A DNA stretch of 64,000 nt. It comes from an uncultured Spirochaetota bacterium (GTDB lineage: Bacteria; Spirochaetota; Spirochaetia; SZUA-6; Fen-1364). The translations under genes and the position numbers were made by a program. Below are positions 1 to 64,000 of this stretch, in pieces; positions within the stretch are counted from its first letter, which is position 1, and every line of letters begins with the position of its first letter. The notes under the pieces are model-generated. The model was not told the origin of the DNA and did no database searches. It saw only the letters and a program-made list of their open reading frames with translations. Location of the stretch: NCBI GenBank assembly GCA_963781885.1, contig CAWAHW010000006.1, forward strand, positions 160,001 to 224,000. The letters run 5' to 3'.

Positions 1-36
1 GTTGACGGCGACGAAAAAACCGTTCGTTGGATCTAA
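1..36 (+). CDS. 3' end of an upstream gene (position expected for terminase large subunit or a small gene)
   Basis: Open frame VDGDEKTVRWI* ends at TAA 34-36, just before the portal RBS (AAGGAG); identity is positional inference only. Confidence 0.3.
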   Translation, partial: VDGDEKTVRWI

Positions 37-45
37 AAGGAGCCT

Positions 46-2112
46 ATGGGTCTCATTCAAAACGTCAAGCAAATGTTCACTGGCGGACAACCCGACAAGC
101 CTGAAGACGAAAATGATCTAAAGAAAAGGCTGAACAACTATTACCGTGAAGCGAAGAAGGCGATGACGCCACGCCGCGACAAGTGGAAGGAAAACTACCG
201 CTACTACACGAACACCATCATTCCCCGTGGTCGCCCGTCGCATAAGTCAAATACCCGTGTCAACTATTGCTGGCAGGTTGTCGAGATCAAGACGCCGGTA
301 ATGACGCAGAGCAAACCAACCGTCAACTTCATCTCCTTTGAGGACACGGAAGACGGCAACCGGAAAGCGGATGTCCAAACCAAGCTGGTGGGAAATGCTC
401 TCTGGAACAAGCTCAACGTGCAAGCCAGCAACGAGGAAGTCTGTAAGAACGGAATGATTTATGACGGCGGCTTGTGGAAAGTGGGATGGGACACCTCGGT
501 TGATAACGGCATCGGTGAAGTCTTCGCCAACCCTCTCGATCCATTCAAGTTTCTTCCCGATCCTATGGCCAAAGACATTCAAGGCGCTCGATATGTGATC
601 CACGTCGAGCCACGACCGCTTTCATATCTGAAGAAGAAATACCCACAGTTTGCAGATCAAATAAAAACAGACAGGGAGATCTCCGACATCCTTTATGAAG
701 AAAGGGCTATTGGAGATAGAACCCCGTCCTCCGGCATCCTTACGGACAGCACCAAGTTCGATGTTGAAAGAGCATACGTCAAAGAGTTCTGGACGGATGC
801 TTGTGAAGAAGACCAGACCATATTGGATGTTGTCGGTCAAGAAAGCCAGCAGCAGGAAACTCCTATGCTGGATGAAACGCGACAGCCAGTCCTGGATGAG
901 GTCACGGGTGCACCAAAGACGACCATTCAAGTCGTACAAGCCGACGTTCACGCTCCCAAGTACAGGTTCGGACGTGTTGTCACGATGATTGGCGACGTGA
1001 TCGTTGATGATAAACCAAACCCATACAAGCACGGCAAGAAGCCTTTCGTGATGCAGAAGGTCAACCTTGTGCCAAATGAGTTTTGGGGCATTGGAGACCT
1101 TGAACAGATAAGACCCCTTCAAGACCAGCTCAACCACACCTGGCAGCTTATGGATGACATCGCCACGTCCACGGCAAACGTTGGATGGAGAATACATCCT
1201 GATGTCGGCAAGGAAGGCATCGAGAAAATCATCCGAGCACTCGGCATCCCTGGAAGCGCCAAGATAGTTGATCCAGCCAAGGTTGTTCCCGATGTCGTTC
1301 CACAGTTCCCACAGTACTTAGTGATAATGGCAAGAGACATTGTTTCTCAAATAGGCTCCGTCTCAGGCATCACCGAGATACTTCAAGGAAAGGACACAAA
1401 GCACAGGACGGCAAGAGGAACGGAACGCATCTTTGAAGCCGCGACAACCCGCATCGGAAGTTCCACCCGTTTGATGGAAAACGCCCTTGCGGAAGTGGCT
1501 TTGATGATGTCTTCCGTCGCCCAACAGTTCTATACCGAACCGCGACAGTTTGCCCTTATCGGCACCTCTGGCATTGCCACTGGCAGCCTAACCGTCAATA
1601 CGGATGACTTGGCTGGTGAATTCGACATTTCTATTGATAGCGGCGCCTCACTTCCAAAAGACAAACAGTCTAAAGCCGACTTGATGTTCAATTTGCTTCA
1701 AAACCACGTCTTCGATATGGCACTCGCCGATGATCCAGTCAAGAAACAGATCGCTAAGATAGTCTTGGATACCGTCGAGTTCCCTGGTCGTGAAGCGTTG
1801 TTGAACTTCAAGGCGCCACAAGCGCCCATTCCTCCTATATCATCTTCTAGTTCCGTTGGTGCTCCAGCAGAGCAACCTGGAGCACCGTCTTTGCCATCAG
1901 GCATTCCACCGACTGCGGGTGTTCCGCCTGAACTATTGGCGATGCTCAGACAAACTGGACAAGGTGGGCAAGTAGCGCCTCCTCCTCCACCGCCAACGGC
2001 AACGCTTCAAAACCTGCCGCCTCAGGCGATGCAAGCTATTCAAGATATGGCAAAGCAACTTGGTGCGACGAGTCCTCAACAGCTTCTACAGATGTTGGGG
2101 ATGATGAAATAA
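46..2112 (+). CDS. Phage portal protein (P22-like podoviral type) with Pro/Gln-rich C-terminal tail
   Basis: 688 aa; RBS AAGGAG; motifs typical of these portals (KVGWD, DPFKFLPDP, PNEFWGIG, VSGITEILQG, FDISIDSGASLP); first gene of head module. Confidence 0.88.
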   Translation: MGLIQNVKQMFTGGQPDKPEDENDLKKRLNNYYREAKKAMTPRRDKWKENYRYYTNTIIPRGRPSHKSNTRVNYCWQVVEIKTPVMTQSKPTVNFISFEDTEDGNRKADVQTKLVGNALWNKLNVQASNEEVCKNGMIYDGGLWKVGWDTSVDNGIGEVFANPLDPFKFLPDPMAKDIQGARYVIHVEPRPLSYLKKKYPQFADQIKTDREISDILYEERAIGDRTPSSGILTDSTKFDVERAYVKEFWTDACEEDQTILDVVGQESQQQETPMLDETRQPVLDEVTGAPKTTIQVVQADVHAPKYRFGRVVTMIGDVIVDDKPNPYKHGKKPFVMQKVNLVPNEFWGIGDLEQIRPLQDQLNHTWQLMDDIATSTANVGWRIHPDVGKEGIEKIIRALGIPGSAKIVDPAKVVPDVVPQFPQYLVIMARDIVSQIGSVSGITEILQGKDTKHRTARGTERIFEAATTRIGSSTRLMENALAEVALMMSSVAQQFYTEPRQFALIGTSGIATGSLTVNTDDLAGEFDISIDSGASLPKDKQSKADLMFNLLQNHVFDMALADDPVKKQIAKIVLDTVEFPGREALLNFKAPQAPIPPISSSSSVGAPAEQPGAPSLPSGIPPTAGVPPELLAMLRQTGQGGQVAPPPPPPTATLQNLPPQAMQAIQDMAKQLGATSPQQLLQMLGMMK

Positions 2113-2133
2113 GTCACATCCAACACATCTTCT

Positions 2134-2194
2134 GGACCAACTCGTAGAGCGTCCCTTCACCTATCTCAACTGACCAACGTCCATAAAACGTGTC
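2134..2194 (+). promoter_or_regulatory. Tandem structured RNA element (two GAC-CAA-stemloop-Y-GTC hairpins) abutting the scaffold RBS
   Basis: GGAC CAA CTC GTA GAG C GTCC (2134-2154) and GAC CAA CGT CCATAAA ACG T GTC (2172-2194): same outer stem and CAA/Y internal loop, different but pairing inner stems; SD AGGAG at 2196-2200. Confidence 0.55.
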
Positions 2195-2205
2195 TAGGAG
2201 TTTTT

Positions 2206-3043
2206 ATGTCTACAGAGTTTAGAAATGATGAGTATGGTTCTGAGGAAGACTTTCAGGCTTTGACTGGATCGGCCGATGCAGCACCTGGAAGCAACACCAC
2301 GACCGCACCATCAGATCCCCTGATCGACTTTGAGGGTCAGAAGGTCCCTCTCTCACAAGTCAAACAGTGGCAAACGGCCCATTCCAACCAGAGCAAATGG
2401 CAGGCCGAGAACACCAAAAAGGCTCAAGAGTTTGCCAAGCAAAAGAAAGACTGGGAGAGCAAGTATCCCGACTATGAGAAGAAGGCAACTGAATGGCAGA
2501 AGTTGAACGACTTCTTGTCCAAAAACCCTCAAGCTCGTTCTGAAGTAGAACAAGCCATCAAGAAATACGCCGCCGCCTCAGCCTCACAAGGCCCTCAACC
2601 TGCTGGAAGAGATCCTGCCTTTGAGCAACTGAACAGAGAATTGGCGGATATGAAGACTTGGAGAACTTCACTTGAACAGAGACAACAGCAAGAACAGCTT
2701 GCCAAAGAAACCGAGGCTGCGTATGCGGACCTCGCTAAAAATGACCCCAACTTCAACCGTGAGGAGTTCGACAAGTTTCTGAATGAAGCGTCTCTCAAGG
2801 CTGAAAACACGACTGGGCTCTATTCCCTCATCCACCAAGCGTGGAGAGCTCAGTCAGCGCCAGCCCTCAAGAAAGCCGCAGAGAAAGAAACCCTGGACAA
2901 GATCAAGAAGAAGCAGATAGCCGCCGGAGACCGGCAAAGGAAACTCTGCCGCAACCCTTCCTGACAACAAGGAACTCAAAGGCAATTGGAACGACATCTT
3001 CTCACAGGAAATGGAGAAACGGGGCGTCTTCAAGGATGAATAA
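2206..3043 (+). CDS. Capsid scaffolding protein (indel near 2925)
   Basis: Acidic N-terminus and coiled-coil body between portal and capsid; a frame change near 2925 gives ETGKGNSAATLP...KRGVFKDE* ending just before the capsid ATG. Confidence 0.75.
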
Positions 3044-3046
3044 TAA

Positions 3047-4000
3047 ATGTCTATCTCCATCAATGATCTCAATACCTTCTGCCGCGATGTAGTTCTGCCC
3101 AAATTGGTAGATAACATCCACAGAATTGGACCGACCATTTTCACGCTGCTCGACAGTCCCGCGAAGTTCACGGGATCGACGTTTAGCGTGCCCATCACAT
3201 ATGCCAAGAACACCAACGCTCAGTTCTACGCTGCAAACGCCACCCTGAACGTTGCCACCATTGAACAGGACACCAAAGTCCAATACTCGCCAGTGAGGTC
3301 AAACACCGCTCTCACTCTTGAAGGACTGGATATGGCCCTCAACCAGGGCGACGGAAAAGTCCTCGATATGGTGAAAGAGAGAGTAAAGATCGCCGAAACA
3401 TCTCTCAAAGACTTGTTTGCGACGAGTCTCTTCAACACGACCCAGTCCAATGCTTTCAACGGACTGCATACCATCGCCGCTGCTGGTGGAACCTTGGGCG
3501 GTGTCGCTCAGTCAGATGTGGCTACGTGGCAAGGTTCTTCTGGACTGAACGGATGCGGCGGTGGGCCTGACAGCTCAACGACCGCCCTTACTCAAACCGC
3601 ACTCGATCTTCATTACGAAAGTGCAATGATCGGCAACGAGCAACCAGACTACGGCGTGACTACATTCGCCATCTGGTCAGGCATCGTCGCCAAGTACCTC
3701 GAAGCCTATATGCGCTATCAGAACTCCGATACCAAGATGGCCAACCTCGGCTTCCAGGGCATCAAGTACCGCAACGCTGACTTCTATGCCGATGCAAACT
3801 GCGCCTCTGGATCACTCTGGTTCTGGATCAAGGCACACACCTACTTCGCGGTCGTCCCTGGTTACAACTTCAAGTTCATCGACTTTGTATACCAGCCAAA
3901 CAAGGACCAACAGACCGCAATGATCCGCTGGTACGGACAGCTCATCGAAGAGGAGAGAAGGTCTCTTGCCTGGATGTCCGCACTTACTTCCGTCACATAA
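3047..4000 (+). CDS. Major capsid protein (HK97 fold)
   Basis: 317 aa after scaffold; LPKLVDNI start, AFNGL and NLGFQGIKY motifs typical of this capsid class; followed by a terminator-like hairpin. Confidence 0.85.
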   Translation: MSISINDLNTFCRDVVLPKLVDNIHRIGPTIFTLLDSPAKFTGSTFSVPITYAKNTNAQFYAANATLNVATIEQDTKVQYSPVRSNTALTLEGLDMALNQGDGKVLDMVKERVKIAETSLKDLFATSLFNTTQSNAFNGLHTIAAAGGTLGGVAQSDVATWQGSSGLNGCGGGPDSSTTALTQTALDLHYESAMIGNEQPDYGVTTFAIWSGIVAKYLEAYMRYQNSDTKMANLGFQGIKYRNADFYADANCASGSLWFWIKAHTYFAVVPGYNFKFIDFVYQPNKDQQTAMIRWYGQLIEEERRSLAWMSALTSVT

Positions 4001-4012
4001 CACGTTTCTTTC

Positions 4013-4037
4013 GGGCGGGTCGAAAGGCCCGCCCTTT
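4013..4037 (+). terminator. Intrinsic terminator-like hairpin after the capsid gene
   Basis: GGGCGGGTC-GAAA-GGCCCGCCC followed by TTT; short U tract suggests partial read-through. Confidence 0.65.
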
Positions 4038-4053
4038 CCAAAGGAAAATGTAA

Positions 4054-4704
4054 ATGACCTTCGTAGAGATTCAGAATGCCGTCTATCGACTTGCCAGAGA
4101 CCCAAACAAGACAAAGTTTGATCTACAGACCGTCAAGAACAGGATAAACGAAGGCGAGCAACGATACTGCGTTCTAACCAAGTACAGCGAGAAAGCGGAC
4201 ACATCCTACAACACCGTCATTGGTCAGCAAGAATACACCCTGCCCTCAGACTACGGTGACATAGAAAGCGTCTACTATGCCGGCAACAAGCTCGCCCAGG
4301 TTGAAATAGAAAACACCATCTATCCAACTGCCAACAACGGCACTCCCGCCTGCTACTATGTTAGGAACACATTCTTCGGACTCGACCCCATCCCTACCGC
4401 CGTTGGCCCGCTGGTCATCATCTATCACACCATAGGTGGGCAGATGGTAAACGATGGGGACACTCCCATCATTCCAAAAGAAGATCACTACCTGCTCGTC
4501 AACTACGCCGCTTTTCTTTGCGCTTTGGAAGCCGACGACAGCAGAAACACGGCATTCTTCCAAGTTTTTCAGAATGGAATCGAACAAGCAAAGACGACTA
4601 CCGTTGATAAGACTTTTGAAAAGTTTCCAGTCGTAGGCGAGCCCGTTTCGACCTTCTACAACCCAAATAGAGACAACGAGGGGATACCACCGTGGCGCTC
4701 GTAA
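4054..4704 (+). CDS. Head-tail adaptor protein (P22 gp4/T7 gp11-like position)
   Basis: 216 aa; GQQEYTLPSD, GTPACYY, LDPIP, DTPIIP..H..LV.YA pattern typical of podoviral adaptors. Confidence 0.7.
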   Translation: MTFVEIQNAVYRLARDPNKTKFDLQTVKNRINEGEQRYCVLTKYSEKADTSYNTVIGQQEYTLPSDYGDIESVYYAGNKLAQVEIENTIYPTANNGTPACYYVRNTFFGLDPIPTAVGPLVIIYHTIGGQMVNDGDTPIIPKEDHYLLVNYAAFLCALEADDSRNTAFFQVFQNGIEQAKTTTVDKTFEKFPVVGEPVSTFYNPNRDNEGIPPWRS

Positions 4705-6248
4705 ACGGTCAGCCTCCTCTGAACCAATACGACTTCTCTGGCGGCATAAACATTTCAGAGCCGGGCCACCTCATCGCCGACAACGAATGCTACGCCAACA
4801 TTCCGACTTATGACGGCACAAGAAACTGTTATTGGAATGTCGGAATACGCAAACGAGCTGGAACACTCAAGGTCAACGCTACTCCGCTCACAGGAAAGAT
4901 AGTCAACGGCATCCGCTTCTACAGGAGTGTCACACCGACCGCAACGACGATTGTTGCCTCCACCTATCCATCAGAAACCAAGCTTTTCTATCTGGACGGC
5001 ACTCCAGCATTTCAGGAAATACCCGCCGGTGGTGGCACGACCATTGCCACGGGAGCAGACATCTATTTCGCCAAGTGGAAAGACAGCCTCTATGTCGGCA
5101 CGGGATCAACGGGCAATACGGCCATTCAGAAGATCACCTACTCCGCTGGATGGGTTCGTGCCAACTTAGCCGTCAGCACCTACCACCCTCAGTTTGTTTG
5201 CTTTCACAGAGACAGGTTGTGGGCGGCAGGTGGTGATATGCCACAAGGTCAACTCTGGTGCTCATCCTATGACAATGACAGCGAATGGGGCGGCACTGGA
5301 ACTTCGGCCGTTTTCAATGTTGGCCTCCAAGATGGTGATCCCATCATCGCCCTGCTTTCTCTTGGCAACGACCTCATCATCTACAAAAACAACTCTATTT
5401 GGGCGCTTGTCGGTGACAACCTACAGAACTGGTTCCAGCAAAAACGAGAAGGTTCTGTTGGTTGCGTCGCTTCAAAAACGGCGGTAGATGTCATTGGGTT
5501 GGGGCATCTCTTTCTCAGCGCCGATAACGTTTTCTTCTATGACGGCACAACTCTCGTTCCTGTCGGCAACAACATAAAGCCTTGGTTGGACGCCATTCCA
5601 ATAACCATCAGAAAACATTGCTCCGCCGTTTACTACAACAACTACTATCGCCTTTCTTTTCCGTCTTCGGATATGACATCTATGAATAACCACGAGCTTC
5701 TTCTCGATCTCAAATACTTGAAGAGTGGAAAGATAAGCTGGTGGCTATACGACAACAGAAACATAGCGACGTACATACCCTACACGGGACCACAAGACAC
5801 AAACATTCTTGCGATGTGCGATGACAATCTCGGTCATATCCGACAGCTCGACATAGGTACTCAGGACGACGCCACCGACTTCACGCTGGAATGGCACGCA
5901 AAGTACTTCGTTTTCGATAACCCGAACGTTGAAAAGAACTACGACAGACTGAAGATCGACAGTTCTCAAGGAATAAGCACTTTCAACCTTCAAGTTATCA
6001 AAAACCTGAGTGATGAGTGGATCTTGCCCCTTACGATCAACACTCTTGGCGGCGGGGCTACCTTTGGGACTGCCACTCTTGGGACTACATATTGGACCAG
6101 CCAGTCAAACACCCGAATGACCACAGAAGTAGCCCTGCCAGCGGAGTTTGATGGTTTTGCAATCAGCTACAAGATCGCCCACAACACATCTGCCATAAAC
6201 GTTGTTTTCTATGGCTTCACGATCAACTGGAAATATAAGAGGTTCTAA
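4692..6248 (+). CDS. Tail nozzle / DNA-stabilisation protein (P22 gp10/T7 gp12-like beta-propeller)
   Basis: 518 aa beta-rich; DFSGGIN start, HRDRLWAAG, GDPIIAL, VGCVA motifs; follows adaptor. Confidence 0.75.
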   Translation: MALVNGQPPLNQYDFSGGINISEPGHLIADNECYANIPTYDGTRNCYWNVGIRKRAGTLKVNATPLTGKIVNGIRFYRSVTPTATTIVASTYPSETKLFYLDGTPAFQEIPAGGGTTIATGADIYFAKWKDSLYVGTGSTGNTAIQKITYSAGWVRANLAVSTYHPQFVCFHRDRLWAAGGDMPQGQLWCSSYDNDSEWGGTGTSAVFNVGLQDGDPIIALLSLGNDLIIYKNNSIWALVGDNLQNWFQQKREGSVGCVASKTAVDVIGLGHLFLSADNVFFYDGTTLVPVGNNIKPWLDAIPITIRKHCSAVYYNNYYRLSFPSSDMTSMNNHELLLDLKYLKSGKISWWLYDNRNIATYIPYTGPQDTNILAMCDDNLGHIRQLDIGTQDDATDFTLEWHAKYFVFDNPNVEKNYDRLKIDSSQGISTFNLQVIKNLSDEWILPLTINTLGGGATFGTATLGTTYWTSQSNTRMTTEVALPAEFDGFAISYKIAHNTSAINVVFYGFTINWKYKRF

Positions 6249-7142
6249 TGGGTCTATTGTCCTATCCGACAGCGATCACGAACGGCTCAAAAAGCACTCA
6301 TACGGAATTGAACTCCGACTTCACAGCCGTTTCGTCTTTGGTCAACGGCAATTTAGATGGCGCCAACTTCTCTCTCAACGCTCAGATAACGACTACAACC
6401 GTGGCCTGCACCTCGTTGCTCTCTAACTGGGTCACAAGTGCCAACAATGTCGTCTTTACCCTTCCCAACACTGACGGCAGCAGCGCCGTTTCCTTCACAA
6501 ATGCCTTGGATCAAGAAGTCTTGCGGGTCTCAAGCGATGGCAGGGTCACGTTTTATGGCGGTGTTGATAAGGCTTTGGCTCCAGGAACGATCCTGATGTA
6601 CAACGGGTCGGCCATACCGAATGCGGACACAAGATCGAGCGAATGCTCTGAAGTGGGAATGTACGGATGGTATGTCTGCAACGGTCAAGCATCCACTCCC
6701 GACCTCCGCAACAGGTTTCTGCTTGGTGCCACAACCTCTGGAACAACCGGCGGCAGTGATGATGCTCAGGTCCCTCAGCACACCCACACGGTCAACTCGG
6801 CAACAGGCATTTCGGGAGTTGAGAGTGTCAAGCACGTTCATACCGTAACCTTAAGGACCGACAGCACCCAACCTAACCACTACCACAATTGGTACGTAGC
6901 AACGACCGGGACGAGCTACAGCAACTATCAAAGCAGGCCAACAAGTTCGGCACAGAATGGCAGCGACTACACGACCAGCAGCGGAGATGGTGCTCACACC
7001 CAGTACCATATCTGGAACCACAGGCACCGACAGCGCTTCACACACCCATACCGTAACGGTCAACAACTACAGTTCAGGAAGCGATGTTGGCAAGAACATC
7101 CCTCCATACTACGGACTTATTTATTTGATAAGGATGGCATAA
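6248..7142 (+). CDS. Tail fibre 1, collar domain plus HxH needle (indel near 7003)
   Basis: PGTILMY, GWYVCNGQASTPDLRNRF collar motif; HTH/HVH/HYH repeats; second frame ends NIPPYYGLIYLIRMA*. Confidence 0.8.
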
Positions 7143-7965
7143 TGGCGACGCTTACCTACCCATTCACAATAACTGATACACAATGGTTCTGACGCGAATG
7201 TCGTTATGACAAACTTTAATGCTGCCAAGAACCAGTTGAATGGCGGCATCGATGAACAGAACTACAAGTCAACATCCACCCTCACGCTCACTTCTTTGCA
7301 GGCTTCCTCCAAAGTGATCGTTCCTTCCATCACGCCATCCGCCAACCTTGTCATAAAGCTCACGTCAGGCAAAAACTTCAAGGTTCATTATGGAACCAAT
7401 GATGTTTTTATTCTTGGCGACGACGGCGATGTCACCACTGGCGGCTTCATCTCTATGCCAGTTGGCACCATTGTGCCTTTTACCGGCTCTTGGACCAATA
7501 ACGTGACTATCGTCGGATGGTATAAGTGTGATGGGAACAACGGGACGCCTAACCTGGTTGACAGGTTCATCAGGATGGGAACCGCCAGTGGAGCAACGGG
7601 TGGCACCAACGACGCCGTTGTCGTTCAGCATACTCACACGACAACCGTGGACAACAATTCTGTCACCCATACCCACTCGATGTCGGGCACGACCGTATCC
7701 TCCAATTACGGCTACCACACACACACTATCTACAGTTATGGACCAACCAACTATTTTATGAACTGGCACTATGCAAGTAGTCCATACAACATTTATTTCG
7801 GTTCACCCCCAGCCAGTGACGCTCACACTCACCCGCTCACGAGCGCAACCTGGGGACAAGATAGCGTTGATCACACGCATACAGTTTCTTTGACAAACGC
7901 TGGAGCCGCTACCGGGACCAATATGCCGGCCTACTACAAGGTGATCTACATAATGAGGATCATAA
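7142..7965 (+). CDS. Tail fibre 2, collar domain plus HxH needle (indels near 7180 and 7960)
   Basis: ATG at 7142 (MATLTYPF, paralogous to fibre 1 start); PVGTIVPF, GWYKCDGNNGTPNLVDRF; HTH repeats; NMPAYYKVIYIMR C-terminal motif before TAA 7963-7965. Confidence 0.78.
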
Positions 7966-8849
7966 ATGTCCACGCTAACTCTGACAAACTCCTTCACAAA
8001 TGGCCAAACGGGGACCCTCGGAACAAAGATACAACAGAACTTTGCCGACATTGCCGCTGTTTTCAACGGCAACATAGAAGACAGCAACATTTCCGATACC
8101 GCCCAGCTTTCCATCAATTCACTCACGGCGAATGTTGTTTCTGCCGCGAATATGCGTGATCCAACTTCTCAGAATGACGTGACCGTGGAGGTCCTCAATA
8201 CAAAGGTCTTCAACATCGAAAACTCTACGCATACTTCTCTTTTTCAGGTCGATCAAACTGGCGTGCTCACCATCCGAATCGGAAAGACCAGTCTCTATCC
8301 CGTTGGCGTGATCATCTTCTACTCGGGCACTTGGACGGACAACTGAACCATTCCTGGTTGGTTCAAATGCGACGGAACGAATGGAACGCCCAATTTGACA
8401 AACCTCTTTATCAGAGGCAGTTCAAGCGCAGGCACGACCGGCGGCACTGCCGACCTCACGATGGGAACGCATACCCACGCCACAACGGTCGGCAACAACT
8501 CAGCGGGTCATTCACACACTTTCTCAGGCACCACGGTAAGCGAAGCTCTTGTGCACACTCACCCTATCCATACCCACTACACGCAGGGTACGGACGCATC
8601 GGGTCACCAGTTGATGTATGTTTCTTCAGGACAGACTTCAGGGACCACTCAATCCGACACCAGTGTCGAAATGGTTGGTGACGGCGGAGAAAATGCTCCT
8701 CACACGCATACCTTCTCCAGTACTTGGCGTAACACATCCGAGTCACAACCATACAGTCATCATCGATAATGCCGGTGCCGGAGAAAACCGGGGTCGGACA
8801 AAACATTCCCGCATTTTACACTCTCGATTCCTTGTCGAGAGTTTTCTAA
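7966..8849 (+). CDS. Tail fibre 3, collar domain plus HxH needle (in-frame TGA at 8344-8346; indels near 8722, 8788 and the 3' end)
   Basis: PVGVIIFY, WTDN*TIPGWFKCDGTNGTPNLTNLF reads through in frame; HTH repeats; NIPAFYTL motif before TAA 8847-8849. Confidence 0.7.
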
Positions 8850-8860
8850 GGAGAATTGAA

Positions 8861-9581
8861 ATGGGCTACTACGACAACCTGACAAACAAAACCTGGCAGG
8901 GTACGGACCCAACAGCGACCAACAGATACAAGAGAACCACCAAGACCTATGATCCCAATACCGATATGACGGGACAGACCGACTATGATAGCGCCCAAAA
9001 GAGCGCCGTCGATAAATTGAACGAGATCATAGCAAACGGCGGATATAGTGATACAGATAAACAGAAGATGATCGCGGGCGCTATGGCCCCCATCTACCAA
9101 CAGTCAGACCAGCAACGTACCGCCACTCAAGAAGATGACTACGCCCGCGGCCTTGGGAATAGCACCGTTCTAAACAATTACTACGGCAAGATCGACCAGA
9201 ATGTAATGAGCCAACTCGCCAACATCACGGGACAAGTGACCAAGGAAGGTGCTGATATGGTCCCGCAGGCGATCCAACTCACCCAAAGCGGTGCTGGTCA
9301 ACAACTGGACTTCCAGAAAGCCAAAGCTCAGCTTATGGCCGACACCAATATGAATGAGGCTCAGATCGAGCAAGCATATGCCGCCATCAATTCAGCAGCC
9401 GACAAGAGTGATGCTGACAGGCAAGTCACACTTGAAAACATCAAGAACCAATACAACCTTTCAGATGAGCAATTGAAATTGATGGAAGATCAAGCCAAAC
9501 AGTCCGCCGATAGTGACCTGACTTCAAACCTACTGGGTTCTGGAGCTTCCATACTCGGCAAGATCCCTCGCTCTGCTCTAA
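8861..9581 (+). CDS. Putative small DNA-ejection/pilot protein
   Basis: RBS AAGGAG then ATG 8861; Gln/Ala-rich helical, ARGLGNST motif, Gly-rich amphipathic C-terminus (NLLGSGASILGKI); TAA at 9579-9581 reached by removing one base near 9566. Confidence 0.6.
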
Positions 9582-9594
9582 AAGGAGAACTATT

Positions 9595-10783
9595 ATGTCT
9601 TGGGACGCTCTTCTTCGCGGCGTACAAGCCGGACATTCAAAACTATGACACGACTAAACAGCAACAAGCGGATGAGGCCCAACGCCAACGTGATGAGGCT
9701 GCCCGCAAGATACAACTTGCTCTTGCACAAGCGGCAAGTGACAGGGAGGCAAAAACTCTCGCTGATACGGAGGCTCTGAACGCTCCACCCTCAGACACTC
9801 AAGTTCAAACGGGCATCGATGAAGGAACTGGGGCAGGACTATATACGACTCAGCATACTCCTGGTGGAATGAACTATGAGAAGGCTCAAGCCGACATCGC
9901 GTTGAGCAAGGCCCAGGCGGAAGCTCTCGCCCGCAAAGAGGGCTTGAACCTCGATCAGACCTTTCACGCCTATGATGAAGACATTCCTATGAATGAGAAA
10001 GCGGCGGACGGTAGCGTTGTTCCACGCAATAAGTCAGCAATAGATGCGGATGTCCAGAAGGCATACGACCGGTGGTACGCAGCTCAAGCCTTGAATGCAG
10101 GACCAAAGGAAAAGCCTCCGATCACGGAGAAAGAAGCACTCATATTTGACAAGAGCGGCAGAGCCATCTATGCAAATGGACAGTTACTCGGCCCTACCCT
10201 CGATGATGCGGCCTCAAAAGCTGCTGCTGGATACAACTGGTCAACTCTGAAAGCCGACATTAACTCTGGAAAGATAAAGGGTGCTGACCTCGATAAAGTG
10301 TATCAGAATATGGCTCGTACTGTTTTGGGAGCCATCAAAGTCACCGATCCAACTCGTCGAGATGAATACACACAGGCTATTGTCAACTATCTCAAGGACG
10401 TGGCAAATGCTCCCGAGCCTGTGACACCTCCCGCACCTCAACCAGCAAGACCTGGTGTCAGCCTTTCTGGCACCAACATTCCTCCAGCCAATGCGGGTGT
10501 CCTTCCAGCGGCGGCGGCCCATCCGAACTACATTCAAACTGGAACAGGTGAAGTGAAAGATATAGGTCTTCCAGCAGGTGTGGACTCGATGTATGAACAA
10601 GGAGTCTGGAAGTTGGCAAAAGCTATTCAGAATGCAGGCAAAAACCTTCCTTCATCTGACGCCCAAACCGTGAATGACATTCTTGCTGATATAGAACAGC
10701 CTGGAACTACCAAGTCAAACGTGTTGATCTTGATGCAAAAATTGAACGATCTCGCCAAGCGAAACAACATCTCAACGAAATAG
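9595..10783 (+). CDS. Putative DNA-ejection (internal virion) protein
   Basis: Own RBS AAGGAG at 9582-9587 and ATG 9595 (MSWDALLRG; indel near 9622 joins it to YKPDIQ...); Ala/Gln-rich; between pilot and large ejection gene. Confidence 0.55.
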
Positions 10784-10794
10784 GGCGTCTGTAA

Positions 10795-13791
10795 ATGGCC
10801 AGTGACAGCATCCTCAAAGATAACCAAAGCTACTCTCTCCTGAGCCCTGACAGAACGGCTTCTCTTTTTGACGCCAATAGCACTGGTAGTTTGTTTGGTA
10901 AGTCCGTCGAATATCCAAATGACCCTTCCGTCATTCAACGAAAGATCGCCGACCAAGAACAAGAAGCTAAGATGTTGGGTGCTCCCCTACCATCTCCCGA
11001 AGGCAAGACGTGGTCTCGATGGGATATGTTGAATGTCGCTCGCCAGCCCATCACTGAAATGCTCTATACCGCCAGCAAAGAAGCTGGACAAGGCGGCATC
11101 AACTGGGGTGACGTTCTCAAAAGTGCGGTAATGGGCGTTGCCGCAGACCTGCCTGGACTTGGCAATACCATCGGTCCCGCCTACCGACATACCTCAGCCG
11201 ATGTTATTCGTCTTCTCTTTCCAAATGCTCCTGAATGGGTAGCTCGTGTTGGTGGTCTCGCTGGAGACATCATTACGGACCCTCTCACCTACGTCTCATT
11301 TGGAGCTGCGGGTGGGGCGAAAGGAGCCGCTGAAGCTGCTCACGTTGGAGAAGAGTTTGCAGCCAAGACCGGTGCCAGTGTGGCGGATGAGATTGCAAAG
11401 ACGGGAGTATCAAAAACCGCTCAGGCTTTGGTGGATGAATTTGGTGGCTCCACTTGGAAGGAAGCGCTTCAAAGGGCAACGACACAAGCCACTCGACAAG
11501 CGGGCAACTACGGTCTGCGCCTTGGCATTCCATTCACCGATGTTGGAACGACCATCGCAAAAGGTGCTCCTACCGACTGGGTTGGAAACCTTCTCAAGAA
11601 CCTTGGCGCTCCCGAAGCTGGAAAGGCAGTCCAAGGCATCGGAACGACGATAACCAAACTTCCAGTTGTTTCCAATCTCAACCGTGCCTTCAACACCGCC
11701 GCTGATCTTGGACCATTTGCCGCCGTCAAGGATACAATGAAAGAAGCCGCCGCCAAGACTGGAATGCAACTGGAAACATACGGCAACCAGCTCAAGTCCA
11801 TTCTTTCTGGCGCTGATGAAACTCTCAAGACTGCTATCAACACGCCAGAAGTCGCTCAGTTTTTCAAAAATGTTGAAGGCGTAAAGCCTGATGCGAATGG
11901 CTTGTTGGAGATGGTTCGCCGCTATTGGGACAGAGGAGAAGAACTGCCCGATGCCATAAAGCCCGTAGGCGACAGCATCAAGCAAGTGCTCGACGATGTT
12001 GGGCAGCAACTTGTCGATAGGAATATGCTCAAGCCAGAAGACTTGCTGGCCAACTACTTCCCTCGATACTACGAGAAGAATGGTCGGCTTGCCACGCTCA
12101 CCGTCCAACAGAACCCGCTCACGGCCACTTTCTTTCGAGATCGTGAGTTTGAAACGATGGAAGAAGCTATGGCGAATGGCTTCAAGCCCGTAGACCCTAT
12201 CAACTCCTTGCGCCTCTACCTCGATAGATCGGCTCGCATCACCAACAACTACGATATGATGAAAGGCATTGTCGAGCAGTACGGAAAGGTCCTTCCGGGC
12301 ACTCATCTTTCTGGCAAGAACCTCAACGACTTCGAGAAGGCTGGTTTTCAACCACTTGAAGTTCCTGGTTTCACGGGGACTGTTGTTCCTTCTGAGATCG
12401 CCGATACCCTGAATGAAACCTATAAGGTCGTCACCAACCCCACTGAGGCGACCAAGTTCCTCAACTTTATGAATGGCGTCCAGAATATGTGGAAAAAGCA
12501 GGCGACCGTTCTTCGCCCTGGCTTCCACCTCCGCAACGCCCAGTCAAATGCGTGGACCTATGCTTTCAAGGATGGGCCTACCATCAAGAACGCAGAACTC
12601 TACCAAAAGGCAATGCAGATATGGAGAGGCGCTGGAAGGGATGCACCTCTTACGATCAAGTTGGATGGTGAAGCCGTTACACATTCCCTGAATGACTGGT
12701 ATGAGATGTTCCGTGGGGCTGGTATTCATACAGGACAGTTTTCCCGTGCCGACTTGGATGCCGTCGCACGTGTCGCTCAGAAAGCTCCAAACCTTGTCCA
12801 AAAGGCGTTGAAGGTTCCTGAAACCGCTGGATCATTCGTTGAGAATACTTTCCGTATCGCCTCTGGACTGGCCGATATGAACAAGGGCCTATCCATCGCC
12901 GATGCCGCCAAGAACGTCAAGAAATGGTTTCTGGACTATGGCGATCTCACAAAGACCGAGCAGTCGATAAGAAAGTTTCTTCCTTTCTACACCTGGCTCA
13001 AGAAGAACCTTACCAACCAGCTCACGGCGATGTTCACCACGCCTGGAAAGTATTCGGCCTTTACAATCAAGCCCTTGAAGGCACTGGACTTCAACACACC
13101 AGAACAACAACAACTGCTTCCAGCTTGGCAAAAACAAGGAATGGCCATCAACCCTCTTGGCTTGAAAGACGCTTCTGGAAACCCCATCGAATTGACGAAT
13201 GGACTTCCCTTCACGGATGTCCAACAGGTTGCCCAAGGTGGTCCACTTTCAAGCCTCGTCAATATGATAAAGGGTGGTCTCTCACCTCTTCTCAAGACAC
13301 CCATCGAAGAGATGACCAATACTTCCTTGTACGACAACAAACCAATTGCTCAGAATGAGTTTTCTGTTACCCCTGTTCCTGCTGCACTGGACCCTATTGT
13401 ATCCGTCATTCCCGACGCCATCAAACAACAACTCGGCCTCAAGCAAGATGCCACTGGCAGATGGAATGGACCTTCAAAATGGATCTACGCTCTCAGCCAA
13501 ATGACACCGCTGGTCAACATATTCAACCCATTGGCAACTATGGCTGGCGTTCCAGGAAGCCCATATGAGGCTCAGAAAGTTCCCTATGCGCTTCTTTCTT
13601 CGACGGCAGGCGTATCTGGACGACCTCTCGATGTTCAAGCTCAAAAGATCAAAGCCCTCAAGCAAAGACTCACGGACCTTCAGAACACGAACCGAACGGC
13701 GCTGCAAGATAAACTAAACTTCTCCCAACGAGAGCAGGGCGTTCCTTTGCAGGTCAAACTCGCTCAGTTCAAAAAGTATTTAGGACTATGA
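10795..13791 (+). CDS. Large internal virion / DNA-ejection protein
   Basis: 998 aa helical, Gly/Ala-rich N-part (GLAGDIITDPLTY), NYFPR, RPGFHLRN, DYGDLT..E, PFYTW and LSPLLKTPIE motifs typical of large podoviral ejection proteins. Confidence 0.7.
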   Translation: MASDSILKDNQSYSLLSPDRTASLFDANSTGSLFGKSVEYPNDPSVIQRKIADQEQEAKMLGAPLPSPEGKTWSRWDMLNVARQPITEMLYTASKEAGQGGINWGDVLKSAVMGVAADLPGLGNTIGPAYRHTSADVIRLLFPNAPEWVARVGGLAGDIITDPLTYVSFGAAGGAKGAAEAAHVGEEFAAKTGASVADEIAKTGVSKTAQALVDEFGGSTWKEALQRATTQATRQAGNYGLRLGIPFTDVGTTIAKGAPTDWVGNLLKNLGAPEAGKAVQGIGTTITKLPVVSNLNRAFNTAADLGPFAAVKDTMKEAAAKTGMQLETYGNQLKSILSGADETLKTAINTPEVAQFFKNVEGVKPDANGLLEMVRRYWDRGEELPDAIKPVGDSIKQVLDDVGQQLVDRNMLKPEDLLANYFPRYYEKNGRLATLTVQQNPLTATFFRDREFETMEEAMANGFKPVDPINSLRLYLDRSARITNNYDMMKGIVEQYGKVLPGTHLSGKNLNDFEKAGFQPLEVPGFTGTVVPSEIADTLNETYKVVTNPTEATKFLNFMNGVQNMWKKQATVLRPGFHLRNAQSNAWTYAFKDGPTIKNAELYQKAMQIWRGAGRDAPLTIKLDGEAVTHSLNDWYEMFRGAGIHTGQFSRADLDAVARVAQKAPNLVQKALKVPETAGSFVENTFRIASGLADMNKGLSIADAAKNVKKWFLDYGDLTKTEQSIRKFLPFYTWLKKNLTNQLTAMFTTPGKYSAFTIKPLKALDFNTPEQQQLLPAWQKQGMAINPLGLKDASGNPIELTNGLPFTDVQQVAQGGPLSSLVNMIKGGLSPLLKTPIEEMTNTSLYDNKPIAQNEFSVTPVPAALDPIVSVIPDAIKQQLGLKQDATGRWNGPSKWIYALSQMTPLVNIFNPLATMAGVPGSPYEAQKVPYALLSSTAGVSGRPLDVQAQKIKALKQRLTDLQNTNRTALQDKLNFSQREQGVPLQVKLAQFKKYLGL

Positions 13792-13792
13792 A

Positions 13793-14014
13793 ATGGAAAA
13801 AACACGAAAACCAAAAGACATATACGTGGACGAGACGGGCACAACCGCCATTTTTCATCCTGACTGGGACAGCACTTTCAGCTATGCGGTAGGAGACGTT
13901 GTATTCCGTAGCGGCAGCGTTTTTGCCTGCATCCAAGCGAGCAAAAACCAAGACCCACTCTCATCCCCGACATATTGGACAAACGCAACAGCTTACGCCG
14001 TCTATGCGTCCTAA
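13793..14014 (+). CDS. Small protein with CBM5/12-like aromatic module
   Basis: WDSTFSYAVGDVVFRSGSVFAC...P...PTYW matches the W-x4-Y-x2-GD-x-V-x3-G pattern of chitin-binding type-3 modules. Confidence 0.55.
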   Translation: MEKTRKPKDIYVDETGTTAIFHPDWDSTFSYAVGDVVFRSGSVFACIQASKNQDPLSSPTYWTNATAYAVYAS

Positions 14015-14027
14015 AGGAAAATGACAA

Positions 14028-14345
14028 ATGAAATGTTCCACTTGTGGGAAAAAACACAATAGGCGTGTCAATATGACGAAGGTTGATACGGAAGAATTGG
14101 ACAGCATCAAGTTGATAATGAATAAAAAGCAATGCACCGAACAAGCTTTCAAGACTATTACGGGCTTTCCAGAAGATGCTTCACAGGAAATGGTTTCCAA
14201 GTTCGTGAAGGCCATAATAGACAACAAAACTGAGGTCCAATTCCTCGAAGATGACTGGTGGAGCATTGTCTCCAAGAAATACGACGCCATCGGCGAAGTC
14301 TACATCGACTTCTCGGACGGAATGCTCTACTACTGGGACGAGTAG
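14028..14345 (+). CDS. CXXX-repeat peptide modification system accessory protein-like, with N-terminal CxxC
   Basis: KVDTEELDSI...DWWSIVSKKY...YIDFSDGMLY resembles my recollection of the TIGR04116-type consensus (KV.EEE..EI...WW..MSKKY...INF.T.EIY); adjacent to a CXXX-repeat protein. Confidence 0.6.
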   Translation: MKCSTCGKKHNRRVNMTKVDTEELDSIKLIMNKKQCTEQAFKTITGFPEDASQEMVSKFVKAIIDNKTEVQFLEDDWWSIVSKKYDAIGEVYIDFSDGMLYYWDE

Positions 14346-14368
14346 CTCCCTCAAGGGTCAAATAGAGA

Positions 14369-15521
14369 ATGTCTTATGAGTACAACTACACACAGAACAG
14401 ACCTCTTGTCGGCAAAAGCATAAAGGCTGTTGACTTCACGGAAACTCGCACCAACGGCAATACTCAGCGGACAAACCGTGGTCTCAGCCCAGTCTCTTGG
14501 TCTGCTGGCACCCCAACGACAGGCCAGAAGATCAAGGGTGCTCATATGCGAGACATCCGCTCCCTTGGAACGGGTCTCGTCAACTACGGCGGCTCCAACT
14601 TCGCTTTCACGGACACCATCATAGACAACATCACACGCATTCGTGCTCGTCATATGGAGGAGGTTCGTCAGGTTGTTGATGATTCCGCAAATGCGGCACG
14701 CTGCTTTACCTGCTCTTCTGCCTGTTCTATTGGTTGTACCAGCAATTGCCGATCCAACTGCCAAACTTCTTGTTCGACTGCGTGTGCAGGAAGCTGTGCG
14801 AACGCTTGCGGCGGGACGTGTTCTTCAGGCTGTAATAACGTCTGTACGGGTGCCTGCTCGGGAACGTGTGCATCTGGCTGTTCTGGCTATTGTTCTGGTG
14901 CCTGCGGCGGTTCCTGTGGCTCAAATTGCACTGGTATTTGTGCTCTTTCCTGCTCAAATCGTTGTGTAGGCGGTTGCTCCAACTCCTGCCGGCGGATCTT
15001 GTGCGGGCTATTGTCAGGGTAACGTTTGTTCGTCCTATTGTGCTGGTGATGCCTGCTCGACACTTTGCTTCAATGGGCGCGCGATCTCGGGGTGTGCAAA
15101 TAACTGCTGTCAGTTTTGCGCTCTTGGAGGGTGCACTAACCGCTGTGCCGATGGTTGCTATGGCAACTGCCAGGGCAATTGTGTTCAAGGTTGCTCAGGA
15201 ACCTGTGCTGAGGCGACTTGTACCGGTACCTGTGGTTCTGGATGCACGGCTCACTGTTCTGGTTCTGGATGTACTGGTTCTTGTGGGAGTGGTTGCTCTG
15301 GCACTTGCTCGGCTGCAACCTGTACCGGCACTTGTGGTGCTGCTTGTACTTCCTGCACTACGACCTGCACTGGAGGATGTTCATCCTCTTCTTGCACGAC
15401 CTCTTGCCTGGACAACTGCTCAACAACCTGTTTAGGCAACTGCTACAACTCCTGTTCATCTTCCTGTTACTCGGGTTGTTCAAACTCAGCGAGATACGGA
15501 CCAGATGCGGGATCACTATAA
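14369..15521 (+). CDS. CXXX-repeat Cys-rich protein (~383 aa, ~64 Cys; one extra base near 14990)
   Basis: ~110-aa N-domain with two I(K/R)xxHMxx(I/V)R repeats, then C-x3 repeats; removing one C near 14990 extends the repeats in frame to ...CSNSARYGPDAGSL* at 15521, directly before the next RBS. Confidence 0.85.
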
Positions 15522-15532
15522 GGAGAATGTAA

Positions 15533-15790
15533 ATGACTGATGATCAAGTAAACGCACTATTGGACAGATTGGATGCCATAGCCACCTTTTTGAAGCAGAC
15601 AATAGATGTGGCCGCTATGTCGATGCAACCTCCATCTCAATCGCAAGTCATATCTCAAGTGAGCAACCAACCGCTCGATGAATTCACCCTTTTATCTCAG
15701 AAGGTCCTTATTGAGCAGTGGAAACAGCAATTCGGTGAAGACAAGATAAATGCTTGGATACTCGAAGGAAAAGCATCTTTGGGAGTGTAA
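15533..15790 (+). CDS. Hypothetical phage protein
   Basis: 85 aa, RBS AAGGAG, tight operon packing. Confidence 0.6.
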   Translation: MTDDQVNALLDRLDAIATFLKQTIDVAAMSMQPPSQSQVISQVSNQPLDEFTLLSQKVLIEQWKQQFGEDKINAWILEGKASLGV

Positions 15791-15791
15791 A

Positions 15792-16241
15792 ATGTCGGAC
15801 CTAATAGATCGCCGCGATAATAACCCGTTCAAGGAACTCATTCAGCTTTATGTTCTCCCTGAACTCAAACGACTTGAAGAGGTTTTCAACGTGAAACTGA
15901 CCGCCATCAACGAAAAACTTGACGACTTCAAGAAGGAACTGGATGAGAGCAGGCAGGAGACAAAAGATGAACTCAAAGAAGCCTATCACTGTATCGAAAA
16001 CGTAAGTGATGCTACCGAAAAACGCATTGATGGTTTGGAAAAGCGTGTTGATGAACTCGAAAAATCTGGCCCAAGCAATGCCCAACGGTTCCTTCGTTGG
16101 ATCGGAGGGACAGTTGGGGTATTGGTCGTGGCTGGCCTCCTTACCCTCGCTTGCTATGGGATCATTCATTACTTGGAAAATGTTCCCACCATTGGCAACC
16201 ACCCAAACACTCAGCAGACCACGATACCAGGAGGTCCATAA
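15792..16241 (+). CDS. Coiled-coil protein with C-terminal TM helix (holin-like)
   Basis: ATG 15792 after GGAG; heptad-rich body then hydrophobic WIGGTVGVLVVAGLLTLACYGII. Confidence 0.5.
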   Translation: MSDLIDRRDNNPFKELIQLYVLPELKRLEEVFNVKLTAINEKLDDFKKELDESRQETKDELKEAYHCIENVSDATEKRIDGLEKRVDELEKSGPSNAQRFLRWIGGTVGVLVVAGLLTLACYGIIHYLENVPTIGNHPNTQQTTIPGGP

Positions 16242-16344
16242 TGCCGGAGTACGTCACTTTCAGGCGAACCGCTTCAAAGATAATACTACAGCGCAATAAG
16301 CGCCTTACCCTTACTCAATTCAGTCCTTTTGGGAGGCAAAAAGT

Positions 16345-17992
16345 ATGCAAACGTCAAAAGTATTTCAACAGAACCTTTGGAAAGAGACACTGGAAACGAC
16401 GACTATCACCACCGCCGCCGACAGTGGCGGCTCTTTGGCTGGAAAGTCGTTCAAGTTCTATGGTGTTAGTAAAACAGGAACCTCGAAAGGGTATCAGCCT
16501 TATTTCGCCGTTTCTGGCGCTGGTACAGATCCAACCATCGGAACCTTCGAGAGTGACAGCATCACCTGGAGAGCAGACAGCGGTGGCGACTATGCCAGCA
16601 AGTATCTCACTCTAAATGATGGTCCATCTACTGCCGTCGTTCCCTACTACATCTATTTCACGGTTGGTGGTGCTGGATACGATCCCAAGGTCGGAAGGCA
16701 AGAGGTCTCCTCCGTTACCTGCGTGGCGGATGTCTCTCGCAACCTGTCTGGCAAATACTTCACCATTCGTGCAGGTTCAGACAGTCCCTACTATGTCTGG
16801 TACAAGGTATCCGGAGGAACAGATACCGACCCTGCTCCTGGTGGAACTGGTATTGCCGTCTACATCCAGCTGAATGCAACGGCCCAACAAGTCGCCTATT
16901 CAACATATCAGGCGCTTGCTGCACAAGGACGGTTGCTTTGGACACTCCCTATTCCGTCTGCCGCAATTCTGACCATTACGTCTGTCACGCCATATGCAGA
17001 GACGGACGCTGCCGCTGGTACTTCGGGTTTCACGGTAAGCGTCACAACTCAAGGTATCTCGCCCATCGGAGCACTATCAACAAAGACACTCTTGAAGGCC
17101 ATCGACATCACTTCTGGTGATACTGCCGCCAACGTTGGAACCAAGTTTGTTGCTGCTATGAATGGATACTCTGGATGGACTGCTTCTGGCACTTCTCCGT
17201 CTACGCTGGTTCATCCAACCCGTGGAAACACAACCAACACCGCTGATGGAAACATCACGGGTCTGACCATCACTCCTACCGATGGAACCGATCCAACGAC
17301 TTCCACATTTGAAAGCATTCAAGTTGCCATTGCCACCAACGACACGGCAAACACCGTCGCAACTGCCATTCGTGCCGCCATCAATGCTCGTACCGGTGAT
17401 CCCGTTGGTTATCCAACCAAGTTTACCGTCTTGGCATCTGGTTCCACCAACTCCGTTGTGCTCATAAACAGATGGCCCAATAACACGGTCACAGCGACCG
17501 CAGATGTCAATACCGGTATGGACGATCACTCGAACCACCACTGGCGCTGTTTGGGCGGCTGGAGACTGCAATATGGGCGGTGCTTCATCAGGGGTTGAGT
17601 TCAACTGGAAACCTGATGTCACGGAAGTCATCTATCTTCACGAAATGGTCTTCCAGATGTATATGGCATCCATCACGGACGGAACCAAGTTTGCGGCTAT
17701 GGCGAGCGCCCTGACCAACGGTTTGTACACAGAGATCGTCAATAAGGACGGATCGACGCAGGTTCTCAAGCTTACGCCAACCATTTACAACAACTCTCAG
17801 CTTTCTCAACTTGGTTTCTCGGCTGGTACTATCGGCTTGAACGTCGTTTACAACCTGCAAGATGCCTTCGGGGGAGAAGTTCCTATCAACGGATATGTTG
17901 GTGAGTATGTGCGGATCAAGACGCAAGATGCTCTGACGAGTGTCAACAACATCTATGTCCATCTTCGGGGACACTACAAGGATGAGAAATAA
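16345..17992 (+). CDS. Thr/Gly-rich virion structural protein with three nested repeat domains (indel near 17517)
   Basis: RBS GGAGG; three AD(S/V)...(G/S)K(S/Y)(F/L)...G.DP half-repeats then three D/AT A..V(A/G) half-repeats; ORFs 16345-17598 and 17504-17992 join as DVNTG-WTITRTTTG. Confidence 0.65.
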
Positions 17993-18186
17993 TGCCTGTA
18001 CATCAAGTGGTTCAGGATGGCAAGGTCATTGGATATAGGTACGGCGAAACGGGAAAACTCTACACGATAGCCGAATGTGGATCAGATGCCGCCGCTCGGT
18101 TCAAGGCTATAATGCAGGCTCGTGCCATAGAACAGTCACAACAACAAGCAGGTCAAACACCTAGTATAAATAGAAAGGGGACTTGA
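17992..18186 (+). CDS. Small phage protein
   Basis: 64 aa, start overlaps previous stop; MPVH...GYRYG..GK.Y...KA..Q.RAI pattern I associate with small phage late proteins. Confidence 0.6.
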   Translation: MPVHQVVQDGKVIGYRYGETGKLYTIAECGSDAAARFKAIMQARAIEQSQQQAGQTPSINRKGT

Positions 18187-18198
18187 GCCCTCACACAT

Positions 18199-19236
18199 TT
18201 ACTTATCCGCTATGTTAAGGCGCTTCCGCGTTCGTCTATCTCTCCAACGTCTCATAAACTGGTCCACAAGGAATGCTATATTGGGATCGACGCTATCTTT
18301 ACGGATTGTGGTTTCGATTACTTCTGCAATCAGCTTTGCTTGCCCTTGTACCGCCTTTAGCACCTCATCTTTCGTGTACTGGGGCGAGTCAATGCTCAGC
18401 ATCAGAGTTTCAAGACCAATAATGAAGTCCAGGAGCATTGATAAACTCTTGTTTGCCTCTATCCCGATATCAATTACTTGCTGAACAGTCATTTCCTTGG
18501 TGACATGGATGTAAATGTCAGCATCCAAGACACCAGCAGTCGTAATCACTGCGTTTTCGTTGGGAAATCTTTTCAAGTATTCCTTTTTAAGATGTATGTA
18601 GGCCATTGTAGTCATCCGAGCAATTAGACTGAAATTATCCGTTGCGCCCAGGGCATCCAAAATCTGATGACCAAGATAAATATCATTTGCGCTTCCTTCA
18701 AGAACTGAAACCTCCAAAGGCTTGCCACTCTTCTTCAGATAATTCTCAACAAGATTGGAGAAGTATTTAACCCGCATTTGACCATCAACATTGAATACTG
18801 TTCCAGTTGGGATTTGATCAACTTCAGAGGGATCTATACCATATATCTCCCATATCTCATTAGGCAGCTCTTCCGACTCTGGTTTCGTGTCGTATTTTTC
18901 TATCATTGTAAGAAACCATACAACAACATCTGGAAATGCTGCTAACATCCAAAGAGGAACAAAAGACGGTCGTTTGGGAGGATCGTTCAGTATGTATATG
19001 CTTGGTGAGAACTTCAAAGAGGCATATTTAGCGGAGAGACCATAAGATCTGATTTTGTCTTGAAACAAGCCAAGAATGTTCTCCCCAAATGCTTGAGGAC
19101 TAATCCTTCTTTGGCACAAGAATGTAATGACGTTCATTGACTTCTTCCTCGCATACGATTTTCCTTCCAGGTATTTCGATGCTGAGAACATTTCGCCAAT
19201 CCTGATCGAGCGCCATTCCTTATCTCCTCTTGTCAT
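18199..19236 (-). CDS. Hypothetical low-GC cargo protein downstream of the methyltransferase
   Basis: 345-aa ORF, AT-richer than neighbours; no recognised motif; start could be 19137. Confidence 0.65.
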   Translation of the reverse strand: MTRGDKEWRSIRIGEMFSASKYLEGKSYARKKSMNVITFLCQRRISPQAFGENILGLFQDKIRSYGLSAKYASLKFSPSIYILNDPPKRPSFVPLWMLAAFPDVVVWFLTMIEKYDTKPESEELPNEIWEIYGIDPSEVDQIPTGTVFNVDGQMRVKYFSNLVENYLKKSGKPLEVSVLEGSANDIYLGHQILDALGATDNFSLIARMTTMAYIHLKKEYLKRFPNENAVITTAGVLDADIYIHVTKEMTVQQVIDIGIEANKSLSMLLDFIIGLETLMLSIDSPQYTKDEVLKAVQGQAKLIAEVIETTIRKDSVDPNIAFLVDQFMRRWRDRRTRKRLNIADK

Positions 19237-20909
19237 TGACCGTCTATGATTCTCCGCCTTCTACCTCTTCTTGATCTGCATTGAAGTCTGAGTTCTTTAT
19301 GTACCTCCCCCTTCTTCTCGGCCTTGGCAGCCCTCTTGAATGTGACGTTGACTTCACCAAGTGGCGGCATATCGATCTGCTTGCCATTCAGCAACTCTTC
19401 AACAGTGAGTAGTTGAAGCTTTGGATAGTCTTTCTTCCAGCCTGGAGAAGTATAAAACCCAGTGGATGCTGCTTCTTCTTTCATAGGTTGTGTCGGCTCT
19501 TGCATAGAGATCAAGACACCTATCTCGGCCCTCTCTCTGTCCAAGACACCCTTCAAGTCCCGAACATCTCCCGCCCCCGTATGGCCACCCTTCACAGAAA
19601 GGATGACTTGTTTAGTATGCCCTCCTGCACCTTCATCGTGGAAGAACAGACGACCATCTATGCCTTTGTCAGCGCCTTTCTTTTGTTCGACTGGGCGAGC
19701 GTGTACAAGACCCAGTGACCACCATTGAAACTGGTACTTGTCCTGCTCAGCGAGTTTCTGAGCGTCTGGAAGTGAGACTGGCTCTCCTACGACCTTGTAC
19801 TTTACGTCACCGCCGAAAGTGTCCCGCAAGCGGTGTTTCATCAGAGCGACAGCAAGGTAAGTGATGTCTATTCCGATCCAAGCTCTCTTTGTCTTCTGAG
19901 CGGCAGCAATGGCAGTGCCGCATCCGCAGAAAGGATCCAAGATAACATCACCCTCATTGCTGCTTGTTTGGATAATTCGTTCTAGTAGAGCCTCTGGTTT
20001 CTGTGTCGGATAGCCTAGGCGCTCTTGGGCTTGCGAGTTGATCGGATCAATGTCTATCCAAAGATCCTGCAATGGAACTCCAGGCATTTCATCCAAGTAT
20101 CGCTTGTACTGTGGCACCCCGCCTGGCTTCGTTTGCACTATTCTGCCTTGCGCAATCAGTTCATTCATTCTTTCCTTGCTGTATCGCCAATAGCGTACCA
20201 CTCCCATTACTTCGTATAACGGATTACCTTTGGCAGCTCCACCAGGGCCGGTAAGGTTATCTAGTCTGTATTGCCTTCCAGTAGACTGCTCTACGTAGGA
20301 GTACTTGCTTTCAAGATAGGCACTATCATATTGGGTATAGAGCGGGTTCCACACCCATTCATCAGTCTTCGTATAGAGAAGAATGATGTCGTGAAGACGC
20401 CCGTGCTGCCGGCGCCCTTGCTTTGTGTCGCTGTGAGCGGTACTTCTTTTCCAGACTATCTCACTACGAAAGTACGCAGGTCCGAAAACAGCGTCCATCA
20501 ACATCTTCAAGTAGTGGCTGGCCGTTGGGTCACAGTGAAGGTACATCGATCCTGTGGCCTTTAATACTCGCTTCAATTGTACAAGGCGAGGTGCCATCAT
20601 AGCGAGGTAGGCCATCATATCGTTCTCGCCCAAGAACGTCCTGAAGGCGTGAAGCGCTATTGCGACCTGGCCGCCTGCCTCGACAACCGTCTTGTAGGCC
20701 GCTTCAGCGCCGAGGTCCCACTTCCAAGTATCCTCAAAGGCTTGGATTTGCGACTCCGCTCGGTGTCCATCTTGTTCCTTGAATAGGACATTGTATGATG
20801 CGTTGCTGTTGAAGGGTGGATCAAGGTAGATGAGATCAACTGTCTCATCTTTGACGTGGCGTTTCAGAACGTCGAGGTTGTCACCGTAGTACAAGACATT
20901 GTCTGCCAT
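19233..20909 (-). CDS. Beta-class amino-DNA methyltransferase fused to Mrr-like PD-(D/E)xK domain
   Basis: DLIYLDPPF (motif IV) before YPTQKP and LDPFCGCGT (motif I); C-terminal GADKGIDG...SVKGG; true stop may be TAG at 19244-19246 if one base near 19290 is an insertion. Confidence 0.92.
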   Translation of the reverse strand: MADNVLYYGDNLDVLKRHVKDETVDLIYLDPPFNSNASYNVLFKEQDGHRAESQIQAFEDTWKWDLGAEAAYKTVVEAGGQVAIALHAFRTFLGENDMMAYLAMMAPRLVQLKRVLKATGSMYLHCDPTASHYLKMLMDAVFGPAYFRSEIVWKRSTAHSDTKQGRRQHGRLHDIILLYTKTDEWVWNPLYTQYDSAYLESKYSYVEQSTGRQYRLDNLTGPGGAAKGNPLYEVMGVVRYWRYSKERMNELIAQGRIVQTKPGGVPQYKRYLDEMPGVPLQDLWIDIDPINSQAQERLGYPTQKPEALLERIIQTSSNEGDVILDPFCGCGTAIAAAQKTKRAWIGIDITYLAVALMKHRLRDTFGGDVKYKVVGEPVSLPDAQKLAEQDKYQFQWWSLGLVHARPVEQKKGADKGIDGRLFFHDEGAGGHTKQVILSVKGGHTGAGDVRDLKGVLDRERAEIGVLISMQEPTQPMKEEAASTGFYTSPGWKKDYPKLQLLTVEELLNGKQIDMPPLGEVNVTFKRAAKAEKKGEVHKELRLQCRSRRGRRRRIIDGQ

Positions 20910-20951
20910 TCCACTTTTCTAAACCTCAAGACCTTGGCCGTCAAGGCCGCT

Positions 20952-22127
20952 CTACTTTTGCTCTTCGGCCCGCTTCCTCTTGGCTTTCACTTCCTCGATG
21001 GCAGTGAGCATTTGCGTATGCAGGGACTCCGCGTCATCCCCTTCCATAAGCATATCCTCAAAAACAGAACGCTCCGCTACAGCCTTCTTCCGCATAGTTT
21101 CGATATCAGACAGTGCAGTGTTCCATTGATGTATGGCGTCGTCAACCTGCCCAAACATATTGAAGAAGTATCCATAATGCATCTTCACGAGAAAGTTGGT
21201 AGGATCTATCACTATCGCAGTTCGCCAGAGTTCATTCAGCTTTACATACAATTCCCGCACTCTTTCCTTCGACTTTGCAGGGCCATCGGTGTTCATCAGC
21301 TCGTCATAGGACTCCTTCCCAAGCCTGTACAGATCAGATCCAATTGAGAAGATCACTTGCCTAATGTCAGATGACTTTTCACATATTGGTTTGAAGATCG
21401 TCTCTATCAGATCGTAAGTGTACGAGACGTGGAGCAGTTCAATTAACGCCTCTCCTTTCTGGTCCTCTAGTTTCTCTGCCAAGGCATCGGTCACAGCCTC
21501 GGGAAGGACTTGCCATTCTTTCGTCTCTCGAAAAAAGATCTTGATGGCCGGCACACCCCTTATTTCACTGGGTTTCGGCTTAGGAGTTTGACCGACAAGT
21601 GCATCAAACAGGTCCTTGACCTTTGGTATGACTATTTCCTTTTCTATTGCCGCCAAGGCCCCGCGAAGCGCCAACACTCTCCGTATGTCTGCAATAACTA
21701 CAGCGTCTTTGCCCATACGCCACAACGTCGGCTTCTTCTCAAGAGCGGCAGCTTCAAGAAGCATTTCGAGATAGTTGTGTAGCGCTTGAAAGGTTTCATC
21801 CCCGCTCTTTGTTCGATAGATCTCTCCGTAGCGGTCCATTTGCTCATTCATTATGCTACGCAGGGTGTCTTGCGGTACCGCCCGAAAGGCTTTGAACAGT
21901 CTGTCCAAAAATTCATCATAGAGAATGCTTCTCAAGCCCTCGGTGAGGTGTTCGTGCACGACCTCCATATCCAGCCGGCTGAAGATATATACGGCAAAGC
22001 AAAGGACGATGGGTTCAGGCTTCTTCGGCTTTAGACACTCACGACTCACTTCAAAACACTTCTTTGAAAGTAAGAAAATGGCTTCAACCACCTGAACCTG
22101 CAAGGGTACTTCTCGCTTACTGTTCAT
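20952..22127 (-). CDS. Helical protein with C-terminal TPR-like repeat
   Basis: RBS GGAGG before ATG 22127; AIVIDPTNFLVKMHYGYFFNMFGQVDDAIHQWNTAL is TPR-like. Confidence 0.65.
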   Translation of the reverse strand: MNSKREVPLQVQVVEAIFLLSKKCFEVSRECLKPKKPEPIVLCFAVYIFSRLDMEVVHEHLTEGLRSILYDEFLDRLFKAFRAVPQDTLRSIMNEQMDRYGEIYRTKSGDETFQALHNYLEMLLEAAALEKKPTLWRMGKDAVVIADIRRVLALRGALAAIEKEIVIPKVKDLFDALVGQTPKPKPSEIRGVPAIKIFFRETKEWQVLPEAVTDALAEKLEDQKGEALIELLHVSYTYDLIETIFKPICEKSSDIRQVIFSIGSDLYRLGKESYDELMNTDGPAKSKERVRELYVKLNELWRTAIVIDPTNFLVKMHYGYFFNMFGQVDDAIHQWNTALSDIETMRKKAVAERSVFEDMLMEGDDAESLHTQMLTAIEEVKAKRKRAEEQK

Positions 22128-22177
22128 TTCGAACCCTCCGTTAGAGGTTGAGGACATTCTCGCGTCAGTATCTTTTT

Positions 22178-22411
22178 TTAGCTCTCTTCCTCACTCCCGT
22201 CAAGTCTTAGATAGACTTCTGGTTCTCCCAAACGCAGCAGTTCATAATGATCGTCGCATTCCCTCAAATACTTCTTGACTTGCTCTGTTACCCATCCAAG
22301 GGCCGTCACTCTATCCAGCCTGAGATACCTCTTAAGCCTCAACACCTCTTCTTCCGACAGGTCGGCGTACAACGTGTAGTATTTGTCGTAGCGTTGCTTC
22401 TTCGGCGCCAT
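22178..22411 (-). CDS. Small protein, possible ribbon-helix-helix DNA-binding protein
   Basis: 77 aa; strand-like TLYADL then two helices (SEEEVLRLKRYL; TALGWVTEQVKKYL). Confidence 0.45.
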   Translation of the reverse strand: MAPKKQRYDKYYTLYADLSEEEVLRLKRYLRLDRVTALGWVTEQVKKYLRECDDHYELLRLGEPEVYLRLDGSEEES

Positions 22412-22719
22412 TTCAGTGACTTCTATATTTGTTTGTCGCGGAATGCAGAAGAATGTGTGAGGGGATGTGTCTGATGTGCAAAAGCTTGTTCTTTATCATT
22501 CAAAGTATTGTTTCTATTATCATTATCAATATGTAGGATCTTATCTCAATATAAGAGTGTCTTACTGTCTCTAATAGAGTTCTTTATGTTCAGGGGTGTA
22601 AAGAAGTACTTCTTTTCTCCTCCGTCAGGTGTGTTGGTAACCTGATGCGGGCACCTTTCCATATCCCTGCCAAACCACTAGTTCTGGATCAGGGAGGTCT
22701 GGATGTACCGGATGTATTA

Positions 22720-22950
22720 TCATTGCTTCAAGTCTTTCAGCTTCTTGGCGACTAACTTCTTGCTCTCTGCAATGTTCAAGTAGTCTGGCTTCATAATAAC
22801 TTCTTGGGGAATAGAAAAGTCTTCACCGCCATATACATCCAACCAAACAGAGATCAACTTTTCCAGTGTCCGTGTGGTAGTAAGTCCCTTTGCTCGGTTT
22901 GCATCTCTAAACCTGTCCCATAAAGGCTTATTTACATTTCCCAATGGCAT
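22720..22950 (-). CDS. Putative ribbon-helix-helix regulator
   Basis: RBS AGGAGG before ATG 22950; NVNKPLWDRFR...KGLTTTRTLEKLISVWL fits the RHH pattern. Confidence 0.55.
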   Translation of the reverse strand: MPLGNVNKPLWDRFRDANRAKGLTTTRTLEKLISVWLDVYGGEDFSIPQEVIMKPDYLNIAESKKLVAKKLKDLKQ

Positions 22951-23018
22951 ATCATACCTCCTTCTATTATTAGCTTTATTGAGAAGTATGCTTTCGGTGC
23001 TGTATTTAGAAGAAAAAA

Positions 23019-23124
23019 TGACGGACTGACGCACCTATACCCCTTTCCTATTCCTTTCTTATGTTGGCAAAAGATCGTTTTGCCACTGCTCCGTCACATC
23101 CGTCATTGTGACGGACCTGACGAA
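23019..23124. repeat. Iteron cluster and perfect inverted repeat, candidate replication origin
   Basis: TGACGGA at 23019 and 23109, its reverse complement TCCGTCA at 23090 and 23099 (also 22621), near-copies at 23027 and 23118; TGGCAAAA-GATCG-TTTTGCCA at 23065-23085. Confidence 0.55.
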
Positions 23125-25076
23125 CCACCACCCTGTTCCTCCTCACTAAAAACCGCGGCTACTCTTTCGAGCATCCCCATATCCAGACTAACTGTTGTCT
23201 TTGCTAAGACACGTCTCAACACCTCAACATAAGTGTCAGGTTTTAGTTCTTGACCCTTCATAACCTTCACAACGACATTGGCCTTTGCCTCTGGCACGCC
23301 TTCTCTCACCAGGACGTGTTTCAAATCTTCTTGCTCAAAGGCGATGTAGGTGAACACCTTCTTGCGTATCACGAAGCACCTTTGTTGCTTCACTGACTGC
23401 TTTTCGTAGATGTTCCTATTGGGGTCGAGGGGTGGTATTCGCTGCCGATCATTTACGTAATAGCCCTTGATATGGTTTGAGATGGACTTGATCTTCTCGG
23501 TTAGGGTCTTTTGGTGGGAAGAGAGGTAGCTGGTGGGATACTGTTCCTTCCACCTTTCATAGAAAGCCCTTGTAGTGACAACTGCATCGCCTGATCCGTC
23601 TTTGATCGTCTTCTTGTATAGTTCGTCAACCAGATCGGAGATACACAGCACGTCGTAGTCCAGGTCTCTATCTTCCTGAGCCAAGGCAAAGTCAAAGACT
23701 GGTTCATTTGGATAGAATGTCCGAAGCAGCTTCGACATAACCTCGCTCCAAGCATCTTGCTTCGGATGGTTGAAATGACTGACATCCTTCACCCAGTCAA
23801 TATGGTCCAGGTGCCACGCTATGTCTTCTATGAGTTCCTTCTGCTTGAAGGTCTTTAGGGTATTGTTGATGTACTGCCGTTGTTCATCTGATACCTGAGC
23901 CTTGGGCGTCATACGGATGATGATGACTGTTTCCAACAGGTCATCACCCAACATAAACCAACGGTTGAAAGTAACAAAATACGTCTTATTGTTGTATATC
24001 TTGCCGTGAGAGAGTTGCATTATCCAAGATGGAATGACTGGATCGGTGATGTAGTGCCGCAACAGGTCCTTTGACTTTGCGTCAAGCGTTGTCACGTTAT
24101 CAAAGAGACAGTACTTGTTGGCAAACTGACTGACAGAGGAGATAGCTTCCTTGTTGTCTGCTTTGTCGGTGCCCAAGAGGACAGGAAGATCCCCCTGGAT
24201 GAGACGTATGCCCTCGATTACTACCGAGGACTTTCCTGATGACTGCCCCTCTGCGGATATGCCGAACATAGGACGTTTCGCATCGTATTCGCGGCCCAAA
24301 AATGCCGAGAGAAAACCTGCCGCAAGCCGGTATTCGTTCTTCAAGCCTTTGGACCTATCGACGGTAAAAAGCTGCATCAGCCGAAGGAAAGACCCATTGT
24401 TCCTGCCTTCAATTCGGGTCCCAGTGTATCTGGTGTTCTTGTCGGGTTTGAGTTCTGGCAAGAGTGACATCCTGTCAAAGCTCTCCGCCTCTTGCCTCAG
24501 CATTTCCAGATAGTCTTCCCTGGAGTGGGTGTAAGCCTCTTTCTGCCTAAATCGCCATTGCCAGCCTTCTTTGCTCAAGACGTACCGCAATTTGTTGGTG
24601 TTTGTAATGGGTTCTTTGTCGTCTTTTCGATAGAAAAGGATCTTCTTCGCCTCGTAGGGAATGAAGGTATAGAAGAGTTCTGTGGTAGCAGTCATTTCGG
24701 GCGAATAGGTATCAACTGGCTTGAAGTGCTCACCCTGGTCGTCCTCCCAATAGGTATAGTTGCGGAGGACTTTGCCTTCTGGTTCGTTCGACTTCCTTTT
24801 GGAAAGTTGGATGAGTTTCTTTACGATGGTGTTGTATTCAGTTTCGCTGAGCTTCTGCGCTGTCTTCATCTCCAGTAAGACTTCAAGGATATTGTGTCCA
24901 CGCCAAGCGAGGCTACATCGATGATGGTTACAACGCAGCGTGCTCTTCATCCCTGCCGTCTTCTCTACCTGGCACGTCCCAATCCTGCCACAGACTGGGC
25001 ACGGGTTGATAAAGAAGCCTTCGAGTTTGAGGTCCTTGCCGATGGTTTCGATGATCTTTTGAAGTGCTAGTCTCAT
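23103..25076 (-). CDS. Replication protein: N-terminal Zn finger plus P-loop ATPase/helicase (primase-helicase-like)
   Basis: CPVCG...CNHHRC; Walker A EGQSSGKSS; Walker B-like YCLFDN; RBS AAGGAG. Confidence 0.7.
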   Translation of the reverse strand: MRLALQKIIETIGKDLKLEGFFINPCPVCGRIGTCQVEKTAGMKSTLRCNHHRCSLAWRGHNILEVLLEMKTAQKLSETEYNTIVKKLIQLSKRKSNEPEGKVLRNYTYWEDDQGEHFKPVDTYSPEMTATTELFYTFIPYEAKKILFYRKDDKEPITNTNKLRYVLSKEGWQWRFRQKEAYTHSREDYLEMLRQEAESFDRMSLLPELKPDKNTRYTGTRIEGRNNGSFLRLMQLFTVDRSKGLKNEYRLAAGFLSAFLGREYDAKRPMFGISAEGQSSGKSSVVIEGIRLIQGDLPVLLGTDKADNKEAISSVSQFANKYCLFDNVTTLDAKSKDLLRHYITDPVIPSWIMQLSHGKIYNNKTYFVTFNRWFMLGDDLLETVIIIRMTPKAQVSDEQRQYINNTLKTFKQKELIEDIAWHLDHIDWVKDVSHFNHPKQDAWSEVMSKLLRTFYPNEPVFDFALAQEDRDLDYDVLCISDLVDELYKKTIKDGSGDAVVTTRAFYERWKEQYPTSYLSSHQKTLTEKIKSISNHIKGYYVNDRQRIPPLDPNRNIYEKQSVKQQRCFVIRKKVFTYIAFEQEDLKHVLVREGVPEAKANVVVKVMKGQELKPDTYVEVLRRVLAKTTVSLDMGMLERVAAVFSEEEQGGGSSGPSQ

Positions 25077-25093
25077 TTCACCACTCCTTTCAT

Positions 25094-25126
25094 AAAGAAA
25101 AAGGAAGGGGGCATTTGCCCCCTTCC
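25094..25126 (-). terminator. Intrinsic terminator upstream of the replication gene
   Basis: GGAAGGGGGCA-nn-TGCCCCCTTCC stem (25103-25126) followed on the minus strand by TTTTTCTTT. Confidence 0.75.
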
Positions 25127-25137
25127 CCTTCTGCGGG

Positions 25138-25377
25138 TCAACTCTGCTGGAACTTTTCCGTGATCGAGGAGAGGAACTCCTGGATCGCTTCCAGGTCCAT
25201 CTTGGTCGTGACCTTGTAGAAGTTGATCCTGCCCGAGAGCGTCCGTTCGACCGAGTCGAACTTGAGGTTGTGGACGATCACGTCCTTGGCGAGTGCAGCT
25301 TCGGCGGGAGCGGGTGCTCGTCCGAGCTTGAGTTCGATCGGTTTCTGGACCGCTTCGGTTTTGAACAGGTTAGCCAT
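25138..25377 (-). CDS. Hypothetical phage early protein
   Basis: 79-aa ORF with regular codon usage, followed by terminator. Confidence 0.6.
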   Translation of the reverse strand: MANLFKTEAVQKPIELKLGRAPAPAEAALAKDVIVHNLKFDSVERTLSGRINFYKVTTKMDLEAIQEFLSSITEKFQQS

Positions 25378-25454
25378 AGGAACCCCCTAAGAAAGGAAAG
25401 ATGTAGAGCGCCCCAACGGAGCGCTGTAGAACCATATGGAGCGAGGGCTGGGTG

Positions 25455-25613
25455 TTACGGTGTCGCGGCATCATCCAGGCCATCGAGAAGGTCTTCGATA
25501 TTGCGAGCCAATGAGAGCTCGCAAAGGTCCTCTTCGGTCAGATCCTCAGCGGGATCATCGTCGTCGAAGCGAATGCGGGAGAGCAGACGAGAATTCAAAG
25601 CGTGGATTTCCAT
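25455..25613 (-). CDS. Small highly acidic protein (52 aa, not in the ORF track)
   Basis: MEIHALNSRLLSRIRFDDDDPAEDLTEEDLCELSLARNIEDLLDGLDDAATP*; G-rich RBS (GGGGGTGG) upstream. Confidence 0.5.
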   Translation of the reverse strand: MEIHALNSRLLSRIRFDDDDPAEDLTEEDLCELSLARNIEDLLDGLDDAATP

Positions 25614-25679
25614 AACCACCCCCTTTTTCACATAAGGAAATATGGATGGAGACCGAGTGTCTGAATTGCTTTTCAGTCG

Positions 25680-25889
25680 CTACTTTGACTCGCGCTGATA
25701 GATGGCTTTGATGAGTTGCTCTTTGATAAGGCGCTTTACTGAGACTGGAGCCACATAGAGCCGGTGTGAAAGGTCCTTGATAAGTCGGTCAAGGTCGATT
25801 GCAGATAGAGTACGAGCCTCTTCCTTCAATCGATACCACTTGTTGCCGCGAGAAGTATAGTACTTCTTGTTGCGCTCCAACTTCGTCAA
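25680..25889 (-). CDS. Small basic protein, paralogue of 26347-26619
   Basis: RNKKYYTSRG...IYQRE matches RNIDYYKERG...IYVRE. Confidence 0.5.
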   Translation of the reverse strand: MTKLERNKKYYTSRGNKWYRLKEEARTLSAIDLDRLIKDLSHRLYVAPVSVKRLIKEQLIKAIYQRESK

Positions 25890-25894
25890 TTGGG

Positions 25895-26293
25895 CTATTC
25901 GAAGTCATAGACAACCTCAACCGCACTGCGATCATTATTTTGACGATAAGAGTGGCTATTTGCGTACTCGCGTGCATAGTCGGTCTTATTACCGTCGTAC
26001 CAGTCAGGATGATACTCAAAAGCCGAAATGACCTTTACGCCCTCATTTCGATCCTCGATGAAAGCTAGGCGGTATTGTTTGCTGTCGTGATACAGAGTGA
26101 GAACGATCCTCTGGCCATATCCGATATCTTCCTGATATAGGACTCGAAAAGGTGCGATGCGCCTTCGTACCAAATGCAACAGGAACTTCACGTTGATCCC
26201 GGTCGCCTCTGCTTTTCTCGCACAGTGTAAGTTATCGATGGCAACTGAGCCATTTTCAACAGCCTTCAAAACATCGTTCTTTGTCATCCCCAT
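25895..26293 (-). CDS. DUF4258/RelE-fold-like protein
   Basis: RBS AGGAGG; HCARKAEATGI...VKVISAFEYHPDW loosely fits the H(A)xxRMxxRxI...VIITAYxP..W pattern. Confidence 0.45.
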   Translation of the reverse strand: MGMTKNDVLKAVENGSVAIDNLHCARKAEATGINVKFLLHLVRRRIAPFRVLYQEDIGYGQRIVLTLYHDSKQYRLAFIEDRNEGVKVISAFEYHPDWYDGNKTDYAREYANSHSYRQNNDRSAVEVVYDFE

Positions 26294-26346
26294 ACACCTC
26301 CTGTATGGAGAAAGTATGGCAGACGGCGCATTTGCTCTAAAATGAC

Positions 26347-26619
26347 TTACAAGGTGTTAAGCTTTTTCTTTCTGAGGTGTTCGCGGACGTATATCAATTC
26401 AAGGATGTCTCGACCCAGCTTTCGCATTTCTTCTGGATCGGTTTCTTTGTAGTAGAGTTTTGCCTGTCGCTCGATCCCTCGACTTAGTTCTCGGATGCTG
26501 ATGTGTGACTTCAGTGCCTTGGTGATAATTTTCGCTCTTCTTGATCCCCGTTCTTTGTAATAGTCTATGTTGCGCTGCCTCTTGCGGGCTTTCTTTATGT
26601 GTTCGGGTAGCGGCCTCAT
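26347..26619 (-). CDS. Small basic protein coupled to the recombinase (candidate directionality factor)
   Basis: ATG overlaps recombinase stop (ATGA); very Lys/Arg-rich. Confidence 0.55.
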   Translation of the reverse strand: MRPLPEHIKKARKRQRNIDYYKERGSRRAKIITKALKSHISIRELSRGIERQAKLYYKETDPEEMRKLGRDILELIYVREHLRKKKLNTL

Positions 26620-28170
26620 ACTCTCTCTCCGTGGATGAGGTTGTCGATAGTTCTCATTCGTGCTTGCAGATCCTCTGGGATGTTCTTGGTGTCGACGCTA
26701 TCCACTTTGCCAGTGATCCATTCAACCGTCATCGTTCGGTTCTTGAAAATGCAGCTTTTTATCCTTCTCATAAACAACTCTCTGCGCTGGACTTCATTCA
26801 AGTCATACATATTCCAGCTATCCTTGCCTCTGAACTCCTCCACGAGACTGTCCACGCTGGCTTCTTGCATCCTGACATTCTCTGATGCCTCAGCAAAACT
26901 GTCTTCGAGCTTCTTCTTCTCGGCATTCAAGGTTGCAAGGTTTTCTGAGATGTCCTCCATATCAACCAAGTTTTTTTGGACCATTCCTATGACCCTTTTC
27001 CGCTCTTTCTCTATCTCCGCCAGCCGCTTCTGGATGCTGACGAGCGAGCTATCCAACTTTTGTCGCTGACGCAGCACTTCCTTCTGCTGCATCTCCAGAT
27101 ACTTCTTGATCTCGGCGTCGTTGGTGAAGCAGTCCACGTAGAGGGCGTGAAGAAGCATATCCATCTTCTTCTTGACGAGGTACTTCGGCTTCTGTGGGCA
27201 GTTGTGGCCTTTGAGCGTCCTTGTGATGTGGGTATAGAACTCCTTGTACAGCAACCTCCCTGCCTTCATTACCTTGTATGTCTTCCTATAGTAAAAGGCA
27301 GTGCCACAGATACCGCAATGGATGATGCTTGAGAGTTCGTGTTTGCCTCTCCTGAAGTCAGCCCTTCCCCGATCTGCATAGTTCTTGGCGATGATCTTCT
27401 GGACCTTATGCCACTGTGACTTTTCTACCAAGGGAGTAAAGACCTTTGACGGAATGAGCATTCGCTTGCTGTCGTATTGATAACCCATATAGGCTGGCTG
27501 ATGCAGAATGCCGCCGATGCGAGTATCAACCCACTCTACGCCAGACTTGGTCTCGCAAACCTTGTCTCGACAACTCACGACTAATCTCCGTGTAGGTCTG
27601 CCCTTCCTCATACCAGGCGAAGACCTTCCTGACTATCTCAGCTTCCCTTTTGTTGACGACCACTTTCTTGGTGCCGTCTCGTTCGTACACATAGTCATAG
27701 CCAAACAAGGACGACTGCTTGTACAAGCCATCGTCAATTCGTTGTCTGACACCGCGGGTGATCCTTTCCAGTGTACGGGCTCTCTCATACGAGGAGACCA
27801 CTGAGTTGATCCCATAGAGAAAGATGCTCTCTGGCTTGGTTAGGTCGGTCTCCTGTCCATCTATGAAGAGCCGTGCTTTGTGCTTGACAAGTAGTTTGCG
27901 GAGCGTGATGGCATCTTGTTCATCTCTTGACAACCTACTGAACTCGATGACCCATATCCCACCAATCTCACCGGCCTCTACTGCTTGAAGCATCTGTTGA
28001 AGCTGCTGCCTGAGAAGACTGGCTGCAGAAGCCTGTTCCTCAAACAGGACCGCCTCAAACCCCTGTTGTCGGCAGAAGTCTTGGCCGCGTTGCCGTTGGT
28101 AAGGTGAGGAATAGTTGTCCTTCTGCCCTACGGTCGATACCCTGACGTAGACTCCACACTTCATTTTCAT
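26616..28170 (-). CDS. Large serine recombinase (phage integrase; indel near 27553)
   Basis: YVRVST catalytic motif, EFSRLSRD, FGY recombinase domain, CGICG Zn ribbon and coiled coil; the two ORFs join as LSRQGLR-TKSGVEW (~517 aa). Confidence 0.93.
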
Positions 28171-28191
28171 CCCTCCATTCTATCACGAATG

Positions 28192-28213
28192 GGGTAATAA
28201 TAGTATTATACCC
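28192..28213. promoter_or_regulatory. AT-rich imperfect palindrome upstream of integrase (att arm and/or -10 box)
   Basis: GGGT-A-ATAATA-G-TATTAT-ACCC; contains TATAAT on the minus strand; lies at the GC transition. Confidence 0.4.
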
Positions 28214-28316
28214 TACATACGTCGGGCAGAATCCAGTAGCGGTCGTGATGCGCTTTTCCATCTCTTTTTCGCTTTCGAATTGACGCGCGGCCGGCGCTCC
28301 GGCGGGCCAGCCCTCT

Positions 28317-29831
28317 TCAGTCGATCTCTTTTTGCGCCGCGCGCGCCTTGCGGATCTCCTCATTCAATGCGTCGCGCAGCCACTCCCGCTCCCGCTCGGA
28401 CAGGTTCTCCCCGAAGCGCAGTGTTGACACGCCGACGTCGAGGCTGAGCCGGGCGCCCGATCGGCTGCGGCCGTGGGACCGGTAGCGCGGCAGGTCGCCC
28501 CATCCGCGGTCGCGGCGGTAGCGGTCCATGTTCCCCCACGAATCGCCCCAGGTGCCGCGCGACCGGTAGCGCGACCCGCGCCCCTCCTCCAGCCGGCACT
28601 CACCAACGTCCGAAAGCGGCACCGAGCGCCTGCGGGAGAAGAAAAACAGCCGCCGCGTCCATGAAAACTCCCCCGGGCCCACCTCGATGCCCAGTTTCCC
28701 GAATAGCGACGACACAATCCAGGAGATCGAGCTCAGGCCCATGATGATGAAGGGAAGCGATATGAGCGTGGTGGACAGGATCCTGCCGCTTCGAAACGAG
28801 GAGGAAGACCAGAAGCCGCCGAACATGATCCAGAAGAAGACAAAACCGCCGAATGCCGGCATGCCCCGACCCATGCCGCCGCCGGGAATCAGGAAGCGCA
28901 CCGCGTCTCCCTCCACGCTGCGCAGGATGCGCGAGCCGCTGGGCGGGCGGTCCAGGGGCAGGCCGGTGCCCGGCGCGTCAGCTTCGGCGGCGCGGGTCTG
29001 CGCCCGCTGCGCCTGCGGCGCGGGAGGCTGCACGCGATGCTCCAGCAGGGCGATGGCGTCGTCGATGGAGAGCGTGCGCTTGGATTCGTCCGGCTCCAGC
29101 CAATTGCCCAGAACGCGCGCGAGCCCCGCGGAGGAGATCTCGATGACCGAGGCAAAATCGACCTTCATCTCCTTCACCGGAAGATCCGCCGGGTTGCGGT
29201 GGGTGAGCAGGAAGAGAAGGGTCGCCGCCACGGCGTAGAGGTCGGACCGCACGCTTGCCCGGCCGACAAACTGTTCCATCGGCGTATAACCCGGCGTGCC
29301 GACGATGGTGTTCGTGACCGCCATGGAGAGCCGGATGGCGTCCTGCACGCCGCCGAAATCCAGCAGGAATATCTCCCCGTCGATGCGCTGAATGGTATTG
29401 CGCGGGTTGATGTCGCGGTGGATCACCGGCGGCCGCACGGAGTGGATGTAGGAGACGATGTTTGCAAGGCGGACGCCGACGTCCCTGATCTCCTGCTCCG
29501 TGGCGCGCCAGCCCGCCTCCACGCGCGCCTGGAGGCTCTGGCCGTCCACGAACTCCCGCACGAGCACGAACTGCGGCATCCCTTCAAGCTCTTCACGGAA
29601 GAAATCCACGTATGCCGGGATGCAGGGGTGATGGAGGTCACGGAGGACAGCTGCCTCGCGCTCGAAAAGCTCCACCGTCTTCCAGTCGCCCAGCAGCCCC
29701 AGGTGCAGGAGCTTCACCACCACGTCCCGCCCGGTTGCGGTCTCCCGCGCAAGGTACGTGATGCCCGCGCCGCCCCTGCCCAGCTCGCGGACGATCTCAT
29801 ACTTGCCGGAAAGTGTCTCCCCGGGATTCAT
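28317..29831 (-). CDS. Hanks-type Ser/Thr protein kinase with C-terminal membrane domain
   Basis: GRGGAG, VVK, HRDINPRN, DFGG, GTPGYTPMEQ, SDLY; two hydrophobic helices. Confidence 0.93.
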   Translation of the reverse strand: MNPGETLSGKYEIVRELGRGGAGITYLARETATGRDVVVKLLHLGLLGDWKTVELFEREAAVLRDLHHPCIPAYVDFFREELEGMPQFVLVREFVDGQSLQARVEAGWRATEQEIRDVGVRLANIVSYIHSVRPPVIHRDINPRNTIQRIDGEIFLLDFGGVQDAIRLSMAVTNTIVGTPGYTPMEQFVGRASVRSDLYAVAATLLFLLTHRNPADLPVKEMKVDFASVIEISSAGLARVLGNWLEPDESKRTLSIDDAIALLEHRVQPPAPQAQRAQTRAAEADAPGTGLPLDRPPSGSRILRSVEGDAVRFLIPGGGMGRGMPAFGGFVFFWIMFGGFWSSSSFRSGRILSTTLISLPFIIMGLSSISWIVSSLFGKLGIEVGPGEFSWTRRLFFFSRRRSVPLSDVGECRLEEGRGSRYRSRGTWGDSWGNMDRYRRDRGWGDLPRYRSHGRSRSGARLSLDVGVSTLRFGENLSEREREWLRDALNEEIRKARAAQKEID

Positions 29832-29879
29832 GCGGGCGCCGACTCCATGGAGGGATCATAGCAGACAGACAGAGGACAC

Positions 29880-29902
29880 AAAAAGGCCCCCAGGTGGGGG
29901 CC
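29880..29902 (-). terminator. Intrinsic terminator after the lipoprotein gene
   Basis: GGCCCCCA-nn-TGGGGGCC stem followed by a T tract on the minus strand. Confidence 0.65.
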
Positions 29903-29923
29903 CACATTTTGACAATAATGACG

Positions 29924-30331
29924 TTATTGCTTGGTCAACTGTTCCTGAACGCCGCTGCTCGCAACGACGTAGGCGGTCTTATTGTTGCTGGTTAGAGTGA
30001 TGGTCGTGATTCCAGAATAGCCCGCGGTGTTGCAAATCAGCGTATAAACGCCCGAGTCATTCTGCCAGCTTCCGGCGACGGCAGTCGTTGTGGCACTCTG
30101 CGTGAAACTGCCGGACCACGAGCCGTCACCCGCGACCGTGGTCGTGCCGGAAACGCCGAAGTACGACGCGTCGTGCCAGCTCCCGTCACTGCCGGACGTC
30201 ATGAGCATCTTCGATACAGTCCACGTCCCGACGATGGGATCCAGCGAAGGGATGAGGCCCTCAAAGACGTTGCATCCGGCGAACAGCAGGACCAGAAGGA
30301 TGATGATTGCAAAAGGCAGTGCTCTCTTCAT
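29924..30331 (-). CDS. Lipoprotein, lipocalin-like beta-barrel
   Basis: RBS AAGGAG; MKRALPFAIIILLVLLFAGC lipobox; DPIVGTW and GSW motifs. Confidence 0.75.
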   Translation of the reverse strand: MKRALPFAIIILLVLLFAGCNVFEGLIPSLDPIVGTWTVSKMLMTSGSDGSWHDASYFGVSGTTTVAGDGSWSGSFTQSATTTAVAGSWQNDSGVYTLICNTAGYSGITTITLTSNNKTAYVVASSGVQEQLTKQ

Positions 30332-30546
30332 GCGCGACTCCTTTCGATGCATGGGCCGGACCGACATCCCGGCCTTTGACACGAATCCTATCCCGCCGGC
30401 GGCCGGAATTACTCACGGCGGATTATCGGAGACTCCGGAAAAATTACTGTTGTCGATCGATTGCCGCGAGCTGGACCGTCGGCTTCGCCACGGCCTTGCG
30501 CGCTCCCTGCAATCATGCAATCGTAACGCCATTCAGGAGGTGCACC

Positions 30547-31020
30547 ATGTCCCGGCTCATCACGGTGATTGCATTGATACTCATAGGTTTCCTTGCCGCG
30601 GGAGCGGTGTTTGCCCAGGACCTGCAGCCGAAGGCCGAGTGGCCCGCTTATCTCCTCAGCGTCTTCATCGGCTTTGGAACGGGGCACTACTACCTTGGAG
30701 CGAACGGGACGCCCTTCCTGATAGGAGACGTCCTCGGCCTGGGGGTGGAGGTCGGGGGCCTTCTCTACGAGCTGGGCGCCGCCGTCGCGCTTGACACGAC
30801 CCAGACGCTCGACGGGCTTACGCTGGTCATCGTGGGGGCAGGCATCTTCCTGGTTTCCCGTATCTGGGAGGTGGTCGATGTATTCAGCGCCGCCGATGAG
30901 GCAAGAAAGGCCGGGCGGGTTGCGGCGGTCGTTCCCGTCTTCAGCGTGCGCCGCACGTCCTTTGAATCGGGCGTTGCGCCGGCTCTTTCATACGAGGTGG
31001 GAGTTTCTCTGACGTACTGA
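30547..31020 (+). CDS. P13-like (Borrelia P13 family) membrane/porin protein
   Basis: RBS AGGAGG; signal peptide ending VFA; PAYLLSVFIGFGTGHYYLG and SRIWEVV segments and C-terminal Tyr resemble the P13 family. Confidence 0.6.
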   Translation: MSRLITVIALILIGFLAAGAVFAQDLQPKAEWPAYLLSVFIGFGTGHYYLGANGTPFLIGDVLGLGVEVGGLLYELGAAVALDTTQTLDGLTLVIVGAGIFLVSRIWEVVDVFSAADEARKAGRVAAVVPVFSVRRTSFESGVAPALSYEVGVSLTY

Positions 31021-31064
31021 CGCCGCGGCCGCGCCGGGAGGAGGCAATCCCGGGACGCCCCGCC

Positions 31065-31093
31065 TTGACACCATGATGAGGCCGCTTTATACC
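31065..31093 (+). promoter_or_regulatory. Sigma70-like promoter for the MFS gene
   Basis: TTGACA (31065-31070), 17-nt spacer, TATACC. Confidence 0.45.
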
Positions 31094-31183
31094 AGCAGCA
31101 CAATGTCCGCTTGATGCCGCTATCTCCGACACTCCTTCACCCCTCTTTCTTGCTGGCAGCAACGCCGCCAAAGGAGATATCGC

Positions 31184-32425
31184 GTGCGCAATCTTGTGCT
31201 CCAATACCGGGGATTGCCCCGCCCGGTCTACATCCTCTTCCTTTCCAACATCGTTGATTCAGCCGGGTGTTTCGTCTTCCCGCTTCTCACCCTTGTGCTC
31301 ACGAGCAAGCTGGGGCTTTCCAGCGCCACGGCAGGCTTCGTCGTGGGGGGGATCGCCGCCCTGACGGCCCCGGCGCTCCTCCTGGGAGGAAAACTGGCGG
31401 ACCGGATGGGCAGAAAGCCCACCATCGTCCTGTTCGTCGGCAGCTCGGTTGCGCTGTATGCCGTCTGCGGGCTCCTCCCGCCCTCCCCCGCGATGCTCGC
31501 GTTCCTGATCGTCGGCATTACGCTCCTGAATGCATCCGGGCCTGCGCGCGCCGCGCTTGTCGCGGACCTTACATCCCCCGCGCAGCGGCAGGTTGCGTAT
31601 GGGCTGCTCTACCTCGGGTTCAATATCGGATTCGCCGCGGGCCCCGCAATCGGCGGCTTCCTCCTGGAGCGGCACCTGGGCGTCATGTTTCTTCTGGATG
31701 CAGCGACAACCCTTGCCGCCCTGCTGGCCCTCGTTGTCTGGGTCCCGGAAGCCGGCGCGCGCAGGGCCTTGTCTGCCGGGCCGGCGAAACAAGAAGCCCC
31801 CGCGCAGGGCTCCATTCTCTCCGTGGTCCGGCAGAGTCCGGTCCTCCTCATCCTGTCCGTGCTGCTCCTGGGCTATTCCTTTGCCTATTCACAGTTGAGC
31901 TTTCTCCTGCCCATCCAATTCTCACGCCTGTTCGGAAGCTCGGGGGCGGCAAAGTACGGCCTGATCGCCGGCATGAACGGGCTCATCGTGATCGTTTTCA
32001 ATCCCGTCCTGACGCTCCTGCTCAGGAAGTGGCCCCTTGCCCGCACGATCTTCCTTGGCGGGCTCCTGTATGCCGTGGGTTTCGGCCTGTGCGGGCTCGC
32101 CACGTCCGTGCCCCTGTTTATCCCGTTGTGCTTCGTATTCACGCTCGGCGAAATCGCAAACGCCATTGGCACGATGCCGCTCATCATGGCCAGGACACCG
32201 GCCTCCCATCGGGGACGTATGAGCGGCTTCGTGCAGCTCATGCAGGGATCGGGGAGCACCATCGGTCCTCTGGCGGCCGGCAGCGCGCTCGCCGTGCTTC
32301 CGATCGGGATTGCCTGGGCGGCGGTGGGCGGCATTGCCCTGGCATTCAGCCTGCTTGCTCTTGTTGCGGGGAAAGCGGAAAGAAAAGGAGCGATGAGCGA
32401 CGACAGAATCCCCGCGGCGCGATAG
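31184..32425 (+). CDS. MFS transporter (drug:H+ antiporter-like)
   Basis: ~12 TM; motif A GGKLADRMGRK; GFAAGPAIGG antiporter motif; RBS AAGGAG plus GTG. Confidence 0.92.
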   Translation: MRNLVLQYRGLPRPVYILFLSNIVDSAGCFVFPLLTLVLTSKLGLSSATAGFVVGGIAALTAPALLLGGKLADRMGRKPTIVLFVGSSVALYAVCGLLPPSPAMLAFLIVGITLLNASGPARAALVADLTSPAQRQVAYGLLYLGFNIGFAAGPAIGGFLLERHLGVMFLLDAATTLAALLALVVWVPEAGARRALSAGPAKQEAPAQGSILSVVRQSPVLLILSVLLLGYSFAYSQLSFLLPIQFSRLFGSSGAAKYGLIAGMNGLIVIVFNPVLTLLLRKWPLARTIFLGGLLYAVGFGLCGLATSVPLFIPLCFVFTLGEIANAIGTMPLIMARTPASHRGRMSGFVQLMQGSGSTIGPLAAGSALAVLPIGIAWAAVGGIALAFSLLALVAGKAERKGAMSDDRIPAAR

Positions 32426-32436
32426 ATCCGCGGCGG

Positions 32437-33291
32437 CTACTGGGCCGCCATTCGCCGGTAGGCAGCGGGCGTCATGCCGGTCCGGGACCGGAATGCCTCC
32501 TCGAAACCGCTCAAGGAAGTGAAGCCGGCCGAAAAGCAGGTGTGGGTGACGTCCTTCCCTGACCGCAGCATGCGCATGGCGGCCTGCACGCGCAGGCGTC
32601 GCAGGTGCTCGTGCGGCGTGCATCCCACCTCATTCTTAAACACCGCGATGAAACGCGACACGCTCAGGCACGCCTCCTGCGCGAGATCGCACAGGGAAAG
32701 GGGGTCCTCGAGGCGCTCCTCCATCGTGGCGATGGCGCGGCGGATGCCCGCATGATGCGTGTGGTCTTCTTTCTCCTGTTGCTTCCGCGAGAGGAGGCTC
32801 CTCAGGTAGTCCACGATGACCAGCGTGGACAGGCTCTCCATAATGTAGTCGGCGTCCGGGGTGCCCCGCAGTCCTTCCGCGAGCAACCGGCCGACGTCCC
32901 CGTGCAACCCGCAATCGTCCGCGTACAAACGCGGTTCGGGGGGGGGCGCGCAGGGCAGGTCGAAGACCTGCTGGGCGACCTCCTGGAGCTTGCTTTCCTT
33001 CAGCGCGCACAGCATGTAGGGCTTGACGGACCCGGGAACGCCGCCGGAAACGTCCTGACCCGGCGCCAAGGGAAGCATCTTCTGCGACATGTCAGAGGAG
33101 AAATCCAGGCGCCTGCCCATGGTGACGCAGGGGGTTCTCACGAATGAAGGCGGTAACATGATGAGAAGCCAGGGCAGGCTGACGGAGTCCGCCGAACACG
33201 CGTCCGTCCATGCCACGGCCACGGAGCTCGTCTCAACAATGGGAACCTTGCCAAGAACTGACTCCAGAACGCCCCGGTCAAAACTCGACAT
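32437..33291 (-). CDS. AraC-family transcriptional regulator
   Basis: LSLCDLAQEACLSVSRFIAVFK and AGFTSLSGFEEAFRSRTGMTPAAYR double HTH; start uncertain (33291 or 33348). Confidence 0.9.
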   Translation of the reverse strand: MSSFDRGVLESVLGKVPIVETSSVAVAWTDACSADSVSLPWLLIMLPPSFVRTPCVTMGRRLDFSSDMSQKMLPLAPGQDVSGGVPGSVKPYMLCALKESKLQEVAQQVFDLPCAPPPEPRLYADDCGLHGDVGRLLAEGLRGTPDADYIMESLSTLVIVDYLRSLLSRKQQEKEDHTHHAGIRRAIATMEERLEDPLSLCDLAQEACLSVSRFIAVFKNEVGCTPHEHLRRLRVQAAMRMLRSGKDVTHTCFSAGFTSLSGFEEAFRSRTGMTPAAYRRMAAQ

Positions 33292-33454
33292 TCGGTCTTT
33301 CCCTTTGAGATTTTTTCCAAGGATTCCATTGGAGGCGGTGCTTGTCAAGATGGCGGGTCCGTGGCGGCGTTTCGACTCTCAGAAGACCTCGCGCCCTGTT
33401 TGGCTTGACAGGGACCGGGTATTGCACGATTTTGGTCGAAAGGGGGAGGGCCGT

Positions 33455-34264
33455 TTGCGGCTGAAAAGGCTTTCTGATGGTTCGCAGACGCAAGGCCGTC
33501 ACGGGTTGCCCACGCGGCTGTCCCTTTCCGCCCTGCTTGTCCTGACCCTTCTCACCGGATGCGTGACGGGGAACATGTTCTCCGCCTCATCGTCAGTCCC
33601 GCCCGCGGTGCGCCAGGAATGGATCTACCGGTTTCTCTCTCCGACTGACGAGCAAAAGGTCCGCCGGGCGCTTGACGATGCCCTCCTGCCTGCCGATGCA
33701 AAGGACCGGCTGCGCGCCGTGCTGGGCCGGATCGACCAGGGCTGGATCCCTGACGGCATGAGCCAGTCCCAGATCATGGACAATGCCTTCTGTGCGTGGA
33801 CCGCCGCCCGCACGCGGTCCCTCCTGCTCGGGCTGAGCGGCGATTCGGTCATTGCCGATGGACTTGTGGGGGACGCGTGGACGTTCCAGCTTTCCATACC
33901 GGAGCACGGGGGCAGCGTGGTGTGGAAAAGGGGCGACGGAAACCTCGATGCCTCCCTGCTGGCACCCGGGGACCTGATCGGGGTCTACTACACAAACAGC
34001 CTCTACAACGCGCGCATTGAGACTCCCGAGGCCAGCGCGCGCTGGCCTCTGACCTTCACGCACATCATCTACGTCGCCTTTACCTTCGACGACGATGCCC
34101 TGGTGATCCACGATTTTCGCGCTCCGTGGGCGACGGGCCCGCGGCCCTGGCCCGTGAGGATCGAGCTGCTTTCAAAGGTGCGGGAAAGATTCGCCGGCCA
34201 GTTCGAACCGATGATCGTCATGAGACCAAGATCGTCCCTTGCGCCCGCGGCCCTCGAAGACTGA
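33455..34264 (+). CDS. Lipoprotein with papain-like (CHAP/NlpC-P60-type) Cys-His domain
   Basis: GGAGG plus TTG start; lipobox LLTGC; FCAW...GDAW...PGDLI...THI motif order. Confidence 0.55.
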   Translation: MRLKRLSDGSQTQGRHGLPTRLSLSALLVLTLLTGCVTGNMFSASSSVPPAVRQEWIYRFLSPTDEQKVRRALDDALLPADAKDRLRAVLGRIDQGWIPDGMSQSQIMDNAFCAWTAARTRSLLLGLSGDSVIADGLVGDAWTFQLSIPEHGGSVVWKRGDGNLDASLLAPGDLIGVYYTNSLYNARIETPEASARWPLTFTHIIYVAFTFDDDALVIHDFRAPWATGPRPWPVRIELLSKVRERFAGQFEPMIVMRPRSSLAPAALED

Positions 34265-34345
34265 CACCTCTTTCTTTTCGTCGAACAGCGGCTTGCCAAA
34301 TACGCCGGACTGTGAGACTTTTCCTTCCGGGAAAAGGAGAGAGCA

Positions 34346-36550
34346 ATGGAAAATTCGCGATTCCTTGTTGTCGGCGCGGCGCTGCTCTTTCTGGCGGCGG
34401 GCGCCTATGCCCAGGTAAAAGCCTTCGGCGTCGTTCAATCCTACGGAAGCGGCTCCATCGTCGTCGGCATGGCGACGTCGACCGGCCACTGGGCGGTCGA
34501 CTCTGCCACCAAGATCGCCGGATCCATCGTCGTCGCGGACTGGGTCTATGTCGAGGTCTCTCCGTCGGGTCACGTCGACCTCCTGAGATTCGAGGAGAGG
34601 CCGACTGTCGGCATGGGCGTGGTCCGACAGGCGGTCGGCGACGTGCTCGTGGTCCAGACGACCATCGCCACGGAAACCTGGAATGTCACGCCCGCCACCA
34701 TGGTGGTGGGGGTGCACCGCGGGGAGTTCCAGCCCGGTCAGACGATCGTGGGAAGGGTCTACAAGAACCACACCCTGGCCCAGGCGGTGTTGATGACAGG
34801 CGTCAACATGCCGGGCCCCGGGGGGTCCATGACGTATGACGGGGTCGTTCAATCCTACGGCAACGGCTCCATTGTCGTCGCGACAACCATGTCCACGGGC
34901 CGCTGGACCGTTGACTCAACGACGCAGATCGTCGGATCCATCGCCGTGGCGGACCGGGTCTCCGCGGACGTCTCCAAGTCGGGCCACGTCGACGTCCTCA
35001 GGTTCATGGAGAAGCCTGTCGCCCGTGAAGGCGTGGTCACGCAGATCAACGGCACCGTCATTGTTGTTCAGACTGCAAAAAACCCCGAGGCATGGGTCGT
35101 GACACCGGCCACCATCCACGTGAGAGTCCAGCGCGGAGAGATCCAGCCGGGCGAAACCCTCATGGGAAGGGTATTCGCGAACCACACGCTTGCGGAGGTC
35201 ACCCTGAAAGGGCCCGCCGTCGCCGCCCCGCAGGCCACGGTCGTTGTGGTGAATGCCACCGCGTACCCGATCGTGCTTGTCTCCGCCTCAAACCAGCCGG
35301 GCGTCAACCTTCTGAAAGAAATCCCGCTCCTGCCGGGAAGAGGCGCGGAAATCAAGGTCAACGCCGGAAGCGCCGCGCTGTTTGCGTCCGTCCAGGTGCC
35401 CGGCTCCGTTGAGAACGTGCCCATGCAAGGAACCTTCATCAGCGGGCGCCTCTACAACTGGACGGTGAAGCAAATGGCGCCGGTGGCGCCCACGGGGGGC
35501 GGCGGATACGGCTACACGCAGGGCTACGGTTACACGCAGCAGGGCTACGGCTATATAAAGCCCGCGGCAAACGAAAATCCGCCGGCAAACCAGCCGCAGA
35601 AGCCGAAGGGCGACGTCGCGACCATTGCCATGGCCGGTACGACACTCCATAATCCCGAAGGGATTGCCGTGGACACTGCCGGTAACCTGTACATCGCCGA
35701 CACCGCCAACAGCATGATCCGCAAGATTGCGGCGAACGGCGCCGTGACGAACCTGGCAGGATCGGGCGCGAAGGGCCTCACCAACGGCAATGGAAGCGCC
35801 GCGTCCTTCAACTTCCCCACCGGCATCGCGGTGGACAGGTCGGGGAACGTCTATGTGGCCGATTCGAGCAACCACGTCATCCGCAAGATAACGCCAAGCG
35901 GCGCCGTGAGCACCCTGGCGGGCTCCGGACAGGTGGGGCGCCTCAACGGCCCGGGAAACATCGCGTCATTCTCCGCTGAGATCGGCGGAGTGGCGGTGGA
36001 TTCCTCCGGGACCGTCTACGTTGCCGACAGCGGCAACAACATCATCCGCAAGATCTCACCGATGGGCGTGGTGACGACGCTGGCAGGGACCGGACTGCCG
36101 ATGCGCATCGACGGCCCCGCGCCTATTGCGTCGTTCTCCCATCCGTGGGGGATCGCCGTGGATTCATCGGGCAACGTCTACGTGGGGGATACCAACAACT
36201 TCCTGATCCGCAAGGTGAGCCCGTCCGGCGTCGTGGCCACCCTTGCAGGGTCGGGCCAGGCGGGGCGCGCTGACGGCCAGGGCGCCGACGCCTCCTTTGG
36301 ACAGCCCTTCGGGGTCGCGGTGGATCGCTCCGGCAACGTCTACGTCGGGGACTACAGGAACCACCAGATCCGCAAGATCGCCCCGGACGGAACGGTGACG
36401 ACCCTCGCCGGGTCGGGTCAAACGGGGAGCGCGGACGGGCCCGCCAACACCGCCTCATTCGTCTATCCAACGGGCGTCGCGGTGGATTCGTTCGGGAATG
36501 TCTACGTCGCAGATACAGGCATCAGCAGAATCCGCAAAGTACAGCCCTAA
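34346..36550 (+). CDS. Secreted protein with duplicated beta-rich N-terminal domains and C-terminal NHL beta-propeller
   Basis: Signal peptide (AYA); two ~150-aa repeats starting GVVQSYG; six PxG(I/V)AVD..GN.Y(V/I)AD NHL-type repeats. Confidence 0.88.
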   Translation: MENSRFLVVGAALLFLAAGAYAQVKAFGVVQSYGSGSIVVGMATSTGHWAVDSATKIAGSIVVADWVYVEVSPSGHVDLLRFEERPTVGMGVVRQAVGDVLVVQTTIATETWNVTPATMVVGVHRGEFQPGQTIVGRVYKNHTLAQAVLMTGVNMPGPGGSMTYDGVVQSYGNGSIVVATTMSTGRWTVDSTTQIVGSIAVADRVSADVSKSGHVDVLRFMEKPVAREGVVTQINGTVIVVQTAKNPEAWVVTPATIHVRVQRGEIQPGETLMGRVFANHTLAEVTLKGPAVAAPQATVVVVNATAYPIVLVSASNQPGVNLLKEIPLLPGRGAEIKVNAGSAALFASVQVPGSVENVPMQGTFISGRLYNWTVKQMAPVAPTGGGGYGYTQGYGYTQQGYGYIKPAANENPPANQPQKPKGDVATIAMAGTTLHNPEGIAVDTAGNLYIADTANSMIRKIAANGAVTNLAGSGAKGLTNGNGSAASFNFPTGIAVDRSGNVYVADSSNHVIRKITPSGAVSTLAGSGQVGRLNGPGNIASFSAEIGGVAVDSSGTVYVADSGNNIIRKISPMGVVTTLAGTGLPMRIDGPAPIASFSHPWGIAVDSSGNVYVGDTNNFLIRKVSPSGVVATLAGSGQAGRADGQGADASFGQPFGVAVDRSGNVYVGDYRNHQIRKIAPDGTVTTLAGSGQTGSADGPANTASFVYPTGVAVDSFGNVYVADTGISRIRKVQP
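35504..35554 (+). repeat. Short tandem repeat encoding GYGYTQ GYGYTQQ GYGY
   Basis: Imperfect 18-21 bp units in the linker of the NHL protein. Confidence 0.7.
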
Positions 36551-36569
36551 GGGGAGGCCGACGGGAGGC

Positions 36570-37298
36570 ATGACGCGCAGACGCAAAACCCTGCGCGTCG
36601 TCCTCCTGATCATCGGCATCGTTGTTGCGGCGCACCTGCTGTTCCTCCTGTGGTTCGGGGTGCGCCTCTTCCCCTTGCGCACGCACAACCCCGCGGTGAC
36701 GTCCATCATGCGCATCAGGGGAGACGTGACGCCGCTGGATCCGGCGGGCTTCCTGCCGCTGGCCGAAACGCCGCAGTTCGTCAAGGACCTGATCGTCCTG
36801 ACGGAAGACCCGCACTTTTACGCTCACCACGGAATCGACATCTCCTCCATCCGCCTTGCGCTGAAAGTGAATGCAGAGCAGGGCAGGATCGTGTACGGCG
36901 GATCCACCATCACCCAACAGCTTGCCCGCACGCTCTTTCTCTGGCCCGGCAAGAATCTCCTGCGCAAATACATGGAGATGTGGATTGCGCTGGAGTCCGA
37001 GGTCTTCCTGGGAAAAGGCCGGATACTGGAGCTGTACCTGAACTGCGCGGAGTGGGGTCCCGGGGTCTACGGCATGCAGCGCGCATCCCGCTTCTTCTAC
37101 CTTGAGGACGTCGCGGCGCTCACGCACGACCAGGCGATCCGCCTGGTCACGGTCCTGGCGTCTCCGCGCCGGAGCGGGCCCTGGTCCGTGGACACAGACC
37201 CGCTCCTGGACGTCCGCTACCGGTTCATCGTCAGGGCATCTCGGCGCCTGGAGGGGCGTCAGCCGCAATTCTCATCCACGCTCCAGGAGATACGATAG
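36570..37298 (+). CDS. mtgA: Monofunctional peptidoglycan transglycosylase (GT51)
   Basis: N-terminal TM; EDPHFYAHHGID, GGSTITQQLAR, RKYME, KGRILELYLN motifs; no transpeptidase domain. Confidence 0.88.
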   Translation: MTRRRKTLRVVLLIIGIVVAAHLLFLLWFGVRLFPLRTHNPAVTSIMRIRGDVTPLDPAGFLPLAETPQFVKDLIVLTEDPHFYAHHGIDISSIRLALKVNAEQGRIVYGGSTITQQLARTLFLWPGKNLLRKYMEMWIALESEVFLGKGRILELYLNCAEWGPGVYGMQRASRFFYLEDVAALTHDQAIRLVTVLASPRRSGPWSVDTDPLLDVRYRFIVRASRRLEGRQPQFSSTLQEIR

Positions 37299-37334
37299 AC
37301 TTGACCGTTCGGCGCCGCCCGGGCAATCTTGGCC

Positions 37335-37388
37335 ATGGTCAAGAACCCGCGCAATGTCGCCATCCTCATCTTCGACGAGGCGGAGGTG
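37335..37388 (+). pseudogene. 5' remnant of a DJ-1/PfpI-family gene
   Basis: MVKNPRNVAILIFDEAEV matches the family start (usually continuing LDFAGP), then sequence changes abruptly; preceded by TTGACC-17nt-CAATCT. Confidence 0.6.
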
Positions 37389-37395
37389 AAGTCCA

Positions 37396-37443
37396 GGGGG
37401 TGGGTTCCAGGGAGGGGAAGCGGGTGGGGAGACGTGGTGGGGG
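37396..37443 (+). other. G-tract cluster with G-quadruplex potential
   Basis: GGGGG-T-GGG-TTCCA-GGG-A-GGGG-AAGC-GGG-T-GGGG-AGACGTGGT-GGGGG: seven runs of 3 or more G. Confidence 0.6.
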
Positions 37444-37527
37444 ACGAGCGAAGCCTAAGCCTATAGTGTCTACGCGCAACGCAAGTATGCGTACGGTATT
37501 CGGGCGCGACCTTGTTCTGACTCTCGC

Positions 37528-38694
37528 CTATTGAATTCCGTTGGGGCTTCGAAGTGCTTGCCGGTATGTCAAAGCTCTTTGGATCTCCGCCTTTGAGAAC
37601 GATCCATAACGCTGCTCAAACATCCGATTGATCTCGTCCGTCTTTCCCGCATGTTTGAAGTCGTCATATACTCCGCGAAAGTAGTAAAAGAATAGCAAAT
37701 CAAGAAAGGCCGGCGAGTAGTCCGACCGTTCAGTCGACGAATCACGAAGAACGACCAGCGTGGAAGAAGAGTTTCTGATCAGTTCGCCGAACACGCGCAT
37801 GCTTTCGTCGATTTTTCCAAGCTTCAATAGGGACGCTACGAGCATTTCGTCACGATCGTCGTACGACGGATGACGATAGGAATACCACTGCACGAACTCA
37901 TCATAGTGGCCGGAGAAATATAGTACTGGGCAAATTCGCACGCTGTCTATCGTTTGTTTCGGATCAAACAGTCTTCTGTGAGAATCAAAAACAGCATATG
38001 CTTCCGCAAAGCGTAGCTGAAATTTCAGTGTCAAGAAGAGATCTTCTACCGCATTCTTCTTGACCAAGTTTTTTTGAAATCTTCTCACGGCTTCAACTGC
38101 AGGAATCTCTCGCTTCGTCAACCCGTCGATGAAAGCGCTGAGCGTATCATACGCCTTCCAATTCGACGGGACACTCTGCTCTACATGGTTTCTCTCAAAT
38201 ACCAAGGTGTCGAACCGGGTAAGTCTTGGGTCAAACTCGGCCAATTCGTAAGGAGTGAAAGTGCTCGCTCGAGCGATCAAGTCGTCATAGTACTTCATGC
38301 CGTCCATGAATTCTGAATCCGGAGAATCCACCAAATATCCGTGACTTGCGTATAGAAAAATTCTGGTATCGTCGCCCGTAGCATCGAAATATGTCTTGAA
38401 CCCTTTGAATATTTTCAGCAAGTCGCCGTCTCTCCAGCAAAGCAGCGCCCGATCGAAGAGCGCCGACTTCGTGCCCCGTGCAACAAGAGCATCAATTTGT
38501 TTATTGAGTCCCTCTGTCTCTTCGGGAGTGTACGAACTCTTCAGAAGACCTATCCGCTTTCGCACCGCATTCTGGGCGGGGCTGAAAACCTGCGCCCTCT
38601 GTTGCTGCCCACTACTGCACTCCGTGAACAGAAGCAGTTGGCTGAGAAAGGTGAGGACCAGAATTGCTATTTTCCGAAAGTCTTTTGAATCCAT
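37528..38694 (-). CDS. Putative immunity protein (exported/lipoprotein-like, helical)
   Basis: 388 aa; start overlaps the giant gene stop by 28 nt; N-terminal hydrophobic stretch ending FTEC; low GC like the giant gene's tip. Confidence 0.6.
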   Translation of the reverse strand: MDSKDFRKIAILVLTFLSQLLLFTECSSGQQQRAQVFSPAQNAVRKRIGLLKSSYTPEETEGLNKQIDALVARGTKSALFDRALLCWRDGDLLKIFKGFKTYFDATGDDTRIFLYASHGYLVDSPDSEFMDGMKYYDDLIARASTFTPYELAEFDPRLTRFDTLVFERNHVEQSVPSNWKAYDTLSAFIDGLTKREIPAVEAVRRFQKNLVKKNAVEDLFLTLKFQLRFAEAYAVFDSHRRLFDPKQTIDSVRICPVLYFSGHYDEFVQWYSYRHPSYDDRDEMLVASLLKLGKIDESMRVFGELIRNSSSTLVVLRDSSTERSDYSPAFLDLLFFYYFRGVYDDFKHAGKTDEINRMFEQRYGSFSKAEIQRALTYRQALRSPNGIQ

Positions 38695-41600
38695 GCGTTG
38701 TAGCTTGCGCTTTCGTTGTTGAGGTAATTACGCCAGTATTCATACTGACCCGGTTTCCGATTCCAGTAGTCGTTGGCATTAATAACTTTCGACAAGTAGT
38801 CTGAACTATAAGACAGACTTTTCTGTGCGGATATGTCATAAGCGTTCTCAAGATTGACCTTTCTCAGCAATTCCTTGTCAAATGCATCTCCTGCAGTGAA
38901 TTCAGGTGGCAGATCCCAGAATCTCTTTCTTTGCGCATCGAACATCCCAGGGTCTTCTTGTACAAACTGCATGACCTTCGCTCCGGGAGACCCATCGATG
39001 CCCTGGCCAACGACCAATTCTTTCGACTGGATGCCACCAAAGAAGTACTGCTTTACCAAATCATCCGGGGTCCCCATCTTTATGAACTCCGCCATTACAA
39101 CGTACCGCTCCTTGGCCGCGTCTTGAATTTGTCCGATGGTCTCAGGGTCATACGCAATATTCTGGGTATTCAATGGAACTCCCAAGGCATCCGCTTTGCT
39201 GAATACTGCTTTGTCCATGTTCTCCATGCCTTTAATGCCCTTCATCATCTCGGGCAAATTCGCCTCCAAACTGTCGTACAAGTCTCTCCCACTGGCGACA
39301 AAGTCCTCCGCAGCCAATCCCGTGAGCATCGCAGCTCCGAACGAGCTCTTTTCCCACAAGTTCTCTTTCATAACCGACGCAGGGTTCACCATGTCGAGAA
39401 GGACTTCCGCCCCGCTCACGCCAGCTTTGATACCCTGAGACAGCGCACTCCCCATAAGGATCATGCTAATCAGACCTTGCGCGGGGTTGTAGTCACGCTC
39501 GTCAAAGATGTCCTTCCCCGTCCGATTAGCATACCACCATTCTGACAACTGCCCACCGCTAATAGTATCCGCAGCATCAGCAAAACCGCCAGTTGAAAGC
39601 TTCAGGGCTGGCCCTAAAAGTCCCTTCCACGCCGAGTCCCAAAGGTTATCTGGCACTATGCCAACCGGGTCGTTGCTTCCTTCATTTCCACTGAATTTAG
39701 CATGCTCTTCGCCCCCGGCACCGATCTCCCAGTTGCCAGCAACCATTGCTTGTCTGGCGATGCTATTGCTAAAAGCCGAATCACTTACACCCCATGCCTT
39801 GCTAATTGTGTACATCGCGTCCATTTGCATGATGTATGCAATGCCCTCAACACGATTGCCAGAAGCATGTGTTCCCTCATGACTAAGGACCGAAGCCATC
39901 TCGGCAGCGCCCAGTGCTCCCTTTGCGTTCAACATGTCGGCATTAAGGGTGATGGTATTCGGCGATTCGGTAGAATACGATCCCCACTCGTTCTGCGCCA
40001 TCTGACTACTGAATTGCACGGCCAGGTCCCGAGAGAATATCCTCTGGGCAACATTCCAGTTTTGCTCGCTGTCGGTGTATCCAAGCCCGTTGACGGCGTT
40101 CAGCACCGCCCTGTCATCCGAACTCCCGTATTTCCACTTCGATATCGCGGCGCTTTCAGAAACTCCTTGTATCGCGCTTGCGATGTTTCCCAAGCTGAAG
40201 TCAGCCCCGCCGGTTCCCAAATTCATGCTGAATCCATTTGAGCCTCCCAGATGCATTTCCAAAAGCCCGTTTTGCACGATCTCCCCATCAGCGCCTTTGA
40301 TCCCAAGCATGCTGAAGTTTGCGACGTTTAGAGTTGCCTCTCCTGTCATTCCGTATTGGATCCCGGCCGAGACCGCACTTCCCATTAGTCCATTGAAGCT
40401 CTGAATGCTCTGCGTATCGAATACATGTCCGTTGAGTGTGATTCCGTTGCCGTCTTTGAGGTTCCACTGCCCGAGACTACTACTTGTTGCTGTGCTAGCC
40501 ATCCCTCCCAGATATCCCGCCAGCGCTTGCTGGCCTACCACTGATTGCGCAAACGCCTGGCCGTCGAATCCAAATCCTTTATTGCTGGAGTAGGTTATGT
40601 TATTGATCAGCCCCTGGCCCATGTTTGTCGTAAAGCCTTGAGCGCCGCTCCATATGGTCTTGCCGATTATCCCGCTCAGCCCACCCACGGCGTCCAGGCC
40701 CTTCGTGACCGTGTCCCCCAATCCCCCCATGGCCATGCTGAATGCCGTGCTGAGTATGTCCTTGCCAAGGCTCACCAGACCTTCGCCCAACGACATCTGC
40801 CTGTTGGCCAGATCGGCCACGGTGAAGAGACCTTTCTCCACCAGCCCTGCGATCGCAGCTCCCGCCGGCCCGGCGATCACCGTCCCCACCACCGAGACGC
40901 CGATATCTGCCACGCTGCGCAGGGTCGGCGCCTTTACCCAGGAGTTGCGGTCATCCCAGAGCTTCTGATCGTAAGCGGGGCGGGCCGCCATCGCCCAGCC
41001 CATGCCTGCCTTCATCTGGCTCCACATGAAGGGGGTCAGCACTCTGCCGAGCTCGCCGCTGCCCGTGGCGCTCAGGTATTTGCTGTATTCAGTCTCTTCG
41101 GCAGTGGCGTCGAGGTTCTCCGATTCCATTTTGGGGGCGATCCCAACGTAGAGCCCGAACTTGCCGGCCCCAATGCTTGCGGCGGTACTTGACGCGTCGC
41201 GCCTGGTTGACTCCCTGACGGTCGTCACCTGCGACGTGTGGCGGTTTCCCTCTGAATCTACTGTCGAAACGGTGTCAGTCACCTCAGTATGAACCGTGAC
41301 ATTTTTCCAGGAGGTGATTTCCGTCGTCCCTGTGTCACCTTGTTTGCCGAAGATTCCTTCCAGCTGACCCCGCATGTCCTTGATCGCCAGCTCCACCTGC
41401 GCCTGGATTCCGGCGGCGGAGAGCTGCAACAAGGTTGCGTCACTGAGATCGACTTTCGAGGCAATTTCCGCATCAGGCACAAAAGGCCTGTATGCCGGCA
41501 CGACGTGCGTTTCCGTCAGCGGACCGTTTATCGTCGAATCAACGACGGTCTGGCGTTGGAAATCACCACCGCTCCTGACGAATCCCGCCTCAAGCAAGCT

Positions 41601-44600
41601 TCTCTCCAAACCATCGGCAACGCTCTGATTGGCGTCGTCGATTTGTCGGTTCATCTCCACCGCGGCATCGGCGACCGCCTTGCGTGCTTCGGCAGCCGTG
41701 ATCATCAGGACGTGCTTGTCGATCTCTTCCATGCTCAGGCCGTTCATTTCTCTGATGAGGCTGAGGACGTGCGAGCTGTCAAAGACGTCAGGTCCGAGCT
41801 GGGCGAAGACCACGGAGCCTGCGCTGCTGATCCCCCGGTTGAGCAGCTTCCCGCTTGCCAGCAGGCTCGCAAAATCCTTGCCCTCAAGAATTCCCGCCAC
41901 CGCCGCGCGGGCGTCCGGCGCGGAAATCCCCAGATCGCTCACCACAATGCTTCTTGCATCCCTGATCGCGCCTTCGGCACTCTGGCCGAGCTGGCCAAGA
42001 ACGGCTTCGGAGCCGATTGAAGCCGCCTTCGTTGCCGCGTCCTGAACCCACCCGGCCTTGCCGGTCTCGAGCTTGGCATACGAGGCATCCCAGGCCGCCG
42101 CGCGATCCTGATAAGCCGTGGCGAAAGCGCTCTGCCAGTTTGTATGCTGCGTCTCAAGGGCGTCAAATGCCGTCTCCCATTGGGTCTCGGCTCGTTTCAG
42201 GATGGTCTCCATTGAAGCCTGCCACTGGCTCTGTTGGGTTTGCAGGTCCTCCTGCATCAACGCCCAGCGCTGCTCCTGGACCGCCATGTAGCTTTTCATC
42301 CGGTCCTGCCATAGCGCGGCAAGCGCCTGACCTTGAGAGCTCAGAAGATCCTGCTGGGCCCGATCAAGCTCAGGGTGTTTGCGCGGGTCTACTTCAGCCT
42401 GAAGCGACTGCTCAAGACCCAAGAGTCGATTCACATGATCGGAGGTTCGATATGCGGGATTGAGGTAGGCGCGCCGTGCGGCCTCCTGGAGCGCCGTCTC
42501 TGCGGCACGATAGGCATCCGATGGATGCTCGGGATCTGCCAAAGGGACTTGGCGGAGATCGTTGAGCGCTTTCTGATACGCCTGCTCGTTCGCAAGCTGC
42601 GTTGCCGCCAAGGCGCCGGCGCCTTGTTCGAGATCGGCGCTCGCGGCTTCACGTCTGGTCTGCGCGTCATAGAGCATGTCATTGAGGGCCGTCGCGGCGT
42701 CAGTTGCCGGGTGCGCCGCACTCGTCGCGGAACCGAGGTAGCGATCGATGAGCCCGGGAAGGTCCAACCTCTGCGACGGATCGGCTATTCCGGTATTCGC
42801 AAGGGCGAGAATATCCGCCAGGTCCTGCTTGCTCACTGCCGCGAGTATCGCGCTCGTGATTGCTGTGGTCGTTACCGCCGCTCCAGAGGTGCGACCAAGC
42901 ATGGCATCAAGAGTAGCTATCTCATTGTCCAGATTCGCCCGCAATCTCGAATACCCGCCGCTTCCCACGGTTGCATCTGAAAGAGCCTGGGCAGCCGTGG
43001 TCACGAGTCCGCTGGTGCCGAATGCATTCGTAATCTGGGTATTCAGATTTGTCTGGTAGTCATTATCAACCGTGGCCATGTGTCTTTGGTTGCCCGACTC
43101 GATTCCCAAACCTATCGCCAAAGCGTCAAGCATCGCGGCCGCAGCCCAACCACCAGGAATTGCCCAGAAGAAGAGGGAAGACAAGTAATACCCTGTGGCA
43201 ACTGATGCAGCAGTTTGTGCCGCGGCCTTGTGCGTTTGCTCTTGCTTCTCAAGCAGGTCCACCAGATACTGCTTCGCGTCGGCGACGTAGCTGCTCTTGA
43301 GCATGTCGGAATTGGCGTGGGATTGGTTGCTCGTCATACCCAGGATATTCATTGCGATGAAGAACTCGTAGAGATTCTTCTGCTGCGCGTCACTCATAAT
43401 ATTGTTGTACGCGTCCAGTCCTCGGGTCCTGAACTCCTGCGTATCATAGTCGACGCCATCTGGGACGCTGTTCTGTAATGACCTGGCCCTCATTGACTTG
43501 ATATGTTGCGAACAGTTTCTTGATGTCCTTGTCTCCTGACCCGGAAGGATTGATGACCGAAATCTGGTATTGAAACGCGAGGCCCCAGTTTTCAATGAAA
43601 TCGGTGTGATGGTCGGTGATATACGCTGCCATCTCTCTCAACCAGGTCTCTCGATCCGACGCATAAGTGTGGGAAGCTTTGCCGGTGAGATAGTCCTTCA
43701 ACGCGCTCTGCTGTGCAGCCGTGGAAGCGGTTCCGTAGCTGAAATCGGGCAAGCCTTCTGCATTGAACGTCACCTGCACGAATGCTTTTGTATTGGCCGC
43801 GCCGGCATCTGCAAACGTCACATCCCCTGGTGCGTCAACGAATAGCTCGCTAATCTTGGAGTCCAGCGCGTCTTGCGCGTCGGCGACTTTCTGTTGCTGT
43901 TTCGCCGTGGCAGAGCCCAGGAGCGACGACAACCTCTCGAAAGCAAGATATGCGCCGTACTGTTCTTGGTACTGCTCGAAGGCGTTGCGATATGCGACTT
44001 GTTCCGGACCATTGCCCTGCGCAAAGTCGGCCGGTTGATCGGTGCCGCCGTACAGGCTGCGCAAAGCATCGAGGGCGGCCTGCGCCCGCAGAAGCCCGGC
44101 CTTGGCTGCGGTGACACGTTGGTCGGGATCCACGGCGAGACTCGCGGAATCCTGTCCATCGGATCCTTCGGGCGCGCTCGTCACCTGACCGGTACTTGTA
44201 TCGAGATAGCCGGTTGATGCAAAGGTTGTAATGGCCTCGGCTTTCTGCAGCTCGAAACGCGCCGTCTCCAGACCCGCGGCGGCGTCCCGCGCCTGACTGT
44301 AAAGCCCATCATAGGTGCCGCTTGTTGCGGAGAAAGCCGCCACGGCGGCAGTGTAAGCTGTGTTCAAGGAATCCCGTGCAGCAACCAATTGGTCCAACTT
44401 GTCTTTGAGCGGCGCGGCCGCTGCCGCCGAGCTTTTCTGGCCATCTATCAAGCGCTGCGAGAGGGCCGAGCCAAGGAGGGATATCTGTCGTTTCAGCGAT
44501 GCAATCGACGCCTGGAGGCCATTCAAGACACGGGTCGAAGAGTCTACCGCGGCCTTTGCTGCTCCGGTTGCATCGAAGCTGTTGAGCTGAATCCCTTCCC

Positions 44601-47600
44601 AATCGGCAAGAAGTGCGGAGGAACGTCCGCTGCTTGCGTCGGCGAAAACTGGAGACAGAGTGGTTGAAAAAGCATTCAGCCGGGATCGATCCATGCTCCG
44701 GTCCGCGGCCACCGTCGTATTGAATCGCTCTGCCTGCCCTCGAAACTGATTTGTCGCTTCCAGGACTGCATTCTCATAAAGCGGTCCTGGGGTGCCCGAT
44801 CCAGCGCCGACCCCCGGTGCAACCTCATAAATCCCCGCGGCATCGTCGACCTGCGTCGTCACCTGACCGGCCGACGTTGCGGGAGCAAGATGCTGTTCTG
44901 TATTATCCTTATCCGTCGCATCATCGCTTTTGACTTGCATGAGAAGGTCGCTGAGGTAGGCACGGTATGCGAGGGGTGAGCCCGCCATCCCGCCAGCGAG
45001 GTCTTCCGCCTGCTTCTCAAAGCTCAGGCGCGCTGCCAGACCCGGCTGCGCGTGCGTCATGGCGGTGAGATCCTTGACGAGGATGTTTGAGATGTAGTCC
45101 AGGGCAGTCTTTGTCTGAGCGGATTGATTTTCGGCCGTCTTGTCGATGATGTCATTCGCGGAAGCGCTCAACGGGGAGGCGAAAACAGGGTCCTGCCACG
45201 CCTTCATTGAGGCAAGGGCTCCGTCCCTTACCGCGATTGTGAATGAATCCGTTCCCGCGCGCTCGGCGCCGTATGGAACGGGACCTGATTCCGCCGCGGC
45301 CACATAGCCGTTCTCAAGCGAATAGTCCGTTTGAAACGCCTGGGTCTGCTCCCGGACTGAAGGCGACACGCTGCCTGCGTCGGCATCCGTCTTTTTGCCC
45401 GCAAGTATCTTTCGCTTTAGGATCCACAAGGCAGCCTCGGGTGAGCCGAGGAGCAGGAGGAGAGCGTCTGTCGAAGGCGGCGGCGTATCATTCGAGCCAT
45501 CGGCAGACTTGATGAGGGAGTCGATTGCCGAAGGGCAGCCGACGCCAGAGATGGACAGCATCCATCCGGCGAGATCGACCCGCTCCGCCTCGTCGATTGA
45601 CAATTGCGCCAGATCGTAGTTGAGACCAAGCGCAAGCGCTTTTTCGTTGGCATCGATCCCCACCCTTCCCGAGAGATTGGTCGAGACGATGGCCGAGGCC
45701 CGGTCACGGCCGGCGTCCGAAAGTGCCTGCTGAGCGAACCACGCTTCCCGAGCAGCAGAGCCGAGCGTGCGAAGGCTGTCCTCATATCCTCGCGCGACGT
45801 CGAGTCCCTTCAGGCTGCCCGAGAGATAGCGCCCACGGAAGAGCTCGCGCCAATTGCCCTGCGCGTCCGCGTTGCCGTTGCACGCAAGGTAGCCCTGGGT
45901 GTAGAGACGCGCCAGCTCGAAGCTCCTGTCGGTCGAATCGCCATTCAGAGCGATGCCGTTCTCCGTCATGGTCGCCAGGTAATCGTTCAAAGAGGCATTC
46001 ACGCCGGCGGATGTTCCCGCGCTCAACACGGCCTGTTCGGCCGCCGTCATCGACTGGTCAATGAGCACCTCTTTCAGGAGCCCGAAGTCGCAGCCTGTCA
46101 GGCCATCGTCGGCAAGACCGCCGCAGACCGCGGCCAGAAGATCTGCCGCTGCGACGACCTTGAAGCTCGTCGTGGTTGAAAGAGCGGACAGGGTGCTCCC
46201 GTCCAGTTCGCCGCGAAGGAGCTGAAGCCAGGAATCCCTTCGGGAGTTCACGTCGACGGTCCCCGTCGCTCCGCGGAAAAGATCGAGATAAGCTCCCATG
46301 AATGAAGACAGCACGGACGAGTCGGCATCCGGATGCGAGGCGATGTAGGCGCGCGCGGCGCCTTGCGCCTTTTGCTCGTCATAGCTTTGACCGTCGATGG
46401 CAGCGTCTATGGCCGCCTTCATTCCCGCCGCATTGAAGTACCGTGACAGAAGCGAATGTTCCGTCGGCGTCGATGAAAGGAAGGATCGATTGATTCCCGT
46501 ATATGCCGTTGCCATCGCGGCATTCGATTCGATGGAGGCTTCGAGCAACGGAATCTCCTGATCGAATGCGAGCGAGGTCTTTTTCCCGCCGTAGTAGGTG
46601 CTCAGCAGGTACTCATTCCACGACGCGGCGTCAATGCCCTGCGCGCCCCATCGAGCGGAAAGGGAAGAATCAATCGAATGAAGCACGGAAAGTTGCGTGG
46701 CTCCTGTCGCGACGAGGACATCGCGGCTGCCGTCATCTTTCGCTCCGGCAAACCAGGCGGGGCTGTACGTGTTCCACACGGCGTTCGCATACTCCGTGCA
46801 TACATCCTCTCCCAGTGCATTCCAGTCAGCGTGCGACGGGTCGGTGAGCGCCGCGACCCGAAGAAGGAGAGAGGCCGTTTCTGTTTCCAGAGAGCTCCTG
46901 ATCCCCGCCACAAGAGGCGCGATCCAAGGGTCTCCCACGAGCTCGCGCAGCCCATCTGAGGACAGGAAGGCGCTCACGGCGCTATGGATGGCGGTGGAAT
47001 CGGGGGCAACGCTGCCGCATTCCCCGATCAGGGATCGGGCGATGCCGACCGCGGACTGGGCGACGAAACGCGCGCTCACGTCGCCGGCGGAAAGGGAAAC
47101 AGCGAGCCCGACGGAAGAATCGAATCCGCCTGTGCCTTGAATCGTTTGGACGTCGCGAAGAACCAGTAGCAGTGACACGGGGTCATTGGCGGTGCTCTCC
47201 GCATTGCCTTGCAGCTTTGCGAGGTCCTCCTGGAGGCTCTCCATGCGGTCGGAAAGACGGCCCAGCGCGCCTTGCGTCTCTTGCGATGCCCCGACGGCGC
47301 CGCCGAGATTCACCACGTGCAGCGCGAACAGATCACTCAGGGATTGGAGCAGGGATTGGAGCTGGGCGGCAACCGGCTGGGGAAGATTCAACGACACGGA
47401 TGCAATGCCATCCTCCACCTGCTGCAGCCACGTCTCCACGAACGCCGCGTTCGGGTGCGCGCTCCAGATGTCGCGCCACACATCCTCGGGGTTGCGGAAG
47501 ACAACCGTGTCCGCCGATGCGGCAGTGGCAATTCCGCGCTCAACGAGGAGAACCTGTGCCTGGGAGATCGCTTGGCGCGCGAGCCCTTCCCGCACCGCGG

Positions 47601-50487
47601 GGGCGACAGCCGCGTCCTTTGTCATGAGAGAGGCGATGGAGCCTCGCGGCGCGTCCGAAGGGGATGCCCCCCCAAGCACCAGAGAACCGTAGTCTGCTCC
47701 TGCAAAAGCGAACATGCTCGATCCTGAGAGGAATTGGCGCGCGAGCTCGTCACTTTCCGCCAGGTTCCTGATCTCAGCTCCATGGGCCGTCAGGTCCGGG
47801 TTTGACGAATGCAGGACTGCTTCCATCACATCGATGATTTTCTGGAGAGCGGCCGACCTGCGCGAAGCTTCTGTTCCGAGATCTCCTGCCGAAAGGCCGG
47901 TTTCCGTCTTGAATATCGCCGAGAGGATCTGTGTCCGTGAATCAACAATATCCTTTGGCTGCGTCACCGCGGCGATCGTCTGGAAGCCGCCAACATTTAA
48001 CGGATCGGCGGCGAGAGAGTCGAGGATCTGTTTTTGCGCCGTTGCGTCGTCCAGGAACGCCTGCGCGACGGACCCCTTCGCGCACTCAATCACTTTGCCT
48101 TCCGTATCTTCAAAATCTGCGCCGACGGTGATTCCTTCGGCTGCCGCCCATGTCTGAAGGTCAGGGCTTGTCAGGAGCGCGATTTCGGCAAGGCGACATT
48201 GCAGGTCGTCCTCTCTTTGCGCGGAAAGCTGCCGAACGAATCCGACGATGCTCAGTCGCGCGAGTGCCTGCTGCTCCGGCGTCTTGTCAGAGTCTGCGTC
48301 GGAATCGTGGAACTCGAGCGTCAACTGGTTGATGACCTCAGGTGCGAGTGCCAGCGTCTCCAGCGAAGCCGTGAAAGACGCCGAATCCGTGCTGAATTTC
48401 CACTGGCTCGCTTTTCGCGCAGAGTCGGAAAGATCCTGCAGTGAGCTCTGTCCTGAGTCCGTGTCACCGAGCACGAGCTGTGACACCGTTTGCGCGGCCC
48501 CATTCACTTCTTGTTCCAGTCCCATTTCATTGACTGCAGCGAGATATTCTCCGTAGGCGACCGCTTCATTTTTCTGCATATCGTCGGCTGCAGGGCCGAG
48601 TCCGGTGTCCTTCAGCAGCTCCTGGTAGTAGCCTTGCAGCTGTTGCCGGAACGGCGTGGAATCCTTTGTGCTCCAGATGTCCAGGGTGTCCTGGTAGCTC
48701 TCCCTCGCTTCCTTGAGCTTGCCGTCGAGCTCTTGGAGTTGATCGTTGAGGTCGGCGACCTTCTGCCTGTTCGTCGGCAGGTCATTCCCGCACGCCGTGA
48801 GCGCGGCCAGCGCCTGTTGATAGGCGGTCTGCCGCGTCTGGAAAACGCGCAGCGCCTCTTCATAGCCCTGCTCCGTCTGCGCTTCGGTTGGCCGGAGGGA
48901 ACTGTTTTCATGCGCATATGCGGCGACGGCCGCCGCAATGGTGACTTGCTTTTGCCAGTAGCCTTGCGTGGCCTGGGCCGCCAGCAGTGCCACCTGGTAG
49001 TCGTCGAGATAGTGAGTATCCACCGCGTCGGTGCCAAAGATGTCCGTGTAGGAGGTGCTGCCGGGCTCGCCACCGTTGATTTCGGTCGCCGTGTCCGCGA
49101 GGAATGTCAGCGCGCTGGCATAGTACGCTTGATACGTGTCCCGAGTGCTGGTCCAGAATGCGATCTCTCCGTTCACGTCGTCGTTGGCGGTTTGCTCTTT
49201 CCAATAGGCGAGCGACGAGTCCGCCGTGCGCAAGATGTTCGCCGCTTGGCTGTATACCTGGGTGACGTTTGCAATTTGCGTGTCGAGCGATGTCGAGCGC
49301 TCATCCACGGCATGATTCAAGTCCAGCCGCGCCTGGTCTATGGCTGCCGAAAGGTCGCTCTGCTTGACTTGCCAACTCGCCTTTCCGGTGTCCAGGATGT
49401 TTCGCAGCTCGCTTTCCCACGCCACGCGCGCGGCCTGGAGCTGCTGGTACGCGTCCGCCCACTCGCGTTCCCCGGCCTGGAATTGATCGGTTACACTCTT
49501 TTCCCACTGCGCCCGCTCAATGAGCAGATCCTGCTCCGCCTTTGTCCAGCGCGCCATGCCTTTGTCGAACTCGCGGCGGAAGCTTTCCTGCCATGCCGCC
49601 GGGTCGATCGCGACCTCACCTTCCGGGGTGGCAGCATGCGACGTCGAAAGAGAATCGCGCAACGAGACCAGACCGGCGGCCATGTCCGCATTCGCTCCCG
49701 CAATGATCTGGGAAACGACGGACGTGGCGGTCTCATCTTCACTCTTTTTGCGCAGGCTCAACTGGTCGCGCGTGCGGGCGTTCAGGAAGCGCGCCTCGTC
49801 ACGCTGGAAAGCAGTGTTCAGCTCGCGCGCGTAGGCTGCCCGATATTGCGCCTCGGTCGCGGTGAACTGGCCGTCAAACGCCGTCCCTTCCGGCAAAGAC
49901 CCGAGCAGATCGGTTCGGATTGCAGCGGCATGATCGTCCCATGCGGACAGCTCGGTTTGCAGCGTTTCGGAGACCGTGGCCTCCCAATCGGCCGTGTCGG
50001 TTTCCAGGTTGGCAGTCTGGTACATCTCCGGGTCGCCTGCGGTATCGTAGATGATCCCGTTCTCATCCGTCCGGTAAAGCTTCGACAAGTCGGCCTGGAG
50101 CACCGACCGTGCGAGCGCGGCGCTCTCTGCGGGCGCTTGAGCCGAGAACGCATCCTGGATAAGCCATTGGGCGTACCGCTGTTGCAGGAGGGCGTCAAAG
50201 TCGTCCTGCACGCGATCCCGCTCGGCGCGGAGGTCGATGCCCTGATCGACAAGGGCTGCTGCGCTTGACTCCCACCTGGCGACCACGGTCTGGACGCCGA
50301 ACTGGGCGATACGCAGCCAGTCTTGCTGGGACTGCGCCCTATCCGCATAGTCGAAGTAGATCTCAAGCTGGCTGCGCTGCTGGTCTTCGAGCTTGTCGAG
50401 GCCGAGGTTTTGCGCAATTGCCGTGCCAGTGGCCCAAAGCATCGCCACAGCGGCAATGCCGGCGACGAGAATCTTGTGCCCACGCAT
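38667..50487 (-). CDS. Giant secreted protein (~3,940 aa), spirochaetal polymorphic-toxin-like; one extra base near 43470
   Basis: RBS GAGG, Sec signal MRGHKILVAGIAAVAMLWATGTAIA-Q; ORFs 43444-50574 and 38667-43595 join by a single-base shift; long coiled coils, two hydrophobic Gly/Ala segments, HEGTH motif, low-GC C-terminus. Confidence 0.75.
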
Positions 50488-50803
50488 TTTCAATCCTCTG
50501 AACGTTTTCATTTGCTCTTTCGCCAAAGCACAAACGAAGGAGCTTGTAGAAATTCGTATCACAGGTATCTGCAACCGTCAAGGATTCCAACGGGCTATCC
50601 TTGAAGAAGGAGGATTGAATATCAGCAGTTCGACTCGCAGGGGAGGAATAGATATGGAATCACCTTCGGTTCACATTTCCTCTGCGACCATGGCGTATTG
50701 GATTACGGGTGGCGTAAGAAGGGTTTGGTCCGAAGATTGTGGAAAAGACCACCAAGAATCCGGCCTTGAGCTTCTGCTGGTCTTCTTTCATTTCGCTTCT
50801 AGC

Positions 50804-51160
50804 CTACTGAGACGCTTCTTGGAGTATCTGATAAGCGTCACTTCCTTTCAGAAAGGCATTGTATTGTGCGTAGTCAAAAGCAGTCCTTCCCCAATTGTCT
50901 TTCGCTCTGCCATCTGCGCCAGCCTCCAGAAGCATCATGACGACAACAGGGTCCAAATTACTTTCGGCGGCGGCCATCAGCGGTGTCATGCCATCCAGGT
51001 CTCGAGCATTTACATCGGCTCCATGCTCTATTGCAGCCTGTATTTTCTGTGGCGTTTGGCATTTTACCAGTTCAAAAAAAACCACCGACTGCGCGTATGT
51101 CGATCCCACAGTAATCAAGAATAGAATCGTGACAAATAGCCGTTTCGAATGGGCAGACAT
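50804..51160 (-). CDS. Exported ankyrin-repeat protein
   Basis: Signal peptide (TYA-Q); GADVNARDLDGMTPLMAAA and LLEAGAD..AKDNWGRTAFDYA repeats. Confidence 0.88.
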   Translation of the reverse strand: MSAHSKRLFVTILFLITVGSTYAQSVVFFELVKCQTPQKIQAAIEHGADVNARDLDGMTPLMAAAESNLDPVVVMMLLEAGADGRAKDNWGRTAFDYAQYNAFLKGSDAYQILQEASQ

Positions 51161-51340
51161 CGCCTCACACTCCTTTCAGAGAAACCGAACCCCTGTCCAG
51201 ATGTTTTCGCCAGACGCCATTGCGACGAGATGGGTGCCGTCAGAGCAGGAGGCGATTGAAAAACGTGTCCTTGCCCTGCGGTGATTTGGCAGTCCAGACA
51301 AACGACAGAGAGGATGCGCTTCAAATAGGAGTGCGACTGA

Positions 51341-51430
51341 CTATTCTCCCCACATGGGGGCTGCAAAAAGTGGGACATCTCGAAAATCCGCGAGAATGAT
51401 CGTTATGGCCAGGGCGGGAAGCTTTTTCAT
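51341..51430 (-). pseudogene. Short remnant ORF with strong RBS and signal-peptide-like start
   Basis: AGGAGGTAAAATG then MKKLPALAITIILA..., stop after 29 codons. Confidence 0.35.
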
Positions 51431-51677
51431 TTTACCTCCTGAATATTATCAATCTTCGAAATAAGATACCACATCGCTATTATGTACAAGCAATTCTGTC
51501 AAGGCAATCGCCAGTCAAGCTCTAGCGAGAGAAAACCCCATGCACGCGAAAAAGGCCTCCTGCTGATGTGACTGGCCATTTCAAGGTGCAGGACCGGATC
51601 CACAGAATAGCTAGGTGATATAAAAATCCCACTTGCGCCGCGGTTCGAGTCGTGATATGTAGTGATCAGTCTGAAAA

Positions 51678-52373
51678 GTGAGATTTAGAAACGTGAAGTG
51701 TTGCGCGGGCTCTGCGACTTTTTCTGCCCGGATACTCCTCATTGCCGGCGCGATGTGCGCGCCTCTCATCTTGCTCGCCTGTCCGTCCCCGGGCATACCC
51801 CAAGAGGCGCTTTCACAGTACATGCAGGGCGAAGACTTCTACGTGCGGGGCCAGATTGAAGCGGGGCTTGCAATCTTCAGCCGTGTTGCGCGTCAGCAGC
51901 CGCGCTTCTATCAGGCGCGTTTCATGCAGGGCAAATCGTTGTACATGCTCAATCGGCCCGCGGAAGCCGAGCAGGTGCTCGATGATCTGCTCCGTCGCGA
52001 GCCCCGCTATCACGAGGCAAGTATCTGGCTGGCGCGAATAGAAATCCAACGTGGAGAAACGGCTGCCGCGGAAAAGGGGCTCGTGGATCTCCTGAGCTAC
52101 GATTCACAGGACGCGCGCCTGCTGTACCTCCTTGCTCTCGTGAAAACAGACCAAGGCAGGCTGCAGGAGGCCTTGACGCTCCTCGAGCGGGCAGGCGCAA
52201 CCGAGGAGGATCTCGCGCAGGTCCATCTCGAGCTCGGCCGTCTGTATTACCGGTTCGGGCTCAACGACAAGGCGCACGAGGAGCTCGCGAGGGTCCTGCT
52301 GTTCCTGCCCCCGACGAGTCCTTTGCACCGAGCCGTCGGTGAGCTGCTCTCCCAGGTCAAGGCAAAGGAGTGA
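51678..52373 (+). CDS. TPR lipoprotein
   Basis: Lipobox LILLAC; about five TPR repeats; exact start uncertain. Confidence 0.85.
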   Translation: MRFRNVKCCAGSATFSARILLIAGAMCAPLILLACPSPGIPQEALSQYMQGEDFYVRGQIEAGLAIFSRVARQQPRFYQARFMQGKSLYMLNRPAEAEQVLDDLLRREPRYHEASIWLARIEIQRGETAAAEKGLVDLLSYDSQDARLLYLLALVKTDQGRLQEALTLLERAGATEEDLAQVHLELGRLYYRFGLNDKAHEELARVLLFLPPTSPLHRAVGELLSQVKAKE

Positions 52374-52376
52374 CGC

Positions 52377-52931
52377 ATGATCAAACAGATTGGGGTGCGA
52401 TGGATCGTCCTTCTCTGCATGATGCCGGCAGCGCTCATTTCCTGTGCGACGGTACGGGAGAAAACCGAGTCGTACATCCTGGCGGACGAGCCGCCCCTTA
52501 CGCGGCCCATGGATGCATGGCTGCGGACGCTAGAGATCGTGTCGGACAATCTCCCGCTCTCGGAGGACTATGCCCTCATCCGCGACTCACTTGCGGCCAT
52601 CGCTTCCCGGCATGGGTTTCTCCTGTCATCGATGCAGGCAAGCCAGCCGTACGTGTTTGACCTCGTGGTCCACGAGCGCTCCTATGCGGTGGACCTCGAG
52701 TCAAAAAGCTCGGTCATGGCGGTCCTGAATGTGACCTCTTCATCCGACGGCATTCACCCCAAGGCGCGTGTGGTCTATTCAGCAGTGACGGGGGATTCCA
52801 TCGTGTCGCTGTACCAGGTCGGGGAAGTTGCGGAAAAGATATTCAGCTCCCTGGCTGCGACGCTCGCCGACGGGGAGGCAAAAGCAAAGAGCAAGGCCCT
52901 GGCGGACGCGCGGGCCGGCTCGGCTCCGTGA
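52377..52931 (+). CDS. Lipoprotein of unknown function
   Basis: RBS AAGGAG; lipobox ALISC. Confidence 0.75.
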   Translation: MIKQIGVRWIVLLCMMPAALISCATVREKTESYILADEPPLTRPMDAWLRTLEIVSDNLPLSEDYALIRDSLAAIASRHGFLLSSMQASQPYVFDLVVHERSYAVDLESKSSVMAVLNVTSSSDGIHPKARVVYSAVTGDSIVSLYQVGEVAEKIFSSLAATLADGEAKAKSKALADARAGSAP

Positions 52932-52941
52932 GCGCTCCACG

Positions 52942-54330
52942 ATGAGGGTCGGTTGCATGCTGCTTCTGCTGGTGTCGATCGACGCACTGCTTTCCGCGCA
53001 ATCGGCACCCCCGCTGTCCCTGACACTGGCGCAGGCGGAGAATCTCGCCCTTTCGAGCGCGGATGCCCTTCGCATTCAGGACTTGAAGATACGGTCGTCG
53101 GCCCGACGACTGGCGCTCGGCGTCCGAGACTACCTTCCGCAGATTGAGCTCGGCTTCTCCACCGCGGACACCGTGAATCTTGTCGCGCAGGACGCCCTGT
53201 CGAAACAACTGAGCCTCACCGTGCGGGAGCCGATCTACAACGGCGGTCGCGCCTCGTCTCAAAGATCGCTCGCCCGCGTGCAGCTCATTCTGACGCAGCA
53301 TGGTGCAGCCGTCGCCCGTGAAGACGTCTTGAATGATGTCTGGGACAAATTTCACCAGGTTCTCGTGCTCCAATCCCAGCGCGCGGTAAAGCTGGACGCC
53401 CTGACGCAATCGCGGCAACAGCTCGCGATCGCCCGAACGGAGCGCGGCCTGGGAATGATCCGCGAGATCGACTTGCTGGACGTCGAGCTTACCGTGAGCA
53501 ATCAGGAGATCGATCTCCAGTCAACCGAAACAGATATCGACAACGCGTTGTATGCGTTGAAAAAAGCCATCGGATTGTCCCCGGGCCAGGACCTCTCGCT
53601 GGAAGGCAGGATCGACTCCGATTATGAAGGAATTTCGATCGAGCAGCCGGTGTCGGAGCTCTTTGCGATCGCGCAGCGGAACAACCTCGACGTGCAGTCG
53701 GCCGGGTACAAGGTGAACCAGATGGAGGCCCAGCTTGCCCTGGCGCGCAGCAGTTTCCTTCCGCAGATTGCTGCAAATCTCTCACTCTCGGTCGCTGGGC
53801 CCGACTTCCCCCTTCAAACCCCGTCCGTGATGCTCGGCTTGGATATCTCGTTCCCCGACGCCGCCGCGCCCGTGAAGGGGAGTGCCTCGGGCGGCGTCAC
53901 AGGTCCCACGGCCACGACGCGCGACACTTCCGTCACGATTGATCCCCTGCAGGCGGTGACGGGAGGCCTCGATGAGCGCGACGCGCGGCTGCAGTTGGAG
54001 GAAGCGCGTGTGGCAATGCGGGCGCTCACCCGGGACCTGGACTTCCAGATCGGCCAGTCGATCTCCACCTACCGGCGTCACGCGACGACCATTGCGCTAG
54101 AGCGTCAGGCTCGGGATCTGCAGCAGAGGAAGCTCAAGGTCCTCGCGCAGCAGGTGTCAGACGGATCGGCGACGCGCGTGGACTATTTGAAGCAGCAGAC
54201 GGAAGCCGCAGACCAGGAAGTGCAACTGCTGTCGGACATCCTCTCGCTCATTCGAGACGAAAGGACCCTGGAACGTCTCATCGGTCTGGAACCGGGTGGA
54301 CTTGACCAGCCGGCGCGGAGTGGGTCATGA
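52942..54330 (+). CDS. TolC-family outer membrane protein
   Basis: Signal peptide; LSLTLAQAENLAL, YLPQI, PIYNGG, GMIREIDLLD and second repeat FLPQI...GSATRVDYL. Confidence 0.9.
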   Translation: MRVGCMLLLLVSIDALLSAQSAPPLSLTLAQAENLALSSADALRIQDLKIRSSARRLALGVRDYLPQIELGFSTADTVNLVAQDALSKQLSLTVREPIYNGGRASSQRSLARVQLILTQHGAAVAREDVLNDVWDKFHQVLVLQSQRAVKLDALTQSRQQLAIARTERGLGMIREIDLLDVELTVSNQEIDLQSTETDIDNALYALKKAIGLSPGQDLSLEGRIDSDYEGISIEQPVSELFAIAQRNNLDVQSAGYKVNQMEAQLALARSSFLPQIAANLSLSVAGPDFPLQTPSVMLGLDISFPDAAAPVKGSASGGVTGPTATTRDTSVTIDPLQAVTGGLDERDARLQLEEARVAMRALTRDLDFQIGQSISTYRRHATTIALERQARDLQQRKLKVLAQQVSDGSATRVDYLKQQTEAADQEVQLLSDILSLIRDERTLERLIGLEPGGLDQPARSGS

Positions 54331-55706
54331 GAACGGGCGCCGCGGCGGTGGGCTTCCTTGCGTGCAGCCTGGTGACTTTCTTCGCTCTCCTGTCGTGCAG
54401 CAGGGGAAATACGCGCAATGCCGACCCGGCCGCGGCGCAGACAATTCCGGTGAAAGTCCTTGTCGCGGTCAAGGAGCCTTTCACGCCCGAGCTGCGCAGC
54501 TTTGGCAGCATTTCCTACCGATCCAAGGCCGACATTGCAACGACGGTGGACGGTACGGTGAATAGTCTTGCCGTCGATGAAGGGGATCACGTCAAGGCAG
54601 GCGCCCTGCTTGCCCAATTGGAGAATGTGCAGCTTTCCATCAGGAAGAGCCAGGCGGAATCGCAGCTGGTCGCCGCGCAGGCGGCCGTGGAGCTTGCCCG
54701 CGCGCAGCTTTGGGAAGGAAAGCAACAGGTCGAGGCGCGGATGCTCTCGCTGAAAAAGACGCAGCTCGACATCGACCAGAAGAAGCGCGAATGCGACGAT
54801 CTCGGTGCCACCCTGGCGAGCCGGGAGGAGCTCTTCAAGGTGGACGGCATCAGTGAAGAGCAGCTTCAGTCGCTTCGCCTTCAACATCAATCTGCAGAGA
54901 CGACCTACGAGGGGTTGCTCACCGACTACGCCATCAACAACATCGGGCTGCGCGACCAGGACATCCTCGCGGCCGGCATGGCGGTTCCGACCCGGGAGCC
55001 CGATCGCGTCGCCCTTCTCGTCACGATCAACGTCCAGACGCTCCAGGCGCAGCTGGATTCTGCGACGGCTGGCCTGCAAACGGCGAAGTCGGATCTCCAG
55101 GCCGCGAGCGCTCTCGTGGATGAGATGAGCATTACCTCCCCGGTTGCGGGCATCATCGGCGCCCGTCAGTGCGGAGTGGGGGAGAGGCTGCGGACGGGCG
55201 ACAAGCTTTTCACGATAATCGACGATGCCCAGCTCTATGCCGTTTTTCTCGCTGCAGAAGACCGCGCCATGGGACTGAGCGAAGGGATGCCCGTCGAAGT
55301 CGAAGTGCCCGCGCTGGGAAATCGTCTCTATCGATCCCGCATCTCCATCGTCTCGCCATTGCTCGATCCGCAGTCCGGCAACCTCACCGTTCGCGCGCTC
55401 CTCGCCAATCAGGCCGGCGGCCTGAAGCCCGGCCTTTTCATTCGGGTGCGTGTTCAGACGGGAGAAACGCGTCAGGCCATCCTCATTCCCCTTTCGGCCA
55501 TCGTAGGGAGGAACGGAAAGGACGGCTCTGTCTATGTCGTCCGCGATGGACGCAGCTTCCGCCGGCCTGTCGTGCTCCGGCTCGACACGGAAGGTCAGTC
55601 GCCGGGCAAGCTGGAGGTTGAAAGCGGAATCGGCGCCGGGGATCGGGTGGTCGATGAGCCGTCGCCAATGCTCCAGGACGGGGGAGACGTCCGTGAGACA
55701 CAGTGA
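54327..55706 (+). CDS. RND periplasmic adaptor (MFP) lipoprotein with long alpha-hairpin
   Basis: Lipobox LLSC; GTV..L.VDEGD.VKAG.LLAQL, ITSPVAGII, LKPGLF, VESGIGAGDRVV motifs. Confidence 0.92.
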   Translation: MRTGAAAVGFLACSLVTFFALLSCSRGNTRNADPAAAQTIPVKVLVAVKEPFTPELRSFGSISYRSKADIATTVDGTVNSLAVDEGDHVKAGALLAQLENVQLSIRKSQAESQLVAAQAAVELARAQLWEGKQQVEARMLSLKKTQLDIDQKKRECDDLGATLASREELFKVDGISEEQLQSLRLQHQSAETTYEGLLTDYAINNIGLRDQDILAAGMAVPTREPDRVALLVTINVQTLQAQLDSATAGLQTAKSDLQAASALVDEMSITSPVAGIIGARQCGVGERLRTGDKLFTIIDDAQLYAVFLAAEDRAMGLSEGMPVEVEVPALGNRLYRSRISIVSPLLDPQSGNLTVRALLANQAGGLKPGLFIRVRVQTGETRQAILIPLSAIVGRNGKDGSVYVVRDGRSFRRPVVLRLDTEGQSPGKLEVESGIGAGDRVVDEPSPMLQDGGDVRETQ

Positions 55707-55739
55707 AGACGCGATGATGCGTCCGCGGAGGCGGTAACG

Positions 55740-57224
55740 GTGAAAGGAAAGGCGGCGCTTTTTGCACGAGTGGCGATGCTCGCGCTTGCGGTCTTCACCT
55801 TCGCCGACTGCGCCCTGATCGACCTGCGCGGATTTCCTGTCACGACATGGCCCGCCGTCCCGGAAGCCGTTGTGCCATCGGCGCAGAACGTGTGGGTGCA
55901 ATTCTCAGAACCGGTCGACCATGCGGTTGTCGAGCCGCTCATCGCGGTAACAGCGGCTGGGCAGAGCGTGGCGGGGGACTTTGCATGGAATTCCAACCAG
56001 GTGATCTTCACCCCCGTCAAGCCCTTCGCGCCCGGCGTGCGCCACGTTCTCAGCCTCCAGGGAACAATCAGGACAATCGCCGGACGTATGTTCGACGAGA
56101 GAATCATCGTCCCTTTCTATGTCGGCACCGACGCCCCGCCGCCGATCATTTCAGCCGTCACGCCGGCGGAGGGCGCCATCATCGGACGGTCCGCAACGCT
56201 GTCGCTGGGATTCTCCGAACCGATGGACAAGGAATGTTTCCGCGACGCCTTCAGCGTGAGCCCGGCGTCGGATTTTACGCTGGCGTGGAATGCGGATTGC
56301 ACGACCGTCACGATTTCTCCCCGCGAGCGCTGGATCGCGGAGACCCTCTACGCTTGGAGCGTCGCGAGCGCATGCAAGTCTCTGACAGGAGTCGCTGTCG
56401 CGAGGGTCTGGTCCGGCACCTTCCTTGTCCAGAACGACCCTTCCTCTCCTTCCGTGCTCCCGCCGGGGCGAGCCCTGGTTTCGGCCTCCCTGGTCTCGCC
56501 GCTGCCGGGGGGCCTCTCCGATCTGCTCCGCGGGGACTGCATCATGCTCGCCTTCTCAAAAGACGTCGATCTTTCGACCCTTGAAGCCGCCTTCTCGCTC
56601 TCTCCGGCCGTCATCGGAAGCTTGCGGAAGGTCTCAGCCGGTATTTTTGTCTTCGTGCCGGCAGAGGATTGGAGGATGGGGCAGGAGTATGTCCTGACCA
56701 TCACCACGGATCTGGAAGATCTGGCGGGCAATCCCCTTCCGTCCCCCTTTCGGCAGGTGTTCACCCCTGCCATTCCTGCGCAGACGGTTTGCGAAATCGA
56801 TCTGGTGGGCAACCTGACCGATACGCCCGTCTACGCAACCTCGGCGTTGAACAACAGCGTCCCTTATCTCCTCCATTGGACGGTGGGAGCGCCGCCGGAC
56901 GACGCGCTGGCGCTCACGATCACGTTACGCTTCAGCGAGCCTTATGATGACGCTCACAAGCCGATCATTGCGGGTGCGATCCGTCTCGACGGCTTTTTCC
57001 CCGAGTCCGTCATCAGCCCCCAGGTGACACAGGTGGGCTGGACCGGCCCGCGGACGGTGAACATTTCCTATACCGGTTTTACTCGCAGCGCAGACAGCCC
57101 TTCGCGTGAACGCATCTACTATCGGCTCAGCATACCGTCGGGGCCCGAGCAGACAGGCACCTTTGACGGCTCGTTTCTGTCGGATCCGGTCACGCTCCTG
57201 CTCGAATCGGGGTCCGACTCATGA
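55740..57224 (+). CDS. Ig-like (Big_5/SbsA-type) repeat protein, probable lipoprotein
   Basis: Repeated FSEPVD/FSEPMD/FSKDVD...F.P...Y.L.I...DLAGN units; N-terminal hydrophobic stretch ending FADC. Confidence 0.8.
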   Translation: MKGKAALFARVAMLALAVFTFADCALIDLRGFPVTTWPAVPEAVVPSAQNVWVQFSEPVDHAVVEPLIAVTAAGQSVAGDFAWNSNQVIFTPVKPFAPGVRHVLSLQGTIRTIAGRMFDERIIVPFYVGTDAPPPIISAVTPAEGAIIGRSATLSLGFSEPMDKECFRDAFSVSPASDFTLAWNADCTTVTISPRERWIAETLYAWSVASACKSLTGVAVARVWSGTFLVQNDPSSPSVLPPGRALVSASLVSPLPGGLSDLLRGDCIMLAFSKDVDLSTLEAAFSLSPAVIGSLRKVSAGIFVFVPAEDWRMGQEYVLTITTDLEDLAGNPLPSPFRQVFTPAIPAQTVCEIDLVGNLTDTPVYATSALNNSVPYLLHWTVGAPPDDALALTITLRFSEPYDDAHKPIIAGAIRLDGFFPESVISPQVTQVGWTGPRTVNISYTGFTRSADSPSRERIYYRLSIPSGPEQTGTFDGSFLSDPVTLLLESGSDS

Positions 57225-58744
57225 GCATGCCGCGGACGGCCCGCTCTCTCATCGTCTCTATCGTTCTGGCTGTCGTTCTTCTCCTCCTGCAGACGGGCAC
57301 TTCTTGCGTCCTCCTGGACATGAGCCCGCTCACCATTACGTCCTGGACACCGCAGGATGAACGGCTTGGCACCGTGAGCGGCGTGACGATACAAGTCCGC
57401 TTTTCACGGCTCGCCAACAAGCAGCTCGCCCAACAGGCCTTTTCAATCACGGGGGACGGCCAAAATGTCGAGGGTCGCTTCCTCTGGCCGGATGACCAGA
57501 CACTCCAGTTCGTTCCCGATGAGCCGCTGGAAGATTTCGTCATTTATCAGATGCGAGTTTCAGGGCAGGCTGAGGATACCCAGGGCCGGGACCTTCGCCC
57601 GGAGTTCGCGCATACATTCACCACAAAGAGCGACTACACACGCCCGACGGTATCCGCGATTGCCCCTGTCGACTATCAGAGCGTCGCGGACCAGCTGACC
57701 CCCGTTTCGATTGTCTTCAGCGAGCCAATGGATCGCGCCTCCCTGATCGCGGCATTCGCCATCGCCCCCGCGGTCCGTGGTCTCCTTTCTTTGAGCCCCG
57801 ACGGCAGAACGCTCACATTCACGCCGACCGAGCGGCTGCAATGGCAAACACGCTACATGATCACCATCGCCCGGAGCGCCGCCGACATTCAACGCAACGC
57901 GTTGGGAGCGGACTATACCTCGCATCTGTTCGTCGGAACAGAAAGCGTCGCCCCTTCAATCCTCTCTCTGCAGAGCGCTGATGGCACGCTCATCCTTTCG
58001 GCCGACGACCCAACCGACGCTGTGATGACCGTTGCATCCGGCTGGGAATCCACGGAGGGGCTCGTCGTGACATTCTCGGAGCCGGTGCTCACGAGCAGCG
58101 CATCCGCTGCCGTTCAGATTTCTCCGAGCGTTCCCAGCACGATCCGCGAGGCGAACAGCGAGTTTACCTCCACGCTTACGTACTCCTTCCCCGACCGGCT
58201 TGTCTACGGTGTCACCTACACCGTAAGCACCGTGCCGGGGGTGCAGGACGCCCAGGGAAACAAATCGATCGGGCAGGCTGCGTACCATTTCCTCGTTGAT
58301 GGGGCCGCAACAACGCCTCCAGTGATTACCCGCATATGCTACCCGGAAGGGACGGGAGACCCCGCGAATAATGTCACGCTTGTCGCGTACGACTCCCTTA
58401 CGCTTCCTCCCCTCACGGCGGGGGAGGTGGATTCCTTCTTCGATGTGTACGTCGACCTGGCACCGGGAGCGGCGCTCGATCCTTTTTCGATCGCGAAGGC
58501 CTTCAGCGTGTCGACGACGAACAACGCGGCGACGTTCGCTTCCTTTGCGGTCGAGGTGGGCCCCGCGCAGACGAACCCCGCTCCGAGGGCAACCGTGAAC
58601 GAGCTTGTTGCCCGGGTCTGGGTCCACGTCACGAACAATGCCTCATCGGGGCAGGTCGTGATCCATGTTTCGACCGATCTCAAGGACAACCGGGGAACGG
58701 CGCTCGCGCGGGAGCTCCTCCTGCCCTTGAACGATCCCGACTGA
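57221..58744 (+). CDS. Ig-like (Big_5/SbsA-type) repeat protein, probable lipoprotein
   Basis: FSEPMD, TLTFTP, DIQRN, DAQGN, DNRG units; signal ending GTSC; ATGA overlap with previous gene. Confidence 0.82.
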   Translation: MSMPRTARSLIVSIVLAVVLLLLQTGTSCVLLDMSPLTITSWTPQDERLGTVSGVTIQVRFSRLANKQLAQQAFSITGDGQNVEGRFLWPDDQTLQFVPDEPLEDFVIYQMRVSGQAEDTQGRDLRPEFAHTFTTKSDYTRPTVSAIAPVDYQSVADQLTPVSIVFSEPMDRASLIAAFAIAPAVRGLLSLSPDGRTLTFTPTERLQWQTRYMITIARSAADIQRNALGADYTSHLFVGTESVAPSILSLQSADGTLILSADDPTDAVMTVASGWESTEGLVVTFSEPVLTSSASAAVQISPSVPSTIREANSEFTSTLTYSFPDRLVYGVTYTVSTVPGVQDAQGNKSIGQAAYHFLVDGAATTPPVITRICYPEGTGDPANNVTLVAYDSLTLPPLTAGEVDSFFDVYVDLAPGAALDPFSIAKAFSVSTTNNAATFASFAVEVGPAQTNPAPRATVNELVARVWVHVTNNASSGQVVIHVSTDLKDNRGTALARELLLPLNDPD

Positions 58745-58745
58745 G

Positions 58746-61700
58746 ATGAAAGCGAGCGCGAACGGCACGGCCTTGCTGGAGACGTGGTTCCGACGGAAGG
58801 CGACGATTGTCTCCGTCCTGCTTATCCTCCTCGTCCTCCTGGTTGCCGCGTTGCGCTCGCTCCAGTTTGGTCCCTCCTGCGCCGTCGGACCGGCTGTTTT
58901 CTCCGTGTCGATGGAATACTTCGGTGTCGATGCGGAGGAGATGGAGCGCCTGGTCACCGTGCCACTGGAAGATGCGATTGCCGCCCTTTCCGGAATGCAG
59001 CGCCTGCGTTCCACCTCGGAATACGGCAAAAGCGTCGTGGAGGTGACCCTTTCTCCGACAACGGCTCCTGACCGTTTCTACCTTGCATTGCGCGACGCGG
59101 TGAACGGCCTCTCGGCCACGCTGCCGAAGGCGGTACAACGGCCGGAAATCCAGAGCGCCGCCAACGACCAGCGGCCTTTTTTCATCGCAACGGTTCTCGC
59201 TCCGGGGGCTACCCTCGATGAAACCCGCGACCTCGTCGAGTTGACGGTGAAGCCTGCCCTCAAGCGGATCGACGGGGTGGGGGAGCTGGAGGTCGGCGGG
59301 GGAAGCCAGCTCGAGGTCCACCTCGTCGTCGACCAGAAAAAGGCGGTCGCCGCCGGCCTTTCCTTCGACGCGATCGCGTCGGCGCTCCAGGCCGCCTATG
59401 TCTCTCGACCCATCGGTCGGCTGCGCGCGGCCGGGTTCGACACGCCCATCATCCTCGATGGCCGCTTCGACTCGCTTTGCGCGCTCGCCGATCTCTGCCT
59501 CAGTCTTGGAGACGACAGATTCGTCCGCCTGGGGGATATTGCCGACGTCACGTACGGCGGCCGCGAGCAGGACACCATCAGCCGCATCGACCAGGAGCAG
59601 AGGGTGACGCTTTTCATCAAGAGCGCCGGGACCGCCAACGTCGTCGCGGTGAGCAAAGCTCTCAGACGCAGGATCGCGGAACTGTCCTCTCGCCATCTGT
59701 CCTTTGACATCATCTACGATCTCGGTGCGGATCTCTCGGCGTCCATCGACGATGTGCTCTGGTCGCTTGCGGTCGCGATGGGGATCGTCGCGTTTTTTGT
59801 CGGTGTCGCTTTACGCCCCTTGCGGAATGCATGTCTCCTCACGGCATTCCTGCCGGTCGTTGTCCTGGCAGCTGCCGCCATCCTCTCATCGCTTGGCATC
59901 AGTGTGGACCACAACATTCTCGCCGGCATCGGCGTCGGGATCGGGATGATCGTGGATCCCGGCATCATCGTGCTGTCTTCGCTCGTGGCTGCGGGGCGAC
60001 CCGACGGCTCGCCCGCACGGGTCGTCAAGGAGCTGTTTTCCCCGCTTGTCGCCTCCACGGCCACAATGCTGATCGTCCTCATTCCCCTTCTCACCATGGG
60101 GCGCTCCATCAGCGGGCTGTCAGAAGTGTCGTACGCGCTTGCCCTCATGCTGGTCATTTCACTTTCACTCGCGGTTTTCTTCCTGCCGGCTTTTGCGAAA
60201 CGACGCGTCGTGACCGAGGGTGCGTGGTTTTCGACGGGCGGGCGGATCCCGTTCCTCGACCCTGAAAAGCTCCGACATCTGTCGCGTCGCGCGCGTCACA
60301 GCCTGGACGCGGTGGTTCTCTGGGCGGGCCTGCATTGCGGTGCCGTCCTGGCGGCAACGGCGCTCGTCTGCGGATTGGGGGTATTCGCCGCGTTCCGGAT
60401 GGACCTCGTCCTCACGCCGACCCCGGACGCGCATTCGATATTCGCGCACATTGAGTTCAAGAGCGGCACGAGCATCGACACGATTGACGAGCGCACGACC
60501 GCTTTGGCGCGCGTCATCGGCGCGATGCCGGGGGTGCGGCACGTGGAGTCAATTGCGCGCCGGGAAAGCAGCCAATTGACGATCACAACGACAGGCAGTC
60601 CGTCTGAGAATGCCGCCGTGCGTGCCGGCCTGACCCGGGCCGGCCTCCAGATGACCGACGCGTTCGTCTATCTGCCGGAAGGCATGGGTGACACCGACCA
60701 GGCGCTCGAGGTGAGCATCACGGGCGCGGACAACAACATGCTCCGGGAATGCGCGCGAAAAGTTGCGGAAATCCTCCGAGGCGCCTCCTGGGTGAGCCAG
60801 GTCGTCTTGAACTTCAAGGAGGGACCTCCGGCCTACGTCCTTTCCGTCGACCAGGAAGAGGTCTCTACCTATGGCCTCAGCACCGCCGACATCGCCGGCA
60901 CTTTGCGATGGAGCATGTATGGACCGGTGGCGTTGAAGTGGCTGGAACGCGATTCCCGCGAGATCGACCTGCGCATCCGAAGCCGCGCCGACGAACACGG
61001 AGATCTTGCCGCGATTCAACGAACGTCGATACTCGGCGCAGGGGGCCGGGCGGTCTCCGTGGCGAGACTCGGCACATTCGTGGCGGAACAGCCGCCGTCG
61101 CGGATTTTCCGTGCCGACCGACAGCGCGCCGTCTCGCTCACCGTCCACAGCGGGCTGCGCGACACAGGCCTCGTCCTGCGCAGTCTGGAATCGGCCCTCG
61201 CCGCCTTTCCCTTGCCTGCCGGGTATGCATTCCGCGTGGACAGGCTCATCTACGAACGACTCCGCCAGTTCCAGACCCTCGCAATGTTGCTGCTTGGCGC
61301 TTTGATGCTGGTCTTCATCACCCTCGCCACGCAAATGGAGTCCCTTTCGTCGCCGGTCCTCGTCATGTCGATCGTCCCGGTCTCGTTGTCCGTCCCCGTC
61401 GCATTCCTCTGGCTGATCCACGTCGGGATCGGCGTGTCGGTCATCGTCTCACTCATCATCATGACGGGCATCATCGTCAACAATGCCATCCTCATCCTGG
61501 ACCGGACACTCCGCCGCTGCGCCGCCCTGGAGAGCTTCAGCGCGGGGGAGGTGCGCCGGTCGCTGCGCTTCGCGGTGCGGCATCGCACCCGAGCGCTCCT
61601 CCTGACTTCGGCGGCCACAATTCTCGGCGTCACGCCATTTCTTTTCGGCGCCGTCGTCGGATCCGAGCTTTTCCGTCCCTTGGCTATCGTCGTTTTCTGG

Positions 61701-61799
61701 GGGACGATCGCGTCCCTCTGCGCAACATTTCTGGTGCTTCCGGCTGTCGCATCGGCCGTTCCCGTCTTTGCCCGCCGCTTTCCCGAGGTGAGGAGATGA
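58746..61799 (+). CDS. RND permease (AcrB/AcrD/AcrF family), divergent
   Basis: 1017 aa with 1+5+1+5 TM layout; EEMERLVTVPLEDAI, RLGDIADV, GMIVD, GIIVNNAIL motifs. Confidence 0.9.
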   Translation: MKASANGTALLETWFRRKATIVSVLLILLVLLVAALRSLQFGPSCAVGPAVFSVSMEYFGVDAEEMERLVTVPLEDAIAALSGMQRLRSTSEYGKSVVEVTLSPTTAPDRFYLALRDAVNGLSATLPKAVQRPEIQSAANDQRPFFIATVLAPGATLDETRDLVELTVKPALKRIDGVGELEVGGGSQLEVHLVVDQKKAVAAGLSFDAIASALQAAYVSRPIGRLRAAGFDTPIILDGRFDSLCALADLCLSLGDDRFVRLGDIADVTYGGREQDTISRIDQEQRVTLFIKSAGTANVVAVSKALRRRIAELSSRHLSFDIIYDLGADLSASIDDVLWSLAVAMGIVAFFVGVALRPLRNACLLTAFLPVVVLAAAAILSSLGISVDHNILAGIGVGIGMIVDPGIIVLSSLVAAGRPDGSPARVVKELFSPLVASTATMLIVLIPLLTMGRSISGLSEVSYALALMLVISLSLAVFFLPAFAKRRVVTEGAWFSTGGRIPFLDPEKLRHLSRRARHSLDAVVLWAGLHCGAVLAATALVCGLGVFAAFRMDLVLTPTPDAHSIFAHIEFKSGTSIDTIDERTTALARVIGAMPGVRHVESIARRESSQLTITTTGSPSENAAVRAGLTRAGLQMTDAFVYLPEGMGDTDQALEVSITGADNNMLRECARKVAEILRGASWVSQVVLNFKEGPPAYVLSVDQEEVSTYGLSTADIAGTLRWSMYGPVALKWLERDSREIDLRIRSRADEHGDLAAIQRTSILGAGGRAVSVARLGTFVAEQPPSRIFRADRQRAVSLTVHSGLRDTGLVLRSLESALAAFPLPAGYAFRVDRLIYERLRQFQTLAMLLLGALMLVFITLATQMESLSSPVLVMSIVPVSLSVPVAFLWLIHVGIGVSVIVSLIIMTGIIVNNAILILDRTLRRCAALESFSAGEVRRSLRFAVRHRTRALLLTSAATILGVTPFLFGAVVGSELFRPLAIVVFWGTIASLCATFLVLPAVASAVPVFARRFPEVRR

Positions 61800-62653
61800 C
61801 GAAGCTGCGCGGCTTTGCATGCCTTGTACTCGTTCCATCCCTCCTGGTCACGCTTGCCTCTTGTGCGGCCCGACAAGATTCGGTCGCCCTTGTCCTTTCC
61901 CTTGCCCCCGGCATGGAGAGGACGATGCAATTCACGACGGAGCAGCATTTCACGAGCTCACGCTTCGACGGCGCAGCGGACCCCTCGTCGACGCTCTCCC
62001 TCACGTACCGGTTCCGCGTCGAATCGGTGAGCGCAGCGGGAGTGGCAAAGGTCGAATCGTTGGTGCTCGACATCACGACGGCGAAAGGCGTTCCGGGAAT
62101 TGGTGCCCTTGCCGACAAGCTCCGTCGCCGGACGTACGTGGCGACAGTCGATGCATCAGGCCGTGTTCTCGATCTGCAGGCGGACAAGCCCGACGCGCTT
62201 GCTTTGCCGGGGGTGCCGCTTGCTCCCGCGGGCGGCACGGAGGGCGTTCCGTCAGGGGGTGATCTGGGGGTCCTTTTCGTTGGGCTGAATGGAGAGAAGG
62301 TATCCGTGGGCCAGACCTGGACGACAGCGCTGCCGCATCAGGGCTCGGGGCTCCGCGGGACTCTTCGCTGGACGCTCGCCTCGGTCGGCAGGTCCACGAC
62401 GCGCCTCGACTACACCGGCGTGCTGGAGAAACAGCGGGTGCCCATTTCCAACCTGCCCGCCGGCGCCGAGGCTATCCTGGCCGGCGATTGTTCCGGTTTT
62501 GTCGAGCTTGAAAGGGATACCGGCTGGCCGCGACGCGGCGCCATGGTGATCCGCGCGGACGTCTCCCTTGGCGCGTCAGAGACGGAGGCAGGCCCCGGCG
62601 CGGCATTCGTTTCGATGCGAATCGTCACTCGATTCGACGCGGTGCGCCGATGA
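61796..62653 (+). CDS. Beta-rich lipoprotein of unknown function
   Basis: ATGA overlap with RND stop; lipobox TLASC; KVSVGQTW motif. Confidence 0.72.
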   Translation: MTKLRGFACLVLVPSLLVTLASCAARQDSVALVLSLAPGMERTMQFTTEQHFTSSRFDGAADPSSTLSLTYRFRVESVSAAGVAKVESLVLDITTAKGVPGIGALADKLRRRTYVATVDASGRVLDLQADKPDALALPGVPLAPAGGTEGVPSGGDLGVLFVGLNGEKVSVGQTWTTALPHQGSGLRGTLRWTLASVGRSTTRLDYTGVLEKQRVPISNLPAGAEAILAGDCSGFVELERDTGWPRRGAMVIRADVSLGASETEAGPGAAFVSMRIVTRFDAVRR

Positions 62654-62679
62654 TGCACGCTGTTGAGCCCGACGAAAGA

Positions 62680-64000
62680 CTACAGAAGCTGCGACAGGCG
62701 CTCCTTGAGCGGCCCGCTTGCTTTCTTCGACTGGTCAGCGAGGTAGGCGGCAACCGTGGGCGTCTTGAGGGCGGACTTCAGCATGAGCACGCCATCCGAT
62801 GTGTAGACATTTTCATGGCTGATCGACAGCAGGCCAAGCACCGGCGGAAGCACTGTCTGCGGATCGCCTCCGGCCAGAAGCCGTGCAAGAATGACGTCGA
62901 GCTCCGGCCGCAGCAGGATGAAGCGGGCCTCGGCCGCTGCAATGTCGTTGAGCCTGCCGAGCTCGATGCGTGTCTCCCGCGCTGCGTCGGATGCGGGTGC
63001 GAGCAGGATCGTCTTTTCAAGCACGCTTCGCACATTCGCCAAGGTGTAGGCGCCGGGTCCCCTCTTCATCGCGCGCCAGAGGTGGTAGTAGAAGGCGGGA
63101 TAGCTGCGATAGCGCCCCTCCAGGGATGTGTAGTCGGTCAACAGACTGACGGTGACATTCTGCTTCTCCAGCGAGCAGGACAGAAGCAGAAATCGTGCAA
63201 ATGGATCGTCGACTCCCTGCAGCGCTCCGGTCAGGGCACCGAGCGCGTCCGACCAACGGGCATGCAGGTACGCCGAAAGCCCGCGCAGCAAGGCTTGCGC
63301 ATTCATGCTTCCCAAGCCTGCCACGTCGGTGCGGCGGGAAAGGGCGTCGAGATTCAGATCCAATTGCTCGATCGTGATCGCCCCCTGGGATTGCTGATAC
63401 AGCGTTTCCTTGAATGCTGCCAGCACACTGGTGACGGTCTGGCCCGTCTTCTCCCGCAACGCCGATTCAAGGAGCCCGGTGCCCGGCTGGTAGCCGAGGC
63501 TTTCTTCGCAGTCCTCGAGCACTTTCAAAGCATCGGCATCACGCGCCGCGGCGCCCAGCGCCTGCGCGTACACCGCATAGTCCACGGCGGACTTCTGGAC
63601 ATTTTTCTTTTCCCAGGCGGCCTGGAAATCCGCGATCGCTGCAGCGGCGTTTCCCGCCTGCGCAAACGCCCTTGCACGAACGATGAGCGCGGCAGGATCC
63701 CCCGCCCGGGCCGCGGGTGTGACCACGGGAAGAGCGTCTGCGGGCTTGCCCTGCAGGAGGAGCGTTCGCGCGTATTCGAGACGGGCCGCCTGCGCCGCGT
63801 CCGGGGAAACGCCCGGCCTTTCGTTCAGGCTTTGCGCGCTGTGAAGATACACGGCAGCGACGTCGAGCTGTCCCAAGGCGAGATAAAGCTCGCCCAGGCG
63901 GTATTTGACCCCAAAAGAATCGGGATTCTCCTGATCCAGCTCAATAAGGGCGGCGAGCCGCTCGGAGGGAATCGTCATGGCGTCGATGCGGGTCAATCGA
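62680..64000 (-). CDS. TPR protein (5' end outside the window)
   Basis: Open frame to window edge; TPR-like YRLGELYLALGQLDVAAVYL and RARAFAQAGNAAAAIADF. Confidence 0.8.
   Translation of the reverse strand, partial: RLTRIDAMTIPSERLAALIELDQENPDSFGVKYRLGELYLALGQLDVAAVYLHSAQSLNERPGVSPDAAQAARLEYARTLLLQGKPADALPVVTPAARAGDPAALIVRARAFAQAGNAAAAIADFQAAWEKKNVQKSAVDYAVYAQALGAAARDADALKVLEDCEESLGYQPGTGLLESALREKTGQTVTSVLAAFKETLYQQSQGAITIEQLDLNLDALSRRTDVAGLGSMNAQALLRGLSAYLHARWSDALGALTGALQGVDDPFARFLLLSCSLEKQNVTVSLLTDYTSLEGRYRSYPAFYYHLWRAMKRGPGAYTLANVRSVLEKTILLAPASDAARETRIELGRLNDIAAAEARFILLRPELDVILARLLAGGDPQTVLPPVLGLLSISHENVYTSDGVLMLKSALKTPTVAAYLADQSKKASGPLKERLSQLL

Follow-up and report, generated by a model that had tools for sequence, protein, structure and literature searches.

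The giant gene lies on the minus strand of the window (the whole stretch of 64,000 nucleotides analyzed here), where a reading frame runs from 50487 to 38667. Under translation table 11, this frame comprises two ORFs, 43444–50574 (2376 aa) and 38667–43595 (1642 aa), which share approximately 150 nt and are separated by a + 1 shift on the same strand at approximately 43455–43470 (cagcgtcccagatggc). The true coding start of the C-terminal piece is at approximately 43460, at the frame change, and a protein of ~ 3,938 aa is obtained only when the shift is read through. A preliminary description of this DNA had reported a single ~ 3,940-aa protein; the reading frame was correct, but the division into two ORFs in this assembly had been missed. 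A same-genus orthologue is a single open frame of 3944 aa, and the orthologues P0003 (from genome G019) and P0004 continue in one frame across the corresponding position. Public contigs matching the window have their coverage outside 43455–43470. Because of the frame change, the gene may be inactive in this genome, or the assembly may contain an indel error.

The N-terminal piece (43444–50487, minus strand) consists of a signal peptide (50487–50410), an N-terminal domain, and a helical body. It shared 53% identity with P0003 (3940 aa) and 44% with P0004 (4008 aa), and matched no Pfam, NCBIfam, or PHROG family. Relatives carry the source labels Spirochaetia and Treponema. No other 19-mer of the whole protein is as hydrophobic as the Sec-type signal, MRGHKILVAGIAAVAMLWATGTAIAQ, which agrees with the Sec export proposed earlier. 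The next strongest hydrophobic stretches are the two Gly/Ala-rich segments already noted, LFFWAIPGGWAAAAMLDALAIGLGI at 43101–43202 (Kyte-Doolittle 19-mer mean 1.46) and IGVSVVGTVIAGPAGAAIAGL at 40821–40928 (mean 1.82, exceeded only by the signal peptide), both on the minus strand. These segments could act as stop-transfer anchors that keep the giant in the inner membrane. The very long coiled coils of the preliminary description were checked for residues 1–500, for which long helices are predicted, one of them of 96 residues.

The N-terminal domain (49099–50487, minus strand) is conserved across the phylum and forms a tryptophan ladder with W every 14 or 15 residues. W72, G310, W314, A317, and W343 were invariant in its alignment, A2 (15 sequences). 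The predicted model was all-helical with a mean pLDDT of 76.7, and a structure search returned no fold match at E ≤ 0.001. FlaA was found in the genome of the window.

A second conserved domain (39681–40280, minus strand), matched by 141 representative proteins, begins at an LLEMHLGG boundary motif. It contains the single HExxH of the giant, HEGTH at 39881–39867, and HEGTH…E spans 39881–39846. The motif thus belongs to a domain that is conserved family-wide and not to the variable tip. H174, E175, H178, and E185 were invariant in 76/76 sequences. The domain model had pLDDT values of 85–97, and its best structural matches were all zincins (1eb6, Z 8.4; 2x3a, Z 8.2; 1g12, Z 8.2; 3e11, Z 7.4). 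From the model, the domain looks like a putative zincin-type peptidase. It shares the invariant HExxH and downstream Glu with M35 aspzincins and minigluzincins, and matched deuterolysin, AsaP1, and the Grifola enzyme (Z 8.2–8.4) and selecase (Z 6.8). Unlike these enzymes, it has no sequence family match, its Glu lies 7 residues past the second His, and it is embedded in a giant protein directly ahead of a variable tip.

By alignment, the variable tip corresponds to residues 1306–1642 of the C-terminal piece (38670–39680, minus strand) and contains neither His nor an M23 motif. P0003 and P0004 align up to residues 1145–1173 of this piece and diverge beyond, and the window's tip showed no similarity to theirs. 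Only P0008, P0009, P0042, P0076, and P0080 reached into it in a homologue search. When 98 tails were compared, 29 BLAST groups were obtained, with an HxxxD…HxH motif in 16, and the window's tip grouped only with P0008. Tips of the family are approximately 340 aa long and often M23-like, and the C-terminal end of P0004 is a Peptidase_M23 domain. The model of the window's tip was mostly of low pLDDT, and no toxin domain was recognizable in it. Two relatives (G363 and G342) have shorter modules 3' of the giant with 76–90% identity to its pre-tip region, followed by divergent sequence; no such orphan cassette was found in the window's genome (G000). A same-strand ORF followed within 400 nt after 21/22 modules. 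Judged by eye over the first 35 residues, many of these ORFs start with signal-peptide-like or lipobox-like sequences, and some of the proteins contain domains of SH3_3 or F5/8 type, neither of them a classical immunity fold. Pairwise comparison gave similarity of both tip and downstream protein in 7 pairs, of the tip only in 10, of the downstream protein only in 9, and of neither in 184 (p = 5e-5); the co-variation was incomplete, as 19/26 similar pairs were alike on one side only.

In the window, the tip is followed by a gene for a 388-aa lipoprotein (37528–38694, minus strand; lipobox …LFTEC), the start of which overlaps the giant stop codon by 28 nt. This protein, a candidate cognate partner or immunity protein, belongs to no Pfam, NCBIfam, or PHROG family, has just two homologues (identities of 63% and 48%), and was present in one of the 92 genomes of the order, G000 alone. 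The GC content of approximately 0.62 drops to 0.46–0.53 over 37500–40600, which covers the tip and the 388-aa gene, and is 0.46–0.51 in the latter. The earlier reading of a distinct tip with an immunity-like gene fits the varying tips of relatives, the orphan cassettes, the co-varying secreted proteins downstream, and the GC drop. In its build, the family of the giant resembles polymorphic toxins.

Eight tightly packed genes occupy the plus strand at 51678–62653, and family searches confirmed their composition as first described. The first encodes a TPR lipoprotein (51678–52373; TPR_16, E 4.5e-21) that most of the examined genomes have in their cluster. It is followed by a 184-aa lipoprotein without a family (52377–52931; matches only in G019 and G005), a TolC-type outer membrane factor (52942–54330; OEP in two stretches, 100 bits where the cut-off is 22), and a lipoprotein membrane-fusion protein (MFP) with a long hairpin (54327–55706; TIGR01730, 195 bits against 94.9), the N-terminal part of which matches HlyD/EmrA-type models. 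Two Big_5 lipoproteins come next, Ig1 (55740–57224; E 2e-25, three stretches) and Ig2 (57221–58744; E 5.4e-34). Ig2, which has no sequence relative in the PDB, was used as the operon marker. The RND permease (58746–61799) matched ACR_tran with 421 bits and RND_permease_2 with 344 bits, where the cut-off is 1250; its best PDB match scored 175 bits. It has VDP in TM4 and VNN in TM10, where RND' has VDD and VVK. The permease is thus divergent, as had been proposed, with scores far below the NCBIfam cut-offs and without the DD/K motif. The last gene encodes a 285-aa, weakly DUF6263-like lipoprotein (61796–62653; matches only in G019 and G005).

The cluster had been drawn to end at 62653, but it continues with TPR2 (62680–63996, minus strand), a 438-aa protein without an obvious signal peptide, and with a second RND gene just past the window (G000:C6:224169–227198). 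TPR2 is a conserved member, present in the clusters of G002, G008, G015, G019, G005, G024, G035, G020, G342, G363, and G070. The gap between the giant and the operon had been taken as intergenic; it contains a gene for a secreted ankyrin-repeat protein of 118 aa upstream of the giant (50804–51160, minus strand; Ank_5, E 1.5e-11), the membership of which in the system is uncertain. Among the scanned ORFs of the region, no Pfam family of ABC transporters, TpsB, T6SS, or RHS was detected, as had been stated.

The giant query matched 9/41 genomes of relatives, and Ig2 matched 11/41 at E ≤ 1e-40. Synteny analysis by tblastn showed that the giant directly adjoins the operon in G031, G002, G008, G015, and G035 as well as in the window, with three gene orders among relatives: divergent, right after RND, and after TPR2. 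Among the loci fetched, the two are adjacent in 4/5 from other families of the class (G342, G363, G070, and G328) and in 4/7 from other classes (G350, G257, G226, and G162). Two RND paralogues stand in tandem in most clusters. In a phylum sample of 401 genomes, the N-domain profile A2 matched 82 and Ig2 matched 125 (E ≤ 1e-10). Ig2 was found in 79/82 A2-positive genomes vs 46/319 A2-negative genomes (odds ratio 156, Fisher p = 1.6e-46, relatedness not corrected for). The giant and the operon had been proposed to belong together, and a failure to co-occur, set beforehand as speaking against this, was not seen. The three A2-positive genomes without Ig2 are drafts of at least 300 contigs each, and 15 draft genomes had a strong Ig2 match and no A2. 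By hand tally, A2 and Ig2 lay on the same contig in 38 genomes, within 16 kb of each other in 36 of them and in several gene orders. In G019, the source of the closest orthologue, they are on different contigs, and the 34 kb upstream of the giant are free of operon genes; they are also unlinked in G024, in G315, where 361 kb separate them, and in G101, where the distance is 90 kb. The zincin module (A1) occurred without A2 in 11 genomes, 7 of which lacked Ig2, and the module-only arrays of G250, G369, and G372 had no Ig2 in the genome and no operon gene in the 20–28 kb around them. The operon therefore tracks the N-terminal domain and not the C-terminal module (79/82 vs 4/11).

Because the giant adjoins, and throughout the phylum travels with, these unusual pump-like genes, the locus points to an undescribed mechanism by which a probable bacterial weapon is handled or exported. 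We give about an even chance to the reading that the window holds one member of a spirochaete phylum-wide gene cluster with a toxin-like half and an envelope-spanning pump half. We found no description of this cluster in print. The first half would be a Sec-exported helical protein of ~ 3,940 residues, with the N-terminal domain, body, two hydrophobic segments, zincin domain, and tip of ~ 340 residues, followed by the gene for its cognate lipoprotein. The second would be a TolC/membrane-fusion/RND assembly spanning the envelope, extended by the two Big_5 lipoproteins and the TPR proteins. The signal peptide suggests that Sec delivers the giant into the periplasm. From their linkage, the pump-like assembly may recognize the N-terminal domain and carry the giant to, or mount it on, the cell surface, where the body would project the C-terminal module. 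The position and invariant catalytic motif of the zincin domain suggest that it could cut the tip free. The tip would then act on the envelope of a rival cell, in most relatives as an M23-type peptidoglycan peptidase, and the downstream lipoprotein would shield the producer. The known substrates of RND pumps are small molecules, and we know of nothing that shows an RND pump moving a polypeptide.

A less likely but substantial alternative is that the giant stays in the envelope of its own cell as a periplasmic scaffold or peptidoglycan remodeler that acts together with the pump-like assembly. It might cut a passage through the wall, or be switched by the transporter as EnvC is by FtsEX, and tip variety would reflect ordinary fast evolution. 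EnvC combines a coiled body with a C-terminal M23/LytM-type domain, a build that the giant shares; many tips are M23-like, the hydrophobic segments might serve as membrane anchors, the SH3_3 and F5/8 type C domains behind modules are wall- or sugar-binding, and the linkage data fit equally. A housekeeping part would hardly account for orphan modules that keep 76–90% identity as far as the zincin domain but have unrelated tips and downstream genes of their own. The same holds for the patchy distribution within a genus (4/20 and 10/20 in g1), for a tip cassette of unusual GC, and for a 388-aa partner that is so rare. It is rather improbable that the giant is exported otherwise and the operon serves self-protection by expelling or warding off its membrane-active parts or incoming kin toxins. 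Some bacteriocin systems do rely on transporters for immunity, and linkage alone does not separate export from protection, but the operon follows the N-terminal domain, module-only arrays occur without it, and the cluster encodes no other exporter. Adjacency by chance, with a conventional pump for drugs or metals beside an unrelated giant, is close to refuted: general TolC, MFP, and ACR_tran models do match the operon and the four unlinked genomes would fit, but the co-occurrence and the spacing within 16 kb extend over many families and several gene orders, and the RND departs from ordinary pumps in score and motif. Least probable of all is a phage tape-measure-like protein or other remnant of the prophage at 1–28 kb of the window, since, despite the helical body, hydrophobic Gly-rich segments, and M23 end that tape-measure proteins can also have, neither piece has a PHROG family, the giant has a Sec signal, approximately 10 kb of host-like genes (GC 0.63) lie in between, and the conserved neighbors are pump genes and not phage genes.

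The reading as a two-part toxin and pump cluster was compared with the closest known systems. The giant had been likened to the very large spirochaete proteins of TIGR04388 (Lepto_longest); this was rejected, as neither piece matches, and a search without a positive control gave no match in G257, G350, G226, G162, or G000. In CdiA/CdiB and other polymorphic toxin systems, too, the protein is very large, carries a Sec signal, and combines a conserved N-terminal part with a variable tip behind a conserved boundary; a small gene lies directly behind the tip, and orphan cassettes share the pre-tip sequence. VENN is the boundary motif of CdiA-type proteins, whereas the giant has LLE.HLGG and a zincin domain; its body is helical and not a β-helix, and its conserved neighbors are TolC, MFP, RND, and Big_5 proteins without TpsB. 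RND and TolC are absent from the 300,000 characters searched of a 2012 catalogue of trafficking modes (PMC3482391).

As in type 1 secretion of giant adhesins and RTX proteins, a TolC channel and a long-hairpin MFP adjoin a giant exported protein. Type 1 systems have an ABC inner-membrane part and a C-terminal signal on the cargo; here, the former is an RND protein and the signal is an N-terminal Sec signal. MacAB-TolC exports a periplasmic peptide toxin and comes closest to the route proposed here, in which a tripartite pump would likewise pick up a Sec-exported product in the periplasm. Its cargo is a small peptide and its motor an ABC protein, whereas here a cargo of ~ 3,900 residues would be moved by a pair of RND proteins. 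The abstract of PMC5985334 describes export of virulence factors by MacB. Heteromeric pumps such as MdtBC resemble the tandem RND paralogues of most clusters, and MdtB was among the best PDB matches of the window's RND. The cluster paralogues differ from MdtBC in that most have only one Asp in TM4 and carry, in TM10, Asn at the position of the Lys in RND' of G000 and G019, and in that Big_5 and TPR partners are added.

The preliminary description had treated the giant gene and the divergent operon as one system, and both phylogenetic profiling and synteny across Spirochaetota supported this view. A profile of the N-terminal domain of the giant (A2) matched 82 of the 401 genomes in the phylum sample. 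Ig2, the second Big_5 protein and our marker for the operon, was detected at E ≤ 1e-10 in 125 of the 401, and was present in 79 of the 82 N-domain genomes versus 46 of the 319 others (odds ratio 156, p 1.6e-46, uncorrected for relatedness, with kin not independent). The three N-domain genomes lacking Ig2 are drafts of at least 300 contigs. N-domain and Ig2 lay on one contig in 38 genomes, within 16 kb of each other in 36 of these by hand tally, and on different contigs of draft assemblies in 31 more. All 14 assemblies of no more than 10 contigs with a strong Ig2 match also encode the N-domain. Eleven genomes carry the zincin module of the C-terminal part without the N-domain, and seven of these have no Ig2; the operon goes with the N-domain, not with the C-terminal module.

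Among 41 relatives of the source genome (G000), the giant query matched nine genomes, and Ig2 gave a strong match (E ≤ 1e-40) in 11. Using tblastn with the window proteins, we located the giant directly beside the operon and divergent from it, as in the window, in a genome of another family (G031). It was found after the RND gene in the same direction in G002, G008, and G015, and after TPR2 in G035. The two were unlinked in G019 and G024, and contig ends interrupted the neighborhood in G005, G020, and G026. The giant adjoined the operon at four of the five loci examined in other families of the class (G342, G363, G070, and G328) and at four of the seven examined in other classes (G350, G257, G226, and G162). 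Of the remaining loci among these seven, that of G341 is cut by the contig end and the operon of G101 is adjoined by a stretch of N (L055 1-6000, G101:C1:874000-880000). No giant was found within 40 kb of the operon in G416. We conclude that the giant and the operon belong together, and a functional link between them is highly probable.

The operon is compact, and neighboring genes overlap by 4 nt at three of the junctions. The genes encode, in order, a TPR lipoprotein, a 184-aa lipoprotein, TolC (OEP), a lipoprotein MFP, two Big_5 lipoproteins, an ACR_tran RND protein, and a DUF6263-like lipoprotein; TPR2 follows on the opposite strand. TolC matched PF02321 (OEP) in two stretches with 100 bits against a cut-off of 22, as expected of an outer membrane factor. 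The MFP, a lipoprotein with a long HlyD/EmrA-like hairpin part, scored 195 bits with TIGR01730 (cut-off 94.9). Ig2 had no match among PDB sequences.

The RND protein of the operon belongs to the RND superfamily (PF00873, ACR_tran; 421 bits against a cut-off of 28) and is divergent, as had been described: its scores of 344 and 281 bits with the HAE1-type families NF033617 and NF000282 fall under the 1250-bit cut-off, and the DD/K motif is absent. Its TM4 reads VDP and its TM10 VNN, and the corresponding residues of RND', a second RND permease, are VDD and VVK; the HAE1 relay is missing from the in-operon protein. We take the Asp-Asp positions of TM4 and the Lys position of TM10 to be the AcrB proton relay. 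RND' is encoded just beyond the window end, after TPR2 (G000:C6:224169-227198), scored 653 bits with ACR_tran, and keeps the motif intact. A single Asp and an Asn are common to most cluster RND genes elsewhere, in both paralogues. The two paralogues are elsewhere mostly in tandem within the cluster.

A secreted ankyrin-repeat protein of 118 aa with a signal peptide is encoded on the minus strand (50804-51160), in the low-GC gap that separates the giant gene from the operon. The 2012 polymorphic toxin catalogue (PMC3482391) counts ankyrin proteins among its immunity proteins (Imm-ank). Rfam gave no match in the gap at 50400-51800.

The giant is read on the minus strand from 50487 to 38667. In the assembly, it consists of two open reading frames under table 11, at 43444..50574 (2376 aa) and 38667..43595 (1642 aa). 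The frames join at cagcgtcccagatggc (43470-43455), where a +1 shift is required, and reading through gives ~3,938 residues; the loss of a single base in cgtccca would restore one frame of this length. The length of ~3,940 aa proposed earlier agrees with the read-through product. The closest orthologue, P0003, comes from a genome of the same genus (G019, labeled 'Spirochaetia bacterium' in its source) and is a single open frame of 3944-3945 codons; another orthologue, P0004 (4008 aa), is likewise open across the junction. The contigs of the sole public run containing the stretch have a gap at 42909-43514, over the frame-change site, and no RNA run was listed for the stretch. The giants of further few-contig assemblies, G024 (L040), G008, and G015 (L027-L030), are also frame-split. 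These splits hint at long-read indel errors, or else at frequent decay of giant genes; counting split-ORF pairs genome-wide gave too noisy a signal to gauge the assembly error rate. There was no sign of a conserved programmed frameshift, because the giant of G024, split near the same junction, has its shift ~40-50 residues later, within G/T homopolymers (G7/T6 runs; L040 15700-16100).

The giant carries the Sec-type signal peptide predicted earlier, and this is its most hydrophobic segment. Two Gly/Ala-rich hydrophobic segments were also found where they had been reported. The N-terminal domain of ~470 residues is conserved across the phylum. In the A2 alignment of 15 sequences, W72, G310, W314, A317, and W343 are invariant, and Trp recurs in a run at intervals of 14 or 15 residues. 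The model of this domain consists of long helices (mean pLDDT 76.7). Foldseek with the model returned generic helical structures, none at E ≤ 0.001, and the N-terminal 600 residues had no usable match in the ESM Atlas. A search of genome contigs with the Leptospira-like N-domain gave no related loci.

The giant body matched no Pfam, NCBIfam, or PHROG family. The preliminary description had pointed to the Leptospira family TIGR04388 (Lepto_longest; cut-off 45 bits). This assignment was rejected, as neither piece of the giant matched any NCBIfam family at E ≤ 0.01, and TIGR04388 matched none of five genomes, although it gave no match in the control genomes either. An origin as a phage tape-measure protein or from a prophage was rejected, since no PHROG family matched the giant at E ≤ 0.001; its neighbors are pump genes.

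The conserved block of the C-terminal part begins with LLEMHLGG and contains HEGTH...E. A 537-residue C-terminal query matched 141 cluster representatives, most of which cover just the first block of ~200 residues, and the H, E, H, and E residues are invariant in all 76 aligned sequences. The block was modeled with a pLDDT of 85-97. Its best structural matches were deuterolysin (1eb6; Z 8.4, with an rmsd of 3.0 across 105 residues), AsaP1 and the Grifola enzyme (both Z 8.2), a predicted zincin (Z 7.4), and selecase (Z 6.8), and nearly all of the best 50 structural matches were zincins. The top Foldseek matches were minigluzincins, at E 0.18, and the C-terminal profile had no match among PDB sequences. 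With HExxH, a third ligand, and the fold of the model in agreement, the block has a zincin metallopeptidase fold and is a putative peptidase.

The last ~340 residues of the giant form a variable tip, in line with the distinct tip noted before. Orthologues align up to residues 1145-1173 of the C-piece and then diverge; Peptidase_M23 forms the end of P0004, and an M23-like HxxxD...HxH motif occurs in P0003. Comparison of 98 tails gave 29 groups. The M23-like motif was present in 16 tails, with the three largest groups represented among them. The tail of the window giant contains no His, groups solely with P0008 among the 98, and has no known domain. The giant and its relatives share a conserved N-terminal part and vary in the C-terminal tip, as polymorphic toxins do; orphan tip cassettes sharing the pre-tip sequence, another feature of such toxins, were found in G363 and G342. 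In the complete genome G363, six shorter modules lie downstream of a giant of 3699-3707 aa. They match it at 70-90% identity from residue 2362, 2727, or 3131 to ~3340-3445 and then diverge. The same pattern was seen in G342 (76-90% identity, then divergence), and no orphan cassette was found in G000. The giant is thus built largely like a polymorphic toxin, and we consider a toxin-like reading of it probable.

The G363 region (L046-L048, G363:C1:1168000-1222000) holds a complete cluster and then an array of the six truncated modules with differing tips. Two of the followers, the ORFs directly downstream of tip-bearing modules, have a NADase_transloc F5/8 type C domain there, and this follower family recurs in G342, G328, G070, and G226. 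Arrays of 745-1300-aa zincin-plus-tip modules also occur in G369 (L069), G250 (L070-L071), and G372 (L072), genomes without the N-domain or operon. Downstream of each of these modules lies a gene for a ~420-aa protein with a signal peptide, and repeated nuclease-like or transposase-like genes are found between them. These three genomes gave no Ig2 match, and no operon gene was found in the 20-28 kb around the arrays.

A same-strand ORF was present within 400 nt downstream in 21 of 22 modules. Many followers start with a signal-peptide-like or lipobox-like sequence, on visual inspection of their first 35 residues, and some have SH3_3 or F5/8-type domains. In pairwise comparison, tip and follower were both similar in seven cases, the tip only in 10, the follower only in nine, and neither in 184 (p 5e-5), an imperfect co-variation. 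The follower in the window is a 388-aa lipoprotein, and GC is lowered to 0.46-0.53 across the zincin block, the tip, and the lipoprotein gene. This protein is rare, with two homologues (P0148 and P0149) and an occurrence in one of 92 genomes of the order; it and its alignment gave no related loci among metagenome contigs. Complex prediction of the zincin block plus tip with this lipoprotein scored 0.00 in two runs, which speaks neither for nor against a complex. Its gene adjoins one for an MtgA-like monofunctional peptidoglycan glycosyltransferase (36498-37298, plus strand; TIGR02070 E 2e-46, under the cut-off), and an NHL-repeat protein is encoded at 34346-36550.

To our knowledge, few routes have been described by which spirochaetes display surface proteins or fight neighbors. 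MacAB-TolC exports a small peptide in two steps and is the nearest known precedent for the route proposed here. Type 1 secretion also uses TolC and an MFP; here, RND replaces the ABC protein and the giant has a Sec signal. No ABC family occurred among the cluster ORFs, the inner-membrane part being ACR_tran. Two-partner secretion would involve a TpsB gene adjoining that of the giant and an N-terminal TPS domain in the giant; neither Pfam family was found among the region ORFs or in the giant. The earlier statement that ABC transporter and TpsB are absent therefore held for the ORFs examined. The giant system resembles contact-dependent inhibition and other polymorphic toxins, but their transporters and repeats are absent. 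The available part of the 2012 catalogue (PMC3482391) contains no occurrence of RND or TolC, and a full-text literature search, judged on titles and the beginnings of abstracts, gave no paper connecting an RND/TolC system with either a giant protein of spirochaetes or a polymorphic toxin.

Signal peptide, domain order, catalytic-motif conservation, tip variability and cassette structure, and the genetic linkage of N-domain giants to the cluster are established. The cluster, found in about one-fifth of the sampled phylum genomes, associates exchangeable-tip proteins of 2,400-4,500 residues with an efflux-pump-like machine. In the proposed mechanism, the TolC-MFP-RND assembly, together with the Big_5 and TPR proteins, would take the giant from the periplasm and export or anchor it; we consider this role of the pump possible rather than probable. 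The zincin domain may then release the tip, the tips, mostly putative peptidoglycan peptidases, would act on rival cells, and the follower may protect the producer. The N-domain is a candidate export tag, the zincin a candidate release protease, and tip and lipoprotein candidate toxin/immunity pairs. Should the giant prove to be exported or anchored by the machine, RND transporters would acquire a new cargo class and polymorphic toxins a new trafficking route.

Still more tentatively, we propose a new Sec-dependent two-step secretion or display system. Here, a specialised RND pair, the long-hairpin adaptor, TolC, and the Big_5/TPR lipoproteins would recognize the Trp-ladder N-domain and thread or mount a helical polymorphic effector of ~4,000 residues through the outer membrane. 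If true, it would provide the first example of a protein handled by an RND-family motor, and the system would occur throughout the spirochaete phylum, Leptospira-like and Treponema-like lineages among them.

The source genome comprises 4.64 Mb in seven contigs, and the window corresponds to G000:C6:160001-224000. FlaA, the spirochaete flagellar sheath protein, had three matches in it and none in 14 control genomes. The GC content of the window is ~0.62 from 28 kb on. Positions 1-28200 form a prophage-like island with a GC of ~0.50 versus 0.62 for the remainder. The island encodes a P22/SU10-type portal (46-2112), an SU10 adaptor (4054-4704), and, on the minus strand, a fusion of an N6/N4 DNA methylase with an Mrr-like nuclease domain (19233-20909) as well as a serine recombinase (26616-28170).
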